The notes under the pieces are model-generated. The model was not told the DNA's origin and did no database searches. It saw only the letters and a program-made list of their open reading frames with translations. The position numbers were made by a program, and so were the translations under genes. Below, piece after piece: positions 1 to 64,000 of a stretch of 64,000 bases of DNA. Where the stretch lies: positions 129,203-193,202 of the forward strand of contig JBGSPL010000004.1 of the NCBI GenBank assembly GCA_041738615.1, written 5' to 3'. The stretch is from Patescibacteria group bacterium (GTDB taxonomy: Bacteria > Patescibacteriota > CPR2 > UBA1875 > CAIMLA01). Numbering within the stretch: position 1 is the first letter of the stretch; each line of letters opens with the position of its first letter.

Positions 1-792
1 AATATTGATAGGGCTGTTTTTAACATTAGGGGAACAATTATTACGGAAAAGGACGCCCCACGACTACCAAAGGGAGTTATTCCAGTAATCTTTGATTTTG
101 AGAAGAAAGAAACATTCCTAAGCGCACTGGATGGTGTTACCAAAGTATTTCTCATGCGACCACCACAGATGGGTGACCCGAAACATATATACCCATTTAT
201 CGATGCCTTCAAAGATGCTGGAGTTAAGCAGATTGTCTTTTTGTCGCTTTTGGGGGTTCAACACAACCCACTTGCACCGCACGGATATTTAGAGAAATAT
301 ATTGTTAAATCGGGTATTCCCTATACGTTACTTCGACCAAGCTTCTTTATGCAAAATCTTTCCACTACCCACTGTAAAGACATCAGGGAGTGCGATGAAA
401 TTGTTGTCCCTGCAGGTAGGGGCAAAACAAGCTTTATTGACGCCCGAGATATTGGAGCGTTTGGTGCCAAGGTGTTTGAGAATGAACAATATCTAAACAA
501 AGCATACGACCTGACGGGTAGTGAAGCACTGGACTACTATCAGGTCGCCGAGATACTGTCCAAAGCGACCGGAAAGAAAATTACTTATACCAACCCTTCC
601 TCTTCAGTATTCGGCAAACGAATGGAAGGCGAGGGGTCTGCCAAAGATTTTGTCACAGTGATGAAGGGTATTTATTTGGTAGCTAAACTTGGGTTAGCGG
701 GCAAAGTGACAAATGAATTTGCAAATGTGATGGGCAGGCAACCGATCACATTTAAACAATTCGCCGAGGATAACAAAGATCTATTTATTTAG
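1..792 (+). CDS. NmrA-like NAD(P)-binding protein (atypical SDR), 5'-truncated at the window edge
   Basis: Frame 1 is open from nt 1, so the true start lies upstream of the first Met at 154. The C-terminal part matches NmrA/PCBER-like proteins (LLRPSFFMQNL motif). The Rossmann N-terminus is outside the window. Confidence 0.6.
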   Translation, partial: NIDRAVFNIRGTIITEKDAPRLPKGVIPVIFDFEKKETFLSALDGVTKVFLMRPPQMGDPKHIYPFIDAFKDAGVKQIVFLSLLGVQHNPLAPHGYLEKYIVKSGIPYTLLRPSFFMQNLSTTHCKDIRECDEIVVPAGRGKTSFIDARDIGAFGAKVFENEQYLNKAYDLTGSEALDYYQVAEILSKATGKKITYTNPSSSVFGKRMEGEGSAKDFVTVMKGIYLVAKLGLAGKVTNEFANVMGRQPITFKQFAEDNKDLFI

Positions 793-1164
793 TAAGCGAC
801 CGATAAAGAATTTGGTAGCGTAATCTATCGGAATGAGAATAACAATTAGATAACTAAACCAAGTTTTGGGGTCCTTAAAGTAGTTTTGGCTTTCTATGGG
901 GCCGATTATTCTTGTCGTGACCAGGACATCAAAGATAATCACAATAACCATCCAAACTATTCCATATCTCAGGGCTTCTAGGACTGTTTTTGGGTTGGCC
1001 ATTTTAGAAATTAAATAGAGTGAGGCGATATTAAAAGTAATGACAAAAACCCATGGGAACCCCTGTGTGGCGTCCTGCTTGAAAAGCATCATTATCGCAA
1101 CGGCAAGGAAAACAATTACGAAAACCAAGAGCGGTAGAGCTAGGTATGTTAAGGACTTTTTCAT
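781..1164 (-). CDS. Hypothetical integral membrane protein (3-4 TM helices)
   Basis: 127 aa ORF made mostly of hydrophobic helices, with no recognisable motif. Confidence 0.45.
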   Translation of the reverse strand: MKKSLTYLALPLLVFVIVFLAVAIMMLFKQDATQGFPWVFVITFNIASLYLISKMANPKTVLEALRYGIVWMVIVIIFDVLVTTRIIGPIESQNYFKDPKTWFSYLIVILIPIDYATKFFIGRLLNK

Positions 1165-1202
1165 AAATTAATTCTAACATAAAACAGGTTCAAGCATTTA
1201 GT

Positions 1203-1238
1203 TAAAATGAAAATAATACCTTTTCCAAGGTATTATTT
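1203..1238 (-). terminator. Intrinsic terminator hairpin immediately 3' of the tmRNA
   Basis: Reverse complement reads aaataatacctt-ggaa-aaggtattattt followed by tcatttt, a hairpin plus T-run directly after the tmRNA CCA end. Confidence 0.6.
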
Positions 1239-1239
1239 T

Positions 1240-1635
1240 GGTGGAGCTGGTGGGTACCGCCCCCACGTCCGAAAGCGAATTCGAAATAATTTGTAACAAT
1301 CATACTCGTGACTGGTAGTTTTGGTGCTGATGGTCAAGTCTCGAGAAAATCCATCGGCCTTATCCTCTAGAGTTTCAGGCTAGCTTAGAGAAGTCACTAG
1401 CCCTACCCCTGACATATATGGCACTCAGTAGCGAACGATTCAGGTCTCACTCACAAGAGCGGTTACTGCGTATTAGGCAGCAACTGGTGCAAAGCTGTTT
1501 ACGCTGAAAGCGCTAGCAACCTTACTAACAAAGTTTTTTGCAACTATGTTTGATCTGCTGAATAACGCGGACAGACCACCGCGGATTGCATCATTTCGAT
1601 TTCAAGATACCTTCGTCGAAGCTAGTTCAGCCCCC
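1240..1635 (-). ncRNA. ssrA: tmRNA (SsrA), one-piece, about 396 nt
   Basis: On the minus strand the 5' end GGGGCTGAACTAGCTTCGACGAAGG and the 3' end GGACGTGGGGGCGGTACCCACCAGCTCCACCA match the E. coli tmRNA tRNA-like domain (GGGGCUGAUUCUGGAUUCGACGGG ... GGACGCGGGUUCAACUCCCGCCAGCUCCACCA), including an encoded CCA. The internal tag reading frame ends ...AFSVNSFAPVAA-stop (forward coordinates about 1474-1541), with a GCA resume codon. Confidence 0.88.
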
Positions 1636-1689
1636 CGAGCCGTCCACCTACCCTGTAGGAGGATGGCGCGGAGTGCAAAATGCCTCATA

Positions 1690-1718
1690 AATATAACACA
1701 AATGAGTGTAAAAGTCAA
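1690..1718 (-). promoter_or_regulatory. Putative tmRNA promoter (TTGACT-17-TATATT)
   Basis: The minus-strand sequence cTTGACTtttacactcatttgtgtTATATT lies about 45 nt upstream of the mature tmRNA 5' end, consistent with a processed precursor leader. Confidence 0.5.
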
Positions 1719-2119
1719 GATTAACTCAGGCACGAAGAAGGCCCGTATAGATGCGAGCCGGCGCTTTGTGGGCGCGAGCCAACTTCGATAACGGGCCCTT
1801 GTGAGGAAAGCTGATGTGTTAGCTTCCTCGGAGCTGAACGTGCGACACAAACCGGGTGGTGATGATTGGGAAGATCCCGAGCAGGTACCACTTGGTACGA
1901 ATCTGGATTCCCCCGGGGACGTGATCGATGTGACGATACGTTGGTGTGGATACCGGGACCGCTTCCCAGTACTGCGTTTTCGTGGCTGCTGTCACACTCT
2001 TTGTCGTCAAGTTGCTCGACAAAGCCGCAACTTTGCTATCCGAAGTCCTTCGCTTCATGCGAATCATCTCCAAGGTTCGTGCTCATCGAGCAGATGCCGA
2101 ACTATTTCGGCTAATGTGT
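1719..2119 (-). other. GC-rich untranslated segment (island 0) lying between two near-duplicate minus-strand promoters; possible structured RNA or long tmRNA-precursor leader
   Basis: GC is clearly higher than flanking DNA. Only overlapping ORFs without an SD are present. There are several strong hairpins, for example GAGGAAAGCTGA-TGTG-TTAGCTTCCTC. It is bounded by the promoters at 1690-1718 and 2120-2147. Confidence 0.3.
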
Positions 2120-2147
2120 ATTATAGCACAAATATACAAAAAGTCAA
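2120..2147 (-). promoter_or_regulatory. Second consensus promoter (TTGACT-16-TATAAT), a near-duplicate of the tmRNA promoter
   Basis: The minus strand reads aaCTTGACTTTTTgtatATTTGTGcTATAAT. It shares the 10-mer CTTGACTTTT, the 7-mer ATTTGTG and the -10 with the tmRNA promoter 430 nt downstream. Confidence 0.5.
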
Positions 2148-2148
2148 G

Positions 2149-3933
2149 TTATTTCTTGCGTGGTTTGGCGAGAACTTGTTTGCCAATTTCCGATGCGAGA
2201 AAGTAGCCTGTCCGTAGCCAGCCCTTGCGTGGGTTGAATCGGACATTTTGCTTGCCGGGATACCCTGACTTTAGCTGTGACTTTGAACTTAGCACTGACT
2301 CCTGATCAATCTCCGATAAAATTTCGTATTGTAGCTTCTTTTGCCACATATATTTCGGTGCTTCGTTATCTTTCCGCTTGGCCATATTTCTCTTAATATC
2401 CAAAATGGCGGTTATGGTCCAACCCTGTTCATGCTCGGGAGCGAATTGGTCGACAATCTCGCCGTCGCTACCAGTCTTCTTACTTACGTAGTCCAGAATG
2501 GGGTGGCCCTCTTTGTTCACAAAGAAAAATTCGTAGTGTTTACCTGCCATATTGACTCCGTTTAGGAGGCGTGTTTCGAGCTGTTCCGCTAGTCTTGGTA
2601 ACCCTTGGCGACGGAATCCCTTCGCAATCTTGTAGGTGTCGATAGGCCAGCTTACCAGGCTCCCGTGATAGTCTGCCACTGTGAAACCATCGGCATACTT
2701 GAGAGCTCGGGTTCTGATGCCGACGTCGGTAATAAACTCTTTGGAAAACAGCTGTTTGGTGATAGGCGTAATGTATTTTTGTTTTTCCTCTTCGGTGAGG
2801 TCGTCAAACAGCGAGGAGTCCAGTAGTCTGCCGCAGCTAGACTCAAGGGTGGTGACAGGTACCATCTCCCTATTTACGTCTTCTTCGAGACAGCTTATGA
2901 AAAAGTTGTTCTTAGCAGAATACATTTTTTCTCTGGTGTTTATCCTAATTCCCTGGGCTTTATTTCGAAGTTGCTCCGCTTTGTCTTTGTCTGCTTCAAG
3001 CGAAGCAGTAGAATCCAAGGCATCGATACAAAGAGATTGAATCTCGGGGTAAATTATCCGACCAGTGATATTTGCTAGGCTCCCATCGGGTTTCAGAATT
3101 GCGGTTAGAGAGTCCTTCCAGGTTTGTCCAAAATAGTTACCCTTTTTGTTTCGGCGCTCAACCTCTACTAGGCCCTCTGAACCAATATGGGAGGTAATCC
3201 ATCCCGCTGCACCTTCTACGGTATCTCGTATGGTCGCTGTTTCCTGGTCGTTTCTAACGACTTGTTGGTCCAGAATCTCTTCACCGTACAAAGAACAATA
3301 TTTACTAACGAGAAGAAGATAGAGGGGGGTAGAATCGGCAGCAAAGTAGGTAGTTTTCCACTCTGAATCAGAACTTCCTACCCAGGCTCTTTCGACTGCC
3401 TTGCCAATAGTTCTCTGTAGAAATCCACTGCCGTAAGCTTGATTTCTTGACTCGTGATGTATCTTTCCCGGTGACTCCTCTGTCTTTGCATTTTCTTTCG
3501 TGCCTTGTCTTTCTGCGAGTGAAACAATGATTTTAGTCGCTAGTTCCTGGTTGTGCTCTACTACTTCCAGACCAATCTCGGCCGAGTCACGCCCAAAGAC
3601 GGCCTGATCATACTTGCCTTCGGCACTAGCGCTCACACCATTCTCAGTTTCCACCTGTTTTAGTCCCTTGAGGGCGCTTGGCGGCACACACTGAGAAGCA
3701 GGGACTTCTGTCTGGGCAGGCTGCTCTGAAATAGCACCATCATCGCAAATAGTGAGATCTGGCGCCGTCCAGGCAGGTAGGGATTCGCCGGTTTCTACCG
3801 AGGCATGTTCTACTACAGTGGACTCTGGAATAACCTCTCCGTGGGCCTTCATAGCTTCTGCAACTTTCTCTTTGGCGTCAAAATCTGGAGTATTTGCTTC
3901 AGGCAAAGCGGGGTGGTTCTCAGCTAGCATCAC
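2149..3933 (-). CDS. Amylo-alpha-1,6-glucosidase / glycogen-debranching-enzyme-like six-hairpin glycoside hydrolase
   Basis: 594 aa. It contains the VFGRDS motif and overall resembles bacterial and archaeal GDE-family (alpha/alpha)6 barrel proteins. Confidence 0.5.
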   Translation of the reverse strand: MMLAENHPALPEANTPDFDAKEKVAEAMKAHGEVIPESTVVEHASVETGESLPAWTAPDLTICDDGAISEQPAQTEVPASQCVPPSALKGLKQVETENGVSASAEGKYDQAVFGRDSAEIGLEVVEHNQELATKIIVSLAERQGTKENAKTEESPGKIHHESRNQAYGSGFLQRTIGKAVERAWVGSSDSEWKTTYFAADSTPLYLLLVSKYCSLYGEEILDQQVVRNDQETATIRDTVEGAAGWITSHIGSEGLVEVERRNKKGNYFGQTWKDSLTAILKPDGSLANITGRIIYPEIQSLCIDALDSTASLEADKDKAEQLRNKAQGIRINTREKMYSAKNNFFISCLEEDVNREMVPVTTLESSCGRLLDSSLFDDLTEEEKQKYITPITKQLFSKEFITDVGIRTRALKYADGFTVADYHGSLVSWPIDTYKIAKGFRRQGLPRLAEQLETRLLNGVNMAGKHYEFFFVNKEGHPILDYVSKKTGSDGEIVDQFAPEHEQGWTITAILDIKRNMAKRKDNEAPKYMWQKKLQYEILSEIDQESVLSSKSQLKSGYPGKQNVRFNPRKGWLRTGYFLASEIGKQVLAKPRKK

Positions 3934-4969
3934 TCATACCCTCCTTGTCGTTAAATGACTTCAACCTCTGAAGGTAGATGAAACCAAGCCCAAGTGGGGC
4001 CCAGAAATTGAGCCCTCTGTAGGTGATAGAGATGGCAGTAGCACTGATGAGAGGTACACCAAAGGATGTGAATATTAGGACGAGTACGGCTTCTACGGCA
4101 CCTACTCCTTCCGGGTGTGGTGAAACGACACGAACAACCTCTGCAAATACATATCCAGCGATGATAGCACCATAGTGGATATGGATATCGAAAGCTGCGA
4201 AAACCACAAAGAGGGAAGTCACGTTCACGACATGGGCGAGGAGAGCGAAAGCTAGCGTTTCGGCAATCTTTTTGCCATGTCCATAGAGAGCCTCGGACGC
4301 AATAGTGAGCTCACCTACGATATGGGTAGCCCAATCTGCCGGTAGTTTTTTCTGTATTTTTAACTTGTGACAAATGTAGTTGAAAGTTTTTGCTAGAAAA
4401 TTCAAAAAGGAGGTAGTAGCTCGAGTCTTCTTGGTAGCAGTCAGAAGTAGTAAGGGAGGCAGAATAGTGGGAATGACGAAGATAGAGGCGCCAAACACTT
4501 CATAGCTATTTAGTAAACCGGACTTTTGTAGGAAGACGATGGCAAAGATCAGAAGAACAAAAAACGAAGAGTAGCTGGAGACAGTACTCACTAAATATCC
4601 CACCACAGCCTTGGTAGAGGATTCCCTCCTTCTTACAGCATCATCTGCAAAAAGGATAGTACCAGAGTTCCCGGCGGTCGGCGCCAGCGTGTTTACAAAA
4701 AGCGAACCGAGGACGAGAGGGAAGAGATCTTTGATATCCCTCTTTATGTCTACCGTCTCAAACGCCTTTTGGGTCATTAGGGAAAAAATGTAGTAGTAAA
4801 GTACTTGGGTTGCGGCGGCGAGAAGTAGCCAGCGCCAGCTACCCTGAGATAGGGCATTGATTACAGCGAGGAGTTCCTTCCAGTTTATGTAAGCGTAAAC
4901 TAGAAAGGTGAGAAGCAAGGCTCCTAAAAATAATTTTCGTTTAGAAACTTTAAAGTGTAGTATCTTCAA
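3920..4969 (-). CDS. Flippase-like membrane protein (UPF0104 / lysylphosphatidylglycerol synthase TM-region family)
   Basis: 349 aa polytopic membrane protein with a basic N-terminus. It overlaps the downstream glycosidase by 14 nt and the upstream GT2 by 20 nt, consistent with an operon. Confidence 0.5.
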   Translation of the reverse strand: MKILHFKVSKRKLFLGALLLTFLVYAYINWKELLAVINALSQGSWRWLLLAAATQVLYYYIFSLMTQKAFETVDIKRDIKDLFPLVLGSLFVNTLAPTAGNSGTILFADDAVRRRESSTKAVVGYLVSTVSSYSSFFVLLIFAIVFLQKSGLLNSYEVFGASIFVIPTILPPLLLLTATKKTRATTSFLNFLAKTFNYICHKLKIQKKLPADWATHIVGELTIASEALYGHGKKIAETLAFALLAHVVNVTSLFVVFAAFDIHIHYGAIIAGYVFAEVVRVVSPHPEGVGAVEAVLVLIFTSFGVPLISATAISITYRGLNFWAPLGLGFIYLQRLKSFNDKEGMSDAS

Positions 4970-5678
4970 GGCTAAACCTGTTTAGATGTCTCTTGTAGAG
5001 ATAGCTCAGACTCACCATATTTAGGAACTGCAGGCCCACAAGGAATATTGGGAAAGCGCGAAAAATATTGAATACCATAAGGTAATCTGCAGCGACACCC
5101 TCCCAGTACGTCATTTTTTCACTTTTTGGTGTGGCGTAGAGGTTTGGTAGATGGACACTAATGAAGGTCTTGCCGCGCTTTAGAAAAGAGTCGTTCATCA
5201 GTACTTCTAGGCCGTAGCCTATTTCGGGTTTGCACCAAATTTCTCTATCTAGCAGCAGTTCCTTTCGAATAGCACGTTCTCCGCTTACAAAATCCATTCG
5301 GAATAGCTTGTATATGAGTGATGAGTTGCCACGATAGCTTATGGTCCAGTCGACCTTGTTTTCGATGACTGGCGAAGCCAAATCGGTAATATTCTGTTCG
5401 GTCAATCCTTTGAGATCGGCATCTAGAAGCACTACGACATCGTATCGGGCTTGTTTAATGCCGCTACGTATAGCCATCGTCTTGCCCTGAGAAACTTTCT
5501 TTTCGATAACTTTCGTATGAAAAGTCTTCGCAATGTCGATCGTCTTGTCCGTAGAACCATCAGAAACAACTATCACCTCGCCTACGAGCGGATGTTTGCA
5601 AACCGGTTTCAAGACGTTTGCCAATCTCGGTTCTTCATTTTTTGCGGCTATAATTACGCTTACTTTATTGTGATGCAT
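4950..5678 (-). CDS. Family 2 glycosyltransferase (GT2, dolichyl-phosphate glycosyltransferase-like)
   Basis: N-terminus VSVIIAAKNEE...VIVVSDGSTD...LLDADL (DXD). The ORF extends to 5708, but a perfect TATAAT lies inside that extension 10 nt upstream of the ATG at 5678 (MHHNK...), suggesting a near-leaderless start there. Confidence 0.65.
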   Translation of the reverse strand: MHHNKVSVIIAAKNEEPRLANVLKPVCKHPLVGEVIVVSDGSTDKTIDIAKTFHTKVIEKKVSQGKTMAIRSGIKQARYDVVVLLDADLKGLTEQNITDLASPVIENKVDWTISYRGNSSLIYKLFRMDFVSGERAIRKELLLDREIWCKPEIGYGLEVLMNDSFLKRGKTFISVHLPNLYATPKSEKMTYWEGVAADYLMVFNIFRAFPIFLVGLQFLNMVSLSYLYKRHLNRFSLEDTTL

Positions 5679-5772
5679 TATGGGTAGTATTATAGCGGAA
5701 AACGGCAATAATTGTTACTAGTTTGCCAATATACTCAGAATATTGTCAGAATTATTGTATAATGATTATAAG

Positions 5773-7074
5773 ATGAAAATAGCCTACCTGACAGATACAT
5801 ATCAGCCAGAAGTAAATGGAATTGTAACGAGTATTACAAATTTCACTACACGTCTTGCGGAGGCAGGCAATGAAGTACTGATTATAGCCCCCAAGTACAA
5901 TCGCAAAAAGGACCAGCCGATACCGAACATCACTATCAAGCGCTACGCCTCGTTTTCCTTTGCGACCAACAAGAACACCCATATCGCATACCCAGCTCTT
6001 TTGGGCATCATCCGGGATCTCCGTGAATTTAAGGCGGATATTGTCCATGTCCAAACCCCGATGAGTATAGGCGTCTCCGGTGTAATCGCAGCCCGAATAC
6101 TCGGGATCAAGCTGGTCCAGACCTATCATACCTACCTTCCCGACTTTATGGTTTATGTGAACCCCTATAACCTGCTTGGGGTGGGCAAGGCATCGGAGCT
6201 TGTTACAAGCTCTCGAGTGTGGAAGAAGATTATCGAGTCGAATGCAGTGGAGAAATTCGCTACCTTCGGAGGTGATACCCTAAAACGTTCGGAGGTGGTG
6301 CGGGCAATCAATAAGCAACTTCGTAGGACCCAGAAGTACCGTGATGGGAAAACAGTCTCGGACCGATTTGCTTGGGATTTTACTCGCATTCTCTATGGCA
6401 GGTCAGACATCGTATTTTCACCATCGATTGCCCTCGCAAAACTACTTACCAGACACAGGGTGGGCGTTCCTAGTATAGATATGAGCAACGGCATAGAATT
6501 TCACCAATTTGCCAAGAAGAAGGATTATCACATTCGCAATAAGATGATTTACGTGGGGCGACTGGGCTTAGAAAAGGGCGTAGATGTTGTCGTGAAAGCT
6601 TTCGCTATTGCCAGAGAGAAGAATCCTGCACTGCGCCTTGACATCTTTGGCGAAGGACCAGCAAAAAAGGAACTGGAAGTGCTCATCGCGAAGCTAGGGA
6701 TCGGTGAGAGTGTTGGGTTTGTTGGTTTCGTGACCCGGCCTACCATCAAAAGGGCGCTCAAGCAGCACGATTTCTTTGTGACGGCTAGTACTATGGAAAC
6801 CCAGGGGTTAGTAATCTTAGAGGCGATGGCCGCAGGCCTTCCTGTGCTCGGTGTCGATGCCCTCGCGGTGCCTGAGCTCGTGCACGATGAGCAGAATGGC
6901 TATCTGGTGAAGCCTAGGGATCCGAAAGAGATGGCCGAGGCTATGCTGAAGCTTACCGAGAGTGCCGCTAGAAACAAAAAATTCGGCCAAAAATCTCTGG
7001 AGTTTGCCGAAGTTCATGATATTTCGAATTGTGTTACAAAGCTGGAATCTGCCTACAAGAAACTATTGTCTTAG
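5773..7074 (+). CDS. Family 4 glycosyltransferase (GT4, retaining, EX7E motif)
   Basis: Starts MKIAYLTDTYQPEVNGIV. The C-terminus reads ...METQGLVILEAMAAGLPVLGVD...DEQNGYLV. The ORF opens at 5743, but an extended -10 (TGTATAAT, about 5750-5760) argues for the start at 5773. It is divergent from the GT2 operon. Confidence 0.7.
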   Translation: MKIAYLTDTYQPEVNGIVTSITNFTTRLAEAGNEVLIIAPKYNRKKDQPIPNITIKRYASFSFATNKNTHIAYPALLGIIRDLREFKADIVHVQTPMSIGVSGVIAARILGIKLVQTYHTYLPDFMVYVNPYNLLGVGKASELVTSSRVWKKIIESNAVEKFATFGGDTLKRSEVVRAINKQLRRTQKYRDGKTVSDRFAWDFTRILYGRSDIVFSPSIALAKLLTRHRVGVPSIDMSNGIEFHQFAKKKDYHIRNKMIYVGRLGLEKGVDVVVKAFAIAREKNPALRLDIFGEGPAKKELEVLIAKLGIGESVGFVGFVTRPTIKRALKQHDFFVTASTMETQGLVILEAMAAGLPVLGVDALAVPELVHDEQNGYLVKPRDPKEMAEAMLKLTESAARNKKFGQKSLEFAEVHDISNCVTKLESAYKKLLS

Positions 7075-7529
7075 CGGACGCTGTCCTTTAGTTCTCGTCT
7101 TGTTTCTATATCTAGCTCTCTATTTTTGATCACGTTACGTTTGTCGTGCTGTTTCTTGCCTCTAGCGAGAGCAACCTCTACCTTGATGAGGCCGTGTGAG
7201 AAATAGATTTTTACCGGCACGATGGTATAGCCGGCAGTTTGAACTTTACTGATAAGCTCCGTGATTTCGCCCTTTTTTAGGAGCAAGCGACGGGCCCGAG
7301 TCGGCTCCGCGTTATTGGCAGCAGCTGGCTTGTAAGGTGAAACGTGAGCATTGTTTAGCCAGATTTGGTTATCCTTGACGCTAGCAAACGATTCCTTGAG
7401 TGATATGTGGCCATCACGAATACTCTTCACCTCTGGACCGATGAGCTCGATACCCGCTTCGAAGACTTCTAGAATCTCGTAGTCAAAGTGGGCTTTTTTA
7501 TTCGTTGCGATGACTTTTATGTTCTGCAT
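7071..7529 (-). CDS. smpB: SsrA-binding protein SmpB
   Basis: KVIATNKKAHFDYEILEVFEAGIELIGPEVKSIR is the canonical SmpB N-terminal signature. The product is 152 aa. Confidence 0.85.
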   Translation of the reverse strand: MQNIKVIATNKKAHFDYEILEVFEAGIELIGPEVKSIRDGHISLKESFASVKDNQIWLNNAHVSPYKPAAANNAEPTRARRLLLKKGEITELISKVQTAGYTIVPVKIYFSHGLIKVEVALARGKKQHDKRNVIKNRELDIETRRELKDSVR

Positions 7530-7550
7530 GGTAGGGCCATTATACTATGA

Positions 7551-9215
7551 TTGACGCTTAATTTCGAGTATAATGGCCCTATGATAACCGATAAAATAAC
7601 TGAATCAATTTTGTATTCACTTCAGCAAGTCTTTCAGCTTCATCTTAAGAGGGCTGACATCGAGGTCGTACAAACCTCCAGCAGAGAACACGGTGACTAC
7701 GCGAGTAATGTTGCTTTCCGACTGGCAAAGGAGCTTCACAAGAGTCCAAAGGAGATTGCAGAGGAGTTAGCGGTTTCGCTAAACGCTACTGGTGGCTTCA
7801 AAAAGGTTGAGGCCGTGAATGGCTTTGTGAATTTTTACCTAGATCACGAATATTTTCAGGGCATTGCTTCACAGATTTTGAAGGAAAAGGCTCATTATGC
7901 CGACCTGGATATCCTTAAGGGGAAGAAAGTACAAGTAGAGTTTATATCCGCCAATCCTACCGGTCCGCTGACTTTAGCGAACGGAAGAGGTGGTTTTGGT
8001 GGTGATGTACTAGCAAACGTATTTAGCAAAGTGGGCGCCAAAGTCGAACGAGAGTATTATGTCAACGATGGTGGTAATCAGGTAAAACTGCTCGGTGACT
8101 CTATCCTGGCAGCAGCAGGGAAACTAGAACCTTCCGACGATTTTTATAAAGGGCCTTATATCGAGGAATGGGCAAAAGATAACGCGAGAGCGATAGCAGA
8201 GACAAAGGATAGTTTTGCACTTGGTTCTATTGCAGCAGCCGAGCTTCTCGAGAAGAAAATTAAACCATCGGTTTCTCGGATGGGGATCCTCTTTGATCAG
8301 TGGTTCTCTGAAAAGGAGATGATTGACAGAGGCGAGGTAGATGAGGGGATTGAGAATCTCAAAAAATATGGGCACACTTATGAAAAAGACGGCGCTCTAT
8401 GGCTCAAGACCACTGAGAAGGCCGATGATAAAGATCGCGTAATCGTGAAGGCAGATGGCGAAAAGACATATTTCGCAAACGACATTGCTTATCATTTTGA
8501 TAAGTTCTACAAACGCAAATTCGACTTGGTAGTTAATTTCTGGGGTGCCGACCATCACGGTTATGTGGGTAGAATGATGGCTGCGGTGGCGCTTACTGTG
8601 GGTAGTGTGGGTACTTTGAGGATTGCTATCATGCAGATGGTTCGCCTTGTAAAGGATGGCCAGGAATACAAAATGTCGAAACGCAAGGGTACTTATGTCA
8701 CTATGGATGACCTGTTGGAGCTTATCGGGGGTACAGAGTCTGATGCTAGTGACGTTGCCAGATTCTTCTTTCTTTCACGTTCATTCAATACCCATATGGA
8801 CTTCGACCTTGACCTTGCCAAGGAACGGTCCGATAAGAACCCGGTATTCTATGTGAAGTATGCCTATGCCAGACTTTCTGGGATTTTGCGTAACGCAGAA
8901 GCAATGAAATTGCCAAAGCCAGATTTATCACTCCTTGTAGAGCCGCAGGAGACGGAGCTTATCGAGCAGATGGCACAGTTACCTCAGGTAATTGCCAGTA
9001 TCGTTACATTCGATGAGTACCCAGTTCACTTCCTAACCTTTTATGCGATTGATCTTGCGAAGAAGTTTCATGTTTTTTACGATAAATGCCGAGTAATAGA
9101 CGAAGAAAACTTGAGTCTCACGGCCGCACGTATAGAGCTGGTACGAGCAACGCAAATAGTTCTCGGCATCGTAATGCGAGACCTTATTGGGATTGATGCA
9201 CCAGAGAAGATGTAA
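7551..9215 (+). CDS. argS: Arginine--tRNA ligase (class I) with a degenerate HIGH motif
   Basis: Contains SANPTGPL...GRGG, MSKRKG and a C-terminal DALR domain (YVKYAYARLSGILRNA). HIGH is replaced by TLAN. Confidence 0.8.
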   Translation: MTLNFEYNGPMITDKITESILYSLQQVFQLHLKRADIEVVQTSSREHGDYASNVAFRLAKELHKSPKEIAEELAVSLNATGGFKKVEAVNGFVNFYLDHEYFQGIASQILKEKAHYADLDILKGKKVQVEFISANPTGPLTLANGRGGFGGDVLANVFSKVGAKVEREYYVNDGGNQVKLLGDSILAAAGKLEPSDDFYKGPYIEEWAKDNARAIAETKDSFALGSIAAAELLEKKIKPSVSRMGILFDQWFSEKEMIDRGEVDEGIENLKKYGHTYEKDGALWLKTTEKADDKDRVIVKADGEKTYFANDIAYHFDKFYKRKFDLVVNFWGADHHGYVGRMMAAVALTVGSVGTLRIAIMQMVRLVKDGQEYKMSKRKGTYVTMDDLLELIGGTESDASDVARFFFLSRSFNTHMDFDLDLAKERSDKNPVFYVKYAYARLSGILRNAEAMKLPKPDLSLLVEPQETELIEQMAQLPQVIASIVTFDEYPVHFLTFYAIDLAKKFHVFYDKCRVIDEENLSLTAARIELVRATQIVLGIVMRDLIGIDAPEKM

Positions 9216-9330
9216 TTTTTAACCGATGGACTTCTCTGAGCTGAAAGCAATCATCAAAAAACAGTGGCTTTACTTTTTACCACTGTTTATTTTTATTGTC
9301 TTATCCCTAGTCTTTGAGATTGTCAGCTTG

Positions 9331-11604
9331 CTACTGATTAAATTTGTATAGAGCACCGTCGGCAAAGACGTAAACTGTTTTGTTGGCATCATCTACCGAA
9401 ACGCCGCTAATATTCTTTAGTGTGGCGCCATTGTATTGACCGATGTACTTACCATTTGTGTCGGCACGGACTATAGATCCACTATTCGTCAGGTAAATCC
9501 CCGTAGTGTCTTCGTTCGCGAAGTTGCTACTGATGCCACTGAGGGTCAGAGGAAGGTCATTGATGCTGTAACTTTGCTTCTTACCGCCCAGATACTTTAC
9601 GGTATCCCCGTTTTTCTTAGTGGCATAAACGTTGCTATCGATTGCTAGCGCAATGGTATCTTTTGCCGTGCTGCCATCGGTAATGTAGGCAGTGCGTGCC
9701 GAGTATCCTGTAGAAGTTTTGGTTCTTTTGTAAATCTGGCCTGCCGCATCAACAGTATAGATATTTGTTGAGAAAGAGGCCATGGCTGTAGGTACTTCCA
9801 TGTCTCCAGCAATCGCTTGTTTGGTCAGAGTAACGTCTTTAACGTCAAATTCGTATAGGGCGCCTTTGTCGGTAAAGAGGACGATGGTGCTTCGGACCGT
9901 GACGGCTGTGACAGCGGCAACTTTGCCTTCTAGCTTTGGCTTATCGAGCACGTTTGAGGCTTCGCCGGCAAGGCTTACGGCTGCGATGCTCCCATTGTCT
10001 TTACTTATGATGTAGGCATTCTTCCCGATTACAAAAGGTCCAAAGGTATTTTTGCCTGTAATGTTTGTCGTGTCCGCTAGCTTACTAGTAGTCACTCTGG
10101 TGATTGCAAGGACTCCGTCTAGTGCGCTGTTGATATCTTTCTCTAGTGTAGAGACTCTGTCTTTTAGTGAAGGATTAGATTCTAGTCCTTTTGCGATACT
10201 AAGAGCACTATTTAGGGTATTTGCCGACTTGCCTCTATTGCCGCTTGCAGCTTCAGCCTTACCGATCGTGAGCTTGCTTTGAGCCTCTGTATAGCTCGCT
10301 TCTGCTAGTTTTTGGTGCTCTGCGTTTTCGCGCAATCTCCAGACGGCAAAGACACTGATGATAAGCACAAGCGCTAGCGCGGATGCGGCAATCAGTAGGT
10401 TTCTCTTATTCCCTTTGTTCTTTTTCAGTTTGTCGCCGAGTCTGTCCTTTAGTTTACCAGCATAGCTAAAGTCTATCTTCTCGAGCTTCAGCCACTTGGG
10501 TTTATTGTGGGATTCTTTAATGTGGATTACATTCCCGCTAGCCTTGGTAGTCTCTAAAAAGCTATTGGCGTGCTCGTTTACGGTAATATCAGAAAAATCA
10601 GCGGGAGCTTCACTAACCTCAATCACTTCTTTCGGCTTCTCAAGGGCCGCTGGCCTCTCCTTTTTCGATTTAATGTTTTGGCCGCCCTTGGTAATCAAAC
10701 CCGAGAGAGCGTCATAGGCGTCTAGAGTAGTGTCGTGAATCCAGGGCCATGCGCTTGCGACAATAAAGCCAGTCATTGCCTTCCAGCCTCGTCGGGTATA
10801 GTAGATGGCTTTCTGGGCAAAGGGAGCCGAGCGCTCAATCACGGTTTCCATCGGTTTATTTGGTTCAGTAAGCCAGACTTCATCATTAATCTCAGTAACA
10901 GTCTCTTCACTCGCGGCCTCTGGGGTGATGGCCTCAATAATAAGGATCGAGTTTGGCTGCATCTCTGTATTGTTACCTTCAAGTAGGTCGGCCAGGTGGC
11001 TTATCGCAATCTTTGGCTGGAATTCCTCGACATACTTTTGGAGTTCGTCTTTGGAAATATGGAAGAAGACTCCTGGAGTTACGGCAACAATCTTGTCTCC
11101 TTCTAGTAGGTCACCAGAGGCAATATTGGTAAAAGTTCGCAGCGGATTGATGTTATCACCGGCCAGCTCACGAGTGATGTGGCTTGATTTACCCCCTCGG
11201 TAGAGATAGGCTTCGGCTTTTCCTGTCTGGGTAATATGGATAGTATCACCGGTATGAACGGCAAGAATCGCATTCAGATTGTTTAGCCAGTGGATGTTGC
11301 CATTGTGGGTAATGTCAGCAAGCTCCTCGTTGACTCTGGCGAGAGCGGCCTCGAAGCTAGTGAGCGGATCTTTCTCGAGGTCTTGGTAGTATTCACCAAA
11401 AAAAGCGTCAACAATCAGTTCGGCGACCTCTTCGGCGCTAGCCGCAGGTGCGTTTACATTTACTAACGCATATATAGAACCATGATTACGTTCGTCGACA
11501 TCATTGGGATTGTGCTCATAGGCAATAGCTATGCCTTGATGCCGTCGGCTCCTCTTGGATTCACTCAAAAGTTTCGCTGTGCGCGCAATTAATTTTTTAT
11601 GCAT
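9331..11604 (-). CDS. Hypothetical single-pass membrane protein, 757 aa; the N-terminal cytoplasmic domain may be a degenerate PP2C-like fold, and the C-terminal extracytoplasmic part is a repeat-rich beta region
   Basis: A TM segment sits around aa 400. The stretch AILAVHTGDTIHI...AEAYLYRGGKSSHITRE loosely resembles the PP2C GDSRxYLxR region, but the DGMGG metal-binding motif is absent. Confidence 0.35.
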   Translation of the reverse strand: MHKKLIARTAKLLSESKRSRRHQGIAIAYEHNPNDVDERNHGSIYALVNVNAPAASAEEVAELIVDAFFGEYYQDLEKDPLTSFEAALARVNEELADITHNGNIHWLNNLNAILAVHTGDTIHITQTGKAEAYLYRGGKSSHITRELAGDNINPLRTFTNIASGDLLEGDKIVAVTPGVFFHISKDELQKYVEEFQPKIAISHLADLLEGNNTEMQPNSILIIEAITPEAASEETVTEINDEVWLTEPNKPMETVIERSAPFAQKAIYYTRRGWKAMTGFIVASAWPWIHDTTLDAYDALSGLITKGGQNIKSKKERPAALEKPKEVIEVSEAPADFSDITVNEHANSFLETTKASGNVIHIKESHNKPKWLKLEKIDFSYAGKLKDRLGDKLKKNKGNKRNLLIAASALALVLIISVFAVWRLRENAEHQKLAEASYTEAQSKLTIGKAEAASGNRGKSANTLNSALSIAKGLESNPSLKDRVSTLEKDINSALDGVLAITRVTTSKLADTTNITGKNTFGPFVIGKNAYIISKDNGSIAAVSLAGEASNVLDKPKLEGKVAAVTAVTVRSTIVLFTDKGALYEFDVKDVTLTKQAIAGDMEVPTAMASFSTNIYTVDAAGQIYKRTKTSTGYSARTAYITDGSTAKDTIALAIDSNVYATKKNGDTVKYLGGKKQSYSINDLPLTLSGISSNFANEDTTGIYLTNSGSIVRADTNGKYIGQYNGATLKNISGVSVDDANKTVYVFADGALYKFNQ

Positions 11605-11739
11605 TCCTAAGGCCTTAATACGTAAGAAACTATAACACTTTTGTGCGGTTATGACAATTATTTGTAGGTTAAATTATTCTGTTGATTTATGGCCCAAAAA
11701 GAGTAGTATATGCTCATCGCAGCCGGAGAGGGAGGGGCT

Positions 11740-11880
11740 ATGAACCAATGGGGGCCGATTGACTGGGCCAGTTTCTGGCTCATCGTTCTGACCGTCCTCG
11801 GAGTCGGGGGCATGATGCTCGCAGTTTGGCTTGGCGGTGCCGCTCAGAGATCACAGCGGCGCATGGAGAACATCGAGTAA
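11740..11880 (+). CDS. Small single-TM protein (46 aa) in GC-rich island A
   Basis: A GGAGGGG SD lies 5 nt upstream of the ATG. The product is MNQWGPIDWASFWLIVLTVLGVGGMMLAVWLGGAAQRSQRRMENIE. Confidence 0.45.
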   Translation: MNQWGPIDWASFWLIVLTVLGVGGMMLAVWLGGAAQRSQRRMENIE

Positions 11881-11892
11881 GGAGGGGTCCCG

Positions 11893-12033
11893 ATGTACGA
11901 CATTCCAATGTGGGCGGTCTATACCATCGGAGCCGTAGCCGTCTTGGCGGCGAGCGCCTTCTTCAAGACAGTCTTGTGGGAGAAATCGATTGAGGAAGTA
12001 GAGGAGGAACAGGGCGCTGTAGACGCCACCTGA
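11893..12033 (+). CDS. Small single-TM protein (46 aa) in GC-rich island A
   Basis: A GGAGGGG SD lies 5 nt upstream of the ATG. The product is MYDIPMWAVYTIGAVAVLAASAFFKTVLWEKSIEEVEEEQGAVDAT. Confidence 0.45.
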   Translation: MYDIPMWAVYTIGAVAVLAASAFFKTVLWEKSIEEVEEEQGAVDAT

Positions 12034-12077
12034 CAGGTACTCGCTAAGTGCGAATCTCGATTGAAAGGAACTGTCCG

Positions 12078-12326
12078 ATGGATTCCCCAGTGTTCATGCC
12101 CTCATCAGAGTGGCAGCTAGGCTTTGCAGCGGCATGCGGTTTCGGTGTCCTCGTATTCTTCGGAATCAGCAGGATGCTCAGCCGATCACAGATCAAGAGT
12201 GACGATGTCTCGGCAGACATCGACGGACTCTATCCGCGCGAGGTCAACGAGATCGACGACGACCCGGTCGGGAACTACGAGGCGAGCATTGCACGGGCTA
12301 CCGGTCTCGACGGCGCGCCGTCCTAG
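12078..12326 (+). CDS. Small single-TM protein (82 aa) with an acidic C-terminal tail in GC-rich island A
   Basis: An AAAGGA SD precedes the start. The ORF runs 12048-12326, with an internal ATG at 12078 better placed relative to the SD. Confidence 0.4.
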   Translation: MDSPVFMPSSEWQLGFAAACGFGVLVFFGISRMLSRSQIKSDDVSADIDGLYPREVNEIDDDPVGNYEASIARATGLDGAPS

Positions 12327-12371
12327 CCACACAGGCGCCTGGCAGGCGCGAACACCTACCTCGAGTGGAGG

Positions 12372-12410
12372 GACCCGGATTACTGCTTTGGCGGTCTCCG
12401 GGTTTTTGTT
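12372..12410 (+). terminator. Putative intrinsic terminator closing island A
   Basis: A CCCGGA...TCCGGG hairpin is followed by TTTTTGTTTG. Confidence 0.45.
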
Positions 12411-12453
12411 TGTCTACTGGAATCATTATTTTGTATAAAGTAGTATACAGAAG

Positions 12454-12702
12454 ATGTATACAAGAATTGATAAAAAGATAAAAACGATAGCCCTTTTTGA
12501 AAACGGGAAGGTAATTCCGAAGATTTTTCGCTATGCAAACCGTGACTACAAAGTAAGGGGAATCAGCCTAGCTTATCAGGAACGGGAGGGTCGGTCGGTA
12601 AATTACTATTTTGGTATTGAGACCGATGAGGGCGGTGTCTATAAGCTTCATTACAACGACGAGAAACTCACCTGGTGGTTGGACGAAGTATGGCAAGATT
12701 AA
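12454..12702 (+). CDS. Hypothetical small protein (82 aa) immediately upstream of dinB and overlapping it
   Basis: Globular-looking sequence with no TM segment. Its stop overlaps the dinB start by 13 nt, suggesting translational coupling. Confidence 0.45.
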   Translation: MYTRIDKKIKTIALFENGKVIPKIFRYANRDYKVRGISLAYQEREGRSVNYYFGIETDEGGVYKLHYNDEKLTWWLDEVWQD

Positions 12703-13904
12703 TCCTTCATATCGATATGAACTCGTATTTTGCCACTGTGGAGCAGCAGGCGAACCCGAAACTTCGTGGCAAACCGATTGCCGTGATGGGCAGTACGGCA
12801 AAGCGGAGCATTATCGTTGCGGCAAGTATAGAGGCCAAGCGCTACGGGGTAAAGACCGCAACTAGGATAGATGAGGCGTTACGGCTCTGCCCTGAGCTGG
12901 TACTTGTAAACGGCGAACCGCGCAAATATAGCTGGGTGACGAAGAAGTTTATCGACATATTTGAGGGCTACACAGATAAGGTGGAGATCTTTTCTATAGA
13001 CGAGGCGTTTCTAGACGTGACCAAGACGGCAAATATTTATGGTGGGGCAGAGCAAATCGCTCTATCCATCAAGCAGCGGATTCGCGATGAGATTGGTAGC
13101 TACATCTCCTGCTCAGTAGGGATTGCAAAGAACAAATTTCTAGCAAAGACAGGCAGTGACCTCAAGAAGCCTGACGGTCTCACTATTATTACAGATGAGA
13201 ATGTTGATGACATTCTATTGTCGCTGCCCCTTTGTGAATTCTGCGGCATCGGCAAGCGGATCTTAGCGCGGCTAGGGGCCCTGGGAATCGGAACTACGCA
13301 ACAGCTGCGAGATTACCCAAACGTGCTTCTAAACAGGGAATTCGGAATCGCTAGTGGCGAGAAACTAAAAAGAATGGCCTACGGCATGGACAGCTCGCCG
13401 GTAATCAGTCGTCACGACAGGGCTGATGCCAAGTCTTATGGACATTCCAGGACCCTGAACAAGAATGTTACGGACAGAAATGAAATACGAAAGCATATGT
13501 TGCTTCTCTCCGAGAAGGTGGCCACGAGGATGCGCAAAGATGGCTGTATGGCTAAGGAGGTGGGGCTTTGGATTCGTTTTGGTGACTTTACCGGAGTGGG
13601 GCAACGTCATCGTATCGGCAAGTGGACCCACGATGGAGTAGAAGTATACGATGCAGCGGTAAAAATACTGGAGTTACTAGATCTACGGGCGCCGGTACGG
13701 GCCATCGGGGTCTACGCGGCCCAGATTCAGAGGGATTCCCATACGACTGCTAGTTTGCTTCCGGAAGATACGATAAACGACAAGATTCTGGCTGCTATGG
13801 ACGCCGTGAATAACCGTTTTGGTGAGACGGTAGTAACTCGTGCTAGACTGGCTGGAGTAAAAATCAAGGAGGTGGTTTCTGGTATGGGGAGGGATAAGTT
13901 CTAA
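12690..13904 (+). CDS. dinB: DNA polymerase IV (Y-family, DinB)
   Basis: LILHIDMNSYFATVEQ...SIDEAFLDVT... are the UmuC/DinB palm motifs. Start is taken at MARLILH. Confidence 0.85.
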   Translation: MARLILHIDMNSYFATVEQQANPKLRGKPIAVMGSTAKRSIIVAASIEAKRYGVKTATRIDEALRLCPELVLVNGEPRKYSWVTKKFIDIFEGYTDKVEIFSIDEAFLDVTKTANIYGGAEQIALSIKQRIRDEIGSYISCSVGIAKNKFLAKTGSDLKKPDGLTIITDENVDDILLSLPLCEFCGIGKRILARLGALGIGTTQQLRDYPNVLLNREFGIASGEKLKRMAYGMDSSPVISRHDRADAKSYGHSRTLNKNVTDRNEIRKHMLLLSEKVATRMRKDGCMAKEVGLWIRFGDFTGVGQRHRIGKWTHDGVEVYDAAVKILELLDLRAPVRAIGVYAAQIQRDSHTTASLLPEDTINDKILAAMDAVNNRFGETVVTRARLAGVKIKEVVSGMGRDKF

Positions 13905-13909
13905 AAATG

Positions 13910-13938
13910 TTGACGGCACATTCCCCGAGGTTTATATT
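13910..13938 (+). promoter_or_regulatory. Near-consensus promoter TTGACG-17-TATATT
   Basis: It lies directly after the dinB stop and opens GC-rich island B. Confidence 0.5.
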
Positions 13939-13945
13939 AACGATA

Positions 13946-14534
13946 CGCTGAAAGACCTGAATACTCGGAATTAGGGTTATCTAAGCGTGTTCCTAGACCC
14001 CTGCAACCGCAACTGCCTTTTGTTAGTAGCATGTGCCGACGCCGGGAGAACGTGTAGGAAAAACAAGATATTGCTGCGAGATCAACACCTCTCCGAGTGG
14101 GTGGGTTTCTCGCAAAGCGGGACTTTGCATTTTAGGCCGCTGGTAACTCGACTAACGAGTGGCCCACGCCGAAACGAGGGTGCACCCCTAGTCCATTGGG
14201 GCCTCGTGTTGCATTAAAGTCCAAGTCTATAACGTACCAGCATCTGTTCAGGTACCACTTGTAGGCGCATGTCCTGGTCGAAACGCTGCATTACTGCTGT
14301 CCTAGAGGCGGTAGGGGTGCAAGATCACTGATCAGGCAAGATAAGGTGCCATTAAGGCCCATATAGTACAGTCGCGTAATATCGCCACGAAGCAGAGAGC
14401 TCGGGCGCGGAGGCTGTCAGCGGGAACCGATTGGTACAAAGCTAGGCCGGCATGGTTGACCGTTACTGTGGTCACTTTGCCCTCGTTCGCGGATTTTGTA
14501 CCGCGATCACGGGGGCCATGCCGGCCCCTTTCAT
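13946..14534 (+). ncRNA. Candidate structured ncRNA 1 (about 590 nt, class unknown) in island B
   Basis: It is bounded by the promoter at 13910-13938 and the terminator at 14511-14534. GC is about 58%. There is no SD-led ORF. Multiple stable hairpins are present. Confidence 0.4.
14511..14534 (+). terminator. Intrinsic terminator (GGGGCC-AUGCC-GGCCCC followed by UUUCAU)
   Basis: 6 bp GC stem plus a U-run, ending 14 nt before the next -35 box. Confidence 0.55.
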
Positions 14535-14547
14535 GACTACAAACGCC

Positions 14548-14576
14548 TTGACAAAAAGGCTTTACGGGCGTATAAT
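14548..14576 (+). promoter_or_regulatory. Perfect consensus promoter TTGACA-17-TATAAT
   Basis: The sequence ttgacaaaaaggctttacgggcgtataat was read directly. Confidence 0.6.
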
Positions 14577-14583
14577 TCATTTT

Positions 14584-15138
14584 CGTGCATGACATCAAGT
14601 CTGCACATCCAAGGGGGGACGGCGCCAGCAGTAACGAGCAAGCGGTGAAGGGGGCGCCAGGATTGGCCCACGTGACGGACTCGTCCGTTATGAAAGGCTC
14701 TGCCGTCAACCAAGCAAGCGTGACGACAGGGTTCTGCCAATCTTTGAGGCATCGAGGCACGAAGCCCCACTTGGCGGATCTCACCGGTATGATACGGTGA
14801 GAGACGAATATTCTACGCCTATGGCGTATGCACCATATCGCAATTGCGATTGCCCCTCCTTGGAAGGGCTTAGAGGGAGAGAACCTCTAAGTGGGACGGT
14901 TCGAAACCGTAGGGGGCGCCAGAACCTCCGCGTGAGTTAGGCCGCAAGGCTGTTTCTCGCGCTCATAGGCGAGCTGGATATGGATAAGGGTCCACAAGCA
15001 TTCTAGCAAACTAGACCTCATCCCACTGTTCAGCGCCCATCAGTCCCCAGACTGATGGTTCGGGAGTAATCCCAAAGCACGGCTCGGAGTCCTTCGTGGG
15101 TACCAGTACCACAACGAAGGCCTTCGGGCCTTTTCATT
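14584..15138 (+). ncRNA. Candidate structured ncRNA 2 (about 555 nt, class unknown) in island B
   Basis: It runs between the perfect promoter and a strong terminator. It contains a T-arm-like hairpin ACGG-TTCGAAA-CCGT. The only ORFs are GC-driven and have no SD. Confidence 0.4.
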
Positions 15139-15139
15139 T
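15116..15139 (+). terminator. Intrinsic terminator (AAGGCC-TTCG-GGCCTT followed by TTCATTT)
   Basis: GC stem with a UUCG tetraloop and a T-run. It abuts the 3' end of the convergent methyltransferase gene. Confidence 0.65.
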
Positions 15140-15144
15140 ACATT

Positions 15145-15873
15145 CTATTTGTCTGGCTTTATCGCTATGGCAATGAGGTTTGGGTCTTTTTTACCATCAA
15201 CTCTTTTCTCAGCACTAGAGAGGATTTTTATTGCGGTAAAACCGGCCTTCTGTAATTCGTTTATGGTTTCTTTCTTAGTCCAGGCATGAAAATAACGTTT
15301 AGTCATAATATTTTTATGGACGCTCTTCCATGGCATCAGAAAGTCTCCATAATCGAGTCTGGATCTGCCGGCGGTAATTCGAACGCTTTCTTTTACTATT
15401 TCTTTTAGGTATTTTGGTTCGTTCCAAAAATACCAATTAGTAATTATTATTTTGCCACCTGGTTTTGTAATTCTAAACACTTCATTCAGGGCTTCCCTTC
15501 GACTTGCCTTCCCCGGTAGGTGGTGAAGAGTAGCCACTGAAAGAGTAAGATCGAAGGAGTCATTTTTGTAAGGAGTTTTTAAGATATTGCCAACCGCGAA
15601 ATTACCAGTAGGATACTTGGTTTTTGCAATTTCGATTAGCTTGTCACTAAGATCAATCCCAAAGTAGTTTACCTTATTGTCTATGAGCTCGTAGATTCTG
15701 CCACTACCGCACCCCAGATCGGCGATTTTGAAATTATCTGCAGATTTGATTTCGGAGAGCAGTTTCTTAAGGCTTGGCCAGTTGTATTTCCGCGTGCTCG
15801 CAAAGTGATGCGCAATCAGGTTATAATCATCACGGGTTTTGTCTATTAAATTTTGAGCAGTTTGTTTATTCAT
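15145..15873 (-). CDS. Trm9/ALKBH8-type tRNA (carboxymethyluridine34) methyltransferase homolog (class I SAM MTase)
   Basis: Block-wise similarity to yeast Trm9: DYNLIAHHFASTRKYNWP vs VYNEIAPHFSQTRYKPWP; DLGCGSGR vs DVGCGNGK; SVATLHHLPGKASRREAL vs SIAVVHHWSTRERRVEV; KPGGKIIITNW vs RQGGQALIYCW; DFLMPW vs DVFVPW. Confidence 0.7.
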   Translation of the reverse strand: MNKQTAQNLIDKTRDDYNLIAHHFASTRKYNWPSLKKLLSEIKSADNFKIADLGCGSGRIYELIDNKVNYFGIDLSDKLIEIAKTKYPTGNFAVGNILKTPYKNDSFDLTLSVATLHHLPGKASRREALNEVFRITKPGGKIIITNWYFWNEPKYLKEIVKESVRITAGRSRLDYGDFLMPWKSVHKNIMTKRYFHAWTKKETINELQKAGFTAIKILSSAEKRVDGKKDPNLIAIAIKPDK

Positions 15874-17443
15874 GAATGTAAAAAAAGAAATTATTTATAA
15901 TCTTATCGCAGGAAGGGCACGGACTCGGGCTGATTTTCGGCGTGTCGTGGCTTCAGTGTATAGAGATGATAACACGAGCGGGTATCATTCGAACATTGAT
16001 TTGCGCGAAACTTATGACGAAATGATAGTGAGCGACGGGATCGATGTAGACGAGAATATCGAGAAGCTCCTAATGACCAAGAAAATGCGTTCGCTGTCCG
16101 GGGTTTCCGTAATTACCGTCCTTACGAAGCCCTATCCTTGCCCCGGGAAGTGTATTTATTGTCCCAGTATTGTCGATGTGCCAAAAAGTTACTTGCCCGA
16201 TGAGCCAGCGGTAATGCGCGCCATACTAGCGGGTTATGACGCTAAAAAGCAGGTAGAAACCCGGCTAAAGTCACTAGTTCGCCAAGGTCATCCGGTAGAT
16301 AAGGTCGAGCTGATTGTCATTGGCGGAACCTTTAGCCACCTACCCCGCAAATATCAGGAAGAGTTTATAAAGGATTGCCTTGATGCTCTAAATGGGGTAG
16401 TTTCGAAGACTCTAGCCGCGGCCAAAGCTCAGAATGAGACCGCAGATTCACGTTGCGTGGGCCTGACTCTAGAGACGAGACCAGATCATATAACCCCAGA
16501 GGAAGTAGTGTGGTTTCGCTACCTCGGTGCAACCAGGGTTGAGCTAGGAGTCCAGACGGTATTCGATGACATTCTAAAGCTAAATGGTAGGGGGGAAAAC
16601 GTTGAGGCCACGGTTGAGGCAACTCGGCTACTTAAAGACGCTGGTTTCAAGATATGTTATCATCTGATGCCAAACCTCTATGGTTCTGACTTGGCTCGAG
16701 ATAAAGAGATGTTCCAAATAGTCTTCACTGACCAACGTTTCAAACCAGACTACATCAAGATTTATCCCTGTATGGTGATGGAAAGTACACCGCTTTATGA
16801 TCTTTGGAGGAAAGGAAAATACGTAAGCTACACCGACGATGAGCTGATAGAGCTAATCTGCGAGATAAAGAAAACTGTGCCATATTGGGTCCGAATCATG
16901 CGCACCATTCGTGATATCCCGGCACCAAATATCGAATCGGGGTCCAAGATGTCAAACATGCGTCAGATTATCTTACAGAAAGCAGAGCAAGAAGGTTGGG
17001 CATGTAACTGCATTCGTTGTCGGGAGATTGGCGCTAAGGCACAGGAGGAAGCAGCAGGAATCGCTCAATTTGTTGAGGAGTATCAGGCTAGTGAGGGCAA
17101 GGAATATTTTCTCAGCTTCGAGGATAAAGATAGAAGGAATCTCTACTCCTTGCTGCGGCTACGAATCCCCGGCACTAGCGAGATAGGGGAAGCTTTGCCT
17201 GAAATAGCAGGGTGCGCTTTGATTCGAGAAGTCCATACGTACGGACAACAGATTGAGATTGGCGAACAGGGAGATACGCAACACCGCGGCTACGGCAAGA
17301 AGTTGGTTGTCGAAGCTGAAAGAATAGCTAGGGGTAATGGATACGAAAGGGTAGCTGTTATTTCTGGGGTTGGTGTCCGTAGCTATTACCATAAGTTTGG
17401 CTACAAACTTAATGGCGAATACATGGTGAAAACACTCGACTAA
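15872..17443 (+). CDS. Elp3-family tRNA uridine34 carboxymethyl-transferase homolog (radical SAM domain plus C-terminal GNAT)
   Basis: Radical-SAM CPGKCIYC motif. The overall length and domain order match ELP3 (COG1243). The C-terminal acetyltransferase motif is QHRGYGKKLVVEAERIA. It is divergent from the Trm9-like gene with a 2 nt overlap of start codons. Confidence 0.75.
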   Translation: MNVKKEIIYNLIAGRARTRADFRRVVASVYRDDNTSGYHSNIDLRETYDEMIVSDGIDVDENIEKLLMTKKMRSLSGVSVITVLTKPYPCPGKCIYCPSIVDVPKSYLPDEPAVMRAILAGYDAKKQVETRLKSLVRQGHPVDKVELIVIGGTFSHLPRKYQEEFIKDCLDALNGVVSKTLAAAKAQNETADSRCVGLTLETRPDHITPEEVVWFRYLGATRVELGVQTVFDDILKLNGRGENVEATVEATRLLKDAGFKICYHLMPNLYGSDLARDKEMFQIVFTDQRFKPDYIKIYPCMVMESTPLYDLWRKGKYVSYTDDELIELICEIKKTVPYWVRIMRTIRDIPAPNIESGSKMSNMRQIILQKAEQEGWACNCIRCREIGAKAQEEAAGIAQFVEEYQASEGKEYFLSFEDKDRRNLYSLLRLRIPGTSEIGEALPEIAGCALIREVHTYGQQIEIGEQGDTQHRGYGKKLVVEAERIARGNGYERVAVISGVGVRSYYHKFGYKLNGEYMVKTLD

Positions 17444-17551
17444 ACCTGGGAAATATGATATAATTTTGCGGTTACATTGAGTTATTCTTCTAGCCTGGCG
17501 AGAAGTTCTCAGCGAGCATAGAACAATAACTTTTTATTTTGGAGAGAAACT

Positions 17552-19372
17552 ATGAATATTCGTAATATCGCAATTATTGCCCACGTTGACCATGGCAAGA
17601 CTACGCTTGTGGATGGCTTCCTGAAGCAGACTAAGCTTTTCCGTGAAAACGAGGCTCTCATGAGTCAGTCACTGATCATGGACTCTGGAGATCAGGAACA
17701 TGAACGTGGCATCACCATTACCGCCAAGAATACGGCAGTTGTATACAACGAGATCAAAATCAACATCGTCGATACCCCTGGTCATGCTGACTTTGGTGGT
17801 GAGGTAGAACGAACGCTAAACATGGCCGATGGCGCTATCTTAGTTGTTGATGCCCAGGAAGGCCCGATGCCTCAGACGAAGTTTGTTTTGCGTAAGGCAC
17901 TAGAGCTTGGACTCAAGATGATTGTGGTCATAAACAAGATAGATAAACGCGATGCTCGTGTAGGCTACGTTATCGACAAGATTCATGACTTATTCCTAGA
18001 CATGGCCACCGATATGGACCAGCTCGAGTTTCCTATCTACTATGCGATTGCCAAAGAGGGTAAATCCTGGGCCGAAATGCCAAAGGATTTCTCAGAAGAT
18101 GCAGACCTCTCACCGATTTTTGAAGCAATCGTAAAGTACATTCCCGCACCAGACGCAGACAAGAATAAGCCTTTCCAGATGCTCGTGACCACACTAGAGC
18201 GCGACAGCTACCAGGGTAAGTACGCCATCGGGCGTATCACTCGTGGCTTCGCCAAGCCTGGGATGTCGCTAGTACTTATTGATCGTGACGGCAATCCCGA
18301 GACAGTTCGGGCCGAAAAGGTATTTGTAAGCCAGGGACTCAAAAAGGTCGAAGTTGCTACCGCAGAGCCGGGAGATATCGTAGCTCTTACTGGGATCAAG
18401 AACGCTCATATTGGTGACACGCTTGCTGATCCAGCGATGCCAGACGCTCTTCCAACTATCGAGATTGAGGAGCCTACGCTAAAGATGTCACTCGCAGTAA
18501 ATACCTCTCCTTTTGCCGGCAAAGAAGGCAAATTTGTGACTTCACGTCAGATCTTAGATCGCATCAATCGTGAGCTCGAAACCAATGTTTCGCTCAAGAT
18601 GGAGCTAGGACTTGATGCAGACTTTATCCTTTCTGGACGTGGCGAGCTGCACCTCTCGGTATTTATCGAGACACTGCGTCGTGAAGGCTTCGAGATTCAG
18701 GTTGGGAAACCACAGGTTATTATCAAAGAAGTGAACGGCGTCAAGATGGAGCCTGTAGAGGAACTTACCGTTGACGTTGGTACGGAATATGTTGGCGGTG
18801 TTACTGGTGAAGTTGGCCGACGTAAGGGTAACCTGATCCAGCAGATAGAGAATGCCGATGGCACCACTCGTTTGATGTTCGAAATTTCTACACGTGGTAT
18901 TCTCGGCCTCCGCAATCAACTGCTTACACTTTCCCGTGGCACTGCCATTATGAACTCACTATTTAAAGAATTTATTCCATATACTGGCTCGATCCCTCGT
19001 CTGAGGAACGGTGTACTTATCGCCTCCGATACGGGTAAGGCTGTTACTTATGGCCTAAACATCGCCGAGGGTCGCGGTACGATCTTTGTAGCGCCACAAA
19101 CCCAGGTTTACGCTGGTATGATCATCGGGCTTAACACCCGAGCCGAAGACATTGAGATCAATGTTTGCAAGGAAAAGAAGCTTACCAATACTCGTGCCAG
19201 TGGCTCTGATGATACAGTTTCGCTGACCCCAGCTACAATCTTTAGCCTAGAGCAGTCACTCGATTTCCTAGAGGATGATGAACTCCTGGAGGTTACGCCA
19301 GTAAGTCTAAGACTCCGTAAGAAGTTCCTAGATCCAAACGTGCGCAATCGAATGCGAAAACAAAAAGCCTAA
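17552..19372 (+). CDS. typA: Translational GTPase TypA/BipA
   Basis: NIAIIAHVDHGKTTLVD, DTPGHADF and NKID G-motifs. The 606 aa length and C-terminal domain are typical of BipA. Confidence 0.88.
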   Translation: MNIRNIAIIAHVDHGKTTLVDGFLKQTKLFRENEALMSQSLIMDSGDQEHERGITITAKNTAVVYNEIKINIVDTPGHADFGGEVERTLNMADGAILVVDAQEGPMPQTKFVLRKALELGLKMIVVINKIDKRDARVGYVIDKIHDLFLDMATDMDQLEFPIYYAIAKEGKSWAEMPKDFSEDADLSPIFEAIVKYIPAPDADKNKPFQMLVTTLERDSYQGKYAIGRITRGFAKPGMSLVLIDRDGNPETVRAEKVFVSQGLKKVEVATAEPGDIVALTGIKNAHIGDTLADPAMPDALPTIEIEEPTLKMSLAVNTSPFAGKEGKFVTSRQILDRINRELETNVSLKMELGLDADFILSGRGELHLSVFIETLRREGFEIQVGKPQVIIKEVNGVKMEPVEELTVDVGTEYVGGVTGEVGRRKGNLIQQIENADGTTRLMFEISTRGILGLRNQLLTLSRGTAIMNSLFKEFIPYTGSIPRLRNGVLIASDTGKAVTYGLNIAEGRGTIFVAPQTQVYAGMIIGLNTRAEDIEINVCKEKKLTNTRASGSDDTVSLTPATIFSLEQSLDFLEDDELLEVTPVSLRLRKKFLDPNVRNRMRKQKA

Positions 19373-19376
19373 CAAA

Positions 19377-19398
19377 AGCCCCCGCTCGGGGGCTTTTT
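19377..19398 (+). terminator. Intrinsic terminator after typA
   Basis: Hairpin GCCCCC-GCTC-GGGGGC followed by TTTTT. Confidence 0.7.
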
Positions 19399-19420
19399 AC
19401 ATCGCAGAAAATGAAAATGA

Positions 19421-19449
19421 TTGAAAACATTCTCGAACGGCGATATAAT
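19421..19449 (+). promoter_or_regulatory. Consensus promoter TTGAAA-17-TATAAT opening GC-rich island C
   Basis: The sequence ttgaaaacattctcgaacggcgatataat was read directly. Confidence 0.55.
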
Positions 19450-19503
19450 GACCGAGCCAAAAGGAAATCTGCAGCTTATGCTGCCTGACCCGAAGGAGTA
19501 CAA

Positions 19504-19779
19504 ATGGGAGTTCCGGTAGTAATGCCGGAAGGTGAATTGCAGCAGTGGATGATGACAACCGCTTGCATCGATCCTGTCACTGGTGGGATTCACCTTCGTA
19601 GGCTCGACCCGGTCTACGTCGAGGTTGACTTCGACAAGCAGGTCGGGTTCACCCAGTTCGGCGGGGAACTCAAGCTGTTCCCGTTAGACGATGGCGTGCC
19701 CAGGCCTCAGCTCGTTGTTACCGACCAGGTACTGGTCGATGGAGACGGGAATTGGGGTATCTATCCGAAGCATGAGTAA
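19504..19779 (+). CDS. Hypothetical small protein (91 aa, soluble, GC-rich codon usage), island C gene 1
   Basis: An AAGGAG SD lies 8 nt upstream of the ATG. The product is Asp/Val/Gly-rich. Confidence 0.5.
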   Translation: MGVPVVMPEGELQQWMMTTACIDPVTGGIHLRRLDPVYVEVDFDKQVGFTQFGGELKLFPLDDGVPRPQLVVTDQVLVDGDGNWGIYPKHE

Positions 19780-19791
19780 GGAGGTGGTCTC

Positions 19792-20064
19792 TTGGCTACC
19801 TTGATGGGTCGTTACCTCGGTAATGTAGAACTTACCGAGGGTGAGCGGCATAAGGTGGAAGAGGCAACAACGCAGAGTTGCCCTGGTCTTGCCGTCTCGG
19901 AGGCGGGCGCCACTGTGATACTGGAACACGAGGATCGTGTCGAGGTAGTTGCGACACCGGAGTGCTACATGCTCTTTGAGCCTCTCCCTGCGCAGGAGGT
20001 TTGCGTTCTTCCCGGAAACCATGTGCGAGTACTGACCAATGGTTCGTGGTTCTTGGACCACTAG
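19792..20064 (+). CDS. Hypothetical small protein (90 aa), island C gene 2
   Basis: TTG start with an AAGGAGG SD 8 nt upstream. Translationally coupled to gene 1 (12 nt gap). Confidence 0.45.
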   Translation: MATLMGRYLGNVELTEGERHKVEEATTQSCPGLAVSEAGATVILEHEDRVEVVATPECYMLFEPLPAQEVCVLPGNHVRVLTNGSWFLDH

Positions 20065-20098
20065 CCCAACCAAGCCCCCTGTGGCCGACCGAAGCGTC

Positions 20099-20117
20099 GC
20101 CCCGCGCGGGGCTTTTG
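20099..20117 (+). terminator. Intrinsic terminator closing island C
   Basis: GC stem-loop followed by a TTTT run. Confidence 0.55.
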
Positions 20118-20173
20118 TCGTTCTATTAGAGCCCTGCAGGGTGTAAAATATAGCCATAATAAAGGAGAATATT

Positions 20174-20704
20174 ATGTCAGAAACATCACATCCTATTATG
20201 CGCGACCTTATGACTCATGTATTACAAGTCCTATATATGCTCTTTCTTGGGATTGTGATAGCTGCCCTGTTTGGCCTTGGCGTGGATAATTTTTACCCAG
20301 CACCAAAGGCGCCAGAATATCCGACTATTTTGCAGAATCAGCAGTACAAAACAGTGCCGACCACCGCGCAGACAGAGGCAGAGCTCGCAGCACAGAAACA
20401 ATATGACAGTGCCCAAAAACAGTACACGGAGGACATGAAACCCTACACCAGGAATGTTTCGATAATCGTAATGGTATTAGCGGTGCTAGCCCTCGCTGTA
20501 TCTCTTACAGTCCTATCACGGTGGGAGATTCTCGCTAATGGTTTTCTGCTCGGCGGTGTCTTCTCGATGGCATATAGCATCATCCAGGGAATGATATCAG
20601 AGGACACGAAATTCCGATTTCTTGTCATCTGTCTCGCAGCCCTAGTGACGTTGGTCCTTGGGTACGTGAAATTTGTCCGTCCAGGTGAGAAACAAAGTAA
20701 TTAG
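20174..20704 (+). CDS. Hypothetical membrane protein (4 TM)
   Basis: AAAGGAG SD, 176 aa, hydrophobic segments. Confidence 0.5.
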   Translation: MSETSHPIMRDLMTHVLQVLYMLFLGIVIAALFGLGVDNFYPAPKAPEYPTILQNQQYKTVPTTAQTEAELAAQKQYDSAQKQYTEDMKPYTRNVSIIVMVLAVLALAVSLTVLSRWEILANGFLLGGVFSMAYSIIQGMISEDTKFRFLVICLAALVTLVLGYVKFVRPGEKQSN

Positions 20705-20718
20705 TAACAAGGATAGCT

Positions 20719-20976
20719 ATGGATATCGAAGACGAAATCAGCCAAATTCATGTACGAAATGCACGGGTGGAGGCAGAGAAGGCCTGGGAAACCAGTGCCT
20801 TCCGCATAATCCTGGTTTGTTTTATGACTTACTCAGTCACAGCAATTGTTTTCGCGATTATCGGCGTGCGCGATTTTCTTCTGAATGCCCTTATTCCCAC
20901 GTTAGGATTTTTTGTATCGACCCTGAGCCTCCCGTCTCTTCGAAAATGGTGGATAGATAGGAAACTTGGGAAATGA
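20719..20976 (+). CDS. Hypothetical small 2-TM membrane protein
   Basis: 85 aa. It overlaps the next gene by 4 nt. Confidence 0.45.
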   Translation: MDIEDEISQIHVRNARVEAEKAWETSAFRIILVCFMTYSVTAIVFAIIGVRDFLLNALIPTLGFFVSTLSLPSLRKWWIDRKLGK

Positions 20977-21338
20977 ACGCAGAAAAAGTCATTGAAAAGC
21001 TGAAATCAGAATACCCGGGGAAAAACATTGTTCAGAATTCACCAGAGGAACCAACTGAAATCGTTTGTGAGATAGACCCAGAGAGAGGTGTAGCAGTAGC
21101 TGTTATCGACCGGTCCGAGCCGCATCATCATGATAAAATCGCGGAAAGTTATAAAATCCTTTCTGGATCACTTGCTTTATATATTGATGGCAGCGAGAAA
21201 GAACTGGAAGTGGGCGACGAATTTGAGGTTTATCCGGGTGAAGTGCACTTTGCGCTAGGTGATGAAACCTGGGTCGAAGTCACATCGACTCCGCCTTGGT
21301 CAGCTAATGACCATATATTGGAAGGAATTTCAGCATGA
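20973..21338 (+). CDS. Cupin-domain protein
   Basis: 121 aa with a His-cluster before a G-x5-Y/F-x-G-E-x-H-type motif (YPGEVHFALGDETWVEV). Confidence 0.5.
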   Translation: MNAEKVIEKLKSEYPGKNIVQNSPEEPTEIVCEIDPERGVAVAVIDRSEPHHHDKIAESYKILSGSLALYIDGSEKELEVGDEFEVYPGEVHFALGDETWVEVTSTPPWSANDHILEGISA

Positions 21339-21868
21339 AAAAAGCTATCATTATACACGGCTGGGAAAGTAGTCCTGAAGAGCATTGGTATCAAGAAGAG
21401 AAGGCCTTACTGGAAGGTAGGGGATATGAAGTTTGCGTACCCTTGATGCCAGGAGGCTCATATCCTATTGAAGATGAGTGGGTCAGAGTAACAGCTGGCT
21501 ATAATCCAGACAAGGAGACTGTTTTGATCGGCCACTCTTTGGGTGCACCTACGATACTCAGATACCTAGAAAAGGCGGAAAGTCCCGTCGGAAAGGTGTT
21601 TTTAGTGGCTGGTTTTGCCTCTCCATTACAACTAGATTACCCAAACGAGGAGTATCCTCGAAAATTTGTCGAAAGGCCATTCGATTGGGGTAAAATCCGT
21701 AACAATGCAGAAGAATTTTGGGTTATCAATCAGGATCATGACCAGTGGGTTCCGTTTGCGAAAGGCCGTGAAATTTCCGGAAATGTGGCTGGGAACCTTA
21801 CCCAAGTGGAAGGAACCGACCATTTCGATAAGATGAACCTCAATTTGATAAACGAAAGGCTGAGATGA
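21335..21868 (+). CDS. RBBP9/YdeN-like serine hydrolase (alpha/beta hydrolase), copy 1
   Basis: IIIHGWESSPEEHW N-terminus, a GHSLG nucleophile elbow and a C-terminal HF/DH motif. Confidence 0.65.
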   Translation: MKKAIIIHGWESSPEEHWYQEEKALLEGRGYEVCVPLMPGGSYPIEDEWVRVTAGYNPDKETVLIGHSLGAPTILRYLEKAESPVGKVFLVAGFASPLQLDYPNEEYPRKFVERPFDWGKIRNNAEEFWVINQDHDQWVPFAKGREISGNVAGNLTQVEGTDHFDKMNLNLINERLR

Positions 21869-22524
21869 AACTACTACTAGCATCACAGGGTATCACGAAT
21901 AAAAGTCTCGAGAAGGCCTTCTTTGGCCTGGTGGGTAAAAAGTCCGAGGAGTTAATAGTTGCTTATGTACCAACTGCGGTTTATGGTGCTTCGAGTGTCA
22001 ATAAGTCTTGGATGGTGGATAATCTTATCTCTTTACGTACGATGGGCATCGGTAAAATCGACATTGTGGACCCTCTTGCCATGCCGAAGGAAATGTGGAT
22101 GCCCAGATTTGAACGTGCAGACGTTATCTTTGTCGAGGGCGGTTCGCCTGCTTGGGCCTATGAATCGTTCGAACAAACGGGTTTTCTAGATGTTTTGCCA
22201 GATTTGCTAAAGTCGAAGGTTTATGTGGGTTGTAGTACTGGTTCTATGATTCTCGGTGAAAAAGTATTCTCCAGTAAAAAAACGGAATTTCCAAATAGTA
22301 CAACCGGGCTCAACATTTTTTCCGGCCTTGGACTAGTAAACTTTAGCATTCGTCCTCATATATACAGACCTGATAAGGCCGACATTACCCTAGAGATGAT
22401 TGCTGATATCGCGAAAAAGCACCAAACTAAATACTATGGGATAGATGATGATACGGCTATTTTAATCGATGGTGAAAAGTTTGAGATTATCTCAGAGGGT
22501 AAGTGGAAAGAGTTTGAAAAATGA
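21865..22524 (+). CDS. Peptidase S51 (PepE/cyanophycinase-like, class I glutamine amidotransferase-like fold), copy 1
   Basis: MKLLLASQGI...VYVGCSTGSMI. The length and spacing of the Ser and His match the S51 family. Confidence 0.6.
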   Translation: MKLLLASQGITNKSLEKAFFGLVGKKSEELIVAYVPTAVYGASSVNKSWMVDNLISLRTMGIGKIDIVDPLAMPKEMWMPRFERADVIFVEGGSPAWAYESFEQTGFLDVLPDLLKSKVYVGCSTGSMILGEKVFSSKKTEFPNSTTGLNIFSGLGLVNFSIRPHIYRPDKADITLEMIADIAKKHQTKYYGIDDDTAILIDGEKFEIISEGKWKEFEK

Positions 22525-23174
22525 AATTGCTCCTGACATCAGCAGGCATTAGCAATAAATCCATAGAGCAAGCGTTCTATGCCTTACTAGACAAACCCGT
22601 TAGTGAGACGAAGGTGGCCTACATCCCGACGGCGGCAAACGTAGAGATGGACGACAAGAGCTGGTTGATAAATGATTATGCCAATCTAAACGGACGTGGG
22701 TTCGCCCAGATTGATATCGTGGATATCTCCGCGATACCGCAGAAGCTTTGGCAGCCACGCCTGGAAAAGGCTCACGTGCTCTTTTTTGGGGGTGGGAACA
22801 CCTTCCATTTGAAGTATTGGATTGAAAAGTCCGGGCTACAAAAACACCTGCCGGAATTATTGAAGACACGAGTTTGGGCAGGCATAAGCGCTGGGAGTAT
22901 GGTGGCAGGCAGGAGCCTTGCGAGTAAGAACGATCAGATATTTGCCGAAGATATGGGAGAAGTTGCGAATACCAGGGGCTTGGGGTATGTGGATTTCAGC
23001 TTGAAGCCTCATTATCATTCAGCATACTTTCCTGGCGTAAATGATGAAAACTTGGCGAAGGCAGCCACAGACCTAGACACCAAGCTCTATGCCCTGGACG
23101 ATCAGTCGGCAATAGTAGTAAATGGCGACAAGTTTGAAGTAGTGTCTGAAGGTCAGTGGAAGGAGTTTAACTAG
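22521..23174 (+). CDS. Peptidase S51, copy 2 (tandem paralog)
   Basis: MKLLLTSAGISNKSIEQAF...GISAGSMV. It is colinear with copy 1. Confidence 0.6.
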   Translation: MKLLLTSAGISNKSIEQAFYALLDKPVSETKVAYIPTAANVEMDDKSWLINDYANLNGRGFAQIDIVDISAIPQKLWQPRLEKAHVLFFGGGNTFHLKYWIEKSGLQKHLPELLKTRVWAGISAGSMVAGRSLASKNDQIFAEDMGEVANTRGLGYVDFSLKPHYHSAYFPGVNDENLAKAATDLDTKLYALDDQSAIVVNGDKFEVVSEGQWKEFN

Positions 23175-23175
23175 G

Positions 23176-23766
23176 ATGAAACGAGCGCTAATTATTCATG
23201 GTTGGACTGCGAATCCACAGATGCACTGGTTTCCCGATATGATTAACTACTTGGAAACACTGGGTTACCAAGTAGAAGCTCCACTCATGCCGATGCGGTT
23301 TACGCCAACAGAGAAGACCTGGGTAAGTGTCATAGAGGACTTTGCTCCTGATGAGCACTCGATACTTATAGGACATTCGCTAGGTAGTACAACAATTCTT
23401 GAGTATTTAGAGACTAGTGGCCAGAAAGTAAAAAAAGTTTTGCTTACGGGCGCCCCGATAAGGCATAGCGAGCAACTACATCTTACCGAACCCCGCACAT
23501 TCAAACTTTACGCCCAGTCTGTCGGGATAGAGTGTCTTCTTGACGCTTGTGGTTATGACGAAATATATGATTGGGAACAAATAAGACAGAAAGCCGACAG
23601 CTTTTCTCTAATATATAAAAGAGACGATAGGCTCGTGCCGTTAGATGATGGTAAGGTCTTAGCAAAACATTTGAATGCCAACTTGCACGTTCTTTCCGGT
23701 TATGATCACTGTGATTATATTGATCCGGCGACTCTTAAGAGGGCTTTGCTGGAAGGCACAGCATGA
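23176..23766 (+). CDS. RBBP9/YdeN-like serine hydrolase, copy 2
   Basis: LIIHGWTANPQMHW...GHSLG...GYDHCD. It is a paralog of the 21335-21868 gene. Confidence 0.65.
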   Translation: MKRALIIHGWTANPQMHWFPDMINYLETLGYQVEAPLMPMRFTPTEKTWVSVIEDFAPDEHSILIGHSLGSTTILEYLETSGQKVKKVLLTGAPIRHSEQLHLTEPRTFKLYAQSVGIECLLDACGYDEIYDWEQIRQKADSFSLIYKRDDRLVPLDDGKVLAKHLNANLHVLSGYDHCDYIDPATLKRALLEGTA

Positions 23767-24215
23767 TTGTTGATTACTCAGATTTGTCTACTTTAGCTAC
23801 GGGAAAAGTTACTTTTGTAATCGGTACCTTCGACATCCTTCATGTCGGTCATATCCATTTTCTGGAGGAAGCCAAAAAAGCTGGCAACGGAAACAAGCTC
23901 CTCGTGGGTATTGTTCCTGATAAAATAGTTCGCGAGCGCAAGGGTGTCGGGCGGCCGTTAAACTACGCTGTGGAGCGTGCCGAGCTGGTAAACGCGCTTA
24001 GCTTGGTAGATTATGTCTTCGTTGCCCCCGAGTTACCGATTGGAGAAATTGCAACGCAGGTGATCCAAACCGTACATCCCGAGTTTGCGGTGGCGAGCCG
24101 AGAAGACTGGGAACATCGTACCGAGGACTGGAACACAGAGGGGACCAAACTAATTTTGATTGGCAAAATTCCTGAACGTTCGACTACAATAATTGTTCAA
24201 AAGATAAGGGAATAG
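23763..24215 (+). CDS. Cytidylyltransferase-like nucleotidyltransferase (HxGH family; TagD/RibL/NMNAT-like)
   Basis: GTFDILHVGHIHFL is the (T/H)xGH signature. The 150 aa size fits this family. Confidence 0.6.
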   Translation: MIVDYSDLSTLATGKVTFVIGTFDILHVGHIHFLEEAKKAGNGNKLLVGIVPDKIVRERKGVGRPLNYAVERAELVNALSLVDYVFVAPELPIGEIATQVIQTVHPEFAVASREDWEHRTEDWNTEGTKLILIGKIPERSTTIIVQKIRE

Positions 24216-24216
24216 T

Positions 24217-24666
24217 ATGGCATTGATGGATGTATTAGACGAGTCGGGGGCTGTCACAGGGGTCACGAAAACGAAGGCAGAAATACACGAACAAGGGCTA
24301 TGGCATCGCTCGGCTCATGTTTGGGTTTATGACTCTGCCGGGAATATCCTACTGCAGCTTCGCGCAAAGGATAAGGATAGTAGCCCTGGACTATGGGATA
24401 TCTCGGCTGCAGGGCATGTGGATGCAGGTGAGACGCCTGAATTCGCGGCATCAAGAGAGATTGCAGAGGAGATCGGGATTTCTGTCAAAGAGGATAACCT
24501 GACGAAAGTGTGGGAGAGAAGGGAATCGAGCTACGATCCAGCAAATGGCTGGACCAATAATCAAATTAGCTGTGAGTATGTTTTGCGCTACGACGGTGAA
24601 CATTCCTCTTTGGTTTTCAACCAGAAGAAATTGACGAACTTAGATGGCTCAGCGTCGGGGAACTAA
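24217..24666 (+). pseudogene. Nudix hydrolase with an apparent frameshift near 24600; the authentic C-terminus continues in another frame to about 24770
   Basis: Nudix box GHVDAGETPEFAASREIAEEIGI. After about 24600 the frame-0 translation degenerates (LVFNQKKLTNLDGSASGN-stop), while the shifted frame gives a typical Nudix C-terminus PEEIDELRWLSVGELKNELANHE... ending TGA at 24768-24770. Confidence 0.6.
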
Positions 24667-24766
24667 AAAATGAACTTGCCAACCATGAGACTAAAACAAA
24701 ATACGTTGACCATGGGGACGGTTACTACGAGAGAATCATTTCAGAGATAGAGAAGGCACTTTGTTC

Positions 24767-25471
24767 ATGAAGTATGCAGAGGTAATGCAGCAGCTCGAAT
24801 CGCTAGCCAGCCATGATCCAAAGGACTTGGCCGGAATGGCACGGTTTGGAATAAACGTCGATAAAGCCTGGGTGATTAGTATCCCGAAGTTACGAATATT
24901 GGCAAAAGAAGTTGGGAAGGATCATCAACTCGCTCTTAAGGTCTGGGATTCCGGAATTCATGAAGCAAAGATCCTGGCGGGGTTCATTGACGATCCGAAG
25001 CTGGTTACGGCGGAACAGATGGAGAAATGGGCTCTAGATTTCGATTCCTGGGATGTGACGGACATGATTTGCGGTAACCTCTTTGACCGGACAGAGAATG
25101 CAGTGCAGAAGGCGATAGAGTGGTCCACGCGAGAGGAGACGTTTGTAAAGAGGGCAGGTTTTGTAATCATGGCCGGTCTCGCTGTTCATGACAAAAAGAT
25201 GGCAGATAAGCAATTCGTCGAGTTTTTAGAGACTATAAAGTGTGAATCAGGAGATAATCGCAATTTTGTCCGTAAGGCAGTGAACTGGGCTCTTCGCGCC
25301 ATTGGGAAGAGCAGGAATCGGTATCTCTATGAAAAGACCTTATCAACAGCCAGAGAAATACTGCAATCTAGCCAAGGCTGGAGCGATGAAGAAAAGAAGG
25401 CGGCTCGATTTATCGCCGGTGACGCCCTCCGAGAACTAGAAAAAGAATACATTCGTAAGCGTTTTCTCTAG
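24767..25471 (+). CDS. DNA alkylation repair enzyme (AlkD/AlkC-like HEAT-like repeat glycosylase family)
   Basis: 235 aa all-helical protein matching the DNA_alkylation (AlkD-like) family. The ORF opens with TTG at 24761, but ATG 24767 is preferred. Confidence 0.55.
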   Translation: MKYAEVMQQLESLASHDPKDLAGMARFGINVDKAWVISIPKLRILAKEVGKDHQLALKVWDSGIHEAKILAGFIDDPKLVTAEQMEKWALDFDSWDVTDMICGNLFDRTENAVQKAIEWSTREETFVKRAGFVIMAGLAVHDKKMADKQFVEFLETIKCESGDNRNFVRKAVNWALRAIGKSRNRYLYEKTLSTAREILQSSQGWSDEEKKAARFIAGDALRELEKEYIRKRFL

Positions 25472-25493
25472 AAAGAACTCTCTACATAAAAAG

Positions 25494-25524
25494 CAGAAAG
25501 GGAGACGCGCGGTCTCGCTTTCTG
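25494..25524. terminator. Bidirectional terminator hairpin between the AlkD-like gene and the island D gene
   Basis: CAGAAAGGGAGAC-GCGCG-GTCTCGCTTTCTG, a 12-13 bp stem, with an A-run upstream and a T-run on the minus-strand side. Confidence 0.6.
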
Positions 25525-25547
25525 TAAAGCAATGACGCAAGTCTCCC

Positions 25548-25961
25548 TTACCAGGATCGTCTCTGGTGACTATCACGGGACATCCCGCGGGTAGCCTGGT
25601 TTGCGGCAGCGAAAGAGGTGTTAATGCGCCGGGTGTGATCGTGTGCCTCCTGTTCTCTTTCGGCGCGCCAAGTGGCTCGTACTTTAGCGAACCTGTTTTG
25701 GCTGACATAGGTCTGGAGCTCCTCTTGAATTTCCTCACTCATTCTCTTGCGCAGTTCTATATCGACCAAATAGCGGGTGCCGTTACGGCTGAGTGGTGCA
25801 TCGGACCACTTGCTATGGTCACTCAGGGCGCGCAAGACTGGGTCTGGCAGACCAGCATTATTCTTCTGTACCAAGCCATGAGAGCCATGAAACAGAAGGC
25901 AGAGAGCCAGGGCCAAGCGAAGCTCGGGGTCTTCGGTGGAGCGAACAATCTTCGGTACCAT
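25548..25961 (-). CDS. Hypothetical protein (138 aa, basic C-terminus) in GC-rich island D
   Basis: A GAGGAG SD lies 7 nt upstream of the ATG at 25961 (MVPKIVRSTEDPEL...). The ORF extends to 26015 but has no SD there. Confidence 0.5.
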   Translation of the reverse strand: MVPKIVRSTEDPELRLALALCLLFHGSHGLVQKNNAGLPDPVLRALSDHSKWSDAPLSRNGTRYLVDIELRKRMSEEIQEELQTYVSQNRFAKVRATWRAEREQEAHDHTRRINTSFAAANQATRGMSRDSHQRRSW

Positions 25962-26005
25962 CCCTGGGCTCCTCTCGATATTGTCGGGTTTTGGGACGTG
26001 CGAGG

Positions 26006-26034
26006 ATTTTAACACAGAAATGTGTTTTCTTCAA
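26006..26034 (-). promoter_or_regulatory. Consensus promoter TTGAAG-17-TAAAAT for the island D gene
   Basis: The minus strand reads ttgaagaaaacacatttctgtgttaaaat. Confidence 0.55.
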
Positions 26035-26163
26035 TCGAAAGATGGTTTTTGTTGCGATCTTGCAAAAAAGATTTGACGGCAATTTCCAGGGGGGCTAAAA
26101 TAATTGTAGTAAATGAGGTGGTGGTCCCAATATTTGGGACCTTTTAAGAGATAGAAGGGAGTC

Positions 26164-27771
26164 GTGTTGGGTAAAGATACCAAATACATTTTTGTTACTG
26201 GTGGTGTAATCTCGGGTCTCGGCAAGGGGATATTTGGTGCCTCTATCGGCAACATCCTCAAAAGTCGGGGCTTTTCTGTAAACATGCAAAAGTGTGATCC
26301 GTATCTCAACGTCGATGCCGGTACCCTCAATCCTGGAGAACACGGCGAAGTTTTCGTCACTGACGATGGCGCCGAAACAGACCTAGACCTCGGACACTAC
26401 GAGCGCTTCATCGATACACCGATGACCAAGCTCTCTTCCGTGATGACAGGAAAAATTTACACACAAGTTCTCGAAGACGAGCGTAAAGGAAAATATCTTG
26501 GCAAGACGGTACAGGTCATCCCTCATATCACAAACAAGATTCAAGACAACATCATAAACGCGGCAGGTGACTTTGACATCCATATCGTAGAGATCGGAGG
26601 CACGGTTGGCGATTATGAGGGTTTGCACTTTATCGAGGCTATCCGTCAAATGCGTCGTAGGATAGGCCGCGAGAATGTGCTCTACGCGCACCTGGTTTAT
26701 TTGCCATTTATTGAGGCATCCAAGGAGCTCAAGACAAAACCAGCACAGAATAGTGTGCGAGACTTATTGCAGCTTGGGATTCATGCAAATATTGTCGCTT
26801 GTCGTGCTGATCATGCTATCGAACAGGAGCATCTGGCAAAAATTGCTCTCTATGCCGATGTCGACGAAAAAGCGGTGGTTCCACTGCCTACAATAAACAG
26901 TGTCTACAAAGTACCTCACAACCTTGAGAAAGTGGGACTGGGTGATTATATCTGCGAGAAACTGAACCTGCCTATCCGTAAACCAAAGGAGAACGGCTTG
27001 GCCAAGTATCTGGTGGACCTAGAAAAGTCGGACAAAGAGGTGAAGATTGGGCTCATAGCAAAGTATATGTCTAACGAGGATACCTACAAGAGTGTAAATG
27101 AGGCTATCCAGGCAGCAACGGTAAATAACGGTGCTTGCGCGAAGATTGTTTGGATAGATGCAGAGAAGATCGAGAAAGCAGGAACAGATGTTCTGAAGGA
27201 CCTTGATGGGATTGTCGTTCCTGGTGGCTTTGGAAATCGCGGCACACTGGGCAAAGTGATGGCTGCGCAGTATGCTCGCGAGAATAATGTTCCTTATCTT
27301 GGGCTTTGCCTAGGGATGCAAATCGCTACTATCGAGTTTGCACGCAATGTTCTCGGTTGGAAGGATGCTGATAGCGAAGAATTCAGACCAGAGGGCAAGT
27401 GTAATGTAATCCATATCATGCCAGAGCAGAAGGCGATTATGGACAAGGACGAATACGGGGCTACCATGCGTCTCGGGGCTTACCCTTGCGTTTTGGACAA
27501 AAAATCTCGATCTTTCAAGCTCTATGGCGAAGAGAAAATTAGCGAGCGACATCGCCATCGCTTTGAATTCAATAATGATCACCGGGAAGAGTTCACGGCC
27601 GCCGGACTATTATTCGCCGGTCTTTCGCCGAACCACCACTTGGTAGAGATAGTTGAAATTCCAGAACACAAGTTCTATGTAGGAGTACAGTTCCACCCTG
27701 AGTTCAAGAGCCGTCCGGGCAATCCGCACCCCTTGTTTGATGGATTTGTGAAAGCTATACTCGGGAAATAA
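26164..27771 (+). CDS. pyrG: CTP synthase
   Basis: KYIFVTGGVISGLGKGI N-terminus and a C-terminal glutamine amidotransferase domain with GLCLGMQ. GTG/TTG start. Confidence 0.9.
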   Translation: MLGKDTKYIFVTGGVISGLGKGIFGASIGNILKSRGFSVNMQKCDPYLNVDAGTLNPGEHGEVFVTDDGAETDLDLGHYERFIDTPMTKLSSVMTGKIYTQVLEDERKGKYLGKTVQVIPHITNKIQDNIINAAGDFDIHIVEIGGTVGDYEGLHFIEAIRQMRRRIGRENVLYAHLVYLPFIEASKELKTKPAQNSVRDLLQLGIHANIVACRADHAIEQEHLAKIALYADVDEKAVVPLPTINSVYKVPHNLEKVGLGDYICEKLNLPIRKPKENGLAKYLVDLEKSDKEVKIGLIAKYMSNEDTYKSVNEAIQAATVNNGACAKIVWIDAEKIEKAGTDVLKDLDGIVVPGGFGNRGTLGKVMAAQYARENNVPYLGLCLGMQIATIEFARNVLGWKDADSEEFRPEGKCNVIHIMPEQKAIMDKDEYGATMRLGAYPCVLDKKSRSFKLYGEEKISERHRHRFEFNNDHREEFTAAGLLFAGLSPNHHLVEIVEIPEHKFYVGVQFHPEFKSRPGNPHPLFDGFVKAILGK

Positions 27772-27781
27772 TTGTTATAAA

Positions 27782-27806
27782 AAGGCCCCACTAGGGGTCT
27801 TTTTTA
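27782..27806 (+). terminator. Intrinsic terminator after pyrG
   Basis: GGCCCC-ACTA-GGGGTC followed by TTTTTTATT. Confidence 0.7.
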
Positions 27807-27879
27807 TTGACACCATACGCATCCAGCGGGTGTATAATATAGACAGGTCGACAAGTAGTGAAAACTATAGGGGGATGAC

Positions 27880-28059
27880 ATGACAAAGAACTTTTTACTT
27901 GTTCTCGGAGTTGTAATCCTACTCATGGGCGTTTGGGGCCTGCTAGCTGCATATTCTACAGATCTAGCTTTTGGTCTACCTGTTGACCCATGGTGGCACG
28001 CACTCGTAAAGGTCGTTCTGGGTGGCGCTGCAACATATGTAGCCTATACAGAAAAATAA
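27880..28059 (+). CDS. DUF378-like small membrane protein (59 aa)
   Basis: A GGGGGA SD precedes the ATG. Two hydrophobic helices with GVWGLL and VVLGGAATYVAY-type motifs. It is missed by the six-frame track (under 60 aa); the overlapping minus-strand ORF 27956-28177 is considered spurious. Confidence 0.5.
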   Translation: MTKNFLLVLGVVILLMGVWGLLAAYSTDLAFGLPVDPWWHALVKVVLGGAATYVAYTEK

Positions 28060-28191
28060 TCTCTAGTTGATCTGTCTTGATAGGAAGGGCAATATAGCCC
28101 TTCCTTTTGTATAGTATGAATAGTATGTATTGACATACTTTCTTCCCTTTGAGAAAATATATCCAACGATAAAACATAAGTAGGGAGAATC

Positions 28192-29868
28192 ATGACAACA
28201 ATAAATCAGAAATCATGTGAAGAACCGAAAAAAGAAGGCTTCTTTCGCAAGTGGGGCCCAGTATTTGTCCTAAGTCTTGCCTTGGCGATTATTCTTATCG
28301 ATGCAACACTGCTGAATGTTTCACTCGCTACTTTGGTAAAGGACCTAAATACTGATATCCAGAGCCTGCAATGGGTGATTACCGCCTATTCCCTCACGAT
28401 TGCAGCACTTACTATCACGGGTGGCCGTCTCGGTGACCTCTTTGGGCGTAAGAAGATGTTCGTTGTCGGTGCAGTACTTTTTGCCATTGGTTCGTTCATT
28501 GCTAGTATTGCTGGAAACGTAAGCACAATGATTATCGGGGAATCCATCATTGAAGGTGTTGGTGCAGCGCTGATGATGCCTGCTACGGCATCTCTACTGG
28601 TTTCCAAATATAAAGGAAGAGATCGCGGCATAGCCTTTGGTATTTGGGGCGGCGTCGCAGCGGCATCTACAGCCATTGGACCACTACTTGGTGGCTGGCT
28701 CACAACGAACTACAGCTGGAGATACGGTTTCCGCATCAATGTTGCCGTAGCGGCACTGCTTATCCTTGGTTCATACATCATCACCGAGTGTCGTGACACC
28801 GAGGAGAAGCCAACCCTCGACTGGACCGGCGTAATCCTCTCTTCGCTCGGGATGTTTTCTCTTGTATTCGGAATTATCGAGTCTTCTACTTATGGTTGGT
28901 GGGGAGCAAAGAAAGCCTTTGAGTTTGCGAGTAAAACGTATACATTCGCTTGGGACCTCTCGATCGTACCATTTGCCCTCCTTTTTGGCGCCTTGTTACT
29001 TACGTTGTTTCTCATTTGGGAGCGCAGAATTGAGAGAGTGGGCAAGACACCGCTAGTTTCTCTACACATTTTCAGTAATCGCCAGTTTGTTTCTAGCGTG
29101 ATTACGACAGCTATCCTTTCCTTGGGTCAATCTGGACTTATATTCTCCATCCCGGTTTTCTTGCAAGCAGTACGTGGCGAGGACGCTTTCCATACCGGTC
29201 TTGCCATGGTACCAATGTCGATAACGGCGCTAGTAGTGGCACCTATTGGGGGGTTTTTGGCGCATAAGTATTCCCCAAAACTCTTGGTTCAGCTTGGACT
29301 AGTTGCGACCACAGTTGCCTACATTGTGCTTTACAATACGCTCCAAGTAAGTAGTGTAGCATGGGACTTTGCTCCGGCCTTTGTACTTATGGGTCTAGGC
29401 ATGGGGCTCACTATGGCATCCATCAGCAACATGGCGCTTTCCGCAGTCTCTGTGGAGCAATCTGGGGAGGCCTCCGGGGTGAATAATACATTTCGTCAGG
29501 TGGGGGCGACCCTGGGTACTGCCATAATTGGCGCGGTTATGCTTACAGCAATTTCCACCAATCTCTCAGCTGGAATCGCGAATAGTAAGGTTATCCCACA
29601 AAAACTAAAGGCCACAGCCGACGAGATGGTTTCCAAGCAGACATCAGCCGTAGAGTTTGGCGGTGGCGCTAAACTCCCAGGATTCATACCCAAAAACATA
29701 TCAGAAGAAATCACCGTAATTAGTAAAAAGGCGATTACGGATGCGAATAAGGAAGCGCTGAGCTATGCAATTATCTTTGCCTTTGTCGGTCTGCTTTCTT
29801 CTTTCTGGTTGCCAAAGGGTAATAATGTCGAAACAGAACAAAACTTAGCATCGGCTAAGGTAAGCTAA
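28192..29868 (+). CDS. MFS transporter, DHA2 (14-TMS drug:H+ antiporter, EmrB/QacA) family
   Basis: 558 aa. Motif A-like GRLGDLFGRKK. About 14 hydrophobic segments. Confidence 0.75.
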   Translation: MTTINQKSCEEPKKEGFFRKWGPVFVLSLALAIILIDATLLNVSLATLVKDLNTDIQSLQWVITAYSLTIAALTITGGRLGDLFGRKKMFVVGAVLFAIGSFIASIAGNVSTMIIGESIIEGVGAALMMPATASLLVSKYKGRDRGIAFGIWGGVAAASTAIGPLLGGWLTTNYSWRYGFRINVAVAALLILGSYIITECRDTEEKPTLDWTGVILSSLGMFSLVFGIIESSTYGWWGAKKAFEFASKTYTFAWDLSIVPFALLFGALLLTLFLIWERRIERVGKTPLVSLHIFSNRQFVSSVITTAILSLGQSGLIFSIPVFLQAVRGEDAFHTGLAMVPMSITALVVAPIGGFLAHKYSPKLLVQLGLVATTVAYIVLYNTLQVSSVAWDFAPAFVLMGLGMGLTMASISNMALSAVSVEQSGEASGVNNTFRQVGATLGTAIIGAVMLTAISTNLSAGIANSKVIPQKLKATADEMVSKQTSAVEFGGGAKLPGFIPKNISEEITVISKKAITDANKEALSYAIIFAFVGLLSSFWLPKGNNVETEQNLASAKVS

Positions 29869-29879
29869 GGAGAAAGACG

Positions 29880-30101
29880 ATGTTTCACAAAAAACCTAAA
29901 ATGTACGGCGTATCCTCCCTTGGTGAGCGAGGACAGATTGTAATCCCTGCAAAAATGAGGGACGAGATGAACCTTGAGAAAGGCGACAACTTCGTCTTTG
30001 TTTCCAAGGGTAATTTCATCGGCCTGATTCGGGAAGACGATATGACAGGATTCTTGAGGGAAATGCTGGGGCAGATCGAAGATTTCAAGAAGGATAAATA
30101 G
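29880..30101 (+). CDS. AbrB/MazE/SpoVT-family DNA-binding protein (swapped-hairpin)
   Basis: GQIVIPAKMRDEMNLEKGD is the SpoVT_AbrB signature. Confidence 0.6.
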   Translation: MFHKKPKMYGVSSLGERGQIVIPAKMRDEMNLEKGDNFVFVSKGNFIGLIREDDMTGFLREMLGQIEDFKKDK

Positions 30102-30103
30102 CA

Positions 30104-30128
30104 AAAAGCCGGGATTATCCGGCTTTTT
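30104..30128 (+). terminator. Intrinsic terminator
   Basis: GCCGG-GATTAT-CCGGC followed by TTTTT. Confidence 0.7.
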
Positions 30129-30142
30129 GCTATAATAGATCC

Positions 30143-30616
30143 ATGCGAAGAGATGAAAAGTGGCTATTTCAGCAATTGGATGAGGTGTGGGACACCTATT
30201 TTTCCGATGTCGCGCAAGATAATGACGTACAGATAGTTTGGGGCCGCAGAGCTAGGCAGCGTATGGGTAGCATCAAGCAAGGAGAAAAAATCAGGGGGAA
30301 ACATCCGGAAACTATCATCACCATCAATTCTCTTTTTAAAGATACATTTATTCCTGAATTCGTAGTCATTGCCACGATTGCTCACGAGCTGGCTCACTAC
30401 GCGCATGGTTTCCACTCTCCATTGGAGCGGAAATATTCCAAGCCGCATGAGGGAGGTATAGTTCACAGGGAGCTTGCGGTGCGAGGCGTCGATAAACTCG
30501 AGAGGATGCAAAAAAAGTGGCTCAAAGATAATTGGCGTGAATACCTCGAGAAAAACTTGCCCAGAAAAACAGTTCCTAGCAAGGTTAAACGAAAAGTAAT
30601 AATTCGCTGGATCTAG
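30143..30616 (+). CDS. SprT-like / DUF45 (WLM) zinc metallopeptidase-domain protein
   Basis: HExxH in IAHELAHYAHGFHS. 157 aa. Confidence 0.5.
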   Translation: MRRDEKWLFQQLDEVWDTYFSDVAQDNDVQIVWGRRARQRMGSIKQGEKIRGKHPETIITINSLFKDTFIPEFVVIATIAHELAHYAHGFHSPLERKYSKPHEGGIVHRELAVRGVDKLERMQKKWLKDNWREYLEKNLPRKTVPSKVKRKVIIRWI

Positions 30617-30621
30617 AGCCC

Positions 30622-31587
30622 CTAGAAGTGAGGCAGCGTAAAATCTTGCTTTGAGTACTCGATGGAACCTGCTAGGGCCTTTGCAAAAGTTATGTCTATA
30701 TCACTGAGACGCCTGAGTTTGTCGCCCTGTAAAACCAGTGGGTCGACATAGCGTGCTTTTTTCTGAATTGTTCGAGTGTCTCGCAGCTTTGGTTCTACCA
30801 ATGCTAGCTGTTCGAGGCAGAAAACTATCTCGTCGTCGTCGCTCCCTGAAAGTACTTCCAATATCCAGTCTTCATCCTTGTCCCAGAAATCTGTTTTCTT
30901 AAGGATTCCGAGATCCATCCCTCGCTTCAGTGCGTCGCCGAGTAGGGTGAAGCGAACCTTGGAAAGGTCGGATCCCCAGTTCGTACTTTGTAAGTGAAGG
31001 TACATATCGGCAAACATCTTAGCGGTTTTTTTATCATTAAAGACAATCCCCTCCTTCGAGGGTTGCATCGAGTTTACGATAAAGGCAATGTCTTTATCTG
31101 TACCGTCCGTGGCAATTTCCCTGAGGGTGTAGTCTATGCGGTCTGCACAAAGGTCTGGCAGCTCTAGCTCCAACAGGATGTGGCGTGGATTATGATCGAT
31201 GTCCTCTAGGGTTTTGCCATATTTCTTGAGTATGGCGGGAATGGAGCTTTTCTCGAGATACTTCTTTTGGATGTTGTCTTGGTAGTCCTCATTACCCGAT
31301 TTGCCTTCGCCAAAAACCCAGTCCGAGACGTGGGAGAAGGCAGAATGTGCGGCATCGTGAATAAGACCCGCGGCTTGTTCCGCAAGAGTAGCTCCGAGAC
31401 GACGAAGTAGTAGCATCACGCCGATACTATGATCGTAGCGGCTAAAGTTTTTCTTGTGATGATACCTGTCGGGAATACCATACTGTGAGACTCGTTTTAG
31501 GCGCTCTAGTTCTGGTGAGCCGATGATATCGAGTAAGAGCGGCTCGGTAACTTCGAAGGAACCATATACAAGATCATCTATCTTCAT
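30622..31587 (-). CDS. HD-domain metal-dependent phosphohydrolase
   Basis: H...HD...H...D motifs (YDHSIGV...IHDAAHSAFSH). Confidence 0.6.
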   Translation of the reverse strand: MKIDDLVYGSFEVTEPLLLDIIGSPELERLKRVSQYGIPDRYHHKKNFSRYDHSIGVMLLLRRLGATLAEQAAGLIHDAAHSAFSHVSDWVFGEGKSGNEDYQDNIQKKYLEKSSIPAILKKYGKTLEDIDHNPRHILLELELPDLCADRIDYTLREIATDGTDKDIAFIVNSMQPSKEGIVFNDKKTAKMFADMYLHLQSTNWGSDLSKVRFTLLGDALKRGMDLGILKKTDFWDKDEDWILEVLSGSDDDEIVFCLEQLALVEPKLRDTRTIQKKARYVDPLVLQGDKLRRLSDIDITFAKALAGSIEYSKQDFTLPHF

Positions 31588-31714
31588 GCTGATATTATAG
31601 CAGGATATCGGGAAAATATATTATCCACAGTTTTCCACACAACAAAAGTGTTGTGCTTTTATTTGATACCGATTATAATCCGTCGCACCGTTACTTTACT
31701 GGTATAATATCATT

Positions 31715-32293
31715 ATGGTTATATATAATTCATTCAAGAATCCGAAACTCTCCGAGCTCATTAGGGCCGGTGGCATTGGCGTGATTCCAACTGACACGAT
31801 CTATGGCATCGTCTGTTCAGCCTTTGACCAGGAGGCAGTAGATGCGCTTTTCGCGATCAAGGGGCGCAGCAAGGGCAAACCTCCGATAATTCTTATCTCG
31901 CAACTTAGCGACATCGGTAAGTTTGGCGTGAAACTAACGCCTGGAACCAGAGAAACGCTGGGAAACATTTGGCCAGGTAGGGTAAGTGTTGTCTTGCCAT
32001 ATACCGGTAAGAAACTAGGATACCTGTCCCGTGGTCAAGACTCGCTCACCTTTCGTCTACCAGAAGACACCAAGCTTCTTGCGCTACTTCGGCAGACGGG
32101 ACCACTGGTGGCACCTAGTGCCAACCCTCAGGCCCAAGATCCGGCACGGGACATCGACGAGATTATGACTTACTTCGTAGGCCAGATTGATTTTGCGGTG
32201 GACGGTGGCTATATTGAAGGGAATTCTTCTACTCTAGTTCGGCTAACTGATGGCAAGATCGAAGTATTGAGACAGGGTGATGTCCAAGTCTGA
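31715..32293 (+). CDS. tsaC: L-threonylcarbamoyladenylate synthase (YrdC/Sua5 family, t6A)
   Basis: GGIGVIPTDTIYGIVC...KGR...P is YrdC-like. An extended -10 (TGGTATAAT) lies upstream. Confidence 0.75.
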   Translation: MVIYNSFKNPKLSELIRAGGIGVIPTDTIYGIVCSAFDQEAVDALFAIKGRSKGKPPIILISQLSDIGKFGVKLTPGTRETLGNIWPGRVSVVLPYTGKKLGYLSRGQDSLTFRLPEDTKLLALLRQTGPLVAPSANPQAQDPARDIDEIMTYFVGQIDFAVDGGYIEGNSSTLVRLTDGKIEVLRQGDVQV

Positions 32294-32585
32294 CCTTTGC
32301 GACCAGATCTATGAGCTCGTTTGCCAAATTCCTCTGGACCGAGTGGTTACTTATGGCGATTTAGCAAAAATAGTAGGCGTAAATCCTCGATATATCGGGT
32401 ATGTTTTGCATAACAATCCGGCCCCAGGCAAAGTACCCTGCCATCGCGTTGTTAATTCCCAGGGCAGATTGGCTGCGAACTTTGCATTTGGTGGTGGACT
32501 CGCTCAACAGAAATTATTAGAGAGCGAAGGTATTGTCTTTTGTAATTCTAAGTTGGATCTAAATATTTACAGATATACTTTTTGA
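32277..32585 (+). CDS. MGMT-family DNA-binding domain protein (O6-alkylguanine alkyltransferase C-terminal domain, active-site PCHRV present)
   Basis: YGDLAKIVG...PCHRVVNSQGRL. The 102 aa length suggests a stand-alone C-terminal domain. Confidence 0.65.
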   Translation: MMSKSDLCDQIYELVCQIPLDRVVTYGDLAKIVGVNPRYIGYVLHNNPAPGKVPCHRVVNSQGRLAANFAFGGGLAQQKLLESEGIVFCNSKLDLNIYRYTF

Positions 32586-32791
32586 AAACGCAGATTATCC
32601 AAAGAGAGTATAATATAGGTAGGGCTTAGCTAACAGAAAGGGGATAAGATGAAGATTTCTAAAGGTCGGGGGATTCAGTTTTTTAGGCACCCTTTCTTCA
32701 ATAGCCAAAAACTTAATTTTGGCAATATCTATACCGGGAGCAAACAACGGCTCGGAAAAGTTTTTGGTTTTGTGAACAAGAAAATCAACAA

Positions 32792-33259
32792 ATGATAGAA
32801 AAGCATCTGACACTTTCAGTTATCGAACATGAGGGAAGGGTGCTCTTGGGGCTTAAAAAACGCGGCTACGCAGTTGGTGTTTGGAACGGCTATGGAGGCA
32901 AGGTAGAGCCAGGCGAAACCACGGAAGAGGCTATGATTCGTGAACTTCGTGAGGAGTCGTCGCTGGTAGCGGAGAACATGGAGAAGGTCGGGTATCTAGA
33001 ATTTACCTCTGATATCGAGGAGGGCAAGTCGGTTTGCCACCTCTTTAAGATTAATGAATTTCAAGGTAAACCCAGAGAAACCGAAGAGATGCGACCGCAG
33101 TGGTTCGCTATGGACTCTTTGCCATATGATCAAATGTGGCCCGACGACCCATACTGGCTGCCTCTGGTTCTTGCTGGGAAAAAGGTTCGCGGCAGCTTTG
33201 TACTTCGGGATAATAAAACCGTAGTTGAATCTGAACTTGCCGAGGTGGATTCATTTTAG
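32792..33259 (+). CDS. Nudix hydrolase, MutT/MTH1-like (oxidised nucleotide sanitation)
   Basis: Nudix box GGKVEPGETTEEAMIRELREESSL plus the MTH1-like WPDDPYWLP motif. Confidence 0.65.
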   Translation: MIEKHLTLSVIEHEGRVLLGLKKRGYAVGVWNGYGGKVEPGETTEEAMIRELREESSLVAENMEKVGYLEFTSDIEEGKSVCHLFKINEFQGKPRETEEMRPQWFAMDSLPYDQMWPDDPYWLPLVLAGKKVRGSFVLRDNKTVVESELAEVDSF

Positions 33260-33299
33260 GCCCTGAAAATGCTATGATGTTTGGGCACAGGAGGATACT

Positions 33300-33944
33300 T
33301 TGGAATCTTTCAAGAAATTCCGTTTAGAATTACTCGTTACATTGCTGCTGACGGCTGCGCCTATAGTAATGTGGCTATTGATGAAGCCTATATCGGCTAG
33401 AGTTTCTAGTTCATTTATGGTCTGGACTTCGGCCGGTCAACTCACAGCACTTATTGGTATGACCATGGTGTCGCTTTCAATGTTATTTCAAGTTCGCCAC
33501 AGGTGGGTGTGTGGGATTATGTCGCGTCCAACCACTCTTTCTAATTTGCATCATTACCTAGGTCTGTGGGGACTATTTTTCCTAATATCACACCCGCTAC
33601 TTTTAGCGATAAAGTACATCCCGATATCGTTAAAACTATCAGCCGACTTTCTTTTTACCAGAGATATTGTTAATCTAGCGGGTTTGGTTGCCCTAATACT
33701 TATGATGGTGGCAGTCTATGTGACACTATTTGTTGAAAGAACCTTTAGATTCTGGAAACTTTTTCACCAGCTTCTCCTAGTTTCGTATCTTTTTATACTT
33801 TATCACCTACTATTTGTGTCTAGCGACATCACCTTGAACATGCCACTTCGAATTTATGTTCTGGGGTTAGCGGCAATTGGTGGTTTGTCTTTTGCGATTC
33901 AAAAAACAATTTTCTACATTGGAAAGATGCAACCAACGCAATGA
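33300..33944 (+). CDS. Polytopic membrane protein, possibly a ferric-reductase-like / MsrQ-like b-heme TM domain
   Basis: Six hydrophobic segments with conserved His in the TM helices (HHYLGLW...SHPLL). Confidence 0.3.
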   Translation: MESFKKFRLELLVTLLLTAAPIVMWLLMKPISARVSSSFMVWTSAGQLTALIGMTMVSLSMLFQVRHRWVCGIMSRPTTLSNLHHYLGLWGLFFLISHPLLLAIKYIPISLKLSADFLFTRDIVNLAGLVALILMMVAVYVTLFVERTFRFWKLFHQLLLVSYLFILYHLLFVSSDITLNMPLRIYVLGLAAIGGLSFAIQKTIFYIGKMQPTQ

Positions 33945-34273
33945 AAAAAGTGATTATTTTGTCAATAATTATTGCGTTTGGGTCATTGACGGCTATAGCT
34001 GTCAGTTCTTGGCTTTTAGATAGGTATGGGAATACAAAAACGATAAAGGTCCAGACAATTACTGTAAAGAAACCTGTGGCAAAGCCCAAGGAGCCTACAA
34101 GTACCTCTTCCCAGGTCTCAGCAAACGACCAGGACGACACTGTTATTTTGACAGAACCGCCTTATCAGACGACCGTTACCAAAAGTCCCGTTGGACAGAC
34201 GGTTACGCCCACACGTAACACTGGGAATGAAGATGAAGATGAAAAGGGAGAGACAGAAATTGATGATGACTAA
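33941..34273 (+). CDS. Hypothetical membrane-anchored protein with an acidic tail
   Basis: N-terminal TM segment, a Thr/Pro-rich linker and a DEDEKGETEIDDD C-terminus. Confidence 0.4.
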   Translation: MKKVIILSIIIAFGSLTAIAVSSWLLDRYGNTKTIKVQTITVKKPVAKPKEPTSTSSQVSANDQDDTVILTEPPYQTTVTKSPVGQTVTPTRNTGNEDEDEKGETEIDDD

Positions 34274-34778
34274 GAACCTTCACAAGAATCTATATATTAT
34301 ATTTACCTTTGTTTTTGTATTTGGAATGGTTTCCATAGGCATAGCAGGATTTTTTGACAAAAGTATCCTTCAGAAAGTTGTAAAAACTATTGTTATCGAG
34401 GAGCCACATGAACAGATTGAAACAATACCTGCTAGCACTGGCACTTCTTCCGCGGTTTCTAGTACGGTTTCGAATGACTCTAATGGGAATGCGGTATCTG
34501 TCAATACGAGCCCTGGTACAAGCTCCAATGCGACTTCGTCTACACCAACACCAGTTGCTACCCCATCAGGCTACACAGCTGCGCAAGTGGCGGCACATAA
34601 TTCTCAAGGGAACTGTTGGATCATAGTCTCGGGAGTGGTTTATGACCTGTCGAGCTATCGTCATAGTGGACCCCAGAGTCATATATCTTGCGGCGGAGAT
34701 AATACTAGCGCTCTGACATCTGCTCACGGTAGCCTGTCATTTGTCAGCTTTTTTACCAAATTAGGTAATCTTATATAA
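34263..34778 (+). CDS. Membrane-anchored cytochrome b5-like heme-binding domain protein
   Basis: YTAAQVAAHNSQGNCWIIVSGVVYDLSSY...HISCGG...SAHGS resembles the cyt-b5 pattern (HPGG variant). Start is taken at MMTKNL, overlapping the previous stop. Confidence 0.4.
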   Translation: MMTKNLHKNLYIIFTFVFVFGMVSIGIAGFFDKSILQKVVKTIVIEEPHEQIETIPASTGTSSAVSSTVSNDSNGNAVSVNTSPGTSSNATSSTPTPVATPSGYTAAQVAAHNSQGNCWIIVSGVVYDLSSYRHSGPQSHISCGGDNTSALTSAHGSLSFVSFFTKLGNLI

Positions 34779-34791
34779 TAAAGGAGTAAAA

Positions 34792-35091
34792 ATGAGTGAT
34801 CACGGCAATTTTACATCGGACGAGGCAAAGAAAATCGGGGAGGTCCTAGGTGTGGATTGGAGCAAATGGGATGTAGAGCAATTCCGAATGGGTATGGACG
34901 TAGAGCTCGAACACGGTAATGTAGATCCACATACCAATGTCACAGACAATGATCCACTACTAACCGGGAAAATTGCACTAGCACATTTGAACGAGATCCC
35001 AGACTATTACACTCGCCTTGAAGCCATGGAAAAAGAAGGTGAAGCATACTGGGATTCAAAGAACGACGTAAGTGGGGAGGTAACCAAATGA
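34792..35091 (+). CDS. Hypothetical small protein (DVELEHG motif)
   Basis: 99 aa, soluble. A GGAG SD precedes the start. Confidence 0.4.
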   Translation: MSDHGNFTSDEAKKIGEVLGVDWSKWDVEQFRMGMDVELEHGNVDPHTNVTDNDPLLTGKIALAHLNEIPDYYTRLEAMEKEGEAYWDSKNDVSGEVTK

Positions 35092-35600
35092 AAGCATTTG
35101 TCCCAGAATTAGTGGAGTTACCAGACCGAAAAATGGTTACCGTAACTTCTCATGGAAATCCAAATAAAGTAATGGAGCCATACATGAAGGCACTTTATGG
35201 CGGTGTCTATTCGGCAAAAATGGGAGTCTACAAGCCTCAAGGAATAAAGATGGAACTCGGCAAGCTTACAGCAAAGTGGCCCGATGCCCATTTAAAACCC
35301 AAGGAAGAGTGGACGGGTATTTGGGCAGTGCCAGTACCTGAATATGTCACTTTGGGAGATATTACTCAGAAGGACGCAAGTATACCTGTCAATGTAGAGG
35401 TTTGGCCCGGCGGTACATATGCGCAGATACTTCACATAGGTACCTATGCCGAAGAGGCCCCCACTATTGCAACTTTGCATAAATTCATCGAAGAACAAGG
35501 GATAGAGATGAAGGACGTAATCGGTCTTCATGAGGAAGATTATCTGACAAAGCCGGATTCCAAGGTAGTGAAAACCATTATTCGTTACAGAATAAAGTGA
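35088..35600 (+). CDS. GyrI-like small-molecule-binding domain protein
   Basis: 170 aa. Its size and pattern match the AraC-effector-binding/GyrI-like fold. Confidence 0.4.
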   Translation: MKAFVPELVELPDRKMVTVTSHGNPNKVMEPYMKALYGGVYSAKMGVYKPQGIKMELGKLTAKWPDAHLKPKEEWTGIWAVPVPEYVTLGDITQKDASIPVNVEVWPGGTYAQILHIGTYAEEAPTIATLHKFIEEQGIEMKDVIGLHEEDYLTKPDSKVVKTIIRYRIK

Positions 35601-35625
35601 TATAATTAGCTCGCAAGGAGGACCA

Positions 35626-36171
35626 ATGAAAAAAGCATTAATCATTTTAGGGACGACGGGGCTATTAGTTGCAAGCGTTGCGGCAGCAAAGGTTGATACC
35701 TCGGCACTAAAGGTGCAACGAGCGGCAAATGCACAGGTAAAATGTGATTTTATCGAAACAAATGTGGCGCGTAAGGTTACGAAATTTGAAACAAATAGAA
35801 ACAAGCATGTAACTTCGTATATCAAGACCAAGGAGAGGGTGGCAGCGCTGGTTACAAAGCTAGAAGCTAAGGGCTACGATGTTACAAAGCTCAAGGCTGA
35901 TCTTACTGAGTATGACGCAAAGATAAAGAAATTCTCCGACGATCACGTTGCTTATGTAGCAGCGCTTACTAGCACCCAAGAGTTTGCTTGTGGTAAAAGT
36001 GAAGGTGAGTTCAAAAGTCAGTTAGCCGCAGCAAGGGCAGTACTAAAGACGGTGCATGACGATTCTGTAGCGATTCGTACCTATTGGGCAGAGACAGTGA
36101 AGCCAGACATTTTGGCCCTAAAGGCACAGAAAATCACCGAGAAAACCAAGACAGTAGGAGGGACAGAGTAA
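35626..36171 (+). CDS. Hypothetical secreted protein (signal peptide)
   Basis: MKKALIILGTTGLLVASVAAA signal peptide. A GGAGG SD precedes the start. Confidence 0.45.
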   Translation: MKKALIILGTTGLLVASVAAAKVDTSALKVQRAANAQVKCDFIETNVARKVTKFETNRNKHVTSYIKTKERVAALVTKLEAKGYDVTKLKADLTEYDAKIKKFSDDHVAYVAALTSTQEFACGKSEGEFKSQLAAARAVLKTVHDDSVAIRTYWAETVKPDILALKAQKITEKTKTVGGTE

Positions 36172-36503
36172 TGGTAGAAAATACCCCACTTCACAAACAC
36201 GAACACCCACTCTATCAATGGATTGCGCTGTTCGCCTCTGTGGCAATTATTCTAGCTTTGGCTGGATGGTACGCGTTGACATATCAGTCTACAGTCGAAG
36301 ATGATGCTCTGGCTACCGTTGAGTCCGCTTATAGTGCGACTTTGCACAAGGGTACCAAGACCACAACTGCAACAACTACAACAGCCAGTACAACTGGAGC
36401 AGAAATTGATGCGCAGGTGTCGGCGATCAATAATGAGACCAACTCGGTTTCTAGTGATGATTTCTCGGATAATAAACTGGATAACACCGCCCTCGGTTTA
36501 TAG
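36171..36503 (+). CDS. Hypothetical membrane-anchored Thr-rich protein
   Basis: TAATG coupling to the upstream gene. One TM segment and a TTTATTTTASTTG low-complexity stretch. Confidence 0.4.
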   Translation: MVENTPLHKHEHPLYQWIALFASVAIILALAGWYALTYQSTVEDDALATVESAYSATLHKGTKTTTATTTTASTTGAEIDAQVSAINNETNSVSSDDFSDNKLDNTALGL

Positions 36504-36521
36504 TAGAGTGAGTAGAAACAA

Positions 36522-36546
36522 AAAGGCGGCGGCAAGCCGCTTTTTT
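36522..36546 (+). terminator. Intrinsic terminator
   Basis: GCGGC-GGCAA-GCCGC followed by TTTTTT. Confidence 0.7.
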
Positions 36547-36558
36547 GATATATGAGTG

Positions 36559-36587
36559 TTGACAAAAGCGGATAAAGGTGTATAATA
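36559..36587 (+). promoter_or_regulatory. Perfect consensus promoter TTGACA-17-TATAAT opening GC-rich island E
   Basis: The sequence ttgacaaaagcggataaaggtgtataat was read directly. Confidence 0.6.
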
Positions 36588-36676
36588 TTACGATAACTCA
36601 GGAAACATGTTTCCTTTGTGTCGTACCGCGGCCACGTGTCGCATACAATCCACGTACAATAGCCTGGGAGGCTTCC

Positions 36677-36811
36677 ATGGAATCAATCTTGGCTGATTAC
36701 TTTCGTGAGCGCTTGAGGGTTTCCTTGAGGGCACTCTACTTCATAGGCGTGTTCCTTCTCTTTTTGGGGGAAGCGCTCGTGGAGGACGCCTTGCGTCCTT
36801 TCAAGTTGTAG
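36677..36811 (+). CDS. Mini-ORF (44 aa, hydrophobic C-half) in island E
   Basis: A GGGAGG SD lies 6 nt upstream of the ATG. The product is MESILADYFRERLRVSLRALYFIGVFLLFLGEALVEDALRPFKL. Confidence 0.35.
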   Translation: MESILADYFRERLRVSLRALYFIGVFLLFLGEALVEDALRPFKL

Positions 36812-36918
36812 TCCATCGGGGACAATACGCAACTAGGACCCCGTTAGACGACCGCAGCCGGACGGTTTCCGGAAGGTTCCCCTCCCTCGTTGGAGGGGTC
36901 GAGCAAGGAGGTATCTCC

Positions 36919-37035
36919 ATGAAGGTCACTCGCAACGCAGTCGCCGTTCGCGGCACCCCGGTCGTCGGCAGCATCGGTCATACTTCAATTGATTCCGTCG
37001 CCAACGGCGCGCGCGCCGGCACGGGCCTGCTCTAG
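36919..37035 (+). CDS. Mini-ORF (38 aa) in island E
   Basis: An AAGGAGG SD lies 7 nt upstream of the ATG. It is preceded by the hairpin CCCCTCC-ctcgtt-GGAGGGG. Confidence 0.3.
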   Translation: MKVTRNAVAVRGTPVVGSIGHTSIDSVANGARAGTGLL

Positions 37036-37281
37036 GGCCCGGTCGTCTAGCCTCGGATCGTAGCTCCCGTAGGACGGGAGATCTGAGGCGCCAGCACTGT
37101 CCCCAGGTTTCAGACCAGGAACTCTCTTGGGGCGAAGCACTTGTACGTGGGAAAATGGGGTCGGTATGACTCACGTCTCGGTTGCCAACGACGGGCAACA
37201 GGCGTGGGTCGTACCGGCCCTTTCCCTTTTGTTGGCGGATGTATACTTGTTTCTTTCTCTCTGGCGCTCTAGAATAACTGT

Positions 37282-38331
37282 ATGGATACAAATACTTTAA
37301 TTATTTCAGGAATTTTGATCGCTGGTTTTGCAGCCCTATTCTATTATCTCAAAACACAAGTTGTGGAGCGGCCCCAGCCGAAAGAAGATGACAAATCCTT
37401 GCTACTTTTACAGCAGCAGCTAGCGCAGGTTTCAGAGCAGCTGAGCAAGGGGATGGTGGAGTCCAACCGGTCTGTCCAGGAGCAGTTTCGTGCTAGCAGC
37501 AATATCATCAAGGACGTTACGGAGAAGCTTAGTAACCTCGAGAACACTAACAAGCAGGTCCTTGGCATCGCCGATCAGCTTCAGGGCTTGGAGAACGTGC
37601 TCAAGAACCCAAAGCAGCGTGGAATCCTAGGCGAATATTATCTAGAAACCCTACTGAAAAATATGTTTGGTCCCAAGGACTACCAGATGCAATACTCCTT
37701 TAAAAACGGCGACATCGTTGACGCTGTAGTATTTATTAAAGATAAGATTTTGCCCATTGATTCCAAGTTCTCTCTGGAGAACTACAACAAGATTGTTGCC
37801 GAGAAAGATATGACGAAGAAGGAGCAGCTGGAAAAACTTTTCAAACAAGACCTCAAGAATCGTATCGATGAAACTGCCAAGTATATTAAACCGAAGGAAG
37901 GTACCATGGACTTTGCTTTTATGTTTATCCCTTCTGAGGGGATATATTATGACCTACTAGTAAACCAGGTGGGGGCACTAAAGGTAAATACGCGGGACCT
38001 TATCGATTACGCTTTCCGTGAGAAACGAGTAATCATTGTTTCCCCAACATCTTTTGCGGCTTACCTTCAGACCGTGATGCAAGGCCTCCGAGCTCTCAAG
38101 ATTGAAGAATCGATTCACGAGATAGTAGGCAATGTGAATAAGCTCTCCTCACATCTAAATGCGTATCAGACACATATGACAAAGCTGGGGAACTCACTAG
38201 GCACTACTGTGAATGCCTACAACACGGCAAGTAAAGAGTTTACCAAGATCGACAAGGATATTACCAAAATTTCTGGTAGTTCTATCGAGTCTGAACTCAT
38301 TCAGTTGGACAAGCCGAGCACGGGCGAATAG
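37282..38331 (+). CDS. rmuC: DNA recombination protein RmuC
   Basis: N-terminal TM segment and coiled coil, then GILGEYYLETLLKNMF...DAVVFI...ILPIDSKF...FAFMFIPSEGIY, a typical RmuC core. Confidence 0.8.
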   Translation: MDTNTLIISGILIAGFAALFYYLKTQVVERPQPKEDDKSLLLLQQQLAQVSEQLSKGMVESNRSVQEQFRASSNIIKDVTEKLSNLENTNKQVLGIADQLQGLENVLKNPKQRGILGEYYLETLLKNMFGPKDYQMQYSFKNGDIVDAVVFIKDKILPIDSKFSLENYNKIVAEKDMTKKEQLEKLFKQDLKNRIDETAKYIKPKEGTMDFAFMFIPSEGIYYDLLVNQVGALKVNTRDLIDYAFREKRVIIVSPTSFAAYLQTVMQGLRALKIEESIHEIVGNVNKLSSHLNAYQTHMTKLGNSLGTTVNAYNTASKEFTKIDKDITKISGSSIESELIQLDKPSTGE

Positions 38332-38354
38332 TTTTATTTCCTCCTTTGCCGTAG

Positions 38355-38753
38355 ATGTTCTATAATATAGACATGAACAAAGGAACTTTTTCTTACAAGG
38401 CTATTTTGGCCGCGGTACTCTCCGGGGGGATTTTTGTTTACGCGCTGTACAGACTAGATCCAAGGACCAGCGGGATGAACGTTACGTTATTCTTGGTATC
38501 ACTCTTTATCGTGGCAATGAGCGTATTTGCTTTACTAAACTACTTAGTTATTCGTATGAGAAGTAACAACGAAAGTCATTTCTTGGCATCCAGGGGTTCA
38601 CTCCGGAGAGGTTTTCTGGTTGGAATTTACGTGGTCGGAGTGCTTGGTCTCTCGGCACTCGAGCTGCTGACCTGGTGGGATGCCTTGCTTTTGGCTTTGA
38701 GTCTAGTGCTATTTGAGCTATACTTTATTTCAGGTAAGGAGAAAACTTCTTGA
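38355..38753 (+). CDS. Hypothetical membrane protein (4 TM)
   Basis: 132 aa, hydrophobic. Confidence 0.4.
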   Translation: MFYNIDMNKGTFSYKAILAAVLSGGIFVYALYRLDPRTSGMNVTLFLVSLFIVAMSVFALLNYLVIRMRSNNESHFLASRGSLRRGFLVGIYVVGVLGLSALELLTWWDALLLALSLVLFELYFISGKEKTS

Positions 38754-39115
38754 GCCACGTTTTTTATATTATTTTGGGACTCACACTTATAATTGCGATT
38801 AATTATGGCGCAACCGTAGCAGTTGTTTTTTTCTATTTCTATCTCGCCAAGATCAAGGAAACTGTAACTCATCGACTCAAGCTGGCGCTCTGGCTTTCAC
38901 TCTCCAACGTAGTAGCTCAGTTTCTGGGGCTTGTCGTGTTTTCTTCACTTGGTGGCGTGGCGTTTTCGGTAATTACATTCTTGCTCTCACTTGCTGGCTA
39001 CCTCGGGGTCATGAAGTTTGGTTATAAATATCACATCTTCGAAAACTTGATTATAGCCGGGGTACTTTCTATAATCCTAAACCCTGCTTGGTTGCAACTC
39101 TTTGGGCTGATGTAA
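38750..39115 (+). CDS. Hypothetical membrane protein (4 TM)
   Basis: 121 aa. It overlaps its neighbours by 4 nt and 1 nt. Confidence 0.4.
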   Translation: MSHVFYIILGLTLIIAINYGATVAVVFFYFYLAKIKETVTHRLKLALWLSLSNVVAQFLGLVVFSSLGGVAFSVITFLLSLAGYLGVMKFGYKYHIFENLIIAGVLSIILNPAWLQLFGLM

Positions 39116-40104
39116 TGAACAAAGATATTGCACAAATAAAAGTAAATTTCGTGAGTGATCTAGCATCACTCGAGGTTTCAGAAGTTCGTACCAAGTACCT
39201 TGGTAGAAAGAGTGAGCTTTCAGCGTTGCTGAAGGGGATCAAGGACATCGAGGCTTCTCTGCGCAATCAATTCGGTGCAGATGCCAACGCTCTGCGCGTA
39301 TATATAGAGTCCGAAATCGCCCAGAAAGAATCGGCATCGGATACGGCTCAGGAGAAGCCATTTGATGTCACCGCACCGGGGACTCTTTATCCTGTAGGAC
39401 ACATTCATCCCGTGCATCAGACACTAGAGAAACTTACTGATATATTTACCTCCATGGGTTACGAAGTTGCTTCCGGTCCAGAGGTAGACGATGATTGGCA
39501 CAATTTTGAGGCACTCAACATGGGTCCAGAGCACCCAGCTAGGGACATGCAGGATACTTTTTACTTGCTCGACGGTTTTCTCCCGAGAACCCATACTTCT
39601 ACCGTGCAGATTCGCTATATGGAGGAACACAAACCACCGATCAAGATTATTGCCCCTGGTAAGGTACACCGTAACGAAAATGAGGACGCCACTCACAGCT
39701 GGATATTTCACCAATTTGAAGGCCTGGTAATCGATGAGGGCATTACGTTTGCCGACCTCAAGGGAACCCTCGAGCACGTAGCACGAGAAATATTTGGCCC
39801 TGATACCAAGACTCGTTTCAGACCGAATTTCTTCCCCTATACTGAGCCCAGTGCCGAGATGGATGCAAGCTGTCCTCAGTGCGGCGGTAAGGGGTGTCGT
39901 TCCTGTGGGGGCACAGGATGGTTGGAGCTTCTTGGCTCCGGTATGGTACACCCCCAGGTTTTGCGCAATATGGGGATCGATCCGGAGAAATATAGCGGCT
40001 TTGCTTTTGGCCTAGGCGTCGATCGTATCGCCATGATTAAGCATCAAATTCCGGATGCTCGCCTACTTTGGCACCCTGACGTAAGATTTTTGGAGCAATT
40101 CTAA
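39115..40104 (+). CDS. pheS: Phenylalanine--tRNA ligase alpha subunit
   Basis: Class II motifs FRPNFFPYTEPSAEMD and GSGMVHP. TAATG coupling to the upstream gene. The ORF opens at 39088, but the conserved N-terminus begins MNKDIAQIK. Confidence 0.85.
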   Translation: MNKDIAQIKVNFVSDLASLEVSEVRTKYLGRKSELSALLKGIKDIEASLRNQFGADANALRVYIESEIAQKESASDTAQEKPFDVTAPGTLYPVGHIHPVHQTLEKLTDIFTSMGYEVASGPEVDDDWHNFEALNMGPEHPARDMQDTFYLLDGFLPRTHTSTVQIRYMEEHKPPIKIIAPGKVHRNENEDATHSWIFHQFEGLVIDEGITFADLKGTLEHVAREIFGPDTKTRFRPNFFPYTEPSAEMDASCPQCGGKGCRSCGGTGWLELLGSGMVHPQVLRNMGIDPEKYSGFAFGLGVDRIAMIKHQIPDARLLWHPDVRFLEQF

Positions 40105-40382
40105 TGAACGAGCAGACATATTTACTGATAGGAACAGTAGGTTCGATTATTTCGGTAGCTGGAAATGTTCCCATGCTGTTGCATCTTATAAAAACCAAAG
40201 ATTCCACAGGACAGAGTGTGGTCGCTTGGACTATTTGGGAGCTAGCAAATCTGATGCTCCTTCTATACGCGGTTCACATCAATGACGTGGTTTTTACGGT
40301 ACTGCAAATCGCATGGGTTATCTTTTGCGGAATCATCATTGCGCTCGTGTTTAAGTATAAGCAGAAAGACAAAGATAAGTGA
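40104..40382 (+). CDS. Small 3-TM membrane protein, possibly SemiSWEET/PQ-loop-like, inserted between pheS and pheT
   Basis: 92 aa. The stretch VPMLLHLIKTKDSTGQSVVAWTIWELAN resembles the PQ-loop motif (PQ...K.KS..G.S) with PQ changed to PM. Confidence 0.35.
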   Translation: MNEQTYLLIGTVGSIISVAGNVPMLLHLIKTKDSTGQSVVAWTIWELANLMLLLYAVHINDVVFTVLQIAWVIFCGIIIALVFKYKQKDKDK

Positions 40383-42757
40383 AGCTCTCGTACAAGTGGC
40401 TAAAAGAATACGTAAATACCAAATTCCCAGCAGAAGTGATTGCCGAGAAGCTTACCATGTCTGGGCTCGAGGTAGATGAGATTGTTTCCGGTCACAATTT
40501 TAGCGGTGTCGTTGTCGGCAAGGTAGTCTCACTAGAGAAACATCCCAATGCCGACAAACTTCGAGTAGCACAGGTTGATGTCGGTAGCGAGATACTCCAG
40601 ATTGTTTGTGGCGCGGCGAATCTCGAAAAGGAACAAACCGTTGCTGTTGCTATTGTCGGCGCCAAGCTCGGGGACTTCGAGATTGGTAAGGCCAGCCTTC
40701 GTGGCGTAGATTCATTTGGAATGATTTGTAGTGAGCAGGAGCTAGGCCTCGGCGCAGACCATAGCGGAATTATGATTCTCGATAAAGCCACCAAGATTGG
40801 TGAGGTATTTGTTTCCGAAAAAGGTGCGGACCAAGTATTGGACGTGAAAGTACTGGCCAACAGACCAGATTGCATGAGTGTGGTCGGTTTGGCACGAGAA
40901 GTTGCCGCTCTTACCGGAGAGAGACTAGTATTACCAAGGGTATCACTTGTAGAAAGTAAGCCTTCTACGAAGGTAAACATTACCTTAGAGGATGCTGCTC
41001 TTTGCCCTCGCTATATGGCGAGAGTCGTTACAGAAGTGAAGCGAACAGAAACTCCTCAGTGGATGAAGGAACGGCTTTTGGCGTCAGGGGTTCGCTCCAT
41101 CGACCTTTTTGTCGATATTTCCAACTATGTCATGCTCGAATATGGTCAGCCGCTGCACTTCTTCGATTTAGATAAAGTCAGTAGCAAGGGGACAGTAAAG
41201 ATTGGTGTGCGACTTGCAAAAAGCGGTGAACAGCTGACGACACTCGATGGTAATAAGCGTAAATTGACTACCGAGATGCTCGTGATTACCGACGGTAAGG
41301 ACCCGATTGCTTTGGCAGGAGTGATGGGAGGAGCTACTACCGAGATTGATAAAAATACCCAGAACATCTTTATTGAGGCTGCAGTTTTCGACAAAGCCAG
41401 CATACGACGCACTTCGAGAGCTCTGGGTCTCCGATCGGAGGCGGTGGCCAGATACGAGAAGGGTATTGGCATTGCATCCCCCGAGGCTGCAATTGCTAGG
41501 GCAGCACAGCTGCTTGCTGATATTGCGGGTGGGCTTGTAGAGGGCAAGGCCACAGATACGTTAAAGACTACGGTAAAGAACCGGAAGATATCGCTAAATC
41601 CATCTAAGCTGAATGCCTTCCTGGGCTCGAGTTATACCGATAGGCAGATTCAATCGGTACTTACGAAACTCGGGTTCACTGTAACGGTACGTACGAAGTA
41701 TTTGTACGAAATCGTAGTGCCAACCTGGAGAGTGGATATCGACGAGCCAGTAGACCTTTACGAAGAGGTGAGCCGTGTAATAGGCTTTGATAGTATCCCG
41801 AGCACTCTGCCATACAGCGTACGTAGCGTTTCTAAGAAGAATGAAGGATATGAATTTGCCAAGAAGGTTCGCCATGGCCTTGCTGGCATCGGAATTACAG
41901 AGATTATGACCTATTCATTCGCCGGAGAGACCGAGCTTCGGGCTGTGAGCGCAGATACCAAGGACGCCTTTGAGCTTGCGAACCCGCTGGTCAAAGAGCA
42001 GAAGTACATGAGGACAAGCTTGGTACCCAAGATGCTAGAGGCACTAGCTGCGAATCAATACCACAGGGAAAGCATTAGATTCTTCGAGATCGGTAAGTCC
42101 TTTCATCGTAAAGGTAGGGGTCTACCCCAGGAGAGAAACTGGCTTTCTGTCGGCGTAGTGGGTGGGAAGAGCTGGCCAATCACCTATGTTGAGGGAGCTG
42201 AATATTACGATACTAAGGGGATTGTAGAAAACTTCTTCTACACGCTTGGTATCTCGGATTTACTATTCCAAACAGCAGAGAATACGGTTTTTCAGACCGG
42301 TAGGGCCGCCGATGTCTTTGTCGGAAAAGCTAAGGTTGGCGAAATCGGAATTACCCGCTCTGAACTCGCCGCAACATTTGGCCTAAAGAGAGAGTCGGCC
42401 GTCGCAGAACTAGACCTGGATAGCATCATGAAGCTAGTAGCTAGTGACGTAAAAGTCAAAGAAATTAGTCGATACCAGCACTCACTGCGTGATATCTCAT
42501 TTGTTGTTTCTGACAAGGTTCAGGTGTCGCAGGTCATGGCCAGTCTTTCGGCAGTAGACAAACTCGCGCAAAACGTAGAAATTATAGATATCTATCAAGG
42601 CAAAACATTGCCTGCAGATGAGAAAAGCATTACAATTCGACTTACGATTGTGAGTGACGAAAAAACACTCACCGAGGCAGAGGTAGATGAAGTAGTACAG
42701 AAGGCAGTCCAGAAACTCAGTGGACTTGGAGGGAAAGTGCGTGGTAGCAAAGCGTAA
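40379..42757 (+). CDS. pheT: Phenylalanine--tRNA ligase beta subunit
   Basis: GTG start, MKLSYKWLKEYV. N-terminal tRNA-binding (Myf) domain VVGKVVSLEKHPNADKLRVAQVDVG. 792 aa. Confidence 0.85.
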   Translation: MKLSYKWLKEYVNTKFPAEVIAEKLTMSGLEVDEIVSGHNFSGVVVGKVVSLEKHPNADKLRVAQVDVGSEILQIVCGAANLEKEQTVAVAIVGAKLGDFEIGKASLRGVDSFGMICSEQELGLGADHSGIMILDKATKIGEVFVSEKGADQVLDVKVLANRPDCMSVVGLAREVAALTGERLVLPRVSLVESKPSTKVNITLEDAALCPRYMARVVTEVKRTETPQWMKERLLASGVRSIDLFVDISNYVMLEYGQPLHFFDLDKVSSKGTVKIGVRLAKSGEQLTTLDGNKRKLTTEMLVITDGKDPIALAGVMGGATTEIDKNTQNIFIEAAVFDKASIRRTSRALGLRSEAVARYEKGIGIASPEAAIARAAQLLADIAGGLVEGKATDTLKTTVKNRKISLNPSKLNAFLGSSYTDRQIQSVLTKLGFTVTVRTKYLYEIVVPTWRVDIDEPVDLYEEVSRVIGFDSIPSTLPYSVRSVSKKNEGYEFAKKVRHGLAGIGITEIMTYSFAGETELRAVSADTKDAFELANPLVKEQKYMRTSLVPKMLEALAANQYHRESIRFFEIGKSFHRKGRGLPQERNWLSVGVVGGKSWPITYVEGAEYYDTKGIVENFFYTLGISDLLFQTAENTVFQTGRAADVFVGKAKVGEIGITRSELAATFGLKRESAVAELDLDSIMKLVASDVKVKEISRYQHSLRDISFVVSDKVQVSQVMASLSAVDKLAQNVEIIDIYQGKTLPADEKSITIRLTIVSDEKTLTEAEVDEVVQKAVQKLSGLGGKVRGSKA

Positions 42758-44531
42758 AAATGTCGATAGCATCGACTCTAAGCCGAAGAAGGGCGAGAAG
42801 CGATACCTAGAGGAGCTCGCCGCAAAAAGCGAGGAGCCTTTAGAGGATCTACTTCGGCCAAACTTGCCAGCAGATGATGGCAAGAACTTCGTGTTACCTT
42901 CGAAAAAATGGTACATCTGGTCGCGTGCTACAAAGACAGCCGCACCAACCGGAGAAGATTCATCCCCTAAGAAAAAGGGTGCAAAGAATGTTAAGACTAG
43001 GGTAACAGAATCTGATTCGGTACCAGAAATGATTGCAGTAGAGCGCAAGTTCTTTCGAAATCATCGTAGGATAGCGCTTGCCGTCACCTTGGTGACCGCA
43101 GTATCTATTGTACTCGCGGGTCTGATTGGCGGAGCGGCATATGCGCACCAAGCAATTTATCAGAACAAGGTTTTCCCGGGTGTTGTAGTCTGGGGCGAGG
43201 ATGTCGGTGGGAAAAGTGTTACAGACGTACAGAAACTGATAACCGCGAAGGTAAAAGATTACAACATCGTTATCAAGGGACCAGACCAAGACTACAAAGC
43301 AAACGTGCAGGACCTGGGTATCATCTTCAATACGGATAGTATGGCCCTATCGGCTTATTCTAGAGGCAGGTCTGACGTTTGGTACGACGATTACCTGACC
43401 CGTGGACGCTTGCTATCTACTGAGATTAAGTGGGCTCCTTGGCAGCAGTTTATCCGTTCCAACGATCTGGCGATTTCGCCTAGTTACACCGTTAACAAGG
43501 AGAAACTAGACGCTTACCTTACAAAAATCGCGGAGAATATCAAAATTCAGGCCCAAGACTCGCAGGTTACCGTAGAGGGAGGCACCACACAGCTAAAGCC
43601 GGCTATCTTTGGACGCGAAGTAATTCTGGACGAGCTTAAGAGCAGTGTCCTCGGTAGTATAAATGGACTTCGCGCCGAAAAGATCGATGTAAAGACCACG
43701 GTTGTGAAGCCAGCGATTGTCGATAACGCTGCCCAGGAAGTGATGCTTCAGGCTCAGAATGTGATGGCGCGGCCAGTAACACTGACTTATCAGGGGGTCG
43801 AGTATCGACCAAATCAGGACACGGTAGGCTCTTGGATAACATTCACGAAAAACGAAGGCGACGCAAAGTATACCCTAGCGATAGACCAGTCAAAGATGAA
43901 CAGCTACTTTTCCTTCCTAGGGAGTAAGATCAACATCTATTCTACGGAGAGGATAGTGCGGGTAGAAAATGGGGTAAAACAGACCGAAACACAGGCTGGG
44001 GTGAATGGGACACTCGTGAATAATGATGTTTTGGGTACACAGATCGCCTCTACGCTGCCGGTGCAGCCTAGCGTGAGGCTGGAGATACCTACCTATGTTG
44101 ATAATTTCAAAACTCGGTACGAGAATGTAGTGATAGCTGACTGGGACAAGTATATAGACATCAATCTTTCTTCCCAGACGATGACTGCCTGTGAAAAGGG
44201 TGGTGTAAATTGCCATCAGTGGAGTGTGACGACAGGAGACGACAATCACTCGACCCCGGTCGGAACCCATCTTGTCCTTGGACGTAACGCAAGTTTCTAC
44301 ATGACAGGTGGCACGCCAGGTGTCGATTACTACAAGGTATGGGTGGATCACGCAGTTTGGTTCACGAGCGCGGGACATGCAATACATGATGCGCACTGGC
44401 GCAACGGCTCTTTTGGTGGTCAGGATTATCATTGGAATGGTTCTCATGGCTGTGTAAATAGCCCCGATGATGCCGCAATCTACATCTACAATTGGGCAGC
44501 GGTCGGAACTCCAGTAATAGTCCATTATTAG
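42720..44531 (+). CDS. Membrane-anchored L,D-transpeptidase (YkuD catalytic domain, SHGCVN) with a VanW-like / peptidoglycan-binding middle region
   Basis: C-terminus HLVLGRNASFYMTGG...WNGSHGCVNSP. TM segment IALAVTLVTAVSIVLAGLIGGAAYA. The start is uncertain: the ORF opens with GTG inside the pheT 3' end. Confidence 0.65.
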   Translation: MDLEGKCVVAKRKNVDSIDSKPKKGEKRYLEELAAKSEEPLEDLLRPNLPADDGKNFVLPSKKWYIWSRATKTAAPTGEDSSPKKKGAKNVKTRVTESDSVPEMIAVERKFFRNHRRIALAVTLVTAVSIVLAGLIGGAAYAHQAIYQNKVFPGVVVWGEDVGGKSVTDVQKLITAKVKDYNIVIKGPDQDYKANVQDLGIIFNTDSMALSAYSRGRSDVWYDDYLTRGRLLSTEIKWAPWQQFIRSNDLAISPSYTVNKEKLDAYLTKIAENIKIQAQDSQVTVEGGTTQLKPAIFGREVILDELKSSVLGSINGLRAEKIDVKTTVVKPAIVDNAAQEVMLQAQNVMARPVTLTYQGVEYRPNQDTVGSWITFTKNEGDAKYTLAIDQSKMNSYFSFLGSKINIYSTERIVRVENGVKQTETQAGVNGTLVNNDVLGTQIASTLPVQPSVRLEIPTYVDNFKTRYENVVIADWDKYIDINLSSQTMTACEKGGVNCHQWSVTTGDDNHSTPVGTHLVLGRNASFYMTGGTPGVDYYKVWVDHAVWFTSAGHAIHDAHWRNGSFGGQDYHWNGSHGCVNSPDDAAIYIYNWAAVGTPVIVHY

Positions 44532-44546
44532 TCGCTAATATTTACT

Positions 44547-44574
44547 AAAACAAGCACATTATGTGCTTGTTTTA
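44547..44574 (+). terminator. Intrinsic terminator, copy 1 of a thrice-repeated hairpin motif (AAGCAC-N4-GTGCTT followed by GTTTT)
   Basis: ACAAGCAC-attat-GTGCTTGT followed by TTTAG. Confidence 0.65.
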
Positions 44575-44623
44575 GATACAGAAAAAGCCCATAATATATA
44601 CATAAACCTAAGAGGGAGGGACC

Positions 44624-47600
44624 TTGGCACAAAGGCCACGATTCCTGAAAGCTAGAAGCTATTGCAAGAAAGCAGTAAGTGCATGTTCTGCTATATTTGG
44701 ATTGGCTATAGTTCGGGCTCTTACCTTCTTCATCGACAAGGCTCGGGTGTGGCGCTTTGAACTGACGTACAAGCTTCACCTCAAGGTTCGCTCAGTACAT
44801 GACAACTTGGTAGTGAAGAACGTTATTTATCGTAAGGTTACGGAAAATAAGTATGCAGTGCCGGTGCGAAATGCTACAGCTTCTGCCTTTGTTGTATCTC
44901 TAATGCTGTTTACTACTATTCAATATATATTGCCACAGTTCAATCTATTAGCTCCAGGTCAAGTTTATGCCGGGTCAAATAATAAGACGTGGACAACCAA
45001 AGCAGACTTCGAAACCGCAGCAACAAATGCGGGAGTGACAATCGGGGGTGATAATGACGCGAATGATGCAAATAACAACGATAATACTAAGCTTCAGGCT
45101 ACTTCAAACTGGTCCCAACCGTCTAACCCAACGGCTGGCACGGACACCACGTATTCTACTGCCGTGGATGGCGAATTTGTTTATATAGGTGGATTACAAT
45201 ATGTGGGCCAAGCTCCAGATTTAATTAATGGTGATTATCAGTGGAGAATTGAAAAGAGAAATATATCAGACGGTACTTTGGTGTGGGCCCAGACAGAGAA
45301 TAACGGTGGTTACTATGACTATGTAAAGGATATATTCGTTTCAGGGAGTTCGCTCTACTTAGTGGGTATCGGTTCAGGGGCAAGTAATAATGATACAAAA
45401 TGGGTAATAGAAAAAAGGAATATCTCAGATGGTGGATTAGCTTGGACACGGACTTACAATCCTTCAACTGGAAACGATGTCCCAATGTCAGGGGCTACTG
45501 ATGGATCCTGGATATATGTGGGGGGTCTCGATAACTCTATGTCTAATAACCCCGCTTGGCGGCTAGAAAAAATCTCCTCAGTGGATGGTTCTTTATCAAC
45601 AGCTGTTACGGTTGATATCAGTACTGGCGTGACTTCGTACGAGTCCATCACTGGTGTTGCTGTGTCCGGTGGGTACGTTTATATAGGTGGATACGGTGGT
45701 TCTGCGAGTAATTCCTTTGGGAGAATACAGAAAAGAAATTCGAGTAACCTGGCTTTGACAATTGGTACATGGACTGTTGACTCGGACCCAACCACCGGTA
45801 ATGATGGCATACAGGATTTAATTATTGACGGTAGTTTTTTATACGTTGGCGGTTATTCAGGTGCCAATTATAGATACGAAAAACGTAACATGACTACCGG
45901 GGCCCTTGTTTACGGCCAGAATATCACACCAACAGGAACGAATCCTAATGTTAATATGATGACCTCGGACGGAACATATTTTTATACTTCCGCAAGTTCA
46001 ATAGGGACATTCCCTACCTATTACTACATTATTGAGAAGAGGCTTCTCTCGGACGCCTCTCTTGTCTGGACGATTACTGGTAAGCCATGTCGCGGAATAA
46101 CTTTTTCCAACTCAAGCCTTTTTACGGCTGTTACCAACACTGGTGGAGGAGGTGATTGGCTTACGGAGAGAATGTCAGATGCCAATGGCTCGGTAACAGC
46201 CTTTAATACCCCTGGTAACCTAGGTTCGAGTGTTACATCCGCGGTTGGTCTCCGTTATGATTCAGGAATTGGTAATACCGCTAAGGCGTCTACGATTTCG
46301 TTGACAGGCACAACGGCCTCGAACAACCAGAAGGTAAAGCTCAAGGTTCGTTCTGGTGATACTCAAGGAGAACTAGACACCTCTTTCTGCTATGGTCCAA
46401 CCTCCACAGGTTCTGGCTGTAGCGATTGGAGTACGGCGGGATCATTCTTTTATCAACAGCGAGTAGCGGGCGTAGAGACCTCTTCGACGACCGGTATATT
46501 AAATACAATCCCAGCCAAAAGATTTATAGAAGTTCTAGTTCGTCTAGAATCAGACGGATCGAATACACCTGTCTTAGACAGAGTTGATCTGGGGTATAAC
46601 TATCTCGACGCCCCAATTGCCCAGTTAGCGAAGAGACTTAGCGGCACAACCGACATACCTTATGACACTTACACTAATGAATCAGGATTTGTTGAAAAAT
46701 ATTTCGCCCAAGGCTTTAACAGCGGGGAAACACTTTATCCAGAAATTGAAGTAGTGTCTCAAGGTGCGTCATTTACTGGCACTGGCACAGTTGGCCCAGG
46801 AGTTTTGTTAACCCCAGGAAATTATGCTAATCCTGTGGAACTTGCTGTTACTAAGAACGGATTAGCTCCAGGCAATTATAAATTTAAGGTTCGGACCTCC
46901 GACTCCACGGGGCGCATAAGTGCATGGTCTACAAACGAAGTACTTTTCCGTATCGAACAAGAACTGCCTACCGGTTCAGTTACCATTGGCGGGTCAAATG
47001 TCACGGGCGGATATGCGAAGTCGAGAAATGTAGTTCTTAGCTCGACGGTTAACGACACAGGGGGCTCAGGTCTGGGACAGATGCAATTTGCAAATAAACC
47101 CGCAATTGATGGGGACCCCCTAGTTTGGTCAGGGTGGGAACCGTATAGTACTAGCAGGGTTTGGGCACTTTCAGCTGGAAATGGGGCAAAAACTGTCTAC
47201 GCCCAATATCGGGATAATGCAGGAAATGTAACTAATACCTGGGCACAGACTAGCCAGGCTGATTTTCAAGGCGGACAAACCTCAGGGAACGCCAGTGTTA
47301 CTAATACCCCCGGAACTATCAAGCTAGTAGGAGGAGTGCAGACCACTATAATAAGGCCAAACGGTCCTGGAAACTATAGCCAATGGTCGCAGAATCCGGC
47401 AACGGGGCAAAACTGGGACAAGGTTGATGAGGTTGTAAATAACCAGGGGGATTATGTACTTGGAGGCGGTAAGGACCTCTATAATTTGCAGGATCCCGCC
47501 CTAAGCAACGTAACAATTACAGGAGTTAACATCTACGCAGACGCTTTCGGCTCGGATGATTGCGGAGGTTGTTCGTCGTTGATTTCTTTCGGTATCTATG

Positions 47601-50600
47601 ACGGTTCGGGTGAGTGGTTCTCTACAGGAGTGGAGAACTCGGGGAGTCCGCTCGGCAATTTTGGCTCGTTAACGAATCCTCGTACCGGACTGGCTTGGAC
47701 TCTATCCCAAATCAATAGTTTACAGATTGGTTTGCTTAGCAGCGGGTCCTCAGCAATTCTTTATCAGATATATGCCGAAGTCTCATATATTCCTTCGTCT
47801 CTCTCTGGAAATTTCGCATCATTCGTAAAAGACAACGCTAGTGCTCAACATTTTGAAAATATCTCCTGGTCGGCGGATGTTCCAACACAGGCAGGTGCCG
47901 ATGCCTTACGTTTCCAGGTAGCAGCCAACAATGATAACACCACCTGGAACTATGTAGGACCTGATGGGACGAGTGGGACATACTTCACAACCAGCGGTAC
48001 CCAGATACCTACAAGTCTGAATGGTAATCAATATATCAGGTATAAGGCTTATCTCCAGTCGGCAGATTCCGCCTATACCCCCGTTATTTATGACGTATCT
48101 ATAGGAGTAACTACTGGTATTTCGGCTGCTGTCACGCTAGACGCTACCGCTCCAACAGGCACCGCTACTATCAATGCCGGTAATCCGACCTATGCAACAA
48201 ATCGCGCTGTAACGATGATTCTCGATGCCTCGGACGTGGGTACTGGTCTCAAGGACTTCCAGCTCTCGAACGACGGCGTCACCTGGGGCGCAGCTACCGA
48301 CGCGAATGGGGCAATCACAAATAGTGGTTGGCAGACTTGGGACGAGGCATACAAAACTACTGGTTACAGCGGAAGCTGGTCGTTGCTAGCGGGATTGGAT
48401 GGTCCTCGCAAGGTCTACGCGAGATTTAGGGATCTAGCGCTTAACATCGGAGGAGACTACTATCCAAACTGGATAGACGGCACAGGTACTATAAATAACA
48501 TCCAGGTTTACAATGCAAATGAAGCGACTAAAAAACAGTGGGGACCAGTTTCGGCTTGTCCAGGCCCGCAGTGTACGACAGTCACAGACGCTTACTGGGG
48601 TGATGGTAATGGTCTCTCAGCTGATAATAGTCTAGATTATTCTGCTTACCCGGCACGAGCTGCATGTCAGATTGTTGGCGGAAGACTGCCAACATTTGGT
48701 GAACTTGAGGGGATGTATGCCAATCAATCTAGTTACGGGCAAGCCTTTAATCAGGATGATTTTTTCTGGACCTCTATGGAATATGACTTAAATTCTTCGA
48801 ATGCGAGAGGATTTAAATTTTCCAACGAAGCGTCCTCGGCCACACCGAAAAACTACTCTTACTATGTTCGTTGTGTACGAGATTTAACACCTGCCGTTAT
48901 AGCTATTTCGGACAATGTCACTCTCGATATGACACTACCTACTACGGCTCTCATCGCCGATCCCGTAACAAACGATGGCTCAAATGGCTGGTACAAGACA
49001 AATCCGACTATCACTCTGACGGCAACAAAGAACGGCTCGGGCGTAGGTATAGAGAACGTGTTGTATCGTTGGGATAACAGTGACCTAGGATCTGGGACCA
49101 CTACTTATTCGACGCCGTTTGATATGGCCGGTTCCATCGGCCAGGGGACACACACCTTGTACTATAGGTCCAAGGACTTCGCTGGACACGTGGAAGGCAC
49201 GCAACAGCAACTCTTCAAGCTCGACACTACTTTACCTACAACGGGATACTCTATAGGAACCCCAAATGGTGCAAATGGTTGGTTCGTTGATACTGCACCA
49301 CAAATCACGCTTTCGCCTTCTGATGCCGGCGGCGGTAGTGCCTCTGGTATCGCAAGCACCAAGTACCAATGGGACAGCACAAGTGGCAATTGGACCACGG
49401 GTACAAGTGTCACGGCGATAACCGGCGACCATGTGCTCTACTACTATTCCACTGATACCGCCGGAAACGATGAGGTACAGATCGAACATCAACAGATTAA
49501 GTTTGATAATGGTAAGCCCCTAACCCCAACAGATTTTCGTGCACCGCTCAACGAATCGTCTACAAACATCATAGTTCTGCATTGGGATGCGGCGTTAGAT
49601 GGCGGTGGCTCAGGAGCCGTAGATTATCAGATACGTCGAAAGAAAGATTCAATCCTTTCCTGGAATGATGCGAGCGTTTGGACTTCTGGGCAGCTAGGTA
49701 ACGTACAGGTGTACTCCGACAACGCAGGTCTTGATGCTGGTTTCAAGTACAATTATCAGATTCGGGCCACGGACCTTGCAGGTAACTTAGCAGACTGGCC
49801 GGGTGACGGGGTAAAGACGGATGGTTATACTATAGACAACGTTCCACCTTCGACACCTAGTGCTGTGGTGGCAACAGTCTGTGATGGTACGGTGCAGAAA
49901 TGTAGCGATGTTAACAATCGTGGCTCTGAGATCAGACTCACCTGGACGATATCTAACGATACTGGACTCGGTATGGGCCCCGACGCTGAGGGCAAGATAG
50001 GCCACTACAAAATCTGGCGTTCTGTGACCGGGAGCGGTGTTGAAAACGAGTGGGTTTTGGTCGGTGTGGTTGACGGAAGCAGTGGTCAGCAAACAATTTG
50101 GTATGACAACAATGACAATAATGCCGCTACCTACAACATTGGAGTTTATCCTGTAACGGATCAAAGAAGTGGACAGCCGGCTGGTAAGACCTCTATTTCA
50201 ACGGGCCTAAACGACTACACGCAGTACTACTATAGAATTACAGCACTTGATCTTATTAACAATGAGAGTGATCTCTTTCCACCGTTCTTTCCAGACCCAG
50301 ATATCAACAAAAACGGCAATACCGCTATCACTCCAGATATTACTCCGCCGACAAACCCAAGCGCAGTTACAGCGACCGCCCTGGGTCTTGATGGTAGTGA
50401 TCTAAATAATCCAAACATTGGCCATCAACGAATTTCTGTAAACTGGGCAGCATCGGTAGATTGCAAGGCCTTGGTTACTAACTGTACCCAAGCGACGCCA
50501 AACATAGATCGGGGTAGTGGCAATGTGTCCTATAAAGTATATCGTTCCACAACGAATTATCTCGACGAAGCAGATTGGCTCACTAGTGGTACCCTAGTAA

Positions 50601-53380
50601 CGACGACAGCCGCAGAAACCTATGAAGACAATGGCCTCGCCGACACGACGACCTACTATTACCGCGTTATAGCCATGGATGCCAGTACGAATACTTCTGG
50701 ATTTTCAAGCGTCGATCCAAACTCGAGTGCTAGAACCTATAATTCCGATGTTCCATCGGCTCCGATTGAGGTTCAGGTATCCTCCCTAAAGGGAGATACT
50801 ACGGCAGACGCTTCGGTCGGGCATAAAATCACGGTGAACTTCAAGGGAAGCAATAGTAAGGGTGACCAGATTGTTCGATATGAAGTTTATCGTTACAAAA
50901 ATGATACAAACAACCTCACGGCTGCAGAGTGGCTAGATCCAACAAAGACTACTAAGTTGAAGCTGAGCAGTGCTGGAGGCTGCGGCTCTGGTTGTCTGGC
51001 ATTTACGGCTGGTAGTACGGGAAGTGATATTTCCATCACGCCAAATCAGGCCGACAGAGATAATCAGTACCAGATAGTAGATACGGGCCTCGTTGACGGT
51101 GCTACTTACTTCTATCGAGTTCGAGCTCAGGATAATGCGAATGTACCAAATCAACCAGACCAGAGTAACCGCTTTGGGCCACTTTCTAGCATCACCTCAC
51201 TGAATTCCGGTGGCGCAAATAAGTTCGGTTGGGACATCACTCCAGATGCAACAGCGCCTACCTGGAGCCTTACACCGACTGTCCAGTCCGGTCCGGCAAA
51301 ATTGAGAATCAAGGACATCAATGGAGACGGAGTATTCTACCTGCGTAATATTGTTACTTGGGAACGTATCCCGACCTCTTATCGTGGTATCGCGAACGAT
51401 TTCCGAGAATATAAGATATATCGCTCTATGGATGGCGTCGTCTGGGATCAGATAAAGGTCTCGGGGAATAATCCTCTCTATGATGCAGATCAAAACAAGG
51501 CGATGGCAAACAATTTTTATATCGATTACATCTCGGAGGTCGAGGCTCTTGCAACAAAAAATGCAGGCAGAACCTATCGATATGCTGTGACCGCCCTAGA
51601 TGACGCTGCCGAGAATTTCCGATACGCCGACAACACTCCGGTAAACGGTGTAAACGGCACATTCTATTCGAATGAGACAAAAATCGATAAGTTGGCGAGT
51701 TCGGTTGACCTAAACCCAATCGTGGCAACACCTCACATCGAGACGGTTGTTGCTCAGAAGTTACCTCGTTTTGCAGATGTTGGAGTTTCCGAGGCTACGA
51801 TTACTTGGTATACCGATCAGCGGACCGATTCTGTGGTAGAATACCGCAAGGCCACCCCCGACGCAGCAATCTCCGGCGATGATAAGTGGGTGACTGTAGG
51901 GGATAGAGCACAGAAGGATCCAACGGAGATGCACTCGGTCAAGCTGATAGCGCTCAAGCCGACAACGCAATACTATTACCGCATTATTTCCAGAAACTTC
52001 TTGGGGAACGAGGCGATGTTGGCCTCCGACCCAGGTAATGATAATTACTCCACGGTACTTCCAGGACTTACCACTTCTGGCTTTACTATTACACCGGGAA
52101 ATACAGTCTCTACGACATCAACCACCGAAGTCACATGGAGCACTAATCTGGACGCTTCCTCCGCTTTTGTTGAGTATCAGTTGCAGAGACATGGTGGTGA
52201 TGAACCACAGGGCGGAACTGCTGGTGTAGACCCAGAAGCCTTATCTGCAAGTCCTAGAAACCACCGGGTGATCATCAAGGGCCTCAGGTCTGATCGCACA
52301 TATACTTATAAGGTTAAGTCCATCAGTAAAGATGGCTACCTTGCGGAGTACCCTGCCGGTGAATTTGCAAACTTCAAGACCAAAGCCTTCGACTCGGCCC
52401 AGTTTACTCTAGCTCCAGCCAGCTCGAATGTTGCTGAGCGTAACATTACGGCCACTACGGCTCAGATCGTTTGGCAGACCGGCAACGAAACTACGTCGTG
52501 GGTAGACTATAGTACAACCTCTGGCGTTTATGACGTCTCTGCAGGCAACAACAACATGGCCACGACCCATGTAGTCGTTATCGAGGGCCTGATACCTGGC
52601 ACCAAGTACTATTATCGAGTACGTGTGAAAGACGCCAACGAAGTAGAGTATACTTCGCAGGAATACAGCTTCACCGCTGTCCTGAAGCCGAAGATTAGCA
52701 ATATGACGGTAAAGAACATCACTCCATACTCGGTAACTATCGCTTGGGAAACTAATGTTGACACGGAAACCATTGTTAACTGGGGTACTAGCACTGCCTA
52801 TGGCGAAAAGAGGGGCAAGAACGGTGTCTCTAAGGTTCATGAGCTTGTGATAGATAATCTGATCGACAACCAAGAGTATCACTACCAAATCCTTGCCAAG
52901 GATGAGGCTGGGAACGAAGTTGCCGATACCGACAAGCTAGTCCGTACCCCACTCGATACCGAAGGGCCCAAGATTACTAATGCCAAGACCGACATCCTCC
53001 CTATGGGTGAGAATGACACAACCGCATCAGTAATCATCTCCTGGAATACCAATAAACCAGCTAGTACGCTCGTCGAGTACGACGAAGGTATCATCGGCGG
53101 TAACTATGCTAACAGATCTGTAGAGGACACCTCACTAAATACCTCACATACTGTTATCGTAAAGAACCTAAAGCCAGCATCCTCATTCCATTACCGTATG
53201 GTCTCTGCAGATAAACGCAACAACATTACGCAGTCGCAGGACTACACCTTCGTAACTCCTACCAAGGAAAAATCGATCCTTCAGCTCATCCTGAAGTCAC
53301 TCGAGGACACCTTTGCCTGGACCAAGAATCTGAACCAATTCTTCGGAAACGTCGGCAAGAGAATCACCGGTCAGAAGTAA
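44624..53380 (+). CDS. Giant surface protein paralog 1 (2918 aa)
   Basis: TTG start after a GAGGGAGGG SD, then a basic cytoplasmic N-terminus and a TM helix (ASAFVVSLMLFTTIQYILP). Seven blade repeats (WRIEKRNISDGTLVW...YVYIGG) follow. It also has repeated Ig-like modules ending ...KTVYAQYRDNAGN, a DUF1566-like lectin domain (...FFWTSMEY...YYVRCVRD), many FN3 domains (YYYRV.A.D.AGN.S) and a C-terminal tail identical to paralog 2. Confidence 0.75.
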   Translation: MAQRPRFLKARSYCKKAVSACSAIFGLAIVRALTFFIDKARVWRFELTYKLHLKVRSVHDNLVVKNVIYRKVTENKYAVPVRNATASAFVVSLMLFTTIQYILPQFNLLAPGQVYAGSNNKTWTTKADFETAATNAGVTIGGDNDANDANNNDNTKLQATSNWSQPSNPTAGTDTTYSTAVDGEFVYIGGLQYVGQAPDLINGDYQWRIEKRNISDGTLVWAQTENNGGYYDYVKDIFVSGSSLYLVGIGSGASNNDTKWVIEKRNISDGGLAWTRTYNPSTGNDVPMSGATDGSWIYVGGLDNSMSNNPAWRLEKISSVDGSLSTAVTVDISTGVTSYESITGVAVSGGYVYIGGYGGSASNSFGRIQKRNSSNLALTIGTWTVDSDPTTGNDGIQDLIIDGSFLYVGGYSGANYRYEKRNMTTGALVYGQNITPTGTNPNVNMMTSDGTYFYTSASSIGTFPTYYYIIEKRLLSDASLVWTITGKPCRGITFSNSSLFTAVTNTGGGGDWLTERMSDANGSVTAFNTPGNLGSSVTSAVGLRYDSGIGNTAKASTISLTGTTASNNQKVKLKVRSGDTQGELDTSFCYGPTSTGSGCSDWSTAGSFFYQQRVAGVETSSTTGILNTIPAKRFIEVLVRLESDGSNTPVLDRVDLGYNYLDAPIAQLAKRLSGTTDIPYDTYTNESGFVEKYFAQGFNSGETLYPEIEVVSQGASFTGTGTVGPGVLLTPGNYANPVELAVTKNGLAPGNYKFKVRTSDSTGRISAWSTNEVLFRIEQELPTGSVTIGGSNVTGGYAKSRNVVLSSTVNDTGGSGLGQMQFANKPAIDGDPLVWSGWEPYSTSRVWALSAGNGAKTVYAQYRDNAGNVTNTWAQTSQADFQGGQTSGNASVTNTPGTIKLVGGVQTTIIRPNGPGNYSQWSQNPATGQNWDKVDEVVNNQGDYVLGGGKDLYNLQDPALSNVTITGVNIYADAFGSDDCGGCSSLISFGIYDGSGEWFSTGVENSGSPLGNFGSLTNPRTGLAWTLSQINSLQIGLLSSGSSAILYQIYAEVSYIPSSLSGNFASFVKDNASAQHFENISWSADVPTQAGADALRFQVAANNDNTTWNYVGPDGTSGTYFTTSGTQIPTSLNGNQYIRYKAYLQSADSAYTPVIYDVSIGVTTGISAAVTLDATAPTGTATINAGNPTYATNRAVTMILDASDVGTGLKDFQLSNDGVTWGAATDANGAITNSGWQTWDEAYKTTGYSGSWSLLAGLDGPRKVYARFRDLALNIGGDYYPNWIDGTGTINNIQVYNANEATKKQWGPVSACPGPQCTTVTDAYWGDGNGLSADNSLDYSAYPARAACQIVGGRLPTFGELEGMYANQSSYGQAFNQDDFFWTSMEYDLNSSNARGFKFSNEASSATPKNYSYYVRCVRDLTPAVIAISDNVTLDMTLPTTALIADPVTNDGSNGWYKTNPTITLTATKNGSGVGIENVLYRWDNSDLGSGTTTYSTPFDMAGSIGQGTHTLYYRSKDFAGHVEGTQQQLFKLDTTLPTTGYSIGTPNGANGWFVDTAPQITLSPSDAGGGSASGIASTKYQWDSTSGNWTTGTSVTAITGDHVLYYYSTDTAGNDEVQIEHQQIKFDNGKPLTPTDFRAPLNESSTNIIVLHWDAALDGGGSGAVDYQIRRKKDSILSWNDASVWTSGQLGNVQVYSDNAGLDAGFKYNYQIRATDLAGNLADWPGDGVKTDGYTIDNVPPSTPSAVVATVCDGTVQKCSDVNNRGSEIRLTWTISNDTGLGMGPDAEGKIGHYKIWRSVTGSGVENEWVLVGVVDGSSGQQTIWYDNNDNNAATYNIGVYPVTDQRSGQPAGKTSISTGLNDYTQYYYRITALDLINNESDLFPPFFPDPDINKNGNTAITPDITPPTNPSAVTATALGLDGSDLNNPNIGHQRISVNWAASVDCKALVTNCTQATPNIDRGSGNVSYKVYRSTTNYLDEADWLTSGTLVTTTAAETYEDNGLADTTTYYYRVIAMDASTNTSGFSSVDPNSSARTYNSDVPSAPIEVQVSSLKGDTTADASVGHKITVNFKGSNSKGDQIVRYEVYRYKNDTNNLTAAEWLDPTKTTKLKLSSAGGCGSGCLAFTAGSTGSDISITPNQADRDNQYQIVDTGLVDGATYFYRVRAQDNANVPNQPDQSNRFGPLSSITSLNSGGANKFGWDITPDATAPTWSLTPTVQSGPAKLRIKDINGDGVFYLRNIVTWERIPTSYRGIANDFREYKIYRSMDGVVWDQIKVSGNNPLYDADQNKAMANNFYIDYISEVEALATKNAGRTYRYAVTALDDAAENFRYADNTPVNGVNGTFYSNETKIDKLASSVDLNPIVATPHIETVVAQKLPRFADVGVSEATITWYTDQRTDSVVEYRKATPDAAISGDDKWVTVGDRAQKDPTEMHSVKLIALKPTTQYYYRIISRNFLGNEAMLASDPGNDNYSTVLPGLTTSGFTITPGNTVSTTSTTEVTWSTNLDASSAFVEYQLQRHGGDEPQGGTAGVDPEALSASPRNHRVIIKGLRSDRTYTYKVKSISKDGYLAEYPAGEFANFKTKAFDSAQFTLAPASSNVAERNITATTAQIVWQTGNETTSWVDYSTTSGVYDVSAGNNNMATTHVVVIEGLIPGTKYYYRVRVKDANEVEYTSQEYSFTAVLKPKISNMTVKNITPYSVTIAWETNVDTETIVNWGTSTAYGEKRGKNGVSKVHELVIDNLIDNQEYHYQILAKDEAGNEVADTDKLVRTPLDTEGPKITNAKTDILPMGENDTTASVIISWNTNKPASTLVEYDEGIIGGNYANRSVEDTSLNTSHTVIVKNLKPASSFHYRMVSADKRNNITQSQDYTFVTPTKEKSILQLILKSLEDTFAWTKNLNQFFGNVGKRITGQK

Positions 53381-53406
53381 ATCAATAACCTTACTAAAGA
53401 TTCCCT

Positions 53407-53432
53407 AAAACAAGCACTTTTGTGCTTGTTTT
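53407..53432 (+). terminator. Intrinsic terminator, copy 2 of the repeated hairpin motif
   Basis: ACAAGCAC-tttt-GTGCTTGT followed by TTTTAG. Confidence 0.65.
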
Positions 53433-53482
53433 AGGGACGGAATGAGCTTAAAATTAATACATAACCATAAGAGGGAGGGAGC

Positions 53483-56400
53483 TTGGCACAAAGGCCACGA
53501 TTCCTGAAAGCTAGAAACTACTTACGAAAGGCAGTAGGTGTCTGTTCTTCTTTTTTTGGTGTGGCTGCAATTAAAGCTCTCACGTTCATTATCGATAAAT
53601 CTAGAATCTGGAGATATGAACTGACCTATAGGCTCCATTTGAGAGTTCGCAAGTTTCACGACGTTTTGGTTGTGAAGAGCCCAGTATACAAAAAAACCAC
53701 TGAAAGTAAGTATGCCGTACCGGTAAAAAATGCCACTATTTCAGCATTTTTCGTGTCCTTGATGCTATTTACAACTATTCAATTTATTTTACCTTACTTA
53801 AATCCTTTCAAGTCAGGGTTGGTACAGGCTGGGGCAAATAGCGTTACTTGGTCTACTAACGGTGATTTTACATACAATAAGTCGGCGTTATGTGGGGCCA
53901 CTACACAGTCCCAGATAGCGATTTCGGGGACTGCTTACACTGATGCATCCTGTACGGCGGCTGCTGCAGATGCGAGTTTGGAGCTTAATTCTTCATCCAC
54001 ACCGCAGGGAGCTCTCGCTGTTAGTGGAGGTGCTGATTTTGCACTTGCCTTGATGGCGGATGGGACCGTTAGGTCTTGGGGGAAAAATAACGTTGGGCAG
54101 CTCGGGAACGGAACAAATACAGAATCAAATGTACCGGTAACCGTATCCGGTATTACTGGCACCACCGCAGGTACCAGGGCTATAGCAGTTTCGGCTGGCT
54201 CGGATTGGGTTGGTGGAGGTCATGCCCTCGCCTTGATGGCTGACGGAACGATCAAATCTTGGGGCAGGAATGGGTATGGGGAACTAGGAAATGGGGCAAC
54301 GGGTGGCTCATCTAATATTCCTGTAACCGTTATCGGTATTACGGGTGCCAACGCGGTCACCCGAGCAATTGCGATTTCAGCAGGTATAAATTATTCAACC
54401 GCAGTAATGGCGGATGGAACGATTAAGTCATGGGGTTTTAACAGTACTGCTGGTACTTTGGGGAACAATAGTACAACAGATTCAAATGCTCCGGTGAGTG
54501 TATCTAATATAAATGGAACTACAGCGGCAACAAGGGCGACTGCAATATCAGCTGGAAACGGACATACTGCCGCCTTGATGGCGGATGGGACGATTAAAAC
54601 TTGGGGCGCGGGCACGATTGGTCAGTTGGGGAATAATGGAACGTCGAATTCCCTAGTGCCGGTGAATGTATCTAACATTAATGGTTCAACTGCGGCGCTC
54701 AGGGCAATGGCAGTCGCAACTGGTAATACTCAGACACTGGCCCTGATGGCGGACGGAACAGTGAAGTCTTGGGGTTACAACATGGCTGGCGAGCTCGGCA
54801 ATGGGAGTGCATCTGGAACTCAGGCCAATGTGCCAGTAAATGTATCAGTAATTACGGGTGCTTCCGCAGCCCTGCGGGCCACTGCAATCTCAGCAGGTGC
54901 TAGGGTCTCCATGGCTCTAATGGCGGATGGCACGGTTAAGACCTGGGGTTATAATGGTACCTTGGGCAATAACACGAATGATGCCTCTACCATACCAGTT
55001 ACAGTCACAGGCATTGATGGTTTGACGGCTGTTAATCGAGCCACGTACGTGTCTGAAGGGATGAACAACGGCGCTTCATATGTATTAATGGCTGATGGCA
55101 AAATCAAATCATGGGGAACGGGTACAAATGGCAGACTTGGAAATGGTTCATCCTCCACGCAGCTTGTTCCAGTAACTGTCTCTGGTATAGCTGGGGCAGT
55201 GGCTTCGAGTAGGGCAATTTCAGTATCGACAGGCACGTTTAATGGCGCTGCGGTGATGGCAGATGGATCTGCCAGAGTATGGGGTGGCAATACATGGGGT
55301 CAACTTGGCAATAATAGTCAAGGAGGGGCATCTAACATCCCTGTGGTGGTCTCAAATCTGGATGGTAGCTCAGCTGATAAGCGAGCAGTATCCATTTCTC
55401 TAGGTCATTATAACGCTTATGCACTAATGGCAGATGGCACAGTAAAGGCGTGGGGACAACCAGGGTTTCTTGGCAATGGAAGTGTTTATAGCGGTAGTGT
55501 TGTTCAGACAGTTCCTACTAATGTCTCGGGTATTGATGGTACGACACCTGCCAAAAGAGCTGTTTCTGTTTCGTCTTCTTCAAGCACTGTTATTGCCCTG
55601 ATGGCAGATGGGACAGTTAAGACCTGGGGCTCAAATAATTATGGTCAGCTAGGCAACGGAAATACTGGGACGGATGCTCTTGCTCCGGTAGATGTTCAGG
55701 GGATAAATGGAAGCAGCGCCGCAACTAGAGCGGTAGGTATCTCTTCGGGAAGCAGTAACATGTACGCATTGATGTCAGATGGAACAATTAAATCATGGGG
55801 CTACAACCTAAATGGAGAGCTTGGAAACGGAAACACAGGAACGGACTCTAATCTACCAGTAAGTGTTTCAATTATAGATGGGCTGAGTGCTGCTAATAGA
55901 GCCGTCTCAATGGGTAGAGGTACTGGTGAAGTAAGAAATGCCCTAATGGCGGATGGCACAGTAAGTAGTTGGGGTAAAAGTGCTTATTCTGGAGGTTTTG
56001 GTGATGGTACTTATGGGGTAAGTAATACCCCAGTGAAGGCTACCGGAATAGACGGAGCGACTCCCGCTAACAGGGCTACTGCTGTTATAAGTGGAGGGTA
56101 TTTTGGTGCTGGTATCATGGCTGATGGTTCAGTCAAATTCTGGGGATATAATCAGGAAGTGCCATTTTCAGCATCTACTCCGGTGTTGGTTCCTGGTTTT
56201 AGCGGTACTTCATCATTTAACCAGTCGACGGTTATAAGTAGTATCGGTAATACTTTTATCGCGCTGGAAGCAAATGGCTCGATCAAATCATGGGGTGATA
56301 ATACTAATGGCCGACTAGGGAATGGTAATACTGGTACAGACTCTAGCGTACCCGTATCTGTTTTAAATATTGCGGGAGGTATGGTTGTAGCTCTGTATAC

Positions 56401-59400
56401 CTCGCCCGGGACCATCTCTGGACTAAAAGTAGATGCTGGAGTTGGCCAGAAGTATAAATGGAATTCCGTAAACTGGAACACGGCTGCGCTACCCGCCAAT
56501 ACTTCGGTGACCTTTAAATATCGAACCTCTGAGGATGGTTCAACTTGGTCTGATACCACCTGGGCCGGCGCGGGTACAACTCAATCATCAGGAAGTACGG
56601 GCACGGCTGATTTAAGCGTTTTGAACGCCACTAGATATCTCGAAATTCAGCTTACTCTTACTACTTCAGATGGAGTCTCATCCCCAACACTCAATGATTT
56701 TACTGTTACCTACGACTCCCTCGAAGCCCCAGCAAACGGCAACATCACAATGTACAAAGCGGATGGTACCACTCAGCTGAAAAATTCTAGTGGTACTGCT
56801 GTAGCCGCTGGTGTGGGAGCTGGCTGGACCAACGAACAATCACTGGTGATTAAGGCCACAGGGCTGACTTGTGGATCCACTGGAGGAACTAACCGATGTG
56901 GTGGAGTGTCTAACGGTCGCAAACCAGAGGCAGAGATAAAGCCAGTCGGTACACCATTTGCCACTAATCCTGTATCTGGTACAGATACTATAGTAGGTAC
57001 TAGTGACAACTCAGGAGTAGACCAAGAGCTAGAATCTGGCTATGTCACCATTCCAGCCTCGAAACTAACCACCATTGGTTCACCAGGATACCACTTCCGC
57101 GTCAGAACAACAGATGAGGCTGGTCGTGTTTCTGGCTGGACAAACTACGCGAGTGACGGTCTGGCCTTTACCATAGAGCAAACTACCCCGACTGGAACTA
57201 TCTCTATAGGTGGAGCAAATGTCACAGGAAACTATGCCAAGTCTACTAGCGTTACTTTAGATACTAGCTCGGCTGCAGATACCGGCGGCTCTGGCCTGGC
57301 CGAGATGCAGTTTTCCAATAATGGTATCACCTGGTCTGGCTGGGAGGCGTACAGCCCCACCAAGGCTTGGACTCTTTCTTCTGGAGATGGTCCCAAAACG
57401 GTTTATGCCCAATGCCGCGATTGGGCTGGGAATATTTCTGGCGACACTTGGAGTACAAAAGCAGAATTTAGCTCGGGATCACTCGGCCCTAATCTAACTG
57501 TTTCTGGTGCCTCGCCGGCAGATTATTCAACCGTAAGCTTAAAATATGAGCTAGACAATACAGTGAGTATGATTTCGGGTGCATTCAACAACACAACTGC
57601 TCTGAGGAGTGATGGCACAGCGCTTGCAGTCGGTAATAACGCTTATGGGCAGTTAACGTCAATCGCTACATGGAACAACCTTAAGTCAGTTTCAGCCGGT
57701 GAAAATACCCACATTCTAGGGCTTAAAAATGACGGGACTGTATATGGCGCCGGTAATAACTCCTTAGGACAAGTCAACGTTGGCTCATGGTCAAATATTC
57801 GTTCAGTAGGCACGGGTTACGCAAGCTCTTTTGGGATAACCAACAACGGCACGGTGATTGCTATCGGCTATGATGCTTATGGGCAGCTAAATGTCTCAGG
57901 CTGGTCCGATATAAAGCAGGTCTCAGGCTATAATCATACCTTAGGGCTTAAAAATGACGGTACGGTACTTTGCATCGGTGATAATGGTAACGGCCAATGT
58001 AATAATGTAGGGTCCTGGTCAGATACCAAGAAGGTTCTTGCAGGTGCAAGTCATTCAGTGGGACTTAAAAATGATGGCACTCTTGTCGGCGTTGGAGATA
58101 ATAACAATGGTCAACTTAATTTTGGAACTTGGACAGGTGTTAAGGACATCGCGGTGACTGGGAGGGGAACGTTGGGTCTTAAAGAAGACGGGACAGTTCT
58201 AGCAGTTGGCGACAACACCTATGGTCCGCTCGATGTCGGCACCTGGTCAAACATAACTTCTATTGAATGTGGTTACTATCATTGTGTGGGATTAAGAGGA
58301 GATGGTACCTTGGTGGCCACTGGCAGGGATTATGGCCAGTTGGCCGTGGGCTCCTTCACTGATGTTAAACAGCCACCGTTGATCTTTAATTCCCCAGGAG
58401 TTTTATCGGGGTTGGTTTATGATAGTGGCCCCGGAAAAACCCAAAAATGGATGGCGTCTCGGTGGCAGACATCATCACTACCGGCCAATAGCCGGGTTAA
58501 ATTAAGGGCCAGAACTTCCGATAATGGTTCAAGTTGGAGCGGTTATAGCTCGTACATTACTCAATCTAGCGCTGGTACAACTTCAGGCGGTGGGGCCTTT
58601 TCTGGACTGGCAGATTCTAGGTACTTATCAATTGAGTTAACCTTGGAATCGGATGACGGTTTGGGCTCCCCAATACTATCGGACCTAGTGTTAGAGTCTG
58701 CCTTATTTAGTAGTGTCACCCTAGACACCACCCCGCCAGCCAATGTCACTGGCCTCGCTGGGTATGTTTCCGATGGCGGTGCTGCTCTTAGTCAGGCAAG
58801 CTGGTATGACAACAAAACCCCTTACTTTGATTGGGACGACAGCGCAGATGGTGATCTAAATCATTATGAATATTGTTTAGGGGCTAGCAACTGTACACCA
58901 AATTTAACTAGAAATACTATTAGCAATGTTGCTTTGGATCTAAACAACGCCACAAACTACCCAGATGGTACCTACTATATGAGAGTAGTGGCCCATGACA
59001 ATGCGGGGCAACCATCTACCACTCCAGATTCTTGGACGTATAATTTTGACCGTACAACACCGGTGGCCGTAACGGGGTACTCGGCTACTCAGATACATGA
59101 TGCTTATATCGGCATAGATTGGACTCCAGTCTCTGTGCAGAACGGCTCCCCAGTCACTTACACTATTGAGAGAATCAGGAATACAAAATTCCAAGAGGGC
59201 TTTACCGTAAATGACTTCGCGGGACACATCTGGTCGCAGCAAACTGCCCATGGTTACGCGGAATTTACAGGGGTAACGGGCAACTCATATCAAGACAATA
59301 TAGCGCTAAAGGATAGGGGTATCAAATATGCGTATCGCATAAAGGCGGTAGATGAAACTGCTAAGGAAAGCCCTTACCAAAACGATGCATTCTTTGGTCT

Positions 59401-62400
59401 TACCAGAGATGGTATAACCCCCACCTCCCCATCAAACGTTGTGGTGGCACCTTGTAGCTATCAGTCACAGGCGGCCTGTTCGGACTTTGGTAGTCCTACG
59501 CCAGACGACTCCCTAAAAGGTCATGAGGTAAAGGTATCCTGGACCAGGGCTACCGATGATGGCACCGGTGTCCAGAAGTACTATGTAATCCGTGTTGACA
59601 ATATATTTGATGGCTCCTATGTAGCGGAAGATATAGCAGCGACCCTGGTAGTGGATCCAGAAAATCCTGTCCAGGCGATGGTTGTGTATGTCGCTACAGG
59701 TATCAGTGATTATACAATCTATCATTTTAGGGTAGTTGCAGAGGACGGATCTACACCGCCAAACAAGTCACCCTACTTGCCATCTAGTGACGAGAACTAC
59801 AATTTTGCCAGAACTCCAGATGTCACTCCACCATCGGCGCCTGTTGTATCTGCTACCCCGGGTGGCATGGATGATCCAATGGCAAACGAGCCAAAGCAGA
59901 AGATCATTATCTCCTGGTCCCAGTCTGTTGATGCCGGCTCAGGAGTAAATACCTATGTTCTATATAGGGCTGACAGGCCGGGAGAACTAACTGACCAGAG
60001 CGGTTCACTGACCGATAATGAATTTATAGATATTACCAGTTCACCAAACGTCACCTGCAATTTAACGCTCCGAGAATGTACCGAGGTTGGGTTAGAAGAT
60101 GTGTCTCACTATTACTACAGGGTGAGGGCTAAAGACAACGTTGCAGACCCATATACAAATATTTCACCTTTCTCAAACAATGCCTACACAAAGACACTCT
60201 CTAGCGCGGTCCCTTCACCACCAAGAGGCCGGAAGATACCCGACTCTAGTCCACTTGCTTATGAACCATTTCCTTACGTCTATTCGATAAAGGGAGACCC
60301 CACTACTGTTGGTAGTAGGGTAGGCAAGGACATTCAGATACAATTTACCGGTAGTAGACTCAAGGACGACCAGCCATATCTAGTCCTCTATGAAGTGTAC
60401 CGCTCTACGGATAATCTCGCCTGGTCCAAAGTAGGCGGAGATATCAACCCGATTCGAAATGAAAACGACACAGACAATACTTATACAGTCACAGATACTG
60501 GCGTCGCAGATGCCACCAAGTACTACTATAGAGTGAAGGCTATCGGCAACAACCCCAATGTTACAGGCGGTGGTGAATCATACTCCGGAGTTGGTAGTAA
60601 TGTGAATCAAGGCTGGGATATCACGCCCGATGTTACTGCTCCTGCGCTACCTACGGGGCTGAAGGTTAAAGATATCCATGACGACGGGACTAACTACAAA
60701 CGAAATATCATCACTTGGGAGCGTATCGCCGAACCGAAGAGAAACGGTGACAATGACTTCCGAGAATACCGTATATATAGATCCAATGATGGGCTAGTCT
60801 GGGGACAGATTTGTAAAGCTGCTGTCGATTCTGTAAATACAGTTTATTTGCCAGGCGGGTGTGACGATACACGCCCTAATCCGCTGTATGACATCAACAA
60901 GGAGATCGGTCTCGCTACAAACTATTATATGGACCTGATACCAATAGGTGATGCGGATCAAGACTATTATTACTACGTGGCAGCTGTAGATGATGCAAAA
61001 GACGCCTATAGATATGTCAACAATAATGTTATCAATGGTTACTCCAATGAGTCAGCACCAAATCGTACACCCGATAATAAAATAGTTGCGGTGAATATAA
61101 ACCCAGCTATCGCTCAGCCAACTATTACTAGAACAGGAGACAATGCCCCTAAGGTAGTCAATGTAGGTGTCTCTACTGCCACTGTCGAGTGGTATGCAGA
61201 CCAGCTGACGGACTCCGTAGTAGAGTTTCGGGCACAAGGTACTAGTAAGTGGGTTACTATCGGTGATCGGGTACCAAAATATTACAACGAGAAACACACC
61301 GTATCTTTATTTGGATTACTGCCGACCACTACATATGAATACAAACTTATCTCGAGAAATAGTCTAGGGAACGAGGATGTAGTCGGGGATGCCGACAATG
61401 AAAAGCAATATTTACCTATCCTCACCACTTCTGGATTTAGTATCTCTAACATAGATTATACCTCCACCACCACTTCGGCTACTGTCACCTGGAACACAAA
61501 TATCTGGGCAAATGGTAACTATGTAGAATATCAAATGCAAGGAGTCACAAACGGCAGTGGCAGCGGCAATGGACCAGCAGGCCAAAATATGTCGCCAGTT
61601 CTTGACAGCAATCAGGTGCTTAGACAAAATCTAACCCCTGCAGAGATCCAGGAATATCTCCTCGGGCACAAGGTATACATCGGTGGACTCAAATCCAGCC
61701 AGACCTATAGCTTTAAGCTAAAGAGTATCTCTGTTGATGGTTATGTGACCTATTCTGACCTGGGCACCTTCACCACAAGATCCTTTGATACTGCCCAATT
61801 CTCACTAGCCCCAACTAGCTCCAATGTAGCTGATCGTAATATCACCTCTACTACTGCACAAATAGTCTGGCAGACAGCTGTACCTACGACTTCTTGGATA
61901 GAGTACGGTACGACTTCCGGCAGCTATGGAACCTCGGCAGGTGATAATACCCTCACCATGGTTCACGTCGTAACTCTAGAGGGTCTAACTCCTGGCACCA
62001 AATACTATTACAGAGCTCGCGTAAAGGATCTAAATGACGTAGAGTACACTTCACCTGAGTACTCCTTCACTGCCATCTTGAAACCCAAAATATCTAATAT
62101 GACGGTGAAGAATATTACCCCATACTCAGTGACTATTGCTTGGGAGACTAATGTTGACACAGAAACCATAGTGAACTGGGGAACTACGACCGCCTATGGT
62201 GAGAAACGTGGTAAAAACGGAGTCTCCAAAGTGCACGAGCTAGTAATAGATAATCTGCTCGACAACCAAGAGTATCACTATCAAATCCTTGCCAAGGATG
62301 AGGCTGGGAACGAAGTTGCAGACACTGACAAACTAGTCCGTACCCCACTCGATACCGAAGGGCCCAAGATTACTAATGCCAAGACCGACATTCTCCCTAT

Positions 62401-62776
62401 GGGTGAGAATGATACAACCGCATCAGTAATCATCTCCTGGAATACTAACAAGCCTGCCTCTACTCTGGTAGAGTACGACGAAGGTATCATCGGCGGTAAC
62501 TATGCTAACAGATCTGTAGAGGACACCTCACTAAATACCTCACATACCGTTATCGTAAAGAACCTAAAGCCAGCCTCCTCATTCCACTACCGTATGGTCT
62601 CTGCAGATAAACGTAACAACATTACGCAGTCGCAGGACTACACCTTCGTAACTCCTACCAAGGAAAAATCGATCCTCCAGCTAATCCTCAAATCGCTGGA
62701 GGACACCTTTGCCTGGACGAAGAATCTAAACCAATTCTTCGGAAACGTCGGCAAGAGAATCACTGGCCAGAAGTAA
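53483..62776 (+). CDS. Giant surface protein paralog 2 (3097 aa)
   Basis: Its N-terminus and 5'UTR match paralog 1. More than 20 RCC1-type repeats (ALMADGTVKSWG.N..GQLGNG) span aa 180-960. A second array of about 10 shorter RCC1-like repeats spans aa 1370-1620. Ig-like modules end ...KTVYAQCRDWAGN. There are many FN3 domains. The C-terminal 330 aa are almost identical to paralog 1. Confidence 0.75.
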   Translation: MAQRPRFLKARNYLRKAVGVCSSFFGVAAIKALTFIIDKSRIWRYELTYRLHLRVRKFHDVLVVKSPVYKKTTESKYAVPVKNATISAFFVSLMLFTTIQFILPYLNPFKSGLVQAGANSVTWSTNGDFTYNKSALCGATTQSQIAISGTAYTDASCTAAAADASLELNSSSTPQGALAVSGGADFALALMADGTVRSWGKNNVGQLGNGTNTESNVPVTVSGITGTTAGTRAIAVSAGSDWVGGGHALALMADGTIKSWGRNGYGELGNGATGGSSNIPVTVIGITGANAVTRAIAISAGINYSTAVMADGTIKSWGFNSTAGTLGNNSTTDSNAPVSVSNINGTTAATRATAISAGNGHTAALMADGTIKTWGAGTIGQLGNNGTSNSLVPVNVSNINGSTAALRAMAVATGNTQTLALMADGTVKSWGYNMAGELGNGSASGTQANVPVNVSVITGASAALRATAISAGARVSMALMADGTVKTWGYNGTLGNNTNDASTIPVTVTGIDGLTAVNRATYVSEGMNNGASYVLMADGKIKSWGTGTNGRLGNGSSSTQLVPVTVSGIAGAVASSRAISVSTGTFNGAAVMADGSARVWGGNTWGQLGNNSQGGASNIPVVVSNLDGSSADKRAVSISLGHYNAYALMADGTVKAWGQPGFLGNGSVYSGSVVQTVPTNVSGIDGTTPAKRAVSVSSSSSTVIALMADGTVKTWGSNNYGQLGNGNTGTDALAPVDVQGINGSSAATRAVGISSGSSNMYALMSDGTIKSWGYNLNGELGNGNTGTDSNLPVSVSIIDGLSAANRAVSMGRGTGEVRNALMADGTVSSWGKSAYSGGFGDGTYGVSNTPVKATGIDGATPANRATAVISGGYFGAGIMADGSVKFWGYNQEVPFSASTPVLVPGFSGTSSFNQSTVISSIGNTFIALEANGSIKSWGDNTNGRLGNGNTGTDSSVPVSVLNIAGGMVVALYTSPGTISGLKVDAGVGQKYKWNSVNWNTAALPANTSVTFKYRTSEDGSTWSDTTWAGAGTTQSSGSTGTADLSVLNATRYLEIQLTLTTSDGVSSPTLNDFTVTYDSLEAPANGNITMYKADGTTQLKNSSGTAVAAGVGAGWTNEQSLVIKATGLTCGSTGGTNRCGGVSNGRKPEAEIKPVGTPFATNPVSGTDTIVGTSDNSGVDQELESGYVTIPASKLTTIGSPGYHFRVRTTDEAGRVSGWTNYASDGLAFTIEQTTPTGTISIGGANVTGNYAKSTSVTLDTSSAADTGGSGLAEMQFSNNGITWSGWEAYSPTKAWTLSSGDGPKTVYAQCRDWAGNISGDTWSTKAEFSSGSLGPNLTVSGASPADYSTVSLKYELDNTVSMISGAFNNTTALRSDGTALAVGNNAYGQLTSIATWNNLKSVSAGENTHILGLKNDGTVYGAGNNSLGQVNVGSWSNIRSVGTGYASSFGITNNGTVIAIGYDAYGQLNVSGWSDIKQVSGYNHTLGLKNDGTVLCIGDNGNGQCNNVGSWSDTKKVLAGASHSVGLKNDGTLVGVGDNNNGQLNFGTWTGVKDIAVTGRGTLGLKEDGTVLAVGDNTYGPLDVGTWSNITSIECGYYHCVGLRGDGTLVATGRDYGQLAVGSFTDVKQPPLIFNSPGVLSGLVYDSGPGKTQKWMASRWQTSSLPANSRVKLRARTSDNGSSWSGYSSYITQSSAGTTSGGGAFSGLADSRYLSIELTLESDDGLGSPILSDLVLESALFSSVTLDTTPPANVTGLAGYVSDGGAALSQASWYDNKTPYFDWDDSADGDLNHYEYCLGASNCTPNLTRNTISNVALDLNNATNYPDGTYYMRVVAHDNAGQPSTTPDSWTYNFDRTTPVAVTGYSATQIHDAYIGIDWTPVSVQNGSPVTYTIERIRNTKFQEGFTVNDFAGHIWSQQTAHGYAEFTGVTGNSYQDNIALKDRGIKYAYRIKAVDETAKESPYQNDAFFGLTRDGITPTSPSNVVVAPCSYQSQAACSDFGSPTPDDSLKGHEVKVSWTRATDDGTGVQKYYVIRVDNIFDGSYVAEDIAATLVVDPENPVQAMVVYVATGISDYTIYHFRVVAEDGSTPPNKSPYLPSSDENYNFARTPDVTPPSAPVVSATPGGMDDPMANEPKQKIIISWSQSVDAGSGVNTYVLYRADRPGELTDQSGSLTDNEFIDITSSPNVTCNLTLRECTEVGLEDVSHYYYRVRAKDNVADPYTNISPFSNNAYTKTLSSAVPSPPRGRKIPDSSPLAYEPFPYVYSIKGDPTTVGSRVGKDIQIQFTGSRLKDDQPYLVLYEVYRSTDNLAWSKVGGDINPIRNENDTDNTYTVTDTGVADATKYYYRVKAIGNNPNVTGGGESYSGVGSNVNQGWDITPDVTAPALPTGLKVKDIHDDGTNYKRNIITWERIAEPKRNGDNDFREYRIYRSNDGLVWGQICKAAVDSVNTVYLPGGCDDTRPNPLYDINKEIGLATNYYMDLIPIGDADQDYYYYVAAVDDAKDAYRYVNNNVINGYSNESAPNRTPDNKIVAVNINPAIAQPTITRTGDNAPKVVNVGVSTATVEWYADQLTDSVVEFRAQGTSKWVTIGDRVPKYYNEKHTVSLFGLLPTTTYEYKLISRNSLGNEDVVGDADNEKQYLPILTTSGFSISNIDYTSTTTSATVTWNTNIWANGNYVEYQMQGVTNGSGSGNGPAGQNMSPVLDSNQVLRQNLTPAEIQEYLLGHKVYIGGLKSSQTYSFKLKSISVDGYVTYSDLGTFTTRSFDTAQFSLAPTSSNVADRNITSTTAQIVWQTAVPTTSWIEYGTTSGSYGTSAGDNTLTMVHVVTLEGLTPGTKYYYRARVKDLNDVEYTSPEYSFTAILKPKISNMTVKNITPYSVTIAWETNVDTETIVNWGTTTAYGEKRGKNGVSKVHELVIDNLLDNQEYHYQILAKDEAGNEVADTDKLVRTPLDTEGPKITNAKTDILPMGENDTTASVIISWNTNKPASTLVEYDEGIIGGNYANRSVEDTSLNTSHTVIVKNLKPASSFHYRMVSADKRNNITQSQDYTFVTPTKEKSILQLILKSLEDTFAWTKNLNQFFGNVGKRITGQK

Positions 62777-62802
62777 AGCCCACCGATTACTAAATATTCG
62801 CT

Positions 62803-62828
62803 AAAAAAAGCACTTATGTGCTTGTTTT
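62803..62828 (+). terminator. Intrinsic terminator, copy 3 of the repeated hairpin motif
   Basis: AAGCAC-ttat-GTGCTT followed by GTTTTAG. Confidence 0.6.
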
Positions 62829-62872
62829 AGCTGTACAGAAGTACTACAATTTATATATAACTTGCGAGGGTA

Positions 62873-64000
62873 ATGAAACCTAGAAAAGCTCAGCTAAATT
62901 CAGTGTGGAAACGAGCTACAAGGCTACTATCAAAGAGTAGTAATTTTAGGTTACTCAGTTTTTCGTCATTGCGAGGGGCGAAGCAATCTCCTCCCCCCCG
63001 CAACGTCATTCCGGACCCCGCCTCGACCGTATACGATTCGGGCAGGTTGTTCCGGAATCTCTCTGTGTCGCTCTTACGTTTATTGTCATTTGCCTGGTCA
63101 TTATTCAAGGTAGCTCTCTCCTTTTTGGCAAAGAATATCATCCTGGGCATTATAAGAAGCATCGATTATCTAATTAAGCTGCTTCAGATTCTTCGATATG
63201 AACTCACCTACAAGTTCCATCTCAAGGTTCGCTCGGTACATGACACCTTGGTCATACGGGTCCCGGTCTATAAAAAAGCTACCGAACACAAGCTAGCTGT
63301 GCCAGTGAGGAACGCTACCGTGTCCGCATTCTTAGTCTCATTTCTGCTTTTTACATTTGTGCAGTATGTATTGCCGAACCTCAACCTTTTTACTCCGAAT
63401 AAAGCCTACGCAGGGTCCAATAGTAAAACATGGACTACGAATGCAGACTTCAGAAATAATAAAGCCTCTTATTGTGTAGAAGGTAATCCAGGCACCAATA
63501 TTCCGTCGAATGTAGTAGTGTCTGGAACGACCTACAGCTCTGTGAATAATTGTCAAAATCAGGATACAAATAATGCCGCAGATTTGAGCCTAAACACAGG
63601 TCCCTTTCCTGATCCGAATTCAATTACTTCGGCAGGGTCTATCTCGACCGGTAATTATGGGGGCATGACAGCAGATCCTACTTCAAATAAATTGTATGTT
63701 GCAAATTACATAACCAATAAACTAGACATAGTTAACACACTCACTAACACAGTAACAAATTCTATTTCTACGGGCAATCGGACCCGCGAAGTAGCTATCA
63801 ATCAAGTTTCAAGAAAGGCCTATGTAACTGTTGCTGTGGATCCACCGTCATCTAGTAAGATAGTGGTAATAGATTTAAATACAGAGACAGTAATCAAATC
63901 CTTAGTAATTAGTAATATTGGTGGTACATTAGCCGTTAACCTGAGCACAAATAAAATATATGCGACGTCAGGGTCATCGCTTTATGTTATTGATGGTGTT
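62873..64000 (+). CDS. Giant surface protein paralog 3, with a divergent and longer N-terminal leader; truncated at the window end
   Basis: ATG at 62873 opens a frame that runs to the window end. RYELTYKFHLKVRSVHDTLV...AVPVRNATVSAFLVSFLLFTFVQYVLP aligns with the N-terminal anchor region of paralogs 1 and 2. It is followed by NHL/YVTN-like beta-propeller-type repeats (KLYVANYITNKLDIV...KIYATSGSSLYVIDG). Confidence 0.65.
   Translation, partial: MKPRKAQLNSVWKRATRLLSKSSNFRLLSFSSLRGAKQSPPPRNVIPDPASTVYDSGRLFRNLSVSLLRLLSFAWSLFKVALSFLAKNIILGIIRSIDYLIKLLQILRYELTYKFHLKVRSVHDTLVIRVPVYKKATEHKLAVPVRNATVSAFLVSFLLFTFVQYVLPNLNLFTPNKAYAGSNSKTWTTNADFRNNKASYCVEGNPGTNIPSNVVVSGTTYSSVNNCQNQDTNNAADLSLNTGPFPDPNSITSAGSISTGNYGGMTADPTSNKLYVANYITNKLDIVNTLTNTVTNSISTGNRTREVAINQVSRKAYVTVAVDPPSSSKIVVIDLNTETVIKSLVISNIGGTLAVNLSTNKIYATSGSSLYVIDGV

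Follow-up and report, generated by a model that had tools for sequence, protein, structure and literature searches.

The 64,000-nucleotide stretch of DNA analysed here (the window) carries at least three paralogous genes arranged in tandem that, on balance, probably encode giant (~300 kDa) Sec-exported, fibrillar-adhesin-like surface proteins, each built from an exchangeable head, a stalk of FN3 domains and a C-terminal attachment module. Three giant plus-strand genes in tandem, W1, W2 and W3, were confirmed by ORF analysis of the window.

The tandem array and its repeated spacer

The coordinates and sizes that a first-pass annotation had given for all three genes were borne out by ORF analysis; the array was present, and the start assigned to it (44547) fell within the upstream hairpin, outside W1. 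The W1 and W2 sequences were identical to P0018 and P0019, respectively, and W3 is known up to the window edge only, with its C-terminus beyond 64000. The array and its surroundings comprised:

42720..44531, plus strand: YkuD-type L,D-transpeptidase with a PG_binding_4 domain (Pfam), directly 5' of the array
44545..44575, plus strand: hairpin 1, terminator-like palindrome CTAAAACAAGCAC-N5-GTGCTTGTTTTAG (fold -18.4 kcal/mol, z -5.9)
up to 44620, plus strand: AT-rich box and GAGGGAGGG SD after hairpin 1
44624..53380, plus strand: W1, giant paralog 1 (ORF; 8757 nt, 2918 aa, TTG start)
53402..53437, plus strand: hairpin 2 (terminator scan; fold -26.8 kcal/mol, z -8.4)
53470-53485, plus strand: SD and TTG start after hairpin 2
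53483..62776, plus strand: W2, giant paralog 2 (ORF; 9294 nt, 3097 aa, TTG start)
62800..62831, plus strand: hairpin 3, with one stem mismatch (fold -16.2 kcal/mol, z -3.8)
62873..64000, cut by the window edge, plus strand: W3, giant paralog 3 (ATG start; first 376 codons, 1128 nt)
62965..63057, plus strand: 93-nt in-frame insertion in the 5' coding region of W3, missing from the L002 and L003 counterparts

Upstream of the YkuD gene, the order was RmuC (37282), pheS (39088) and pheT (40379). The RmuC-pheS-pheT-YkuD-giant order was kept in the related locus L003 and the YkuD-giant order in L002, and YkuD, Ddl or MurD/MurI, all peptidoglycan genes, adjoined the giants in several genomes. The 93-nt insertion in W3 was GC-rich, with internal inverted repeats and a C7 tract at 62993.

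A hairpin of the form CTAAAACAAGCAC-N4/5-GTGCTTGTTTTAG was present three times, once ahead of each giant, followed by an AT-rich box and then a GAGGG SD. Across the window and the relatives' loci examined, this unit was restricted to the fronts of giant genes (five spacers were aligned, L002 and L003 included), and the fold z-scores of -3.8 to -8.4 supported the repeated terminator and 5' unit proposed earlier. The near-identity claimed for the 5'UTR, SD, TTG start and first 25 codons of W1 and W2 held for the SD, the start and the first 11 codons, which were identical, whereas the proteins agreed at 18/25 positions over codons 1-25 and the DNA of the 5' region was 72% identical.

The C-termini of W1 and W2 were nearly identical, as first noted (224/226 aa). 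Over these last 226 codons, the two amino acid differences were accompanied by a dS of 0.49 and a dN of 0.011 (dN/dS 0.02), which indicates strong purifying selection, not assembly collapse. Synonymous sites were near saturation at aa 2693-2738 of W1 (pS 0.75, dN 0.024). The dS was 0.32 over the last 180 codons and 0.65 over the first 40, and the interior was saturated; the lower divergence of the ends fits their conversion.

The rival reading, a single gene collapsed or mis-joined into seeming tandem copies, draws on the frequent breakage and mis-assembly of repetitive giant genes, on database relatives that are mostly fragments on short contigs, and on a 211-aa 'mini' version (P0017) that looks like a chimera or deletion. 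We consider such an artefact extremely unlikely, as the copies differ all along, from the 5' ends through heads without similarity to the last 222 codons (55 synonymous and 2 non-synonymous differences), and L002, L003, L005/L006 and L007, four further independent assemblies, also had tandem arrays. Collapse of one gene was rejected on these differences and on the arrays in independent MAGs.

Variable heads on a shared framework

Each giant carried a different propeller-type head, followed in W1 and W2 by shared and variable zones:

45104..46222, plus strand: W1 head, aa 161-533, a 7-bladed beta-propeller of 'WRIEKR' (delta-60-like) repeats (repeats, homologues, AF2, Foldseek)
46181..47323, plus strand: W1 conserved mid module, aa ~520-900, beta-rich, without a family name
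48677..48880, plus strand: W1 weak Lcl_C (DUF1566) lectin-like domain, aa 1352-1419, in the second variable zone (aa ~900-1600)
54005..56332, plus strand: W2 head, aa ~175-950, 14 RCC1 repeats of ~57 aa (Pfam, repeat count)
57596..58324, plus strand: W2 second RCC1-like array, aa 1372-1614, 7 repeats of ~38 aa (Pfam, repeat count)
from ~63605, plus strand: W3 YVTN-type propeller head, after the N-domain (PDB 1l0q match)
49550..53248, plus strand: W1 FN3-rich stalk, aa 1643-2875, with 9/10 FN3-like domains (Pfam, iterated HMM)

The seven-bladed WxxEKR propeller first read in W1 was recovered as seven ~52-aa W-x-[IL]-E-K-R repeats. Its AF2 model had 28 strands (pLDDT 88.4, pTM 0.90), and the best Foldseek matches were propellers (CylK, the best, TMq 0.79; BamB; YncE). 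Short secreted proteins from other organisms also had this propeller type, fused to ribosome-inactivating-protein domains (PF00161) in P0085, P0087, P0091 and P0093 and to a T9SS sorting domain in P0086. Both RCC1 arrays described for W2 were present (14 + 7 repeats; Pfam WD40_RLD 407 bits, RCC1_2 326 bits, with RCC1 also matched), and the 14 repeats of the head would be enough for two 7-bladed propellers. The W3 head matched the YVTN propeller of PDB 1l0q (E 6.3e-14) and gave weak NCBIfam matches to YVTN, YncE and PQQ_ABC_repeats, all under the model cut-offs. YVTN and RCC1 heads recurred among other family members, and the heads appear to be portable binding-type modules. Profile searches thus upheld the earlier RCC1 and FN3 calls, while the DUF1566 match in W1 (28 bits, E 2.8e-6) stayed below the Pfam cut-off of 34.9 bits.

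Sharing of each zone was measured against 26 other full-length members. W1 aa 200-500 was common to 0/26 and the W2 RCC1 zone to 2-6/26, the mid module to ~20/26, and the C-terminal 1300 aa, including the stalk, to 21-26/26. The cores of W1 and W2 had been called completely different, which did not hold: the mid module was homologous (W1 aa 486-997 vs W2 aa 943-1468, 30% identity), as were further segments between the cores, Ig-like ones included. The paralogs do have constant termini and different propeller heads, but their shared part is larger than stated. It includes an FN3-rich C-terminal region of ~1300 aa (W1 aa 1601-2918 vs W2 aa 1829-3097, 46% identity), with Pfam fn3 and Pur_ac_phosph_N matches and, by iterated HMM, 10 (W1) and 12 (W2) FN3-like domains.

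Head turnover was also seen at syntenic sites. Comparison of W1 with L2a and of W3 with L2b, the giants of L002, gave matches confined to the N-domain, mid module and stalk; the heads were unrelated despite 92.6% identity between the two YkuD proteins, which fits the exchangeable binding module proposed in the first-pass annotation. The best match of the W3 N-terminal part was L2b (64%).

Caution on function is needed, as propellers are generic scaffolds found in enzymes too (the best structural match being CylK), and Pfam covers only part of each giant, so a catalytic domain could lie in an unannotated segment. The giants might then be released binding proteins or enzymes for polymer capture, with FN3 and lectin-like spacers around an unrecognised catalytic domain. 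Consistent with this, the FN3 matches are to FN3-like N-domains of phosphatases (Pur_ac_phosph_N, PhoD_N), some JGI fragments are annotated 'phosphodiesterase/alkaline phosphatase D-like', and large segments lack a family assignment. We nevertheless rate it very unlikely: searches of Pfam, NCBIfam and PDB sequences found no catalytic domain, the phosphatase matches were limited to the non-catalytic FN3-like part, and the invariant C-terminal helix module would be left unexplained.

The W3 head bears on another reading, since PDB 1l0q is the Methanosarcina mazei surface-layer protein (tandem YVTN + PKD), which likewise places a cell-surface propeller before Ig-like domains. The giants could be structural envelope components, forming an S-layer-like lattice or surface coat for protection or shape instead of partner binding, with head diversity serving phage or predator evasion; the adjoining peptidoglycan genes would suit this, and the invariant C-terminal module could serve as a lattice or wall contact. 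The M. mazei protein, however, is archaeal, much smaller, part of an S-layer and without the shared termini. Searches of the giants with Pfam and NCBIfam gave no SLH or other S-layer domain, S-layer protomers are not typically ~3000-aa chains with about 25 domains arranged like beads on a string, the family is rare (68 representatives), and copy number varies among close relatives (at least three in the window, two each in L002 and L003, and one in the more distant L009). A structural role of this kind is accordingly judged unlikely.

The two constant ends and the likely polarity of the fibre

The constant ends comprised:

44624..44971, plus strand: W1 N-terminal family domain, aa 1-116 (basic region, conserved motif, hydrophobic helix, P-x5-A-x-A|G)
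52700..53377, plus strand: W1 C-terminal module, aa 2693-2918, FN3-FN3 plus a ~30-residue amphipathic helix (AF2, tandem-FN3 structure matches)
53276-53365, plus strand: amphipathic helix of the W1 C-terminal module
62096..62773, plus strand: W2 C-terminal FN3-FN3-helix module, aa 2872-3097

The N-domain (~130 aa) was common to W1, W2 and W3, with 66% identity between W1 and W2 over aa 1-129 and 49-55% between W3 and the other two. No model in Pfam or NCBIfam covered it. It contained the conserved motif R-x-E-L-T-Y-K-L-H-L-K-V-R-S-V-H-D ... Y-K-K and, in W1, a conserved hydrophobic helix at aa ~86-106. The basic N-terminus of the proposed signal anchor was confirmed (18 K+R vs 4 D+E in W1 aa 1-85; 18-19 K+R vs 4 D+E in the pre-TM region of the giants), as was a conserved hydrophobic helix; the single helix became two hydrophobic segments, of which the second alone is conserved across the family. 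Among 38 aligned members, the putative cleavage site had P at -6 in 33/38, a small residue (A/V/S/I) at -3 in 38/38, A/G/S at -1 in 38/38 and W at +7 in 37/38, and was followed by a conserved G-x-N-S-x-T-W-T-T (extended form G-x-N-S-x-T-W-T-T-x-x-D-F). The N-domain is therefore more probably a cleavable signal peptide, long and specific to this family, than the permanent 'constant anchor' first suggested, and the C-terminal FN3-FN3-helix module then becomes the better candidate for cell attachment, reversing the original polarity.

The hydrophobic core and the AxA site are ~12 residues apart, a wide gap for a signal peptide, so the N-terminal helix may remain as an uncleaved signal anchor, making each giant a type II membrane protein. 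In that case the variable propellers would lie beside the membrane and the C-terminal FN3-FN3-helix would be the distal tip, binding one conserved target or making oligomerisation or fibre-fibre contacts. This would account for conservation over ~100 residues, cytoplasmic motif included, where a plain signal peptide needs less, and for its continuation past the putative cleavage site. Searches for LPXTG, SLH, LysM or a C-terminal TM helix in the giants (Pfam, NCBIfam, hydrophobicity) found none, and the hydrophobic residues of the terminal helix, inspected by eye, were spaced approximately as heptads; instead of anchoring the protein, this helix might serve in oligomerisation or bind a partner. 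We find this orientation doubtful, as the perfect -3/-1 rule and the P at -6 in so divergent a family are hard to explain without signal peptidase, and fast-changing heads at the membrane under an invariant outer tip are the opposite of usual monoderm adhesins (PMC8286594). In addition, the N-domain and a propeller like that of W1 also occur in the distant member P0081, whose C-terminal end consists of a true TM helix plus RLHRLRGK. Given this TM anchor and the C-terminal end being the most conserved, the C-terminus is read as cell-proximal.

For the preferred cell-proximal C-terminus, the amphipathic helix (AF2, moderate confidence, pLDDT 52-63) is a candidate membrane tether. An in-plane amphipathic helix can keep an exported protein on the outer leaflet, and E. 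coli PBP5/PBP6 are exported proteins with C-terminal anchors of this type. The Saccharibacteria protein PamR, a predicted pilus terminator, has two FN3 domains and a C-terminal TM helix (bioRxiv 10.64898/2026.03.03.709456); by description it resembles the giants in its tandem FN3, terminal helix, predicted cell-proximal tether and phylum, whereas the helix of the giants is amphipathic, not a hydrophobic TM.

From the architecture, family, conservation pattern and head turnover, we infer how export, cleavage, orientation, binding, host recognition and function may fit together. The order of parts would be N-terminal export domain, variable head, mid module, second variable zone (holding the weak Lcl_C domain of W1 and the second RCC1 array of W2), ~10-FN3 stalk and FN3-FN3-helix. 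The export domain (~85 basic residues with the helix motif, the hydrophobic helix and P-x5-A-x-A|G) would be cleaved as a signal peptide, the C-terminal module would tether the fibre to the bacterium's own envelope, and the stalk would extend the head outwards by tens of nanometres, where it would bind a surface ligand of a host or partner cell (probably glycan or protein). The array may have diversified by duplication and head replacement, its constant ends being kept by strong purifying selection and occasional gene conversion of a '3' end - hairpin - promoter/SD - 5' end' unit.

A proposed new family and its relation to known surface proteins

An N-domain profile retrieved 68 cluster representatives among 1.84 billion proteins, the complete ones mostly of 2100-3500 aa. 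All 27 full-length members counted combined the N-domain with the tail TP[ST]KEKSILQLI[LI]KSLEETF[AS]W, which, as TPxKEKSILQLILKSLEETFAW, ends nearly all complete members. The closest relatives were Candidatus Saccharibacteria MAGs with pheS-pheT-ykuD-giant synteny and arrays of at least two giants, in line with the small-genome, probably episymbiotic organism first proposed. The array host is thus probably a Saccharibacterium (Patescibacteria/CPR), as assigned by the labels of its nearest relatives rather than by marker-gene phylogeny.

The giants resemble the fibrillar adhesins of monoderm bacteria (e.g. S. aureus Cna/SasG-type), a class defined by Monzon et al. 2021 (PMC8286594), in having one very long chain, an N-terminal export signal, an N-proximal variable binding-type head, an Ig/FN3-like repeat stalk, a constant C-terminus, fast evolution and domain shuffling. 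They differ in ending in a novel FN3-FN3-amphipathic-helix module rather than LPXTG or another known anchor, in a signal region of ~116 aa with its own conserved motif, and in heads that are beta-propellers (RCC1, YVTN, WRIEKR) instead of catalogued adhesive domains; their binding role is putative.

Constant targeting and anchoring ends around variable ectodomains, encoded by multi-copy, often clustered genes, are also known elsewhere. The YSIRK/KxYKxGKxW-signal and LPXTG proteins of Gram-positives have constant ends and variable passenger regions, and the paralogous chlamydial Pmp autotransporters have constant export/anchor ends and variable passengers (PMC8039305). A conserved motif within an unusually long signal peptide is a further likeness, whereas the secretion and anchoring chemistry is unrelated and no sequence similarity was detected (Pfam, NCBIfam).

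Within Patescibacteria, Absconditicoccaceae encode FN3, adhesin-repeat and ConA domains in proteins >1500 aa (PMC13059738), Patescibacterium danicum has 4939-6025-aa FhaB-domain proteins (PMC11809585), and Southlakia epibionticum has the essential FN3 + VCBS envelope proteins SEML1_0890/0891 (PMC10633639); a part in host recognition, as well as reshuffling of domains, has been suggested for such proteins. The likeness lies in a reduced-genome, probably epibiotic organism spending much coding capacity on giant adhesion-domain surface proteins. Those proteins, however, belong to other lineages or other architectures (FhaB, VCBS), and none is reported with this N-domain, this tail or the pheST-ykuD tandem, SEML1_0890 being set apart by description. 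Our literature search found no description of a family with this N-domain, C-terminal tail and post-pheST-ykuD tandem. The best reading is a new, previously unnamed family of fibrillar-adhesin-like surface proteins, of a general kind already published for Patescibacteria; the earlier claim of novelty holds for this family alone, as giant adhesin-domain proteins and the idea of domain reshuffling were on record (PMC13059738, PMC11809585, PMC10633639).

Epibiotic growth of Saccharibacteria needs several surface adhesin-like proteins, one FN3 protein included (PMC10633639), and other Patescibacteria have very large surface proteins with adhesion domains (PMC13059738, PMC11809585). With their constant ends and differing propeller heads, the giants described here are good candidates for partner recognition by these probably epibiotic bacteria.

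Tandem giant genes, their shared ends and their spacers

The window carries three consecutive giant genes, W1, W2 and W3, the last cut by the window edge. Together they make up 30% of the window, with spacers of ~100 bp between them, and they are preceded on the same strand by RmuC, PheS, PheT and a YkuD-type L,D-transpeptidase.

Features of the array (window positions)
42720-44531, plus strand: YkuD L,D-transpeptidase, the gene just upstream of the array
44624-53380, plus strand: W1, ORF of 2918 aa, TTG start
53483-62776, plus strand: W2, ORF of 3097 aa, TTG start
62873 to beyond 64000, plus strand: W3, ATG start, 376 codons inside the window
62965-63057, plus strand: insertion in W3, codons ~31-62, 93 nt, in-frame, GC-rich, with internal inverted repeats

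ORF calling and alignment confirmed the three tandem paralogs with shared termini proposed in the first-pass annotation. W1 and W2 were 66% identical over their N-terminal region (aa 1-129, the N-domain), and the W3 N-domain was 49-55% identical to those of W1 and W2. The C-terminal ~1300 aa of W1 and W2 showed 46% identity, climbing towards the end, where 224 of the final 226 residues were identical. The first 25 codons had been described as nearly identical; this held for the Shine-Dalgarno (SD) sequence, the start codon and 11 codons, but just 18 of the first 25 residues matched. Likewise, the core between the ends had been called completely different. The heads do differ, but W1 and W2 have in common a beta-rich mid module (W1 aa 486-997 and W2 aa 943-1468, 30% identity) and one short Ig-like stretch.

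Synonymous and non-synonymous divergence between W1 and W2 was estimated per segment by the Nei-Gojobori method.

Divergence of W1 and W2 by segment
Codons 2-40: dS 0.65, dN 0.21, dN/dS 0.33
Interior segments: dS saturated, dN 0.22-0.71, dN/dS not given
W1 aa 2693-2738: pS 0.75 (near saturation), dN 0.024, dN/dS 0.006
Last 226 codons: dS 0.49, dN 0.011, dN/dS 0.02
Last 180 codons: dS 0.32, dN 0.007, dN/dS 0.02

The last 222 codons contained 55 synonymous and 2 non-synonymous codon differences. Synonymous divergence combined with a near-invariant protein excludes the collapse of a single gene during assembly, which had been named as a case that would overturn the array, and we regard an assembly artefact as a negligible prospect. 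These codon comparisons indicate that the C-terminal module is kept almost invariant by purifying selection. Since dS at the ends is lower than in the saturated interior, the ends are younger at the DNA level; both adjoin a spacer in the tandem array, and the pattern would fit occasional gene conversion or unequal exchange. Whole-window self-BLAST found the shared ends of W1-W3 and internal RCC1 repeats and no other repeats. Diversification of the diversity-generating retroelement (DGR) type was rejected, as this search gave no template/variable repeat pair; the ORFs scanned in the window included no reverse transcriptase.

A palindrome, CTAAAACAAGCAC-N4/5-GTGCTTGTTTTAG, stands 5' of each of the three giant genes. 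The copies folded at -18.4, -26.8 and -16.2 kcal/mol (z -5.9, -8.4 and -3.8), and each is followed by an AT-rich box and then a GAGGG SD, which bears out the repeated terminator and 5'UTR unit noticed earlier. The identical stem sequence occurs 5' of giant genes in two related genomes and is absent elsewhere in the window. An exact scan of metagenomes for the hairpin returned three contigs (L010, at 2152-2178; L011; L012), in which tblastn detected relatives of neither the giants nor YkuD; taken by itself, the hairpin thus has no diagnostic value. Genes on L010 include one for a transposase and one for a collagen-like protein with PTAPTA repeats. No promoter is claimed in the window, where scan matches (35) were not above those in shuffled controls (31.6).

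The W3 insertion (translation ...SLRGAKQSPPPRNVIPDPAS...) occurs once in the window and is missing from the counterpart genes of two related loci, L002 and L003. Its C7 tract (62993) is longer than any other run of G or C in the 64-kb window. Judged by its sequence, the insertion could have been left by a small mobile element, could act as a slipped-strand switch, or both.

The remaining window holds ordinary housekeeping genes, including tmRNA, ArgRS, BipA, CTP synthase, DinB and small hydrolases. The tmRNA gene lies at 1239-1634 on the minus strand (Rfam RF00023, 96.6 bits); a scan of the full 64 kb with ARAGORN yielded neither a tRNA nor a tmRNA. Between 20973 and 24666, seven tightly packed or overlapping small genes (a cupin, two Ser_hydrolase paralogs, two Peptidase_S51 paralogs, a cytidylyltransferase-like gene and a NUDIX gene) form what looks like a duplicated small-hydrolase operon. 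A 757-aa ORF at 9331-11604 on the minus strand had no Pfam match at E <= 0.001.

Heads and stalk

The RCC1 propeller arrays predicted for W2 were upheld by curated Pfam cut-offs. The W2 head comprises 14 RCC1 repeats of ~57 aa and a second array of seven RCC1-like repeats of ~38 aa; when the RCC1 families PF00415, PF13540 and PF25390 were tested, scores were 407 bits for WD40_RLD (cut-off 150), 326 for RCC1_2 (22) and 234 for RCC1 (21.7). The W1 head has seven repeats of ~52 aa with the motif W-R-I-E-K-R. Its AlphaFold2 model, built from 26 homologues, was all-beta (pLDDT 88.4, pTM 0.90), with 28 strands arranged as seven four-stranded blades, and its best Foldseek matches were propellers (CylK, TMq 0.79; BamB; YncE), in agreement with the seven-bladed propeller expected from the sequence. 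A PDB sequence search with W1 gave zero matches. The W3 head, only partly inside the window, matched a Methanosarcina surface-layer protein (1l0q) over its YVTN propeller, in four stretches (phmmer E 6.3e-14), and scored 19.3 bits against TIGR02276 (YVTN), below the cut-off of 27.85.

The lectin-like DUF1566 domain assigned to W1 stands as a weak match: aa 1352-1419 scored 28.0 bits against Lcl_C/DUF1566 (PF07603; E 2.8e-6), under the Pfam threshold of 34.9. W1 has a ...VRCV[RK] motif, with related endings in two fragments from the family searches (P0049 and P0062), and by sequence this segment is probably a divergent member. The FN3 modules were substantiated by Pfam fn3 and Pur_ac_phosph_N matches and by AlphaFold2 models of tandem FN3 domains; by iterated HMM, W1 has 10 FN3-like domains and W2 has 12, most of them within the C-terminal stalk.

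We also examined W1-type propellers in other proteins. Homologues of W1 aa 161-533 occur in short secreted proteins of other organisms, fused to a ribosome-inactivating-protein (RIP) domain (PF00161) in P0085, P0087, P0091 and P0093, and to a T9SS sorting domain in P0086 (candidate division WOR-3). One JGI record names a homologue 'delta-60 repeat protein'. By analogy with the ricin B chain, the propeller in the RIP fusions plausibly has a targeting role, and the fusions may be lectin-like toxins. Because it is joined to RIP toxin domains elsewhere, the W1 propeller is plausible as a binder; more generally, the propeller heads of W1-W3 and the weakly matched Lcl_C segment of W1 are plausible binders that fall outside the catalogued adhesive domains.

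Family, relatives and constant ends

A profile of the three N-domains was used in an exhaustive search of 1.84 billion cluster representatives. The 68 proteins that it matched, 50 with E <= 1e-10, include W1 (P0018) and W2 (P0019); a word-index search with the N-domain had returned no match, so the exhaustive search was needed. Most complete members are 2100-3500 aa long, always with the N-domain at or near the N-terminus. A C-terminal search gave 17 fragments only, on short contigs, and the tail TP[ST]KEKSILQLI[LI]KSLEETF[AS]W... ends 27 full-length members. Pfam and NCBIfam contain no model for either the N-domain or the tail. To map conservation, we compared all full-length members with one another; counts were not taken from head clusters built on a fixed 450-aa window, since the shared mid module confounded these.

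Zones common to family members (counts out of 26)
N-domain: common to most, about 18-20
Head, W1 aa 200-500: 0
Head, W2 RCC1 zone: 2-6
Mid module: ~20
Second variable zone: 5-13
Last ~1300 aa: 21-26

Individual head types have a patchy distribution: RCC1 motifs were found in P0026, P0028, P0050 and the second giant of locus L005, a YVTN head in P0059, and a W1-like propeller in the distant member P0081. In P0017, a 'mini' protein of 211 aa on a 1946-bp Logan contig, the N-domain runs directly into the last FN3, with the beginning of the tail after it; either recombination between the constant ends deleted the intervening part, or the sequence is an assembly chimera.

GTDB species representatives were scanned with a degenerate pattern from the N-domain alignment, which yielded L002 and L003 (Candidatus Saccharibacteria MAGs) and L004 ('bacterium ELA653'). 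L003 has RmuC-PheS-PheT-YkuD (85%, 76%, 60% and 65% identical to their window counterparts), after which come a giant of 2738 aa and the beginning of another one. In L002, a YkuD 92.6% identical to that of the window over 216 aa precedes two giants, 3016 and 2740 aa long. No hairpin lies directly 3' of the second L002 giant; instead, at 18115-20378, this locus has an acidic ORF of 143 aa followed by a membrane ATPase that weakly matches DUF87/TrwB (VirD4-like, type IV coupling protein). The window and L002 have unrelated heads at matching positions despite 93% identity of their YkuD proteins, and the giants number at least three in the window versus two in L002. The exchangeable binding module suggested earlier thus gained ground, and this head turnover and copy-number difference, read from sequence comparison, are its strongest backing. 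PDB sequence searches with the L002 heads gave no meaningful match. Judged from gene order and from the titles of the related records, the window most likely belongs to a Saccharibacterium.

A 96-kb metagenome contig (L005/L006) carries MurI-MurD, a giant, a GIY-YIG gene and a second giant with an RCC1-type head. A frameshift at ~9780-10000 splits the first giant just before its last three FN3 domains, and this same split recurs in four assemblies. The GIY-YIG gene, in the region 10893-11180, encodes a small endonuclease and is read from the other strand than the giants that flank it. L009 has a single family member standing alone, with no peptidoglycan gene beside it. Such a gene stands just 5' of giants in three independent contexts: YkuD in the window and L002/L003, and the following in L004 and L005.

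Upstream neighbours of giants outside the window
L004 8717-9724, strand not given: D-Ala-D-Ala ligase (Ddl)
L005 5-2081, strand not given: MurI and MurD

This adjacency could be a hint of wall-linked attachment, or chance.

Across 38 aligned members, the N-domain core reads R-L-x-[YL]-E-L-x-Y-x-x-H-L-x-x-R-x-x-H-D ... Y-K-K-x-x-D-x-x-Y-S-x-x-V-H-K-A, followed by one hydrophobic helix and P-x-F-N-x-x-x-P-x-x-A-x-A-G-x-N-S-x-T-W-T-T-x-x-D-F. W1 and W2 have an earlier hydrophobic stretch (aa 17-37), which distant members do not conserve. The region before the helix is strongly basic (18-19 K+R versus 4 D+E) and the sequence after it is not; therefore, the bulk of the protein should be extracellular. 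A candidate cleavage site has P at -6 in 33/38 members, A/V/S/I at -3 in 38/38 and A/G/S at -1 in 38/38. On these residues, our interpretation is that the N-domain is a long signal peptide that is cleaved and is particular to the family; its logic would resemble that of the extended signal peptides on large surface proteins of Gram-positive bacteria. It is possible that the helix is instead a permanent signal anchor.

The C-terminal AlphaFold2 model, from an alignment of 17 homologous fragments, showed two FN3 domains (pLDDT >90) and then a single amphipathic helix of ~30 residues (residues 198-227 of the 231 modelled; pLDDT 52-63) that did not pack against them; Foldseek matched tandem FN3 pairs. 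W1 and W2 have no C-terminal hydrophobic segment and no LPXTG-like or sortase motif in the last 50 aa. As the C-terminal module is extremely conserved, we think that it contacts a conserved part of the cell's own envelope or assembly machinery. P0081 (2550 aa) combines the N-domain with a W1-like propeller (29% identity over 675 aa) and terminates with a hydrophobic TM helix plus RLHRLRGK in place of the amphipathic tail; this single case lends weak support to a cell-proximal C-terminus. P0081 was rejected as the product of the L005 gene: length alone agrees, and that gene has a frameshift instead.

Proposed attachment and host recognition

We consider that the giants are rather probably surface adhesins. 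They would be exported by Sec and cleaved at the signal, the C-terminal module would be retained at the envelope, ~ten FN3 domains would serve as a stalk, and propeller or lectin-like heads would bind structures of host or partner cells; diversification would proceed by duplication and head replacement while the ends stay constant. The proposed build is that of the fibrillar adhesins of monoderm bacteria, to which W1 and W2 correspond in their chains of 2918 and 3097 aa with a tandem FN3-like stalk (PMC8286594). Known surface anchors (LPXTG/sortase, SLH, LysM, choline-binding, GW, CHU_C/Por tail, autotransporter barrel) had no Pfam or NCBIfam match in the giants; nearly half of fibrillar-adhesin-like proteins are without a known anchor (PMC8286594).

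The chance that the C-terminus is the cell-proximal end is, overall, a little under one half. The opposite polarity of the first-pass annotation, in which the N-terminus is a signal anchor and the conserved end forms the distal tip, would agree with an uncleaved helix; set against the candidate cleavage site and the P0081 terminus, we rate it as unlikely. An S-layer-like structural coat is very unlikely, as neither SLH nor any S-layer family was matched in Pfam or NCBIfam. That the giants are released binding or enzymatic proteins we hold to be highly improbable; Pfam models span just part of each giant.

Two further known systems were rejected. Polymorphic toxins of the Rhs/CdiA type combine a constant N-terminal body with a C-terminal toxin tip that varies, next to an immunity gene, whereas in the giants the C-terminus is the most conserved part (99% between paralogs); Pfam and NCBIfam detected no toxin or immunity domain in them. 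T1SS RTX adhesins of the LapA type end in RTX (HemolysinCabind) repeats and carry, at the N-terminus, a retention module with a LapG site; the giants had no HemolysinCabind match in Pfam, and the relatives of the window organism are monoderm-like CPR bacteria.

A further reading, which we find quite doubtful, is that the conserved ends form an undescribed, lineage-specific export-and-attachment system in Saccharibacteria. Here, a ~116-aa signal domain with its own cytoplasmic motif (R-x-x-E-L-x-Y-x-x-H-L-x-x-R-x-x-H-D ... Y-K-K) would direct export, and the FN3-FN3-amphipathic-helix unit would fix the fibre by an in-plane membrane anchor or, alternatively, by peptidoglycan attachment involving the adjacent YkuD L,D-transpeptidase. 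Heads would be swapped as cassettes that set the host cell for epibiont attachment, with the '3' end - hairpin - SD - 5' end' unit as recombination substrate and the C7 tract of the W3 insertion as a possible on/off switch.

Large surface proteins with adhesion domains are described in Absconditicoccaceae (PMC13059738) and in Patescibacterium danicum, for which rapid domain reshuffling was suggested (PMC11809585); Tn-seq of Southlakia epibionticum identified essential FN3 and VCBS envelope proteins, taken as adhesins (PMC10633639; see also PMC11665869). The literature searched, including that on Saccharibacteria, did not describe the N-domain, the tail, tandem arrays linked to pheST-ykuD or the selection pattern; the giants are therefore a new family within a known kind of large surface proteins, with two uncharacterised constant modules, the N-domain and the C-terminal module.

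To our knowledge, how Saccharibacteria and other CPR epibionts recognize and hold their hosts is largely obscure beyond type IV pili. If the heads were irrelevant to host binding, the giants would be merely another family of large multidomain surface proteins. As defined by sequence, the locus offers a concrete candidate family for host recognition in Saccharibacteria, in which heads are completely replaced between near relatives and the exceptional constraint on the C-terminal module points to an attachment or assembly partner. The N-domain profile and the C-terminal tail motif can serve as search handles, and the constant modules could be studied in genetically tractable Saccharibacteria. 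Because the family is small and lineage-restricted, head type can be compared with host range across strains.

Follow-up and report, generated by a model that had tools for sequence, protein, structure and literature searches.

A giant Patescibacteria gene encoding predicted RCC1-like and BLIP-II-type propellers in a putative surface protein

What kind of protein carries a long array of RCC1 repeats in a CPR bacterium, how many propellers do these repeats form, and what could such a protein do for the cell? The locus that raises these questions holds two adjacent giant paralogues, which fill ~18 kb of the window (the whole stretch of DNA analysed here, 64 kb in length). The second of them, paralog 2, contains the repeats and was described in a preliminary account as a bacterial surface protein.

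Directly 5' of the TTG start codon of paralog 2 lies a GAGGGAGGGA Shine-Dalgarno sequence, which is present for paralog 1 too, and a conserved terminator-like hairpin is found farther upstream of both genes. Public NCBI-derived collections already contain this 3,097-aa protein in identical form, TTG start included. From the N- to the C-terminus, the protein comprises a leader, two RCC1-like propellers, spacers, a BLIP-II-type propeller, about a dozen FN3-like domains and a C-terminal tail (Table 1). RCC1 sequence accounts for ~35% of its length, the rest consisting of other modules.

Tandem Repeats Finder detected no DNA-level tandem repeat within the ORF (53483-62776), and the blades share only ~48% identity in the first array (array A) and ~42% in the second (array B). 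An assembly artefact can therefore be dismissed as the source of the RCC1 array. The absence of DNA periodicity rules out a collapsed repeat as well as recent amplification, and it also means that the history of the repeats is not readable from the DNA.

Table 1 Features of paralog 2, in positions of the window
Feature	Position	Strand	Evidence
Giant surface-protein gene (paralog 2), complete	53483..62776	+	3,097 aa, TTG start, single ORF
Conserved leader: ~80 basic residues (ELTY[KR]LHL..R..HD), then hydrophobic aa 84-106 and V-x-A|G site	53483..53812	+	Comparison with paralog 1 and relatives
RCC1-like propeller A1, predicted blades 1-7 (~57 aa, four-stranded)	54008..55216	+	Pfam, phmmer, AlphaFold2, Foldseek
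RCC1-like propeller A2, predicted blades 8-14 (blade 13 degenerate)	55217..56398	+	Pfam, motif positions, AlphaFold2
~105-aa module after propeller A2, copy 1	56399..56722	+	42% identity to aa 1634-1737 of the same protein
Ig-like or OmpL47-type beta-barrel-like spacers	56723..57472	+	Weak NCBIfam/Pfam matches; conserved in paralog 1 and relatives
BLIP-II-type propeller B, 7 predicted blades of ~38 aa, three-stranded	57578..58402	+	Pfam, AlphaFold2, Foldseek
~105-aa module after propeller B, copy 2	58403..58732	+	Self-BLAST, 42% identity to copy 1
FN3/FN3-like stalk, roughly a dozen domains	58733..62647	+	Common to paralog 1 and relatives
C-terminal tail (KEKSILQLILKSLE[DE]TFAWT.NL.QFFG..G.R...K)	62648..62773	+	Conserved in every relative, Saccharibacteria to CPR2

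The predicted propellers

Membership of the RCC1-like superfamily was taken from Pfam models PF00415, PF13540 and PF25390 scoring above their curated gathering cut-offs. The whole protein reached 233.8 bits against RCC1 (cut-off 21.7; E-value 1.8e-70), 326.5 bits against RCC1_2 (cut-off 22; 2.5e-100) and 407.4 bits against the RCC1-like domain model WD40_RLD (cut-off 150; 8.5e-122), a signal far beyond chance with which the sub-segments agree. These HMM matches, the sequence similarity to solved RCC1-like domains and the predicted fold all place the RCC1/RCC1_2 family where the preliminary description had put it.

The number and length of the repeats had to be corrected. More than 20 repeats of 50 aa had been claimed for residues 180-960, enough for about three seven-bladed propellers; we find 14 repeats of ~57 aa (56.8 aa on average from motif to motif) within aa 180-975, their LMADGT motifs starting at aa 190, 251, 308, 365, 421, 479, 535, 591, 648, 706, 763, 821, 878 and 928. 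The AlphaFold2 model of array A (pLDDT 89.1) contains 56 strands, equal to 14 four-stranded blades, which the model arranges as two seven-bladed propellers only, A1 and A2. Foldseek returned UVR8, HERC2 and RCC1 as the best PDB matches of array A, and each half of the model superposes on complete seven-bladed RCC1-like domains with TM-scores of 0.90-0.93; against UVR8, A1 reaches this range with an rmsd of ~2 Å.

Confidence of the model is high throughout A1 and dips at model residues ~410-420, corresponding to the linker between A1 and A2. Searched separately, A1 (nt 53960-55159) matched WD40_RLD (1.6e-59; 202.5 bits, above the cut-off of 150), RCC1 (8.6e-49) and RCC1_2 (3.6e-41), and phmmer aligned it with UVR8 from end to end (2.5e-36) and with the RLD of HERC2 (6.3e-40). 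A2 (nt 55160-56380) matched WD40_RLD (6.8e-43; 147.8 bits, slightly below 150), RCC1_2 (5.3e-32) and RCC1 (1.6e-28). Blade 13 shares only 24-38% identity with the other blades of the array. There are no cysteines in A1 and A2. A recent duplication of the whole seven-blade unit was considered and rejected, as blades i and i+7 are 46.1% identical and neighbouring blades 48.9%.

A second array, of 32-aa repeats, had been described at about aa 1370-1620. Its existence holds (RCC1_2, 2.8e-47 in 7 stretches), and its period is longer: seven repeats of ~38 aa, spaced by 37-40 aa, occupy aa 1369-1640, with motifs at aa 1377-1607. The AlphaFold2 model of this propeller B (pLDDT 92.0, pTM 0.87) has 21 strands, and its best PDB match in Foldseek is BLIP-II (1JTD_B; E 1.3e-21, TM 0.79, rmsd 2.8 Å, 28-31% identity). 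Seven repeats of ~40 aa, each modelled as a three-stranded blade, make propeller B a BLIP-II-type propeller. The total predicted for the protein is 21 blades in three propellers.

A conserved frame with variable heads

The N-terminal 129 residues share 66% identity with paralog 1. In the 3,097 residues, we found hydrophobic windows at aa 17-38 and 84-106 only, and none past aa 106. The segment at aa 84-106 and its V-x-A site are conserved across the relatives L001-L006, while that at aa 17-38 is not. We regard the conserved segment as a putative Sec signal or signal anchor. It is preceded by ~80 residues, which makes the leader unusually long. A type IV pilin-like N-terminus, which has a short basic leader, a G|F-x-x-x-E prepilin site and a hydrophobic helix, was considered and rejected, given the ~80-aa leader before the hydrophobic segment KNATISAFFVSLMLFTTIQFILP and the lack of a G-F/M-x-x-x-E motif.

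The leader has no family match in Pfam or NCBIfam, and the NCBIfam search with leader, tail, middle region and the head of paralog 1 gave zero matches above cut-off. A 135-aa leader query returned a single 80-aa fragment from an index of 5.8 billion proteins. This index appears to favour short proteins: it omitted the query's own protein, and its matches to the double propeller were all at most 1,405 aa long, those to another query at most 507 aa. The absence of giant orthologues from it is thus uninformative.

Each of propellers A2 and B is followed by one copy of a ~105-aa module. Copy 1 shares 25% identity with aa 524-664 of paralog 1 and has no Pfam match; its composition suggests a beta-rich domain. 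The matches of the spacers are weak, NCBIfam barrel_OmpL47 (3.2e-4) lying below cut-off and Pfam Ig_Rha78A_N being weak as well.

The fusion to FN3 domains noted in the preliminary description is borne out by Pfam matches to fn3 (4e-16) and to the FN3-like Pur_ac_phosph_N (1.6e-32, in 5 stretches), as well as to FN3_DSCAM and PhoD_N. The stalk is 46% identical to paralog 1 (over aa 1829-3097) and 36-48% identical to the giants of L001-L007, and the final 1,067 nt of the gene share 83% DNA identity with the 3' end of paralog 1. The C-terminal tail is amphipathic and is not a transmembrane helix. The C-terminus carries no recognised wall-sorting signal. An LPXTG/sortase-anchored (MSCRAMM-like) adhesin, in which a C-terminal LPXTG motif precedes a hydrophobic helix and a basic tail, was rejected, since the protein ends in KEKSILQLILKSLEDTFAWTKNLNQFFGNVGKRITGQK, lacks LPXTG and has no hydrophobic window beyond aa 106; the head-stalk-anchor logic of MSCRAMM-like adhesins may apply all the same.

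The two adjacent giants thus have leader, FN3 stalk and C-terminal tail in common and differ in their heads, Pfam finding no RCC1 in paralog 1. The same frame (ELTY[KR]LHL leader with hydrophobic segment, FN3 stalk and KEKSILQLILKSLEE/DTFAWT tail) recurs in the giants of L001-L006, and L007 and L008 share the tail. Heads of the relatives contain Gly_rich_2, Lcl_C or no assigned family, and L006 bears a single RCC1 propeller within the frame. Candidatus Saccharibacteria MAGs contain the C-terminal module in several copies per genome, with identities of 66-74%; one MAG of the Patescibacteria group and one of CPR2 contain it at 48-49% identity. At L002, the gene order is syntenic, with PheT followed by YkuD (86% identity) and two giants. 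Neither Pfam nor NCBIfam has a curated family covering the leader or tail. Sequence comparison shows leader, stalk and tail to belong to a family of Saccharibacteria/CPR giants in which the N-terminal head varies between paralogues and genomes.

Probable export, possible host binding and alternative readings

We consider it probable (roughly 0.6) that paralog 2 encodes a giant exported cell-surface protein whose propellers are interchangeable binding heads for a bacterial host or another surface. Export would proceed through Sec by means of the sole conserved hydrophobic segment, with cleavage probably after V-Q-A at ~aa 116, and the conserved stalk and tail would retain the protein in the envelope. 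The top faces of the propellers would then attach to a protein or glycan exposed by the bacterial host or by some other surface, in a layout that would parallel that of head-stalk-anchor adhesins. If, on the other hand, the leader of more than ~80 residues were an uncleaved anchor, the propellers would be membrane-proximal and the tail distal, reversing the head-stalk picture.

The extracellular location given in the preliminary description is plausible, as judged from the one conserved hydrophobic segment with its V-x-A site, the lack of any other such stretch, and the high content of G+A+S+T. The latter amounts to 40.5% in the whole protein and 48-53% in A1 and A2, compared with 23-30% in cytoplasmic proteins encoded nearby. 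FN3 and Ig-like domains are a usual component of surface proteins. The G+A+S+T criterion has been used for TM7x pilins against intracellular PilB proteins (PMC11623550).

RCC1-like propellers are generic scaffolds, so that those of paralog 2 likely bind a ligand, but the target is not readable from the sequence. BLIP-II, to name one such propeller, is a secreted protein that binds its partners with picomolar affinity, according to the titles of PDB entries 3QI0 and 3QHY. For paralog 2, possible targets include a host cell, a polysaccharide, an enzyme or the protein itself through self-association. Adhesion to a host, also proposed earlier, is still a reasonable reading; for a member of the Saccharibacteria, that host would itself be a bacterium. 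Saccharibacteria have genomes of ~1 Mb and depend on attachment to host bacteria. Every member of the Patescibacteria in culture lives as an episymbiont on another microbe (PMC11623550). In Nanosynbacter lyticus TM7x, efficient binding to the host requires PilX2, a minor pilin with an RCC1 propeller, and when it was deleted the share of host cells bound fell from 10.6% to 4.6%; long-term attachment has been ascribed to "more complex surface structures" than pili (PMC11623550). It is this context that gives the present finding its value; as a find of a domain, it adds little. Two adjacent giants with conserved ends and differing heads, one of them bearing the propeller type linked to host binding in TM7x, make reasonable candidates for host recognition in cultivated relatives. 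The corrected domain map, with two RCC1 propellers, one BLIP-II-type propeller and a recurring ~105-aa module, provides defined constructs for binding assays.

The strongest competing reading, to which we give perhaps one chance in four, is that of a structural or generic surface component (a coat, a spacer, a factor for self-aggregation or biofilm formation, a device for nutrient or polysaccharide capture, or a phage decoy) in which the propellers serve as general binding or scaffold units. Free-living bacteria from many phyla have these domain combinations as well, and a coat could be formed by a neighbouring pair of 9-kb paralogues with their long FN3 stalk. Consecutive giant surface-protein genes have also been reported in bacteria that are not epibiotic (PMC12863079). 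However, a conserved stalk combined with heads that change from one paralogue or close relative to the next fits diversifying recognition better, and in TM7x host binding depends in part on an RCC1 propeller (PMC11623550).

Exchangeable binding heads could also be part of a more elaborate scheme, which we regard as speculative and rather unlikely in its entirety: giant host-recognition proteins forming a CPR-specific family, with a dedicated long ELTYKLHL leader, exchange of N-terminal head cassettes, and attachment of the tail to peptidoglycan by the adjacent YkuD. The heads exchanged would be RCC1 propellers, other propellers, lectin-like Lcl_C domains and Gly_rich_2. Gene conversion would keep both ends of the genes alike (DNA identity of 83% in the final 1 kb and of 72% in leader and upstream region), and the YkuD-type L,D-transpeptidase would join the usually Lys-terminated tail covalently to peptidoglycan, as in E. 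coli Lpp. If this scheme held, the swapping of heads would determine host range in Saccharibacteria.

We also think it unlikely that the propellers are tight inhibitors of host envelope enzymes (for example beta-lactamase, penicillin-binding-type enzymes or wall hydrolases) in the style of BLIP-II, acting by neutralisation and not by adhesion. BLIP-II, the protein closest to propeller B in fold, is secreted and inhibits class A beta-lactamases. This likeness is nevertheless one of scaffold at 28-31% identity, RCC1_2 propellers occur by the tens of thousands in unrelated contexts, and a 3,000-aa stalk is not an obvious design for a diffusible inhibitor. Beta-lactamase binding by propeller B is not implied.

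An effector mimicking eukaryotic RCC1, acquired from a eukaryote and acting on Ran or another small GTPase in the manner of Legionella LegG1/PieG/PpgA, would explain why eukaryotic RCC1, HERC2 and UVR8 match significantly in both sequence and fold. Nothing points to the eukaryotic-type origin raised in the preliminary description: the closest relatives are bacterial or metagenomic proteins at 38-48% identity, compared with 24-30% for eukaryotic RCC1-like domains, and human RCC1 is among the weaker phmmer matches (5.6e-21, versus 6e-40 for HERC2). To our knowledge, Ran is absent from bacteria. RCC1 proper has a Ran-binding face with a beta-wedge and catalytic residues; the blades modelled for array A are uniformly four-stranded, with no extra hairpin. 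The domain layout fits an exported giant carrying FN3 domains, in a CPR organism whose cultivated relatives are all episymbionts of microbes (PMC11623550). The effector reading is most improbable, and the product of paralog 2 is very probably not a Ran exchange factor.

Equally slight is the chance of a polymorphic toxin or Rhs/Tc-type delivery protein with RCC1 repeats in its shell: some insecticidal toxin complexes and polymorphic toxins do contain RCC1-like propellers (bioRxiv 10.1101/2023.11.21.568195; PMC3482391), but Pfam found neither Rhs/YD repeats nor a C-terminal toxin domain, no gene resembling an immunity gene was seen, all paralogues end in the conserved FN3 stalk and tail, and the variable part is N-terminal here and C-terminal in polymorphic toxins.

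Comparison with known RCC1 and BLIP-II proteins

The preliminary description held an array of this size to be unusual in bacteria, which our searches contradict. An 807-aa query spanning the double propeller matched at least 4,400 proteins, most top matches covering 95-99% of it and some also carrying fn3 and Pur_ac_phosph_N, and the short-repeat propeller matched 43,648 clusters at 50% identity. At least 21 blades are present in 53 of the 390 homologues retrieved, the largest having at least 33. The RCC1/BLIP-II lineage of repetitive propellers has been described as "mostly of bacterial origin" (PMC9218822), and far larger, giant all-RCC1 proteins, predicted to be extracellular, have been described from Oscillospiraceae (bioRxiv 10.1101/2023.11.21.568195). 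Bacteria thus commonly have this domain type and arrays of this size, and larger ones are on record.

The bacterial alpha-tubulin suppressor-like RCC1 proteins (COG5184-type; RCC1, RCC1_2, WD40_RLD) share the tandem double seven-bladed propeller at 32-44% identity and the GQLG/DGTV blade motifs. Many have at least 21 blades, and they are often fused to Ig, PKD, Big_2 or FN3 domains. The blades of paralog 2 are ~5 aa longer owing to a G-[IT]-x-G-x-x-A-x-x-R-A insertion, which forms a short helical turn in the model, and lack the two cysteines (H.CAL / CWG) of the bacterial consensus blade. Paralog 2 is also set in the CPR-specific frame of leader, stalk and tail.

Eukaryotic RCC1-like domains (UVR8, the RLDs of HERC1/HERC2, RCC1 and RPGR) have the same seven-bladed, four-stranded fold, with sequence homology to 6e-40, but share only 24-30% identity with paralog 2. 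These domains work inside the cell, where they serve Ran GEF activity, UV-B sensing and ubiquitin-ligase scaffolding, for which we know of no counterpart in CPR bacteria.

BLIP-II of Streptomyces exfoliatus (PDB 1JTD, 3QI0) shares with propeller B the seven blades of ~38-40 aa with three strands each. It is a known secreted bacterial protein, to which the giant can be likened by its putative export, but it stands alone at ~270 aa, whereas propeller B is one domain within 3,097 aa.

The Oscillospiraceae giants, like paralog 2, are predicted to be extracellular and to contain multiple tandem RCC1 propellers; they are much larger, consist of RCC1 along their whole length, against ~35% here, and have no transmembrane anchor regions. 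From the same phylum as paralog 2, PilX2 of TM7x likewise has a seven-bladed propeller of RCC1 repeats, which is displayed outside the cell. PilX2, however, is a pilin-type "lollipop" that belongs to a type IV pilus and has one propeller only, whereas paralog 2 encodes a non-pilin giant with three predicted propellers and an FN3 stalk.

Gene structure and propeller architecture

The TTG start of paralog 2, the repeat-bearing giant protein, is well supported. A Shine-Dalgarno sequence (GAGGGAGGGA) lies just 5′ of it, with a terminator-like hairpin further 5′, and both elements also precede paralog 1, its upstream neighbor. A protein with identical sequence and the same start is already present in public NCBI-derived collections. 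Over the whole protein, the Pfam families RCC1 (1.8e-70), RCC1_2 (2.5e-100) and WD40_RLD ("RCC1-like domain", 8.5e-122) scored far above gathering, which excludes a chance match. The RCC1 assignment made in the preliminary description was therefore correct, the HMM scan having returned RCC1 rather than another propeller family.

The repeat count had to be revised. In place of the more than 20 repeats of 50 aa, enough for about three propellers, that had been read in aa 180-960, the corrected map holds 14 repeats of ~57 aa forming two propellers (A1 and A2, together array A), followed further C-terminally by seven of ~38 aa forming a third, BLIP-II-type propeller (array B). Fourteen copies of the anchor motif L-M-A-D-G-T lie in aa 190-928, on average 56.8 aa apart, and HMMs made from the protein's own blades found exactly 14 type-A blades. 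The second array had been rightly noticed (RCC1_2 2.8e-47, seven stretches), but its seven repeats, at aa 1369-1640, are spaced by 37-40 aa and not by the proposed 32, so that the whole protein contains 21 blades. Tandem Repeats Finder saw no DNA-level periodicity in the ORF, mean blade-to-blade protein identity was 47.6% in array A and 41.8% in array B, and the blade comparison gave no identity signal between blades i and i+7. The arrays have thus had time to diverge and are no assembly artefact.

Structure prediction, suggested earlier as a check, likewise yielded RCC1-like propellers. The AlphaFold2 model of array A (aa 160-986, alignment of 51 homologs) has 56 strands arranged in 14 four-stranded blades, with a mean pLDDT of 89.1 and lower confidence at the blade 7/8 junction. 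In Foldseek comparisons with the PDB, each half superposed on complete seven-bladed RCC1-like domains, headed by UVR8 (TM 0.90-0.93, rmsd ~2 Å, 29% identity) with the RLDs of HERC2 and HERC1, RCC1 and RPGR next in rank. Sequence-only searches agreed with this placement (HERC2 6.3e-40; UVR8 2.5e-36, end to end; human RCC1 5.6e-21). A short insertion in the array A blades, G-[IT]-x-G-x-x-A-x-x-R-A, is modeled as a helical turn. Cysteine is absent from propellers A1 and A2; the bacterial homolog consensus has two per blade (H.CAL, CWG).

The array B model (aa 1347-1651, 55 homologs, pLDDT 92.0, pTM 0.87) has 21 strands forming seven three-stranded blades. Its top match was BLIP-II (1JTD_B, E 1.3e-21, TM 0.79, 28-31% identity), a secreted Streptomyces β-lactamase inhibitor to which it is closest in predicted fold, with eukaryotic RCC1-like domains ranking behind. 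Given the likeness of array A to UVR8, HERC2 and RCC1, paralog 2 is predicted to unite the two branches known for the RCC1/BLIP-II lineage.

Occurrence of similar arrays

The array had been called unusual; it is not, and the domain type is already known in bacteria. The double propeller (807-aa query) matched more than 4,400 proteins at least (E ≤ 1e-3) among the matches listed, where most top matches covered 95-99% of the query at 32-44% identity. The few named sources among those listed were Chloroflexi, Planctomycetota, Chlamydiae, Firmicutes, Proteobacteria and Peregrinibacteria; annotated matches were often named "alpha-tubulin suppressor-like RCC1 family protein", and several listed ones also carried fn3 and Pur_ac_phosph_N. 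Since this word-indexed search never returned the 3,097-aa protein from which its query was taken (listed matches were all ≤1,405 aa), the lack of giant orthologs there carries no weight; an exhaustive representative search did recover the protein (P0124). For array B, 43,648 clusters at 50% identity were found, 4,949 of them at ≤1e-30. Blade counts, being lower bounds from HMMs of paralog 2's own blades, had a median of 14 in double-propeller matches and reached at least 21 in 53 of 390 retrieved homologs, with a maximum of at least 33. Highly repetitive RCC1/BLIP-II propellers have been described as "mostly of bacterial origin" (Pereira and Lupas, PMC9218822), and Oscillospiraceae giant extracellular proteins have RCC1 repeats throughout (West-Roberts et al., bioRxiv 10.1101/2023.11.21.568195). 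There is no sign of a eukaryotic origin; identity to bacterial relatives (38-48%) exceeds that to any eukaryotic RCC1-like domain (24-30%).

Conserved frame and variable heads

Features of the locus (window positions unless stated otherwise)
Feature	Position	Strand	Remarks
tmRNA	1239-1634	-	Rfam RF00023, 96.6 bits, full length; missed by ARAGORN
757-aa ORF	9331-11604	-	No Pfam match at E ≤ 1e-3
YkuD-type L,D-transpeptidase	42720-44531	+	With PG_binding_4; directly upstream of giants
Paralog 1 gene	44624-53380	+	2,918 aa
Paralog 1 head	45140-46200	+	aa ~175-520
Paralog 2 gene	53483-62776	+	Single 9.3-kb ORF, 3,097 aa, TTG start; contains the originally flagged coordinates
Propellers A1+A2	54008-56398	+	
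~105-aa module, copy 1	56399-56722	+	Directly after propeller A2; 42% identical to copy 2
~105-aa module, copy 2	58403-58732	+	Directly after propeller B; 42% identical to copy 1
~105-aa module, third copy	paralog 1 aa 524-664	+	After paralog 1 head

The leader of paralog 2 (aa 1-110) is basic (20 K+R versus 4 D+E) and contains the whole protein's only two hydrophobic windows, aa 17-38 and 84-106. Across relatives, only the second of these segments is conserved, together with a V-x-A↓G/S site after it and an ELTY[KR]LHL..R..HD motif. We infer that this is a Sec signal or a signal anchor, extended by a long N-terminal stretch. The ~105-aa module, without a Pfam match, suggests by its placement a "propeller plus module" unit. 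The reported fusion to FN3 was confirmed by fn3, Pur_ac_phosph_N (five stretches), FN3_DSCAM and PhoD_N matches in the stalk, from ~aa 1750 on. At its C-terminus the protein has a conserved, amphipathic tail that lacks an LPXTG motif. G+A+S+T content is 40.5% for the whole protein, 48-53% for propellers A1 and A2, and 23-30% for the cytoplasmic proteins of neighboring genes, a criterion previously applied to TM7x pilins versus intracellular PilB proteins (PMC11623550).

Nearby genes are housekeeping ones: tmRNA, then BipA, CTP synthase, RmuC, PheS, PheT and the YkuD-type enzyme. Sequences 66-74% identical to the C-terminal 400 aa occur in Candidatus Saccharibacteria MAGs, where a genome has several copies, and ones 48-49% identical occur in one Patescibacteria group MAG and one CPR2 MAG. 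These giant relatives (2,500-3,200 aa) have leader, stalk and tail in common, while the head differs: Gly_rich_2 in locus L001, Lcl_C in L004, no assigned domain in L002, L003 and L005, and RCC1 only in L006, with one propeller. Together with the C-terminal matches, the synteny of L002 with the window (PheT, YkuD at 86% identity, two giants) places the window in a Saccharibacteria genome. Even the giants of L002 lack RCC1, so the conserved frame apparently accepts several interchangeable heads, of which the propellers are one. Pfam found no RCC1 in paralog 1 either; its head has its own ~52-aa repeat (YVGG...W.IEKRNISDG.L.W), which has no Pfam match and may be another propeller type, and a weak Lcl_C match lies at aa 1352-1419.

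The paralogs resemble each other at their ends only. The leader plus ~86 nt upstream, including the Shine-Dalgarno and hairpin, shares 72% DNA identity, and the last 1,067 nt, including ~50 nt beyond the stop codon, 83%; between the heads there is no relatedness. Such a pattern points to gene conversion or to an exchange of heads as cassettes. The interest of the locus lies in this Saccharibacteria setting of two adjacent giants with conserved ends and seemingly swapped heads.

Proposed role and known systems

We consider it probable (roughly 60%) that the propellers are surface binding heads: paralog 2 would be exported and retained on the envelope, where the propellers would bind ligands. 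This reading draws on the three propellers, which belong to a family of protein-binding scaffolds, on the conserved leader of export type, on the stalk of FN3 domains, and on the variation of heads between conserved ends. Putative cleavage at V-x-A, combined with the conserved tail, favors distal N-terminal heads; with an uncleaved leader anchor, the opposite orientation would hold. The foremost rival, though an unlikely one, is that the protein has a generic structural role or serves aggregation. That the BLIP-II resemblance of array B extends to enzyme inhibition seems improbable, and a Ran-directed effector or a toxin-delivery role is very improbable.

YkuD adjoins giants in two further Saccharibacteria MAG loci, L002 (648-2453) and L003 (2-652); in four other loci, none lies within 10 kb of them. 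Of 11 C-termini examined in the family, 7 end in lysine (...ITGQK, ...TGKK, ...FIGK); in the more distant relatives the last residue is S, Q or G. A final lysine is also found in E. coli Lpp, which is attached to peptidoglycan by L,D-transpeptidases. Speculatively, heads might be exchanged like cassettes, and the adjacent YkuD enzyme might attach the lysine-terminated tail in the manner of Lpp. For the proposed binding heads themselves, the best functional precedent is found within the phylum: the minor pilin PilX2 of Nanosynbacter lyticus TM7x bears a seven-bladed RCC1-repeat propeller, and its deletion reduced the share of host cells bound from 10.6% to 4.6% (PMC11623550).
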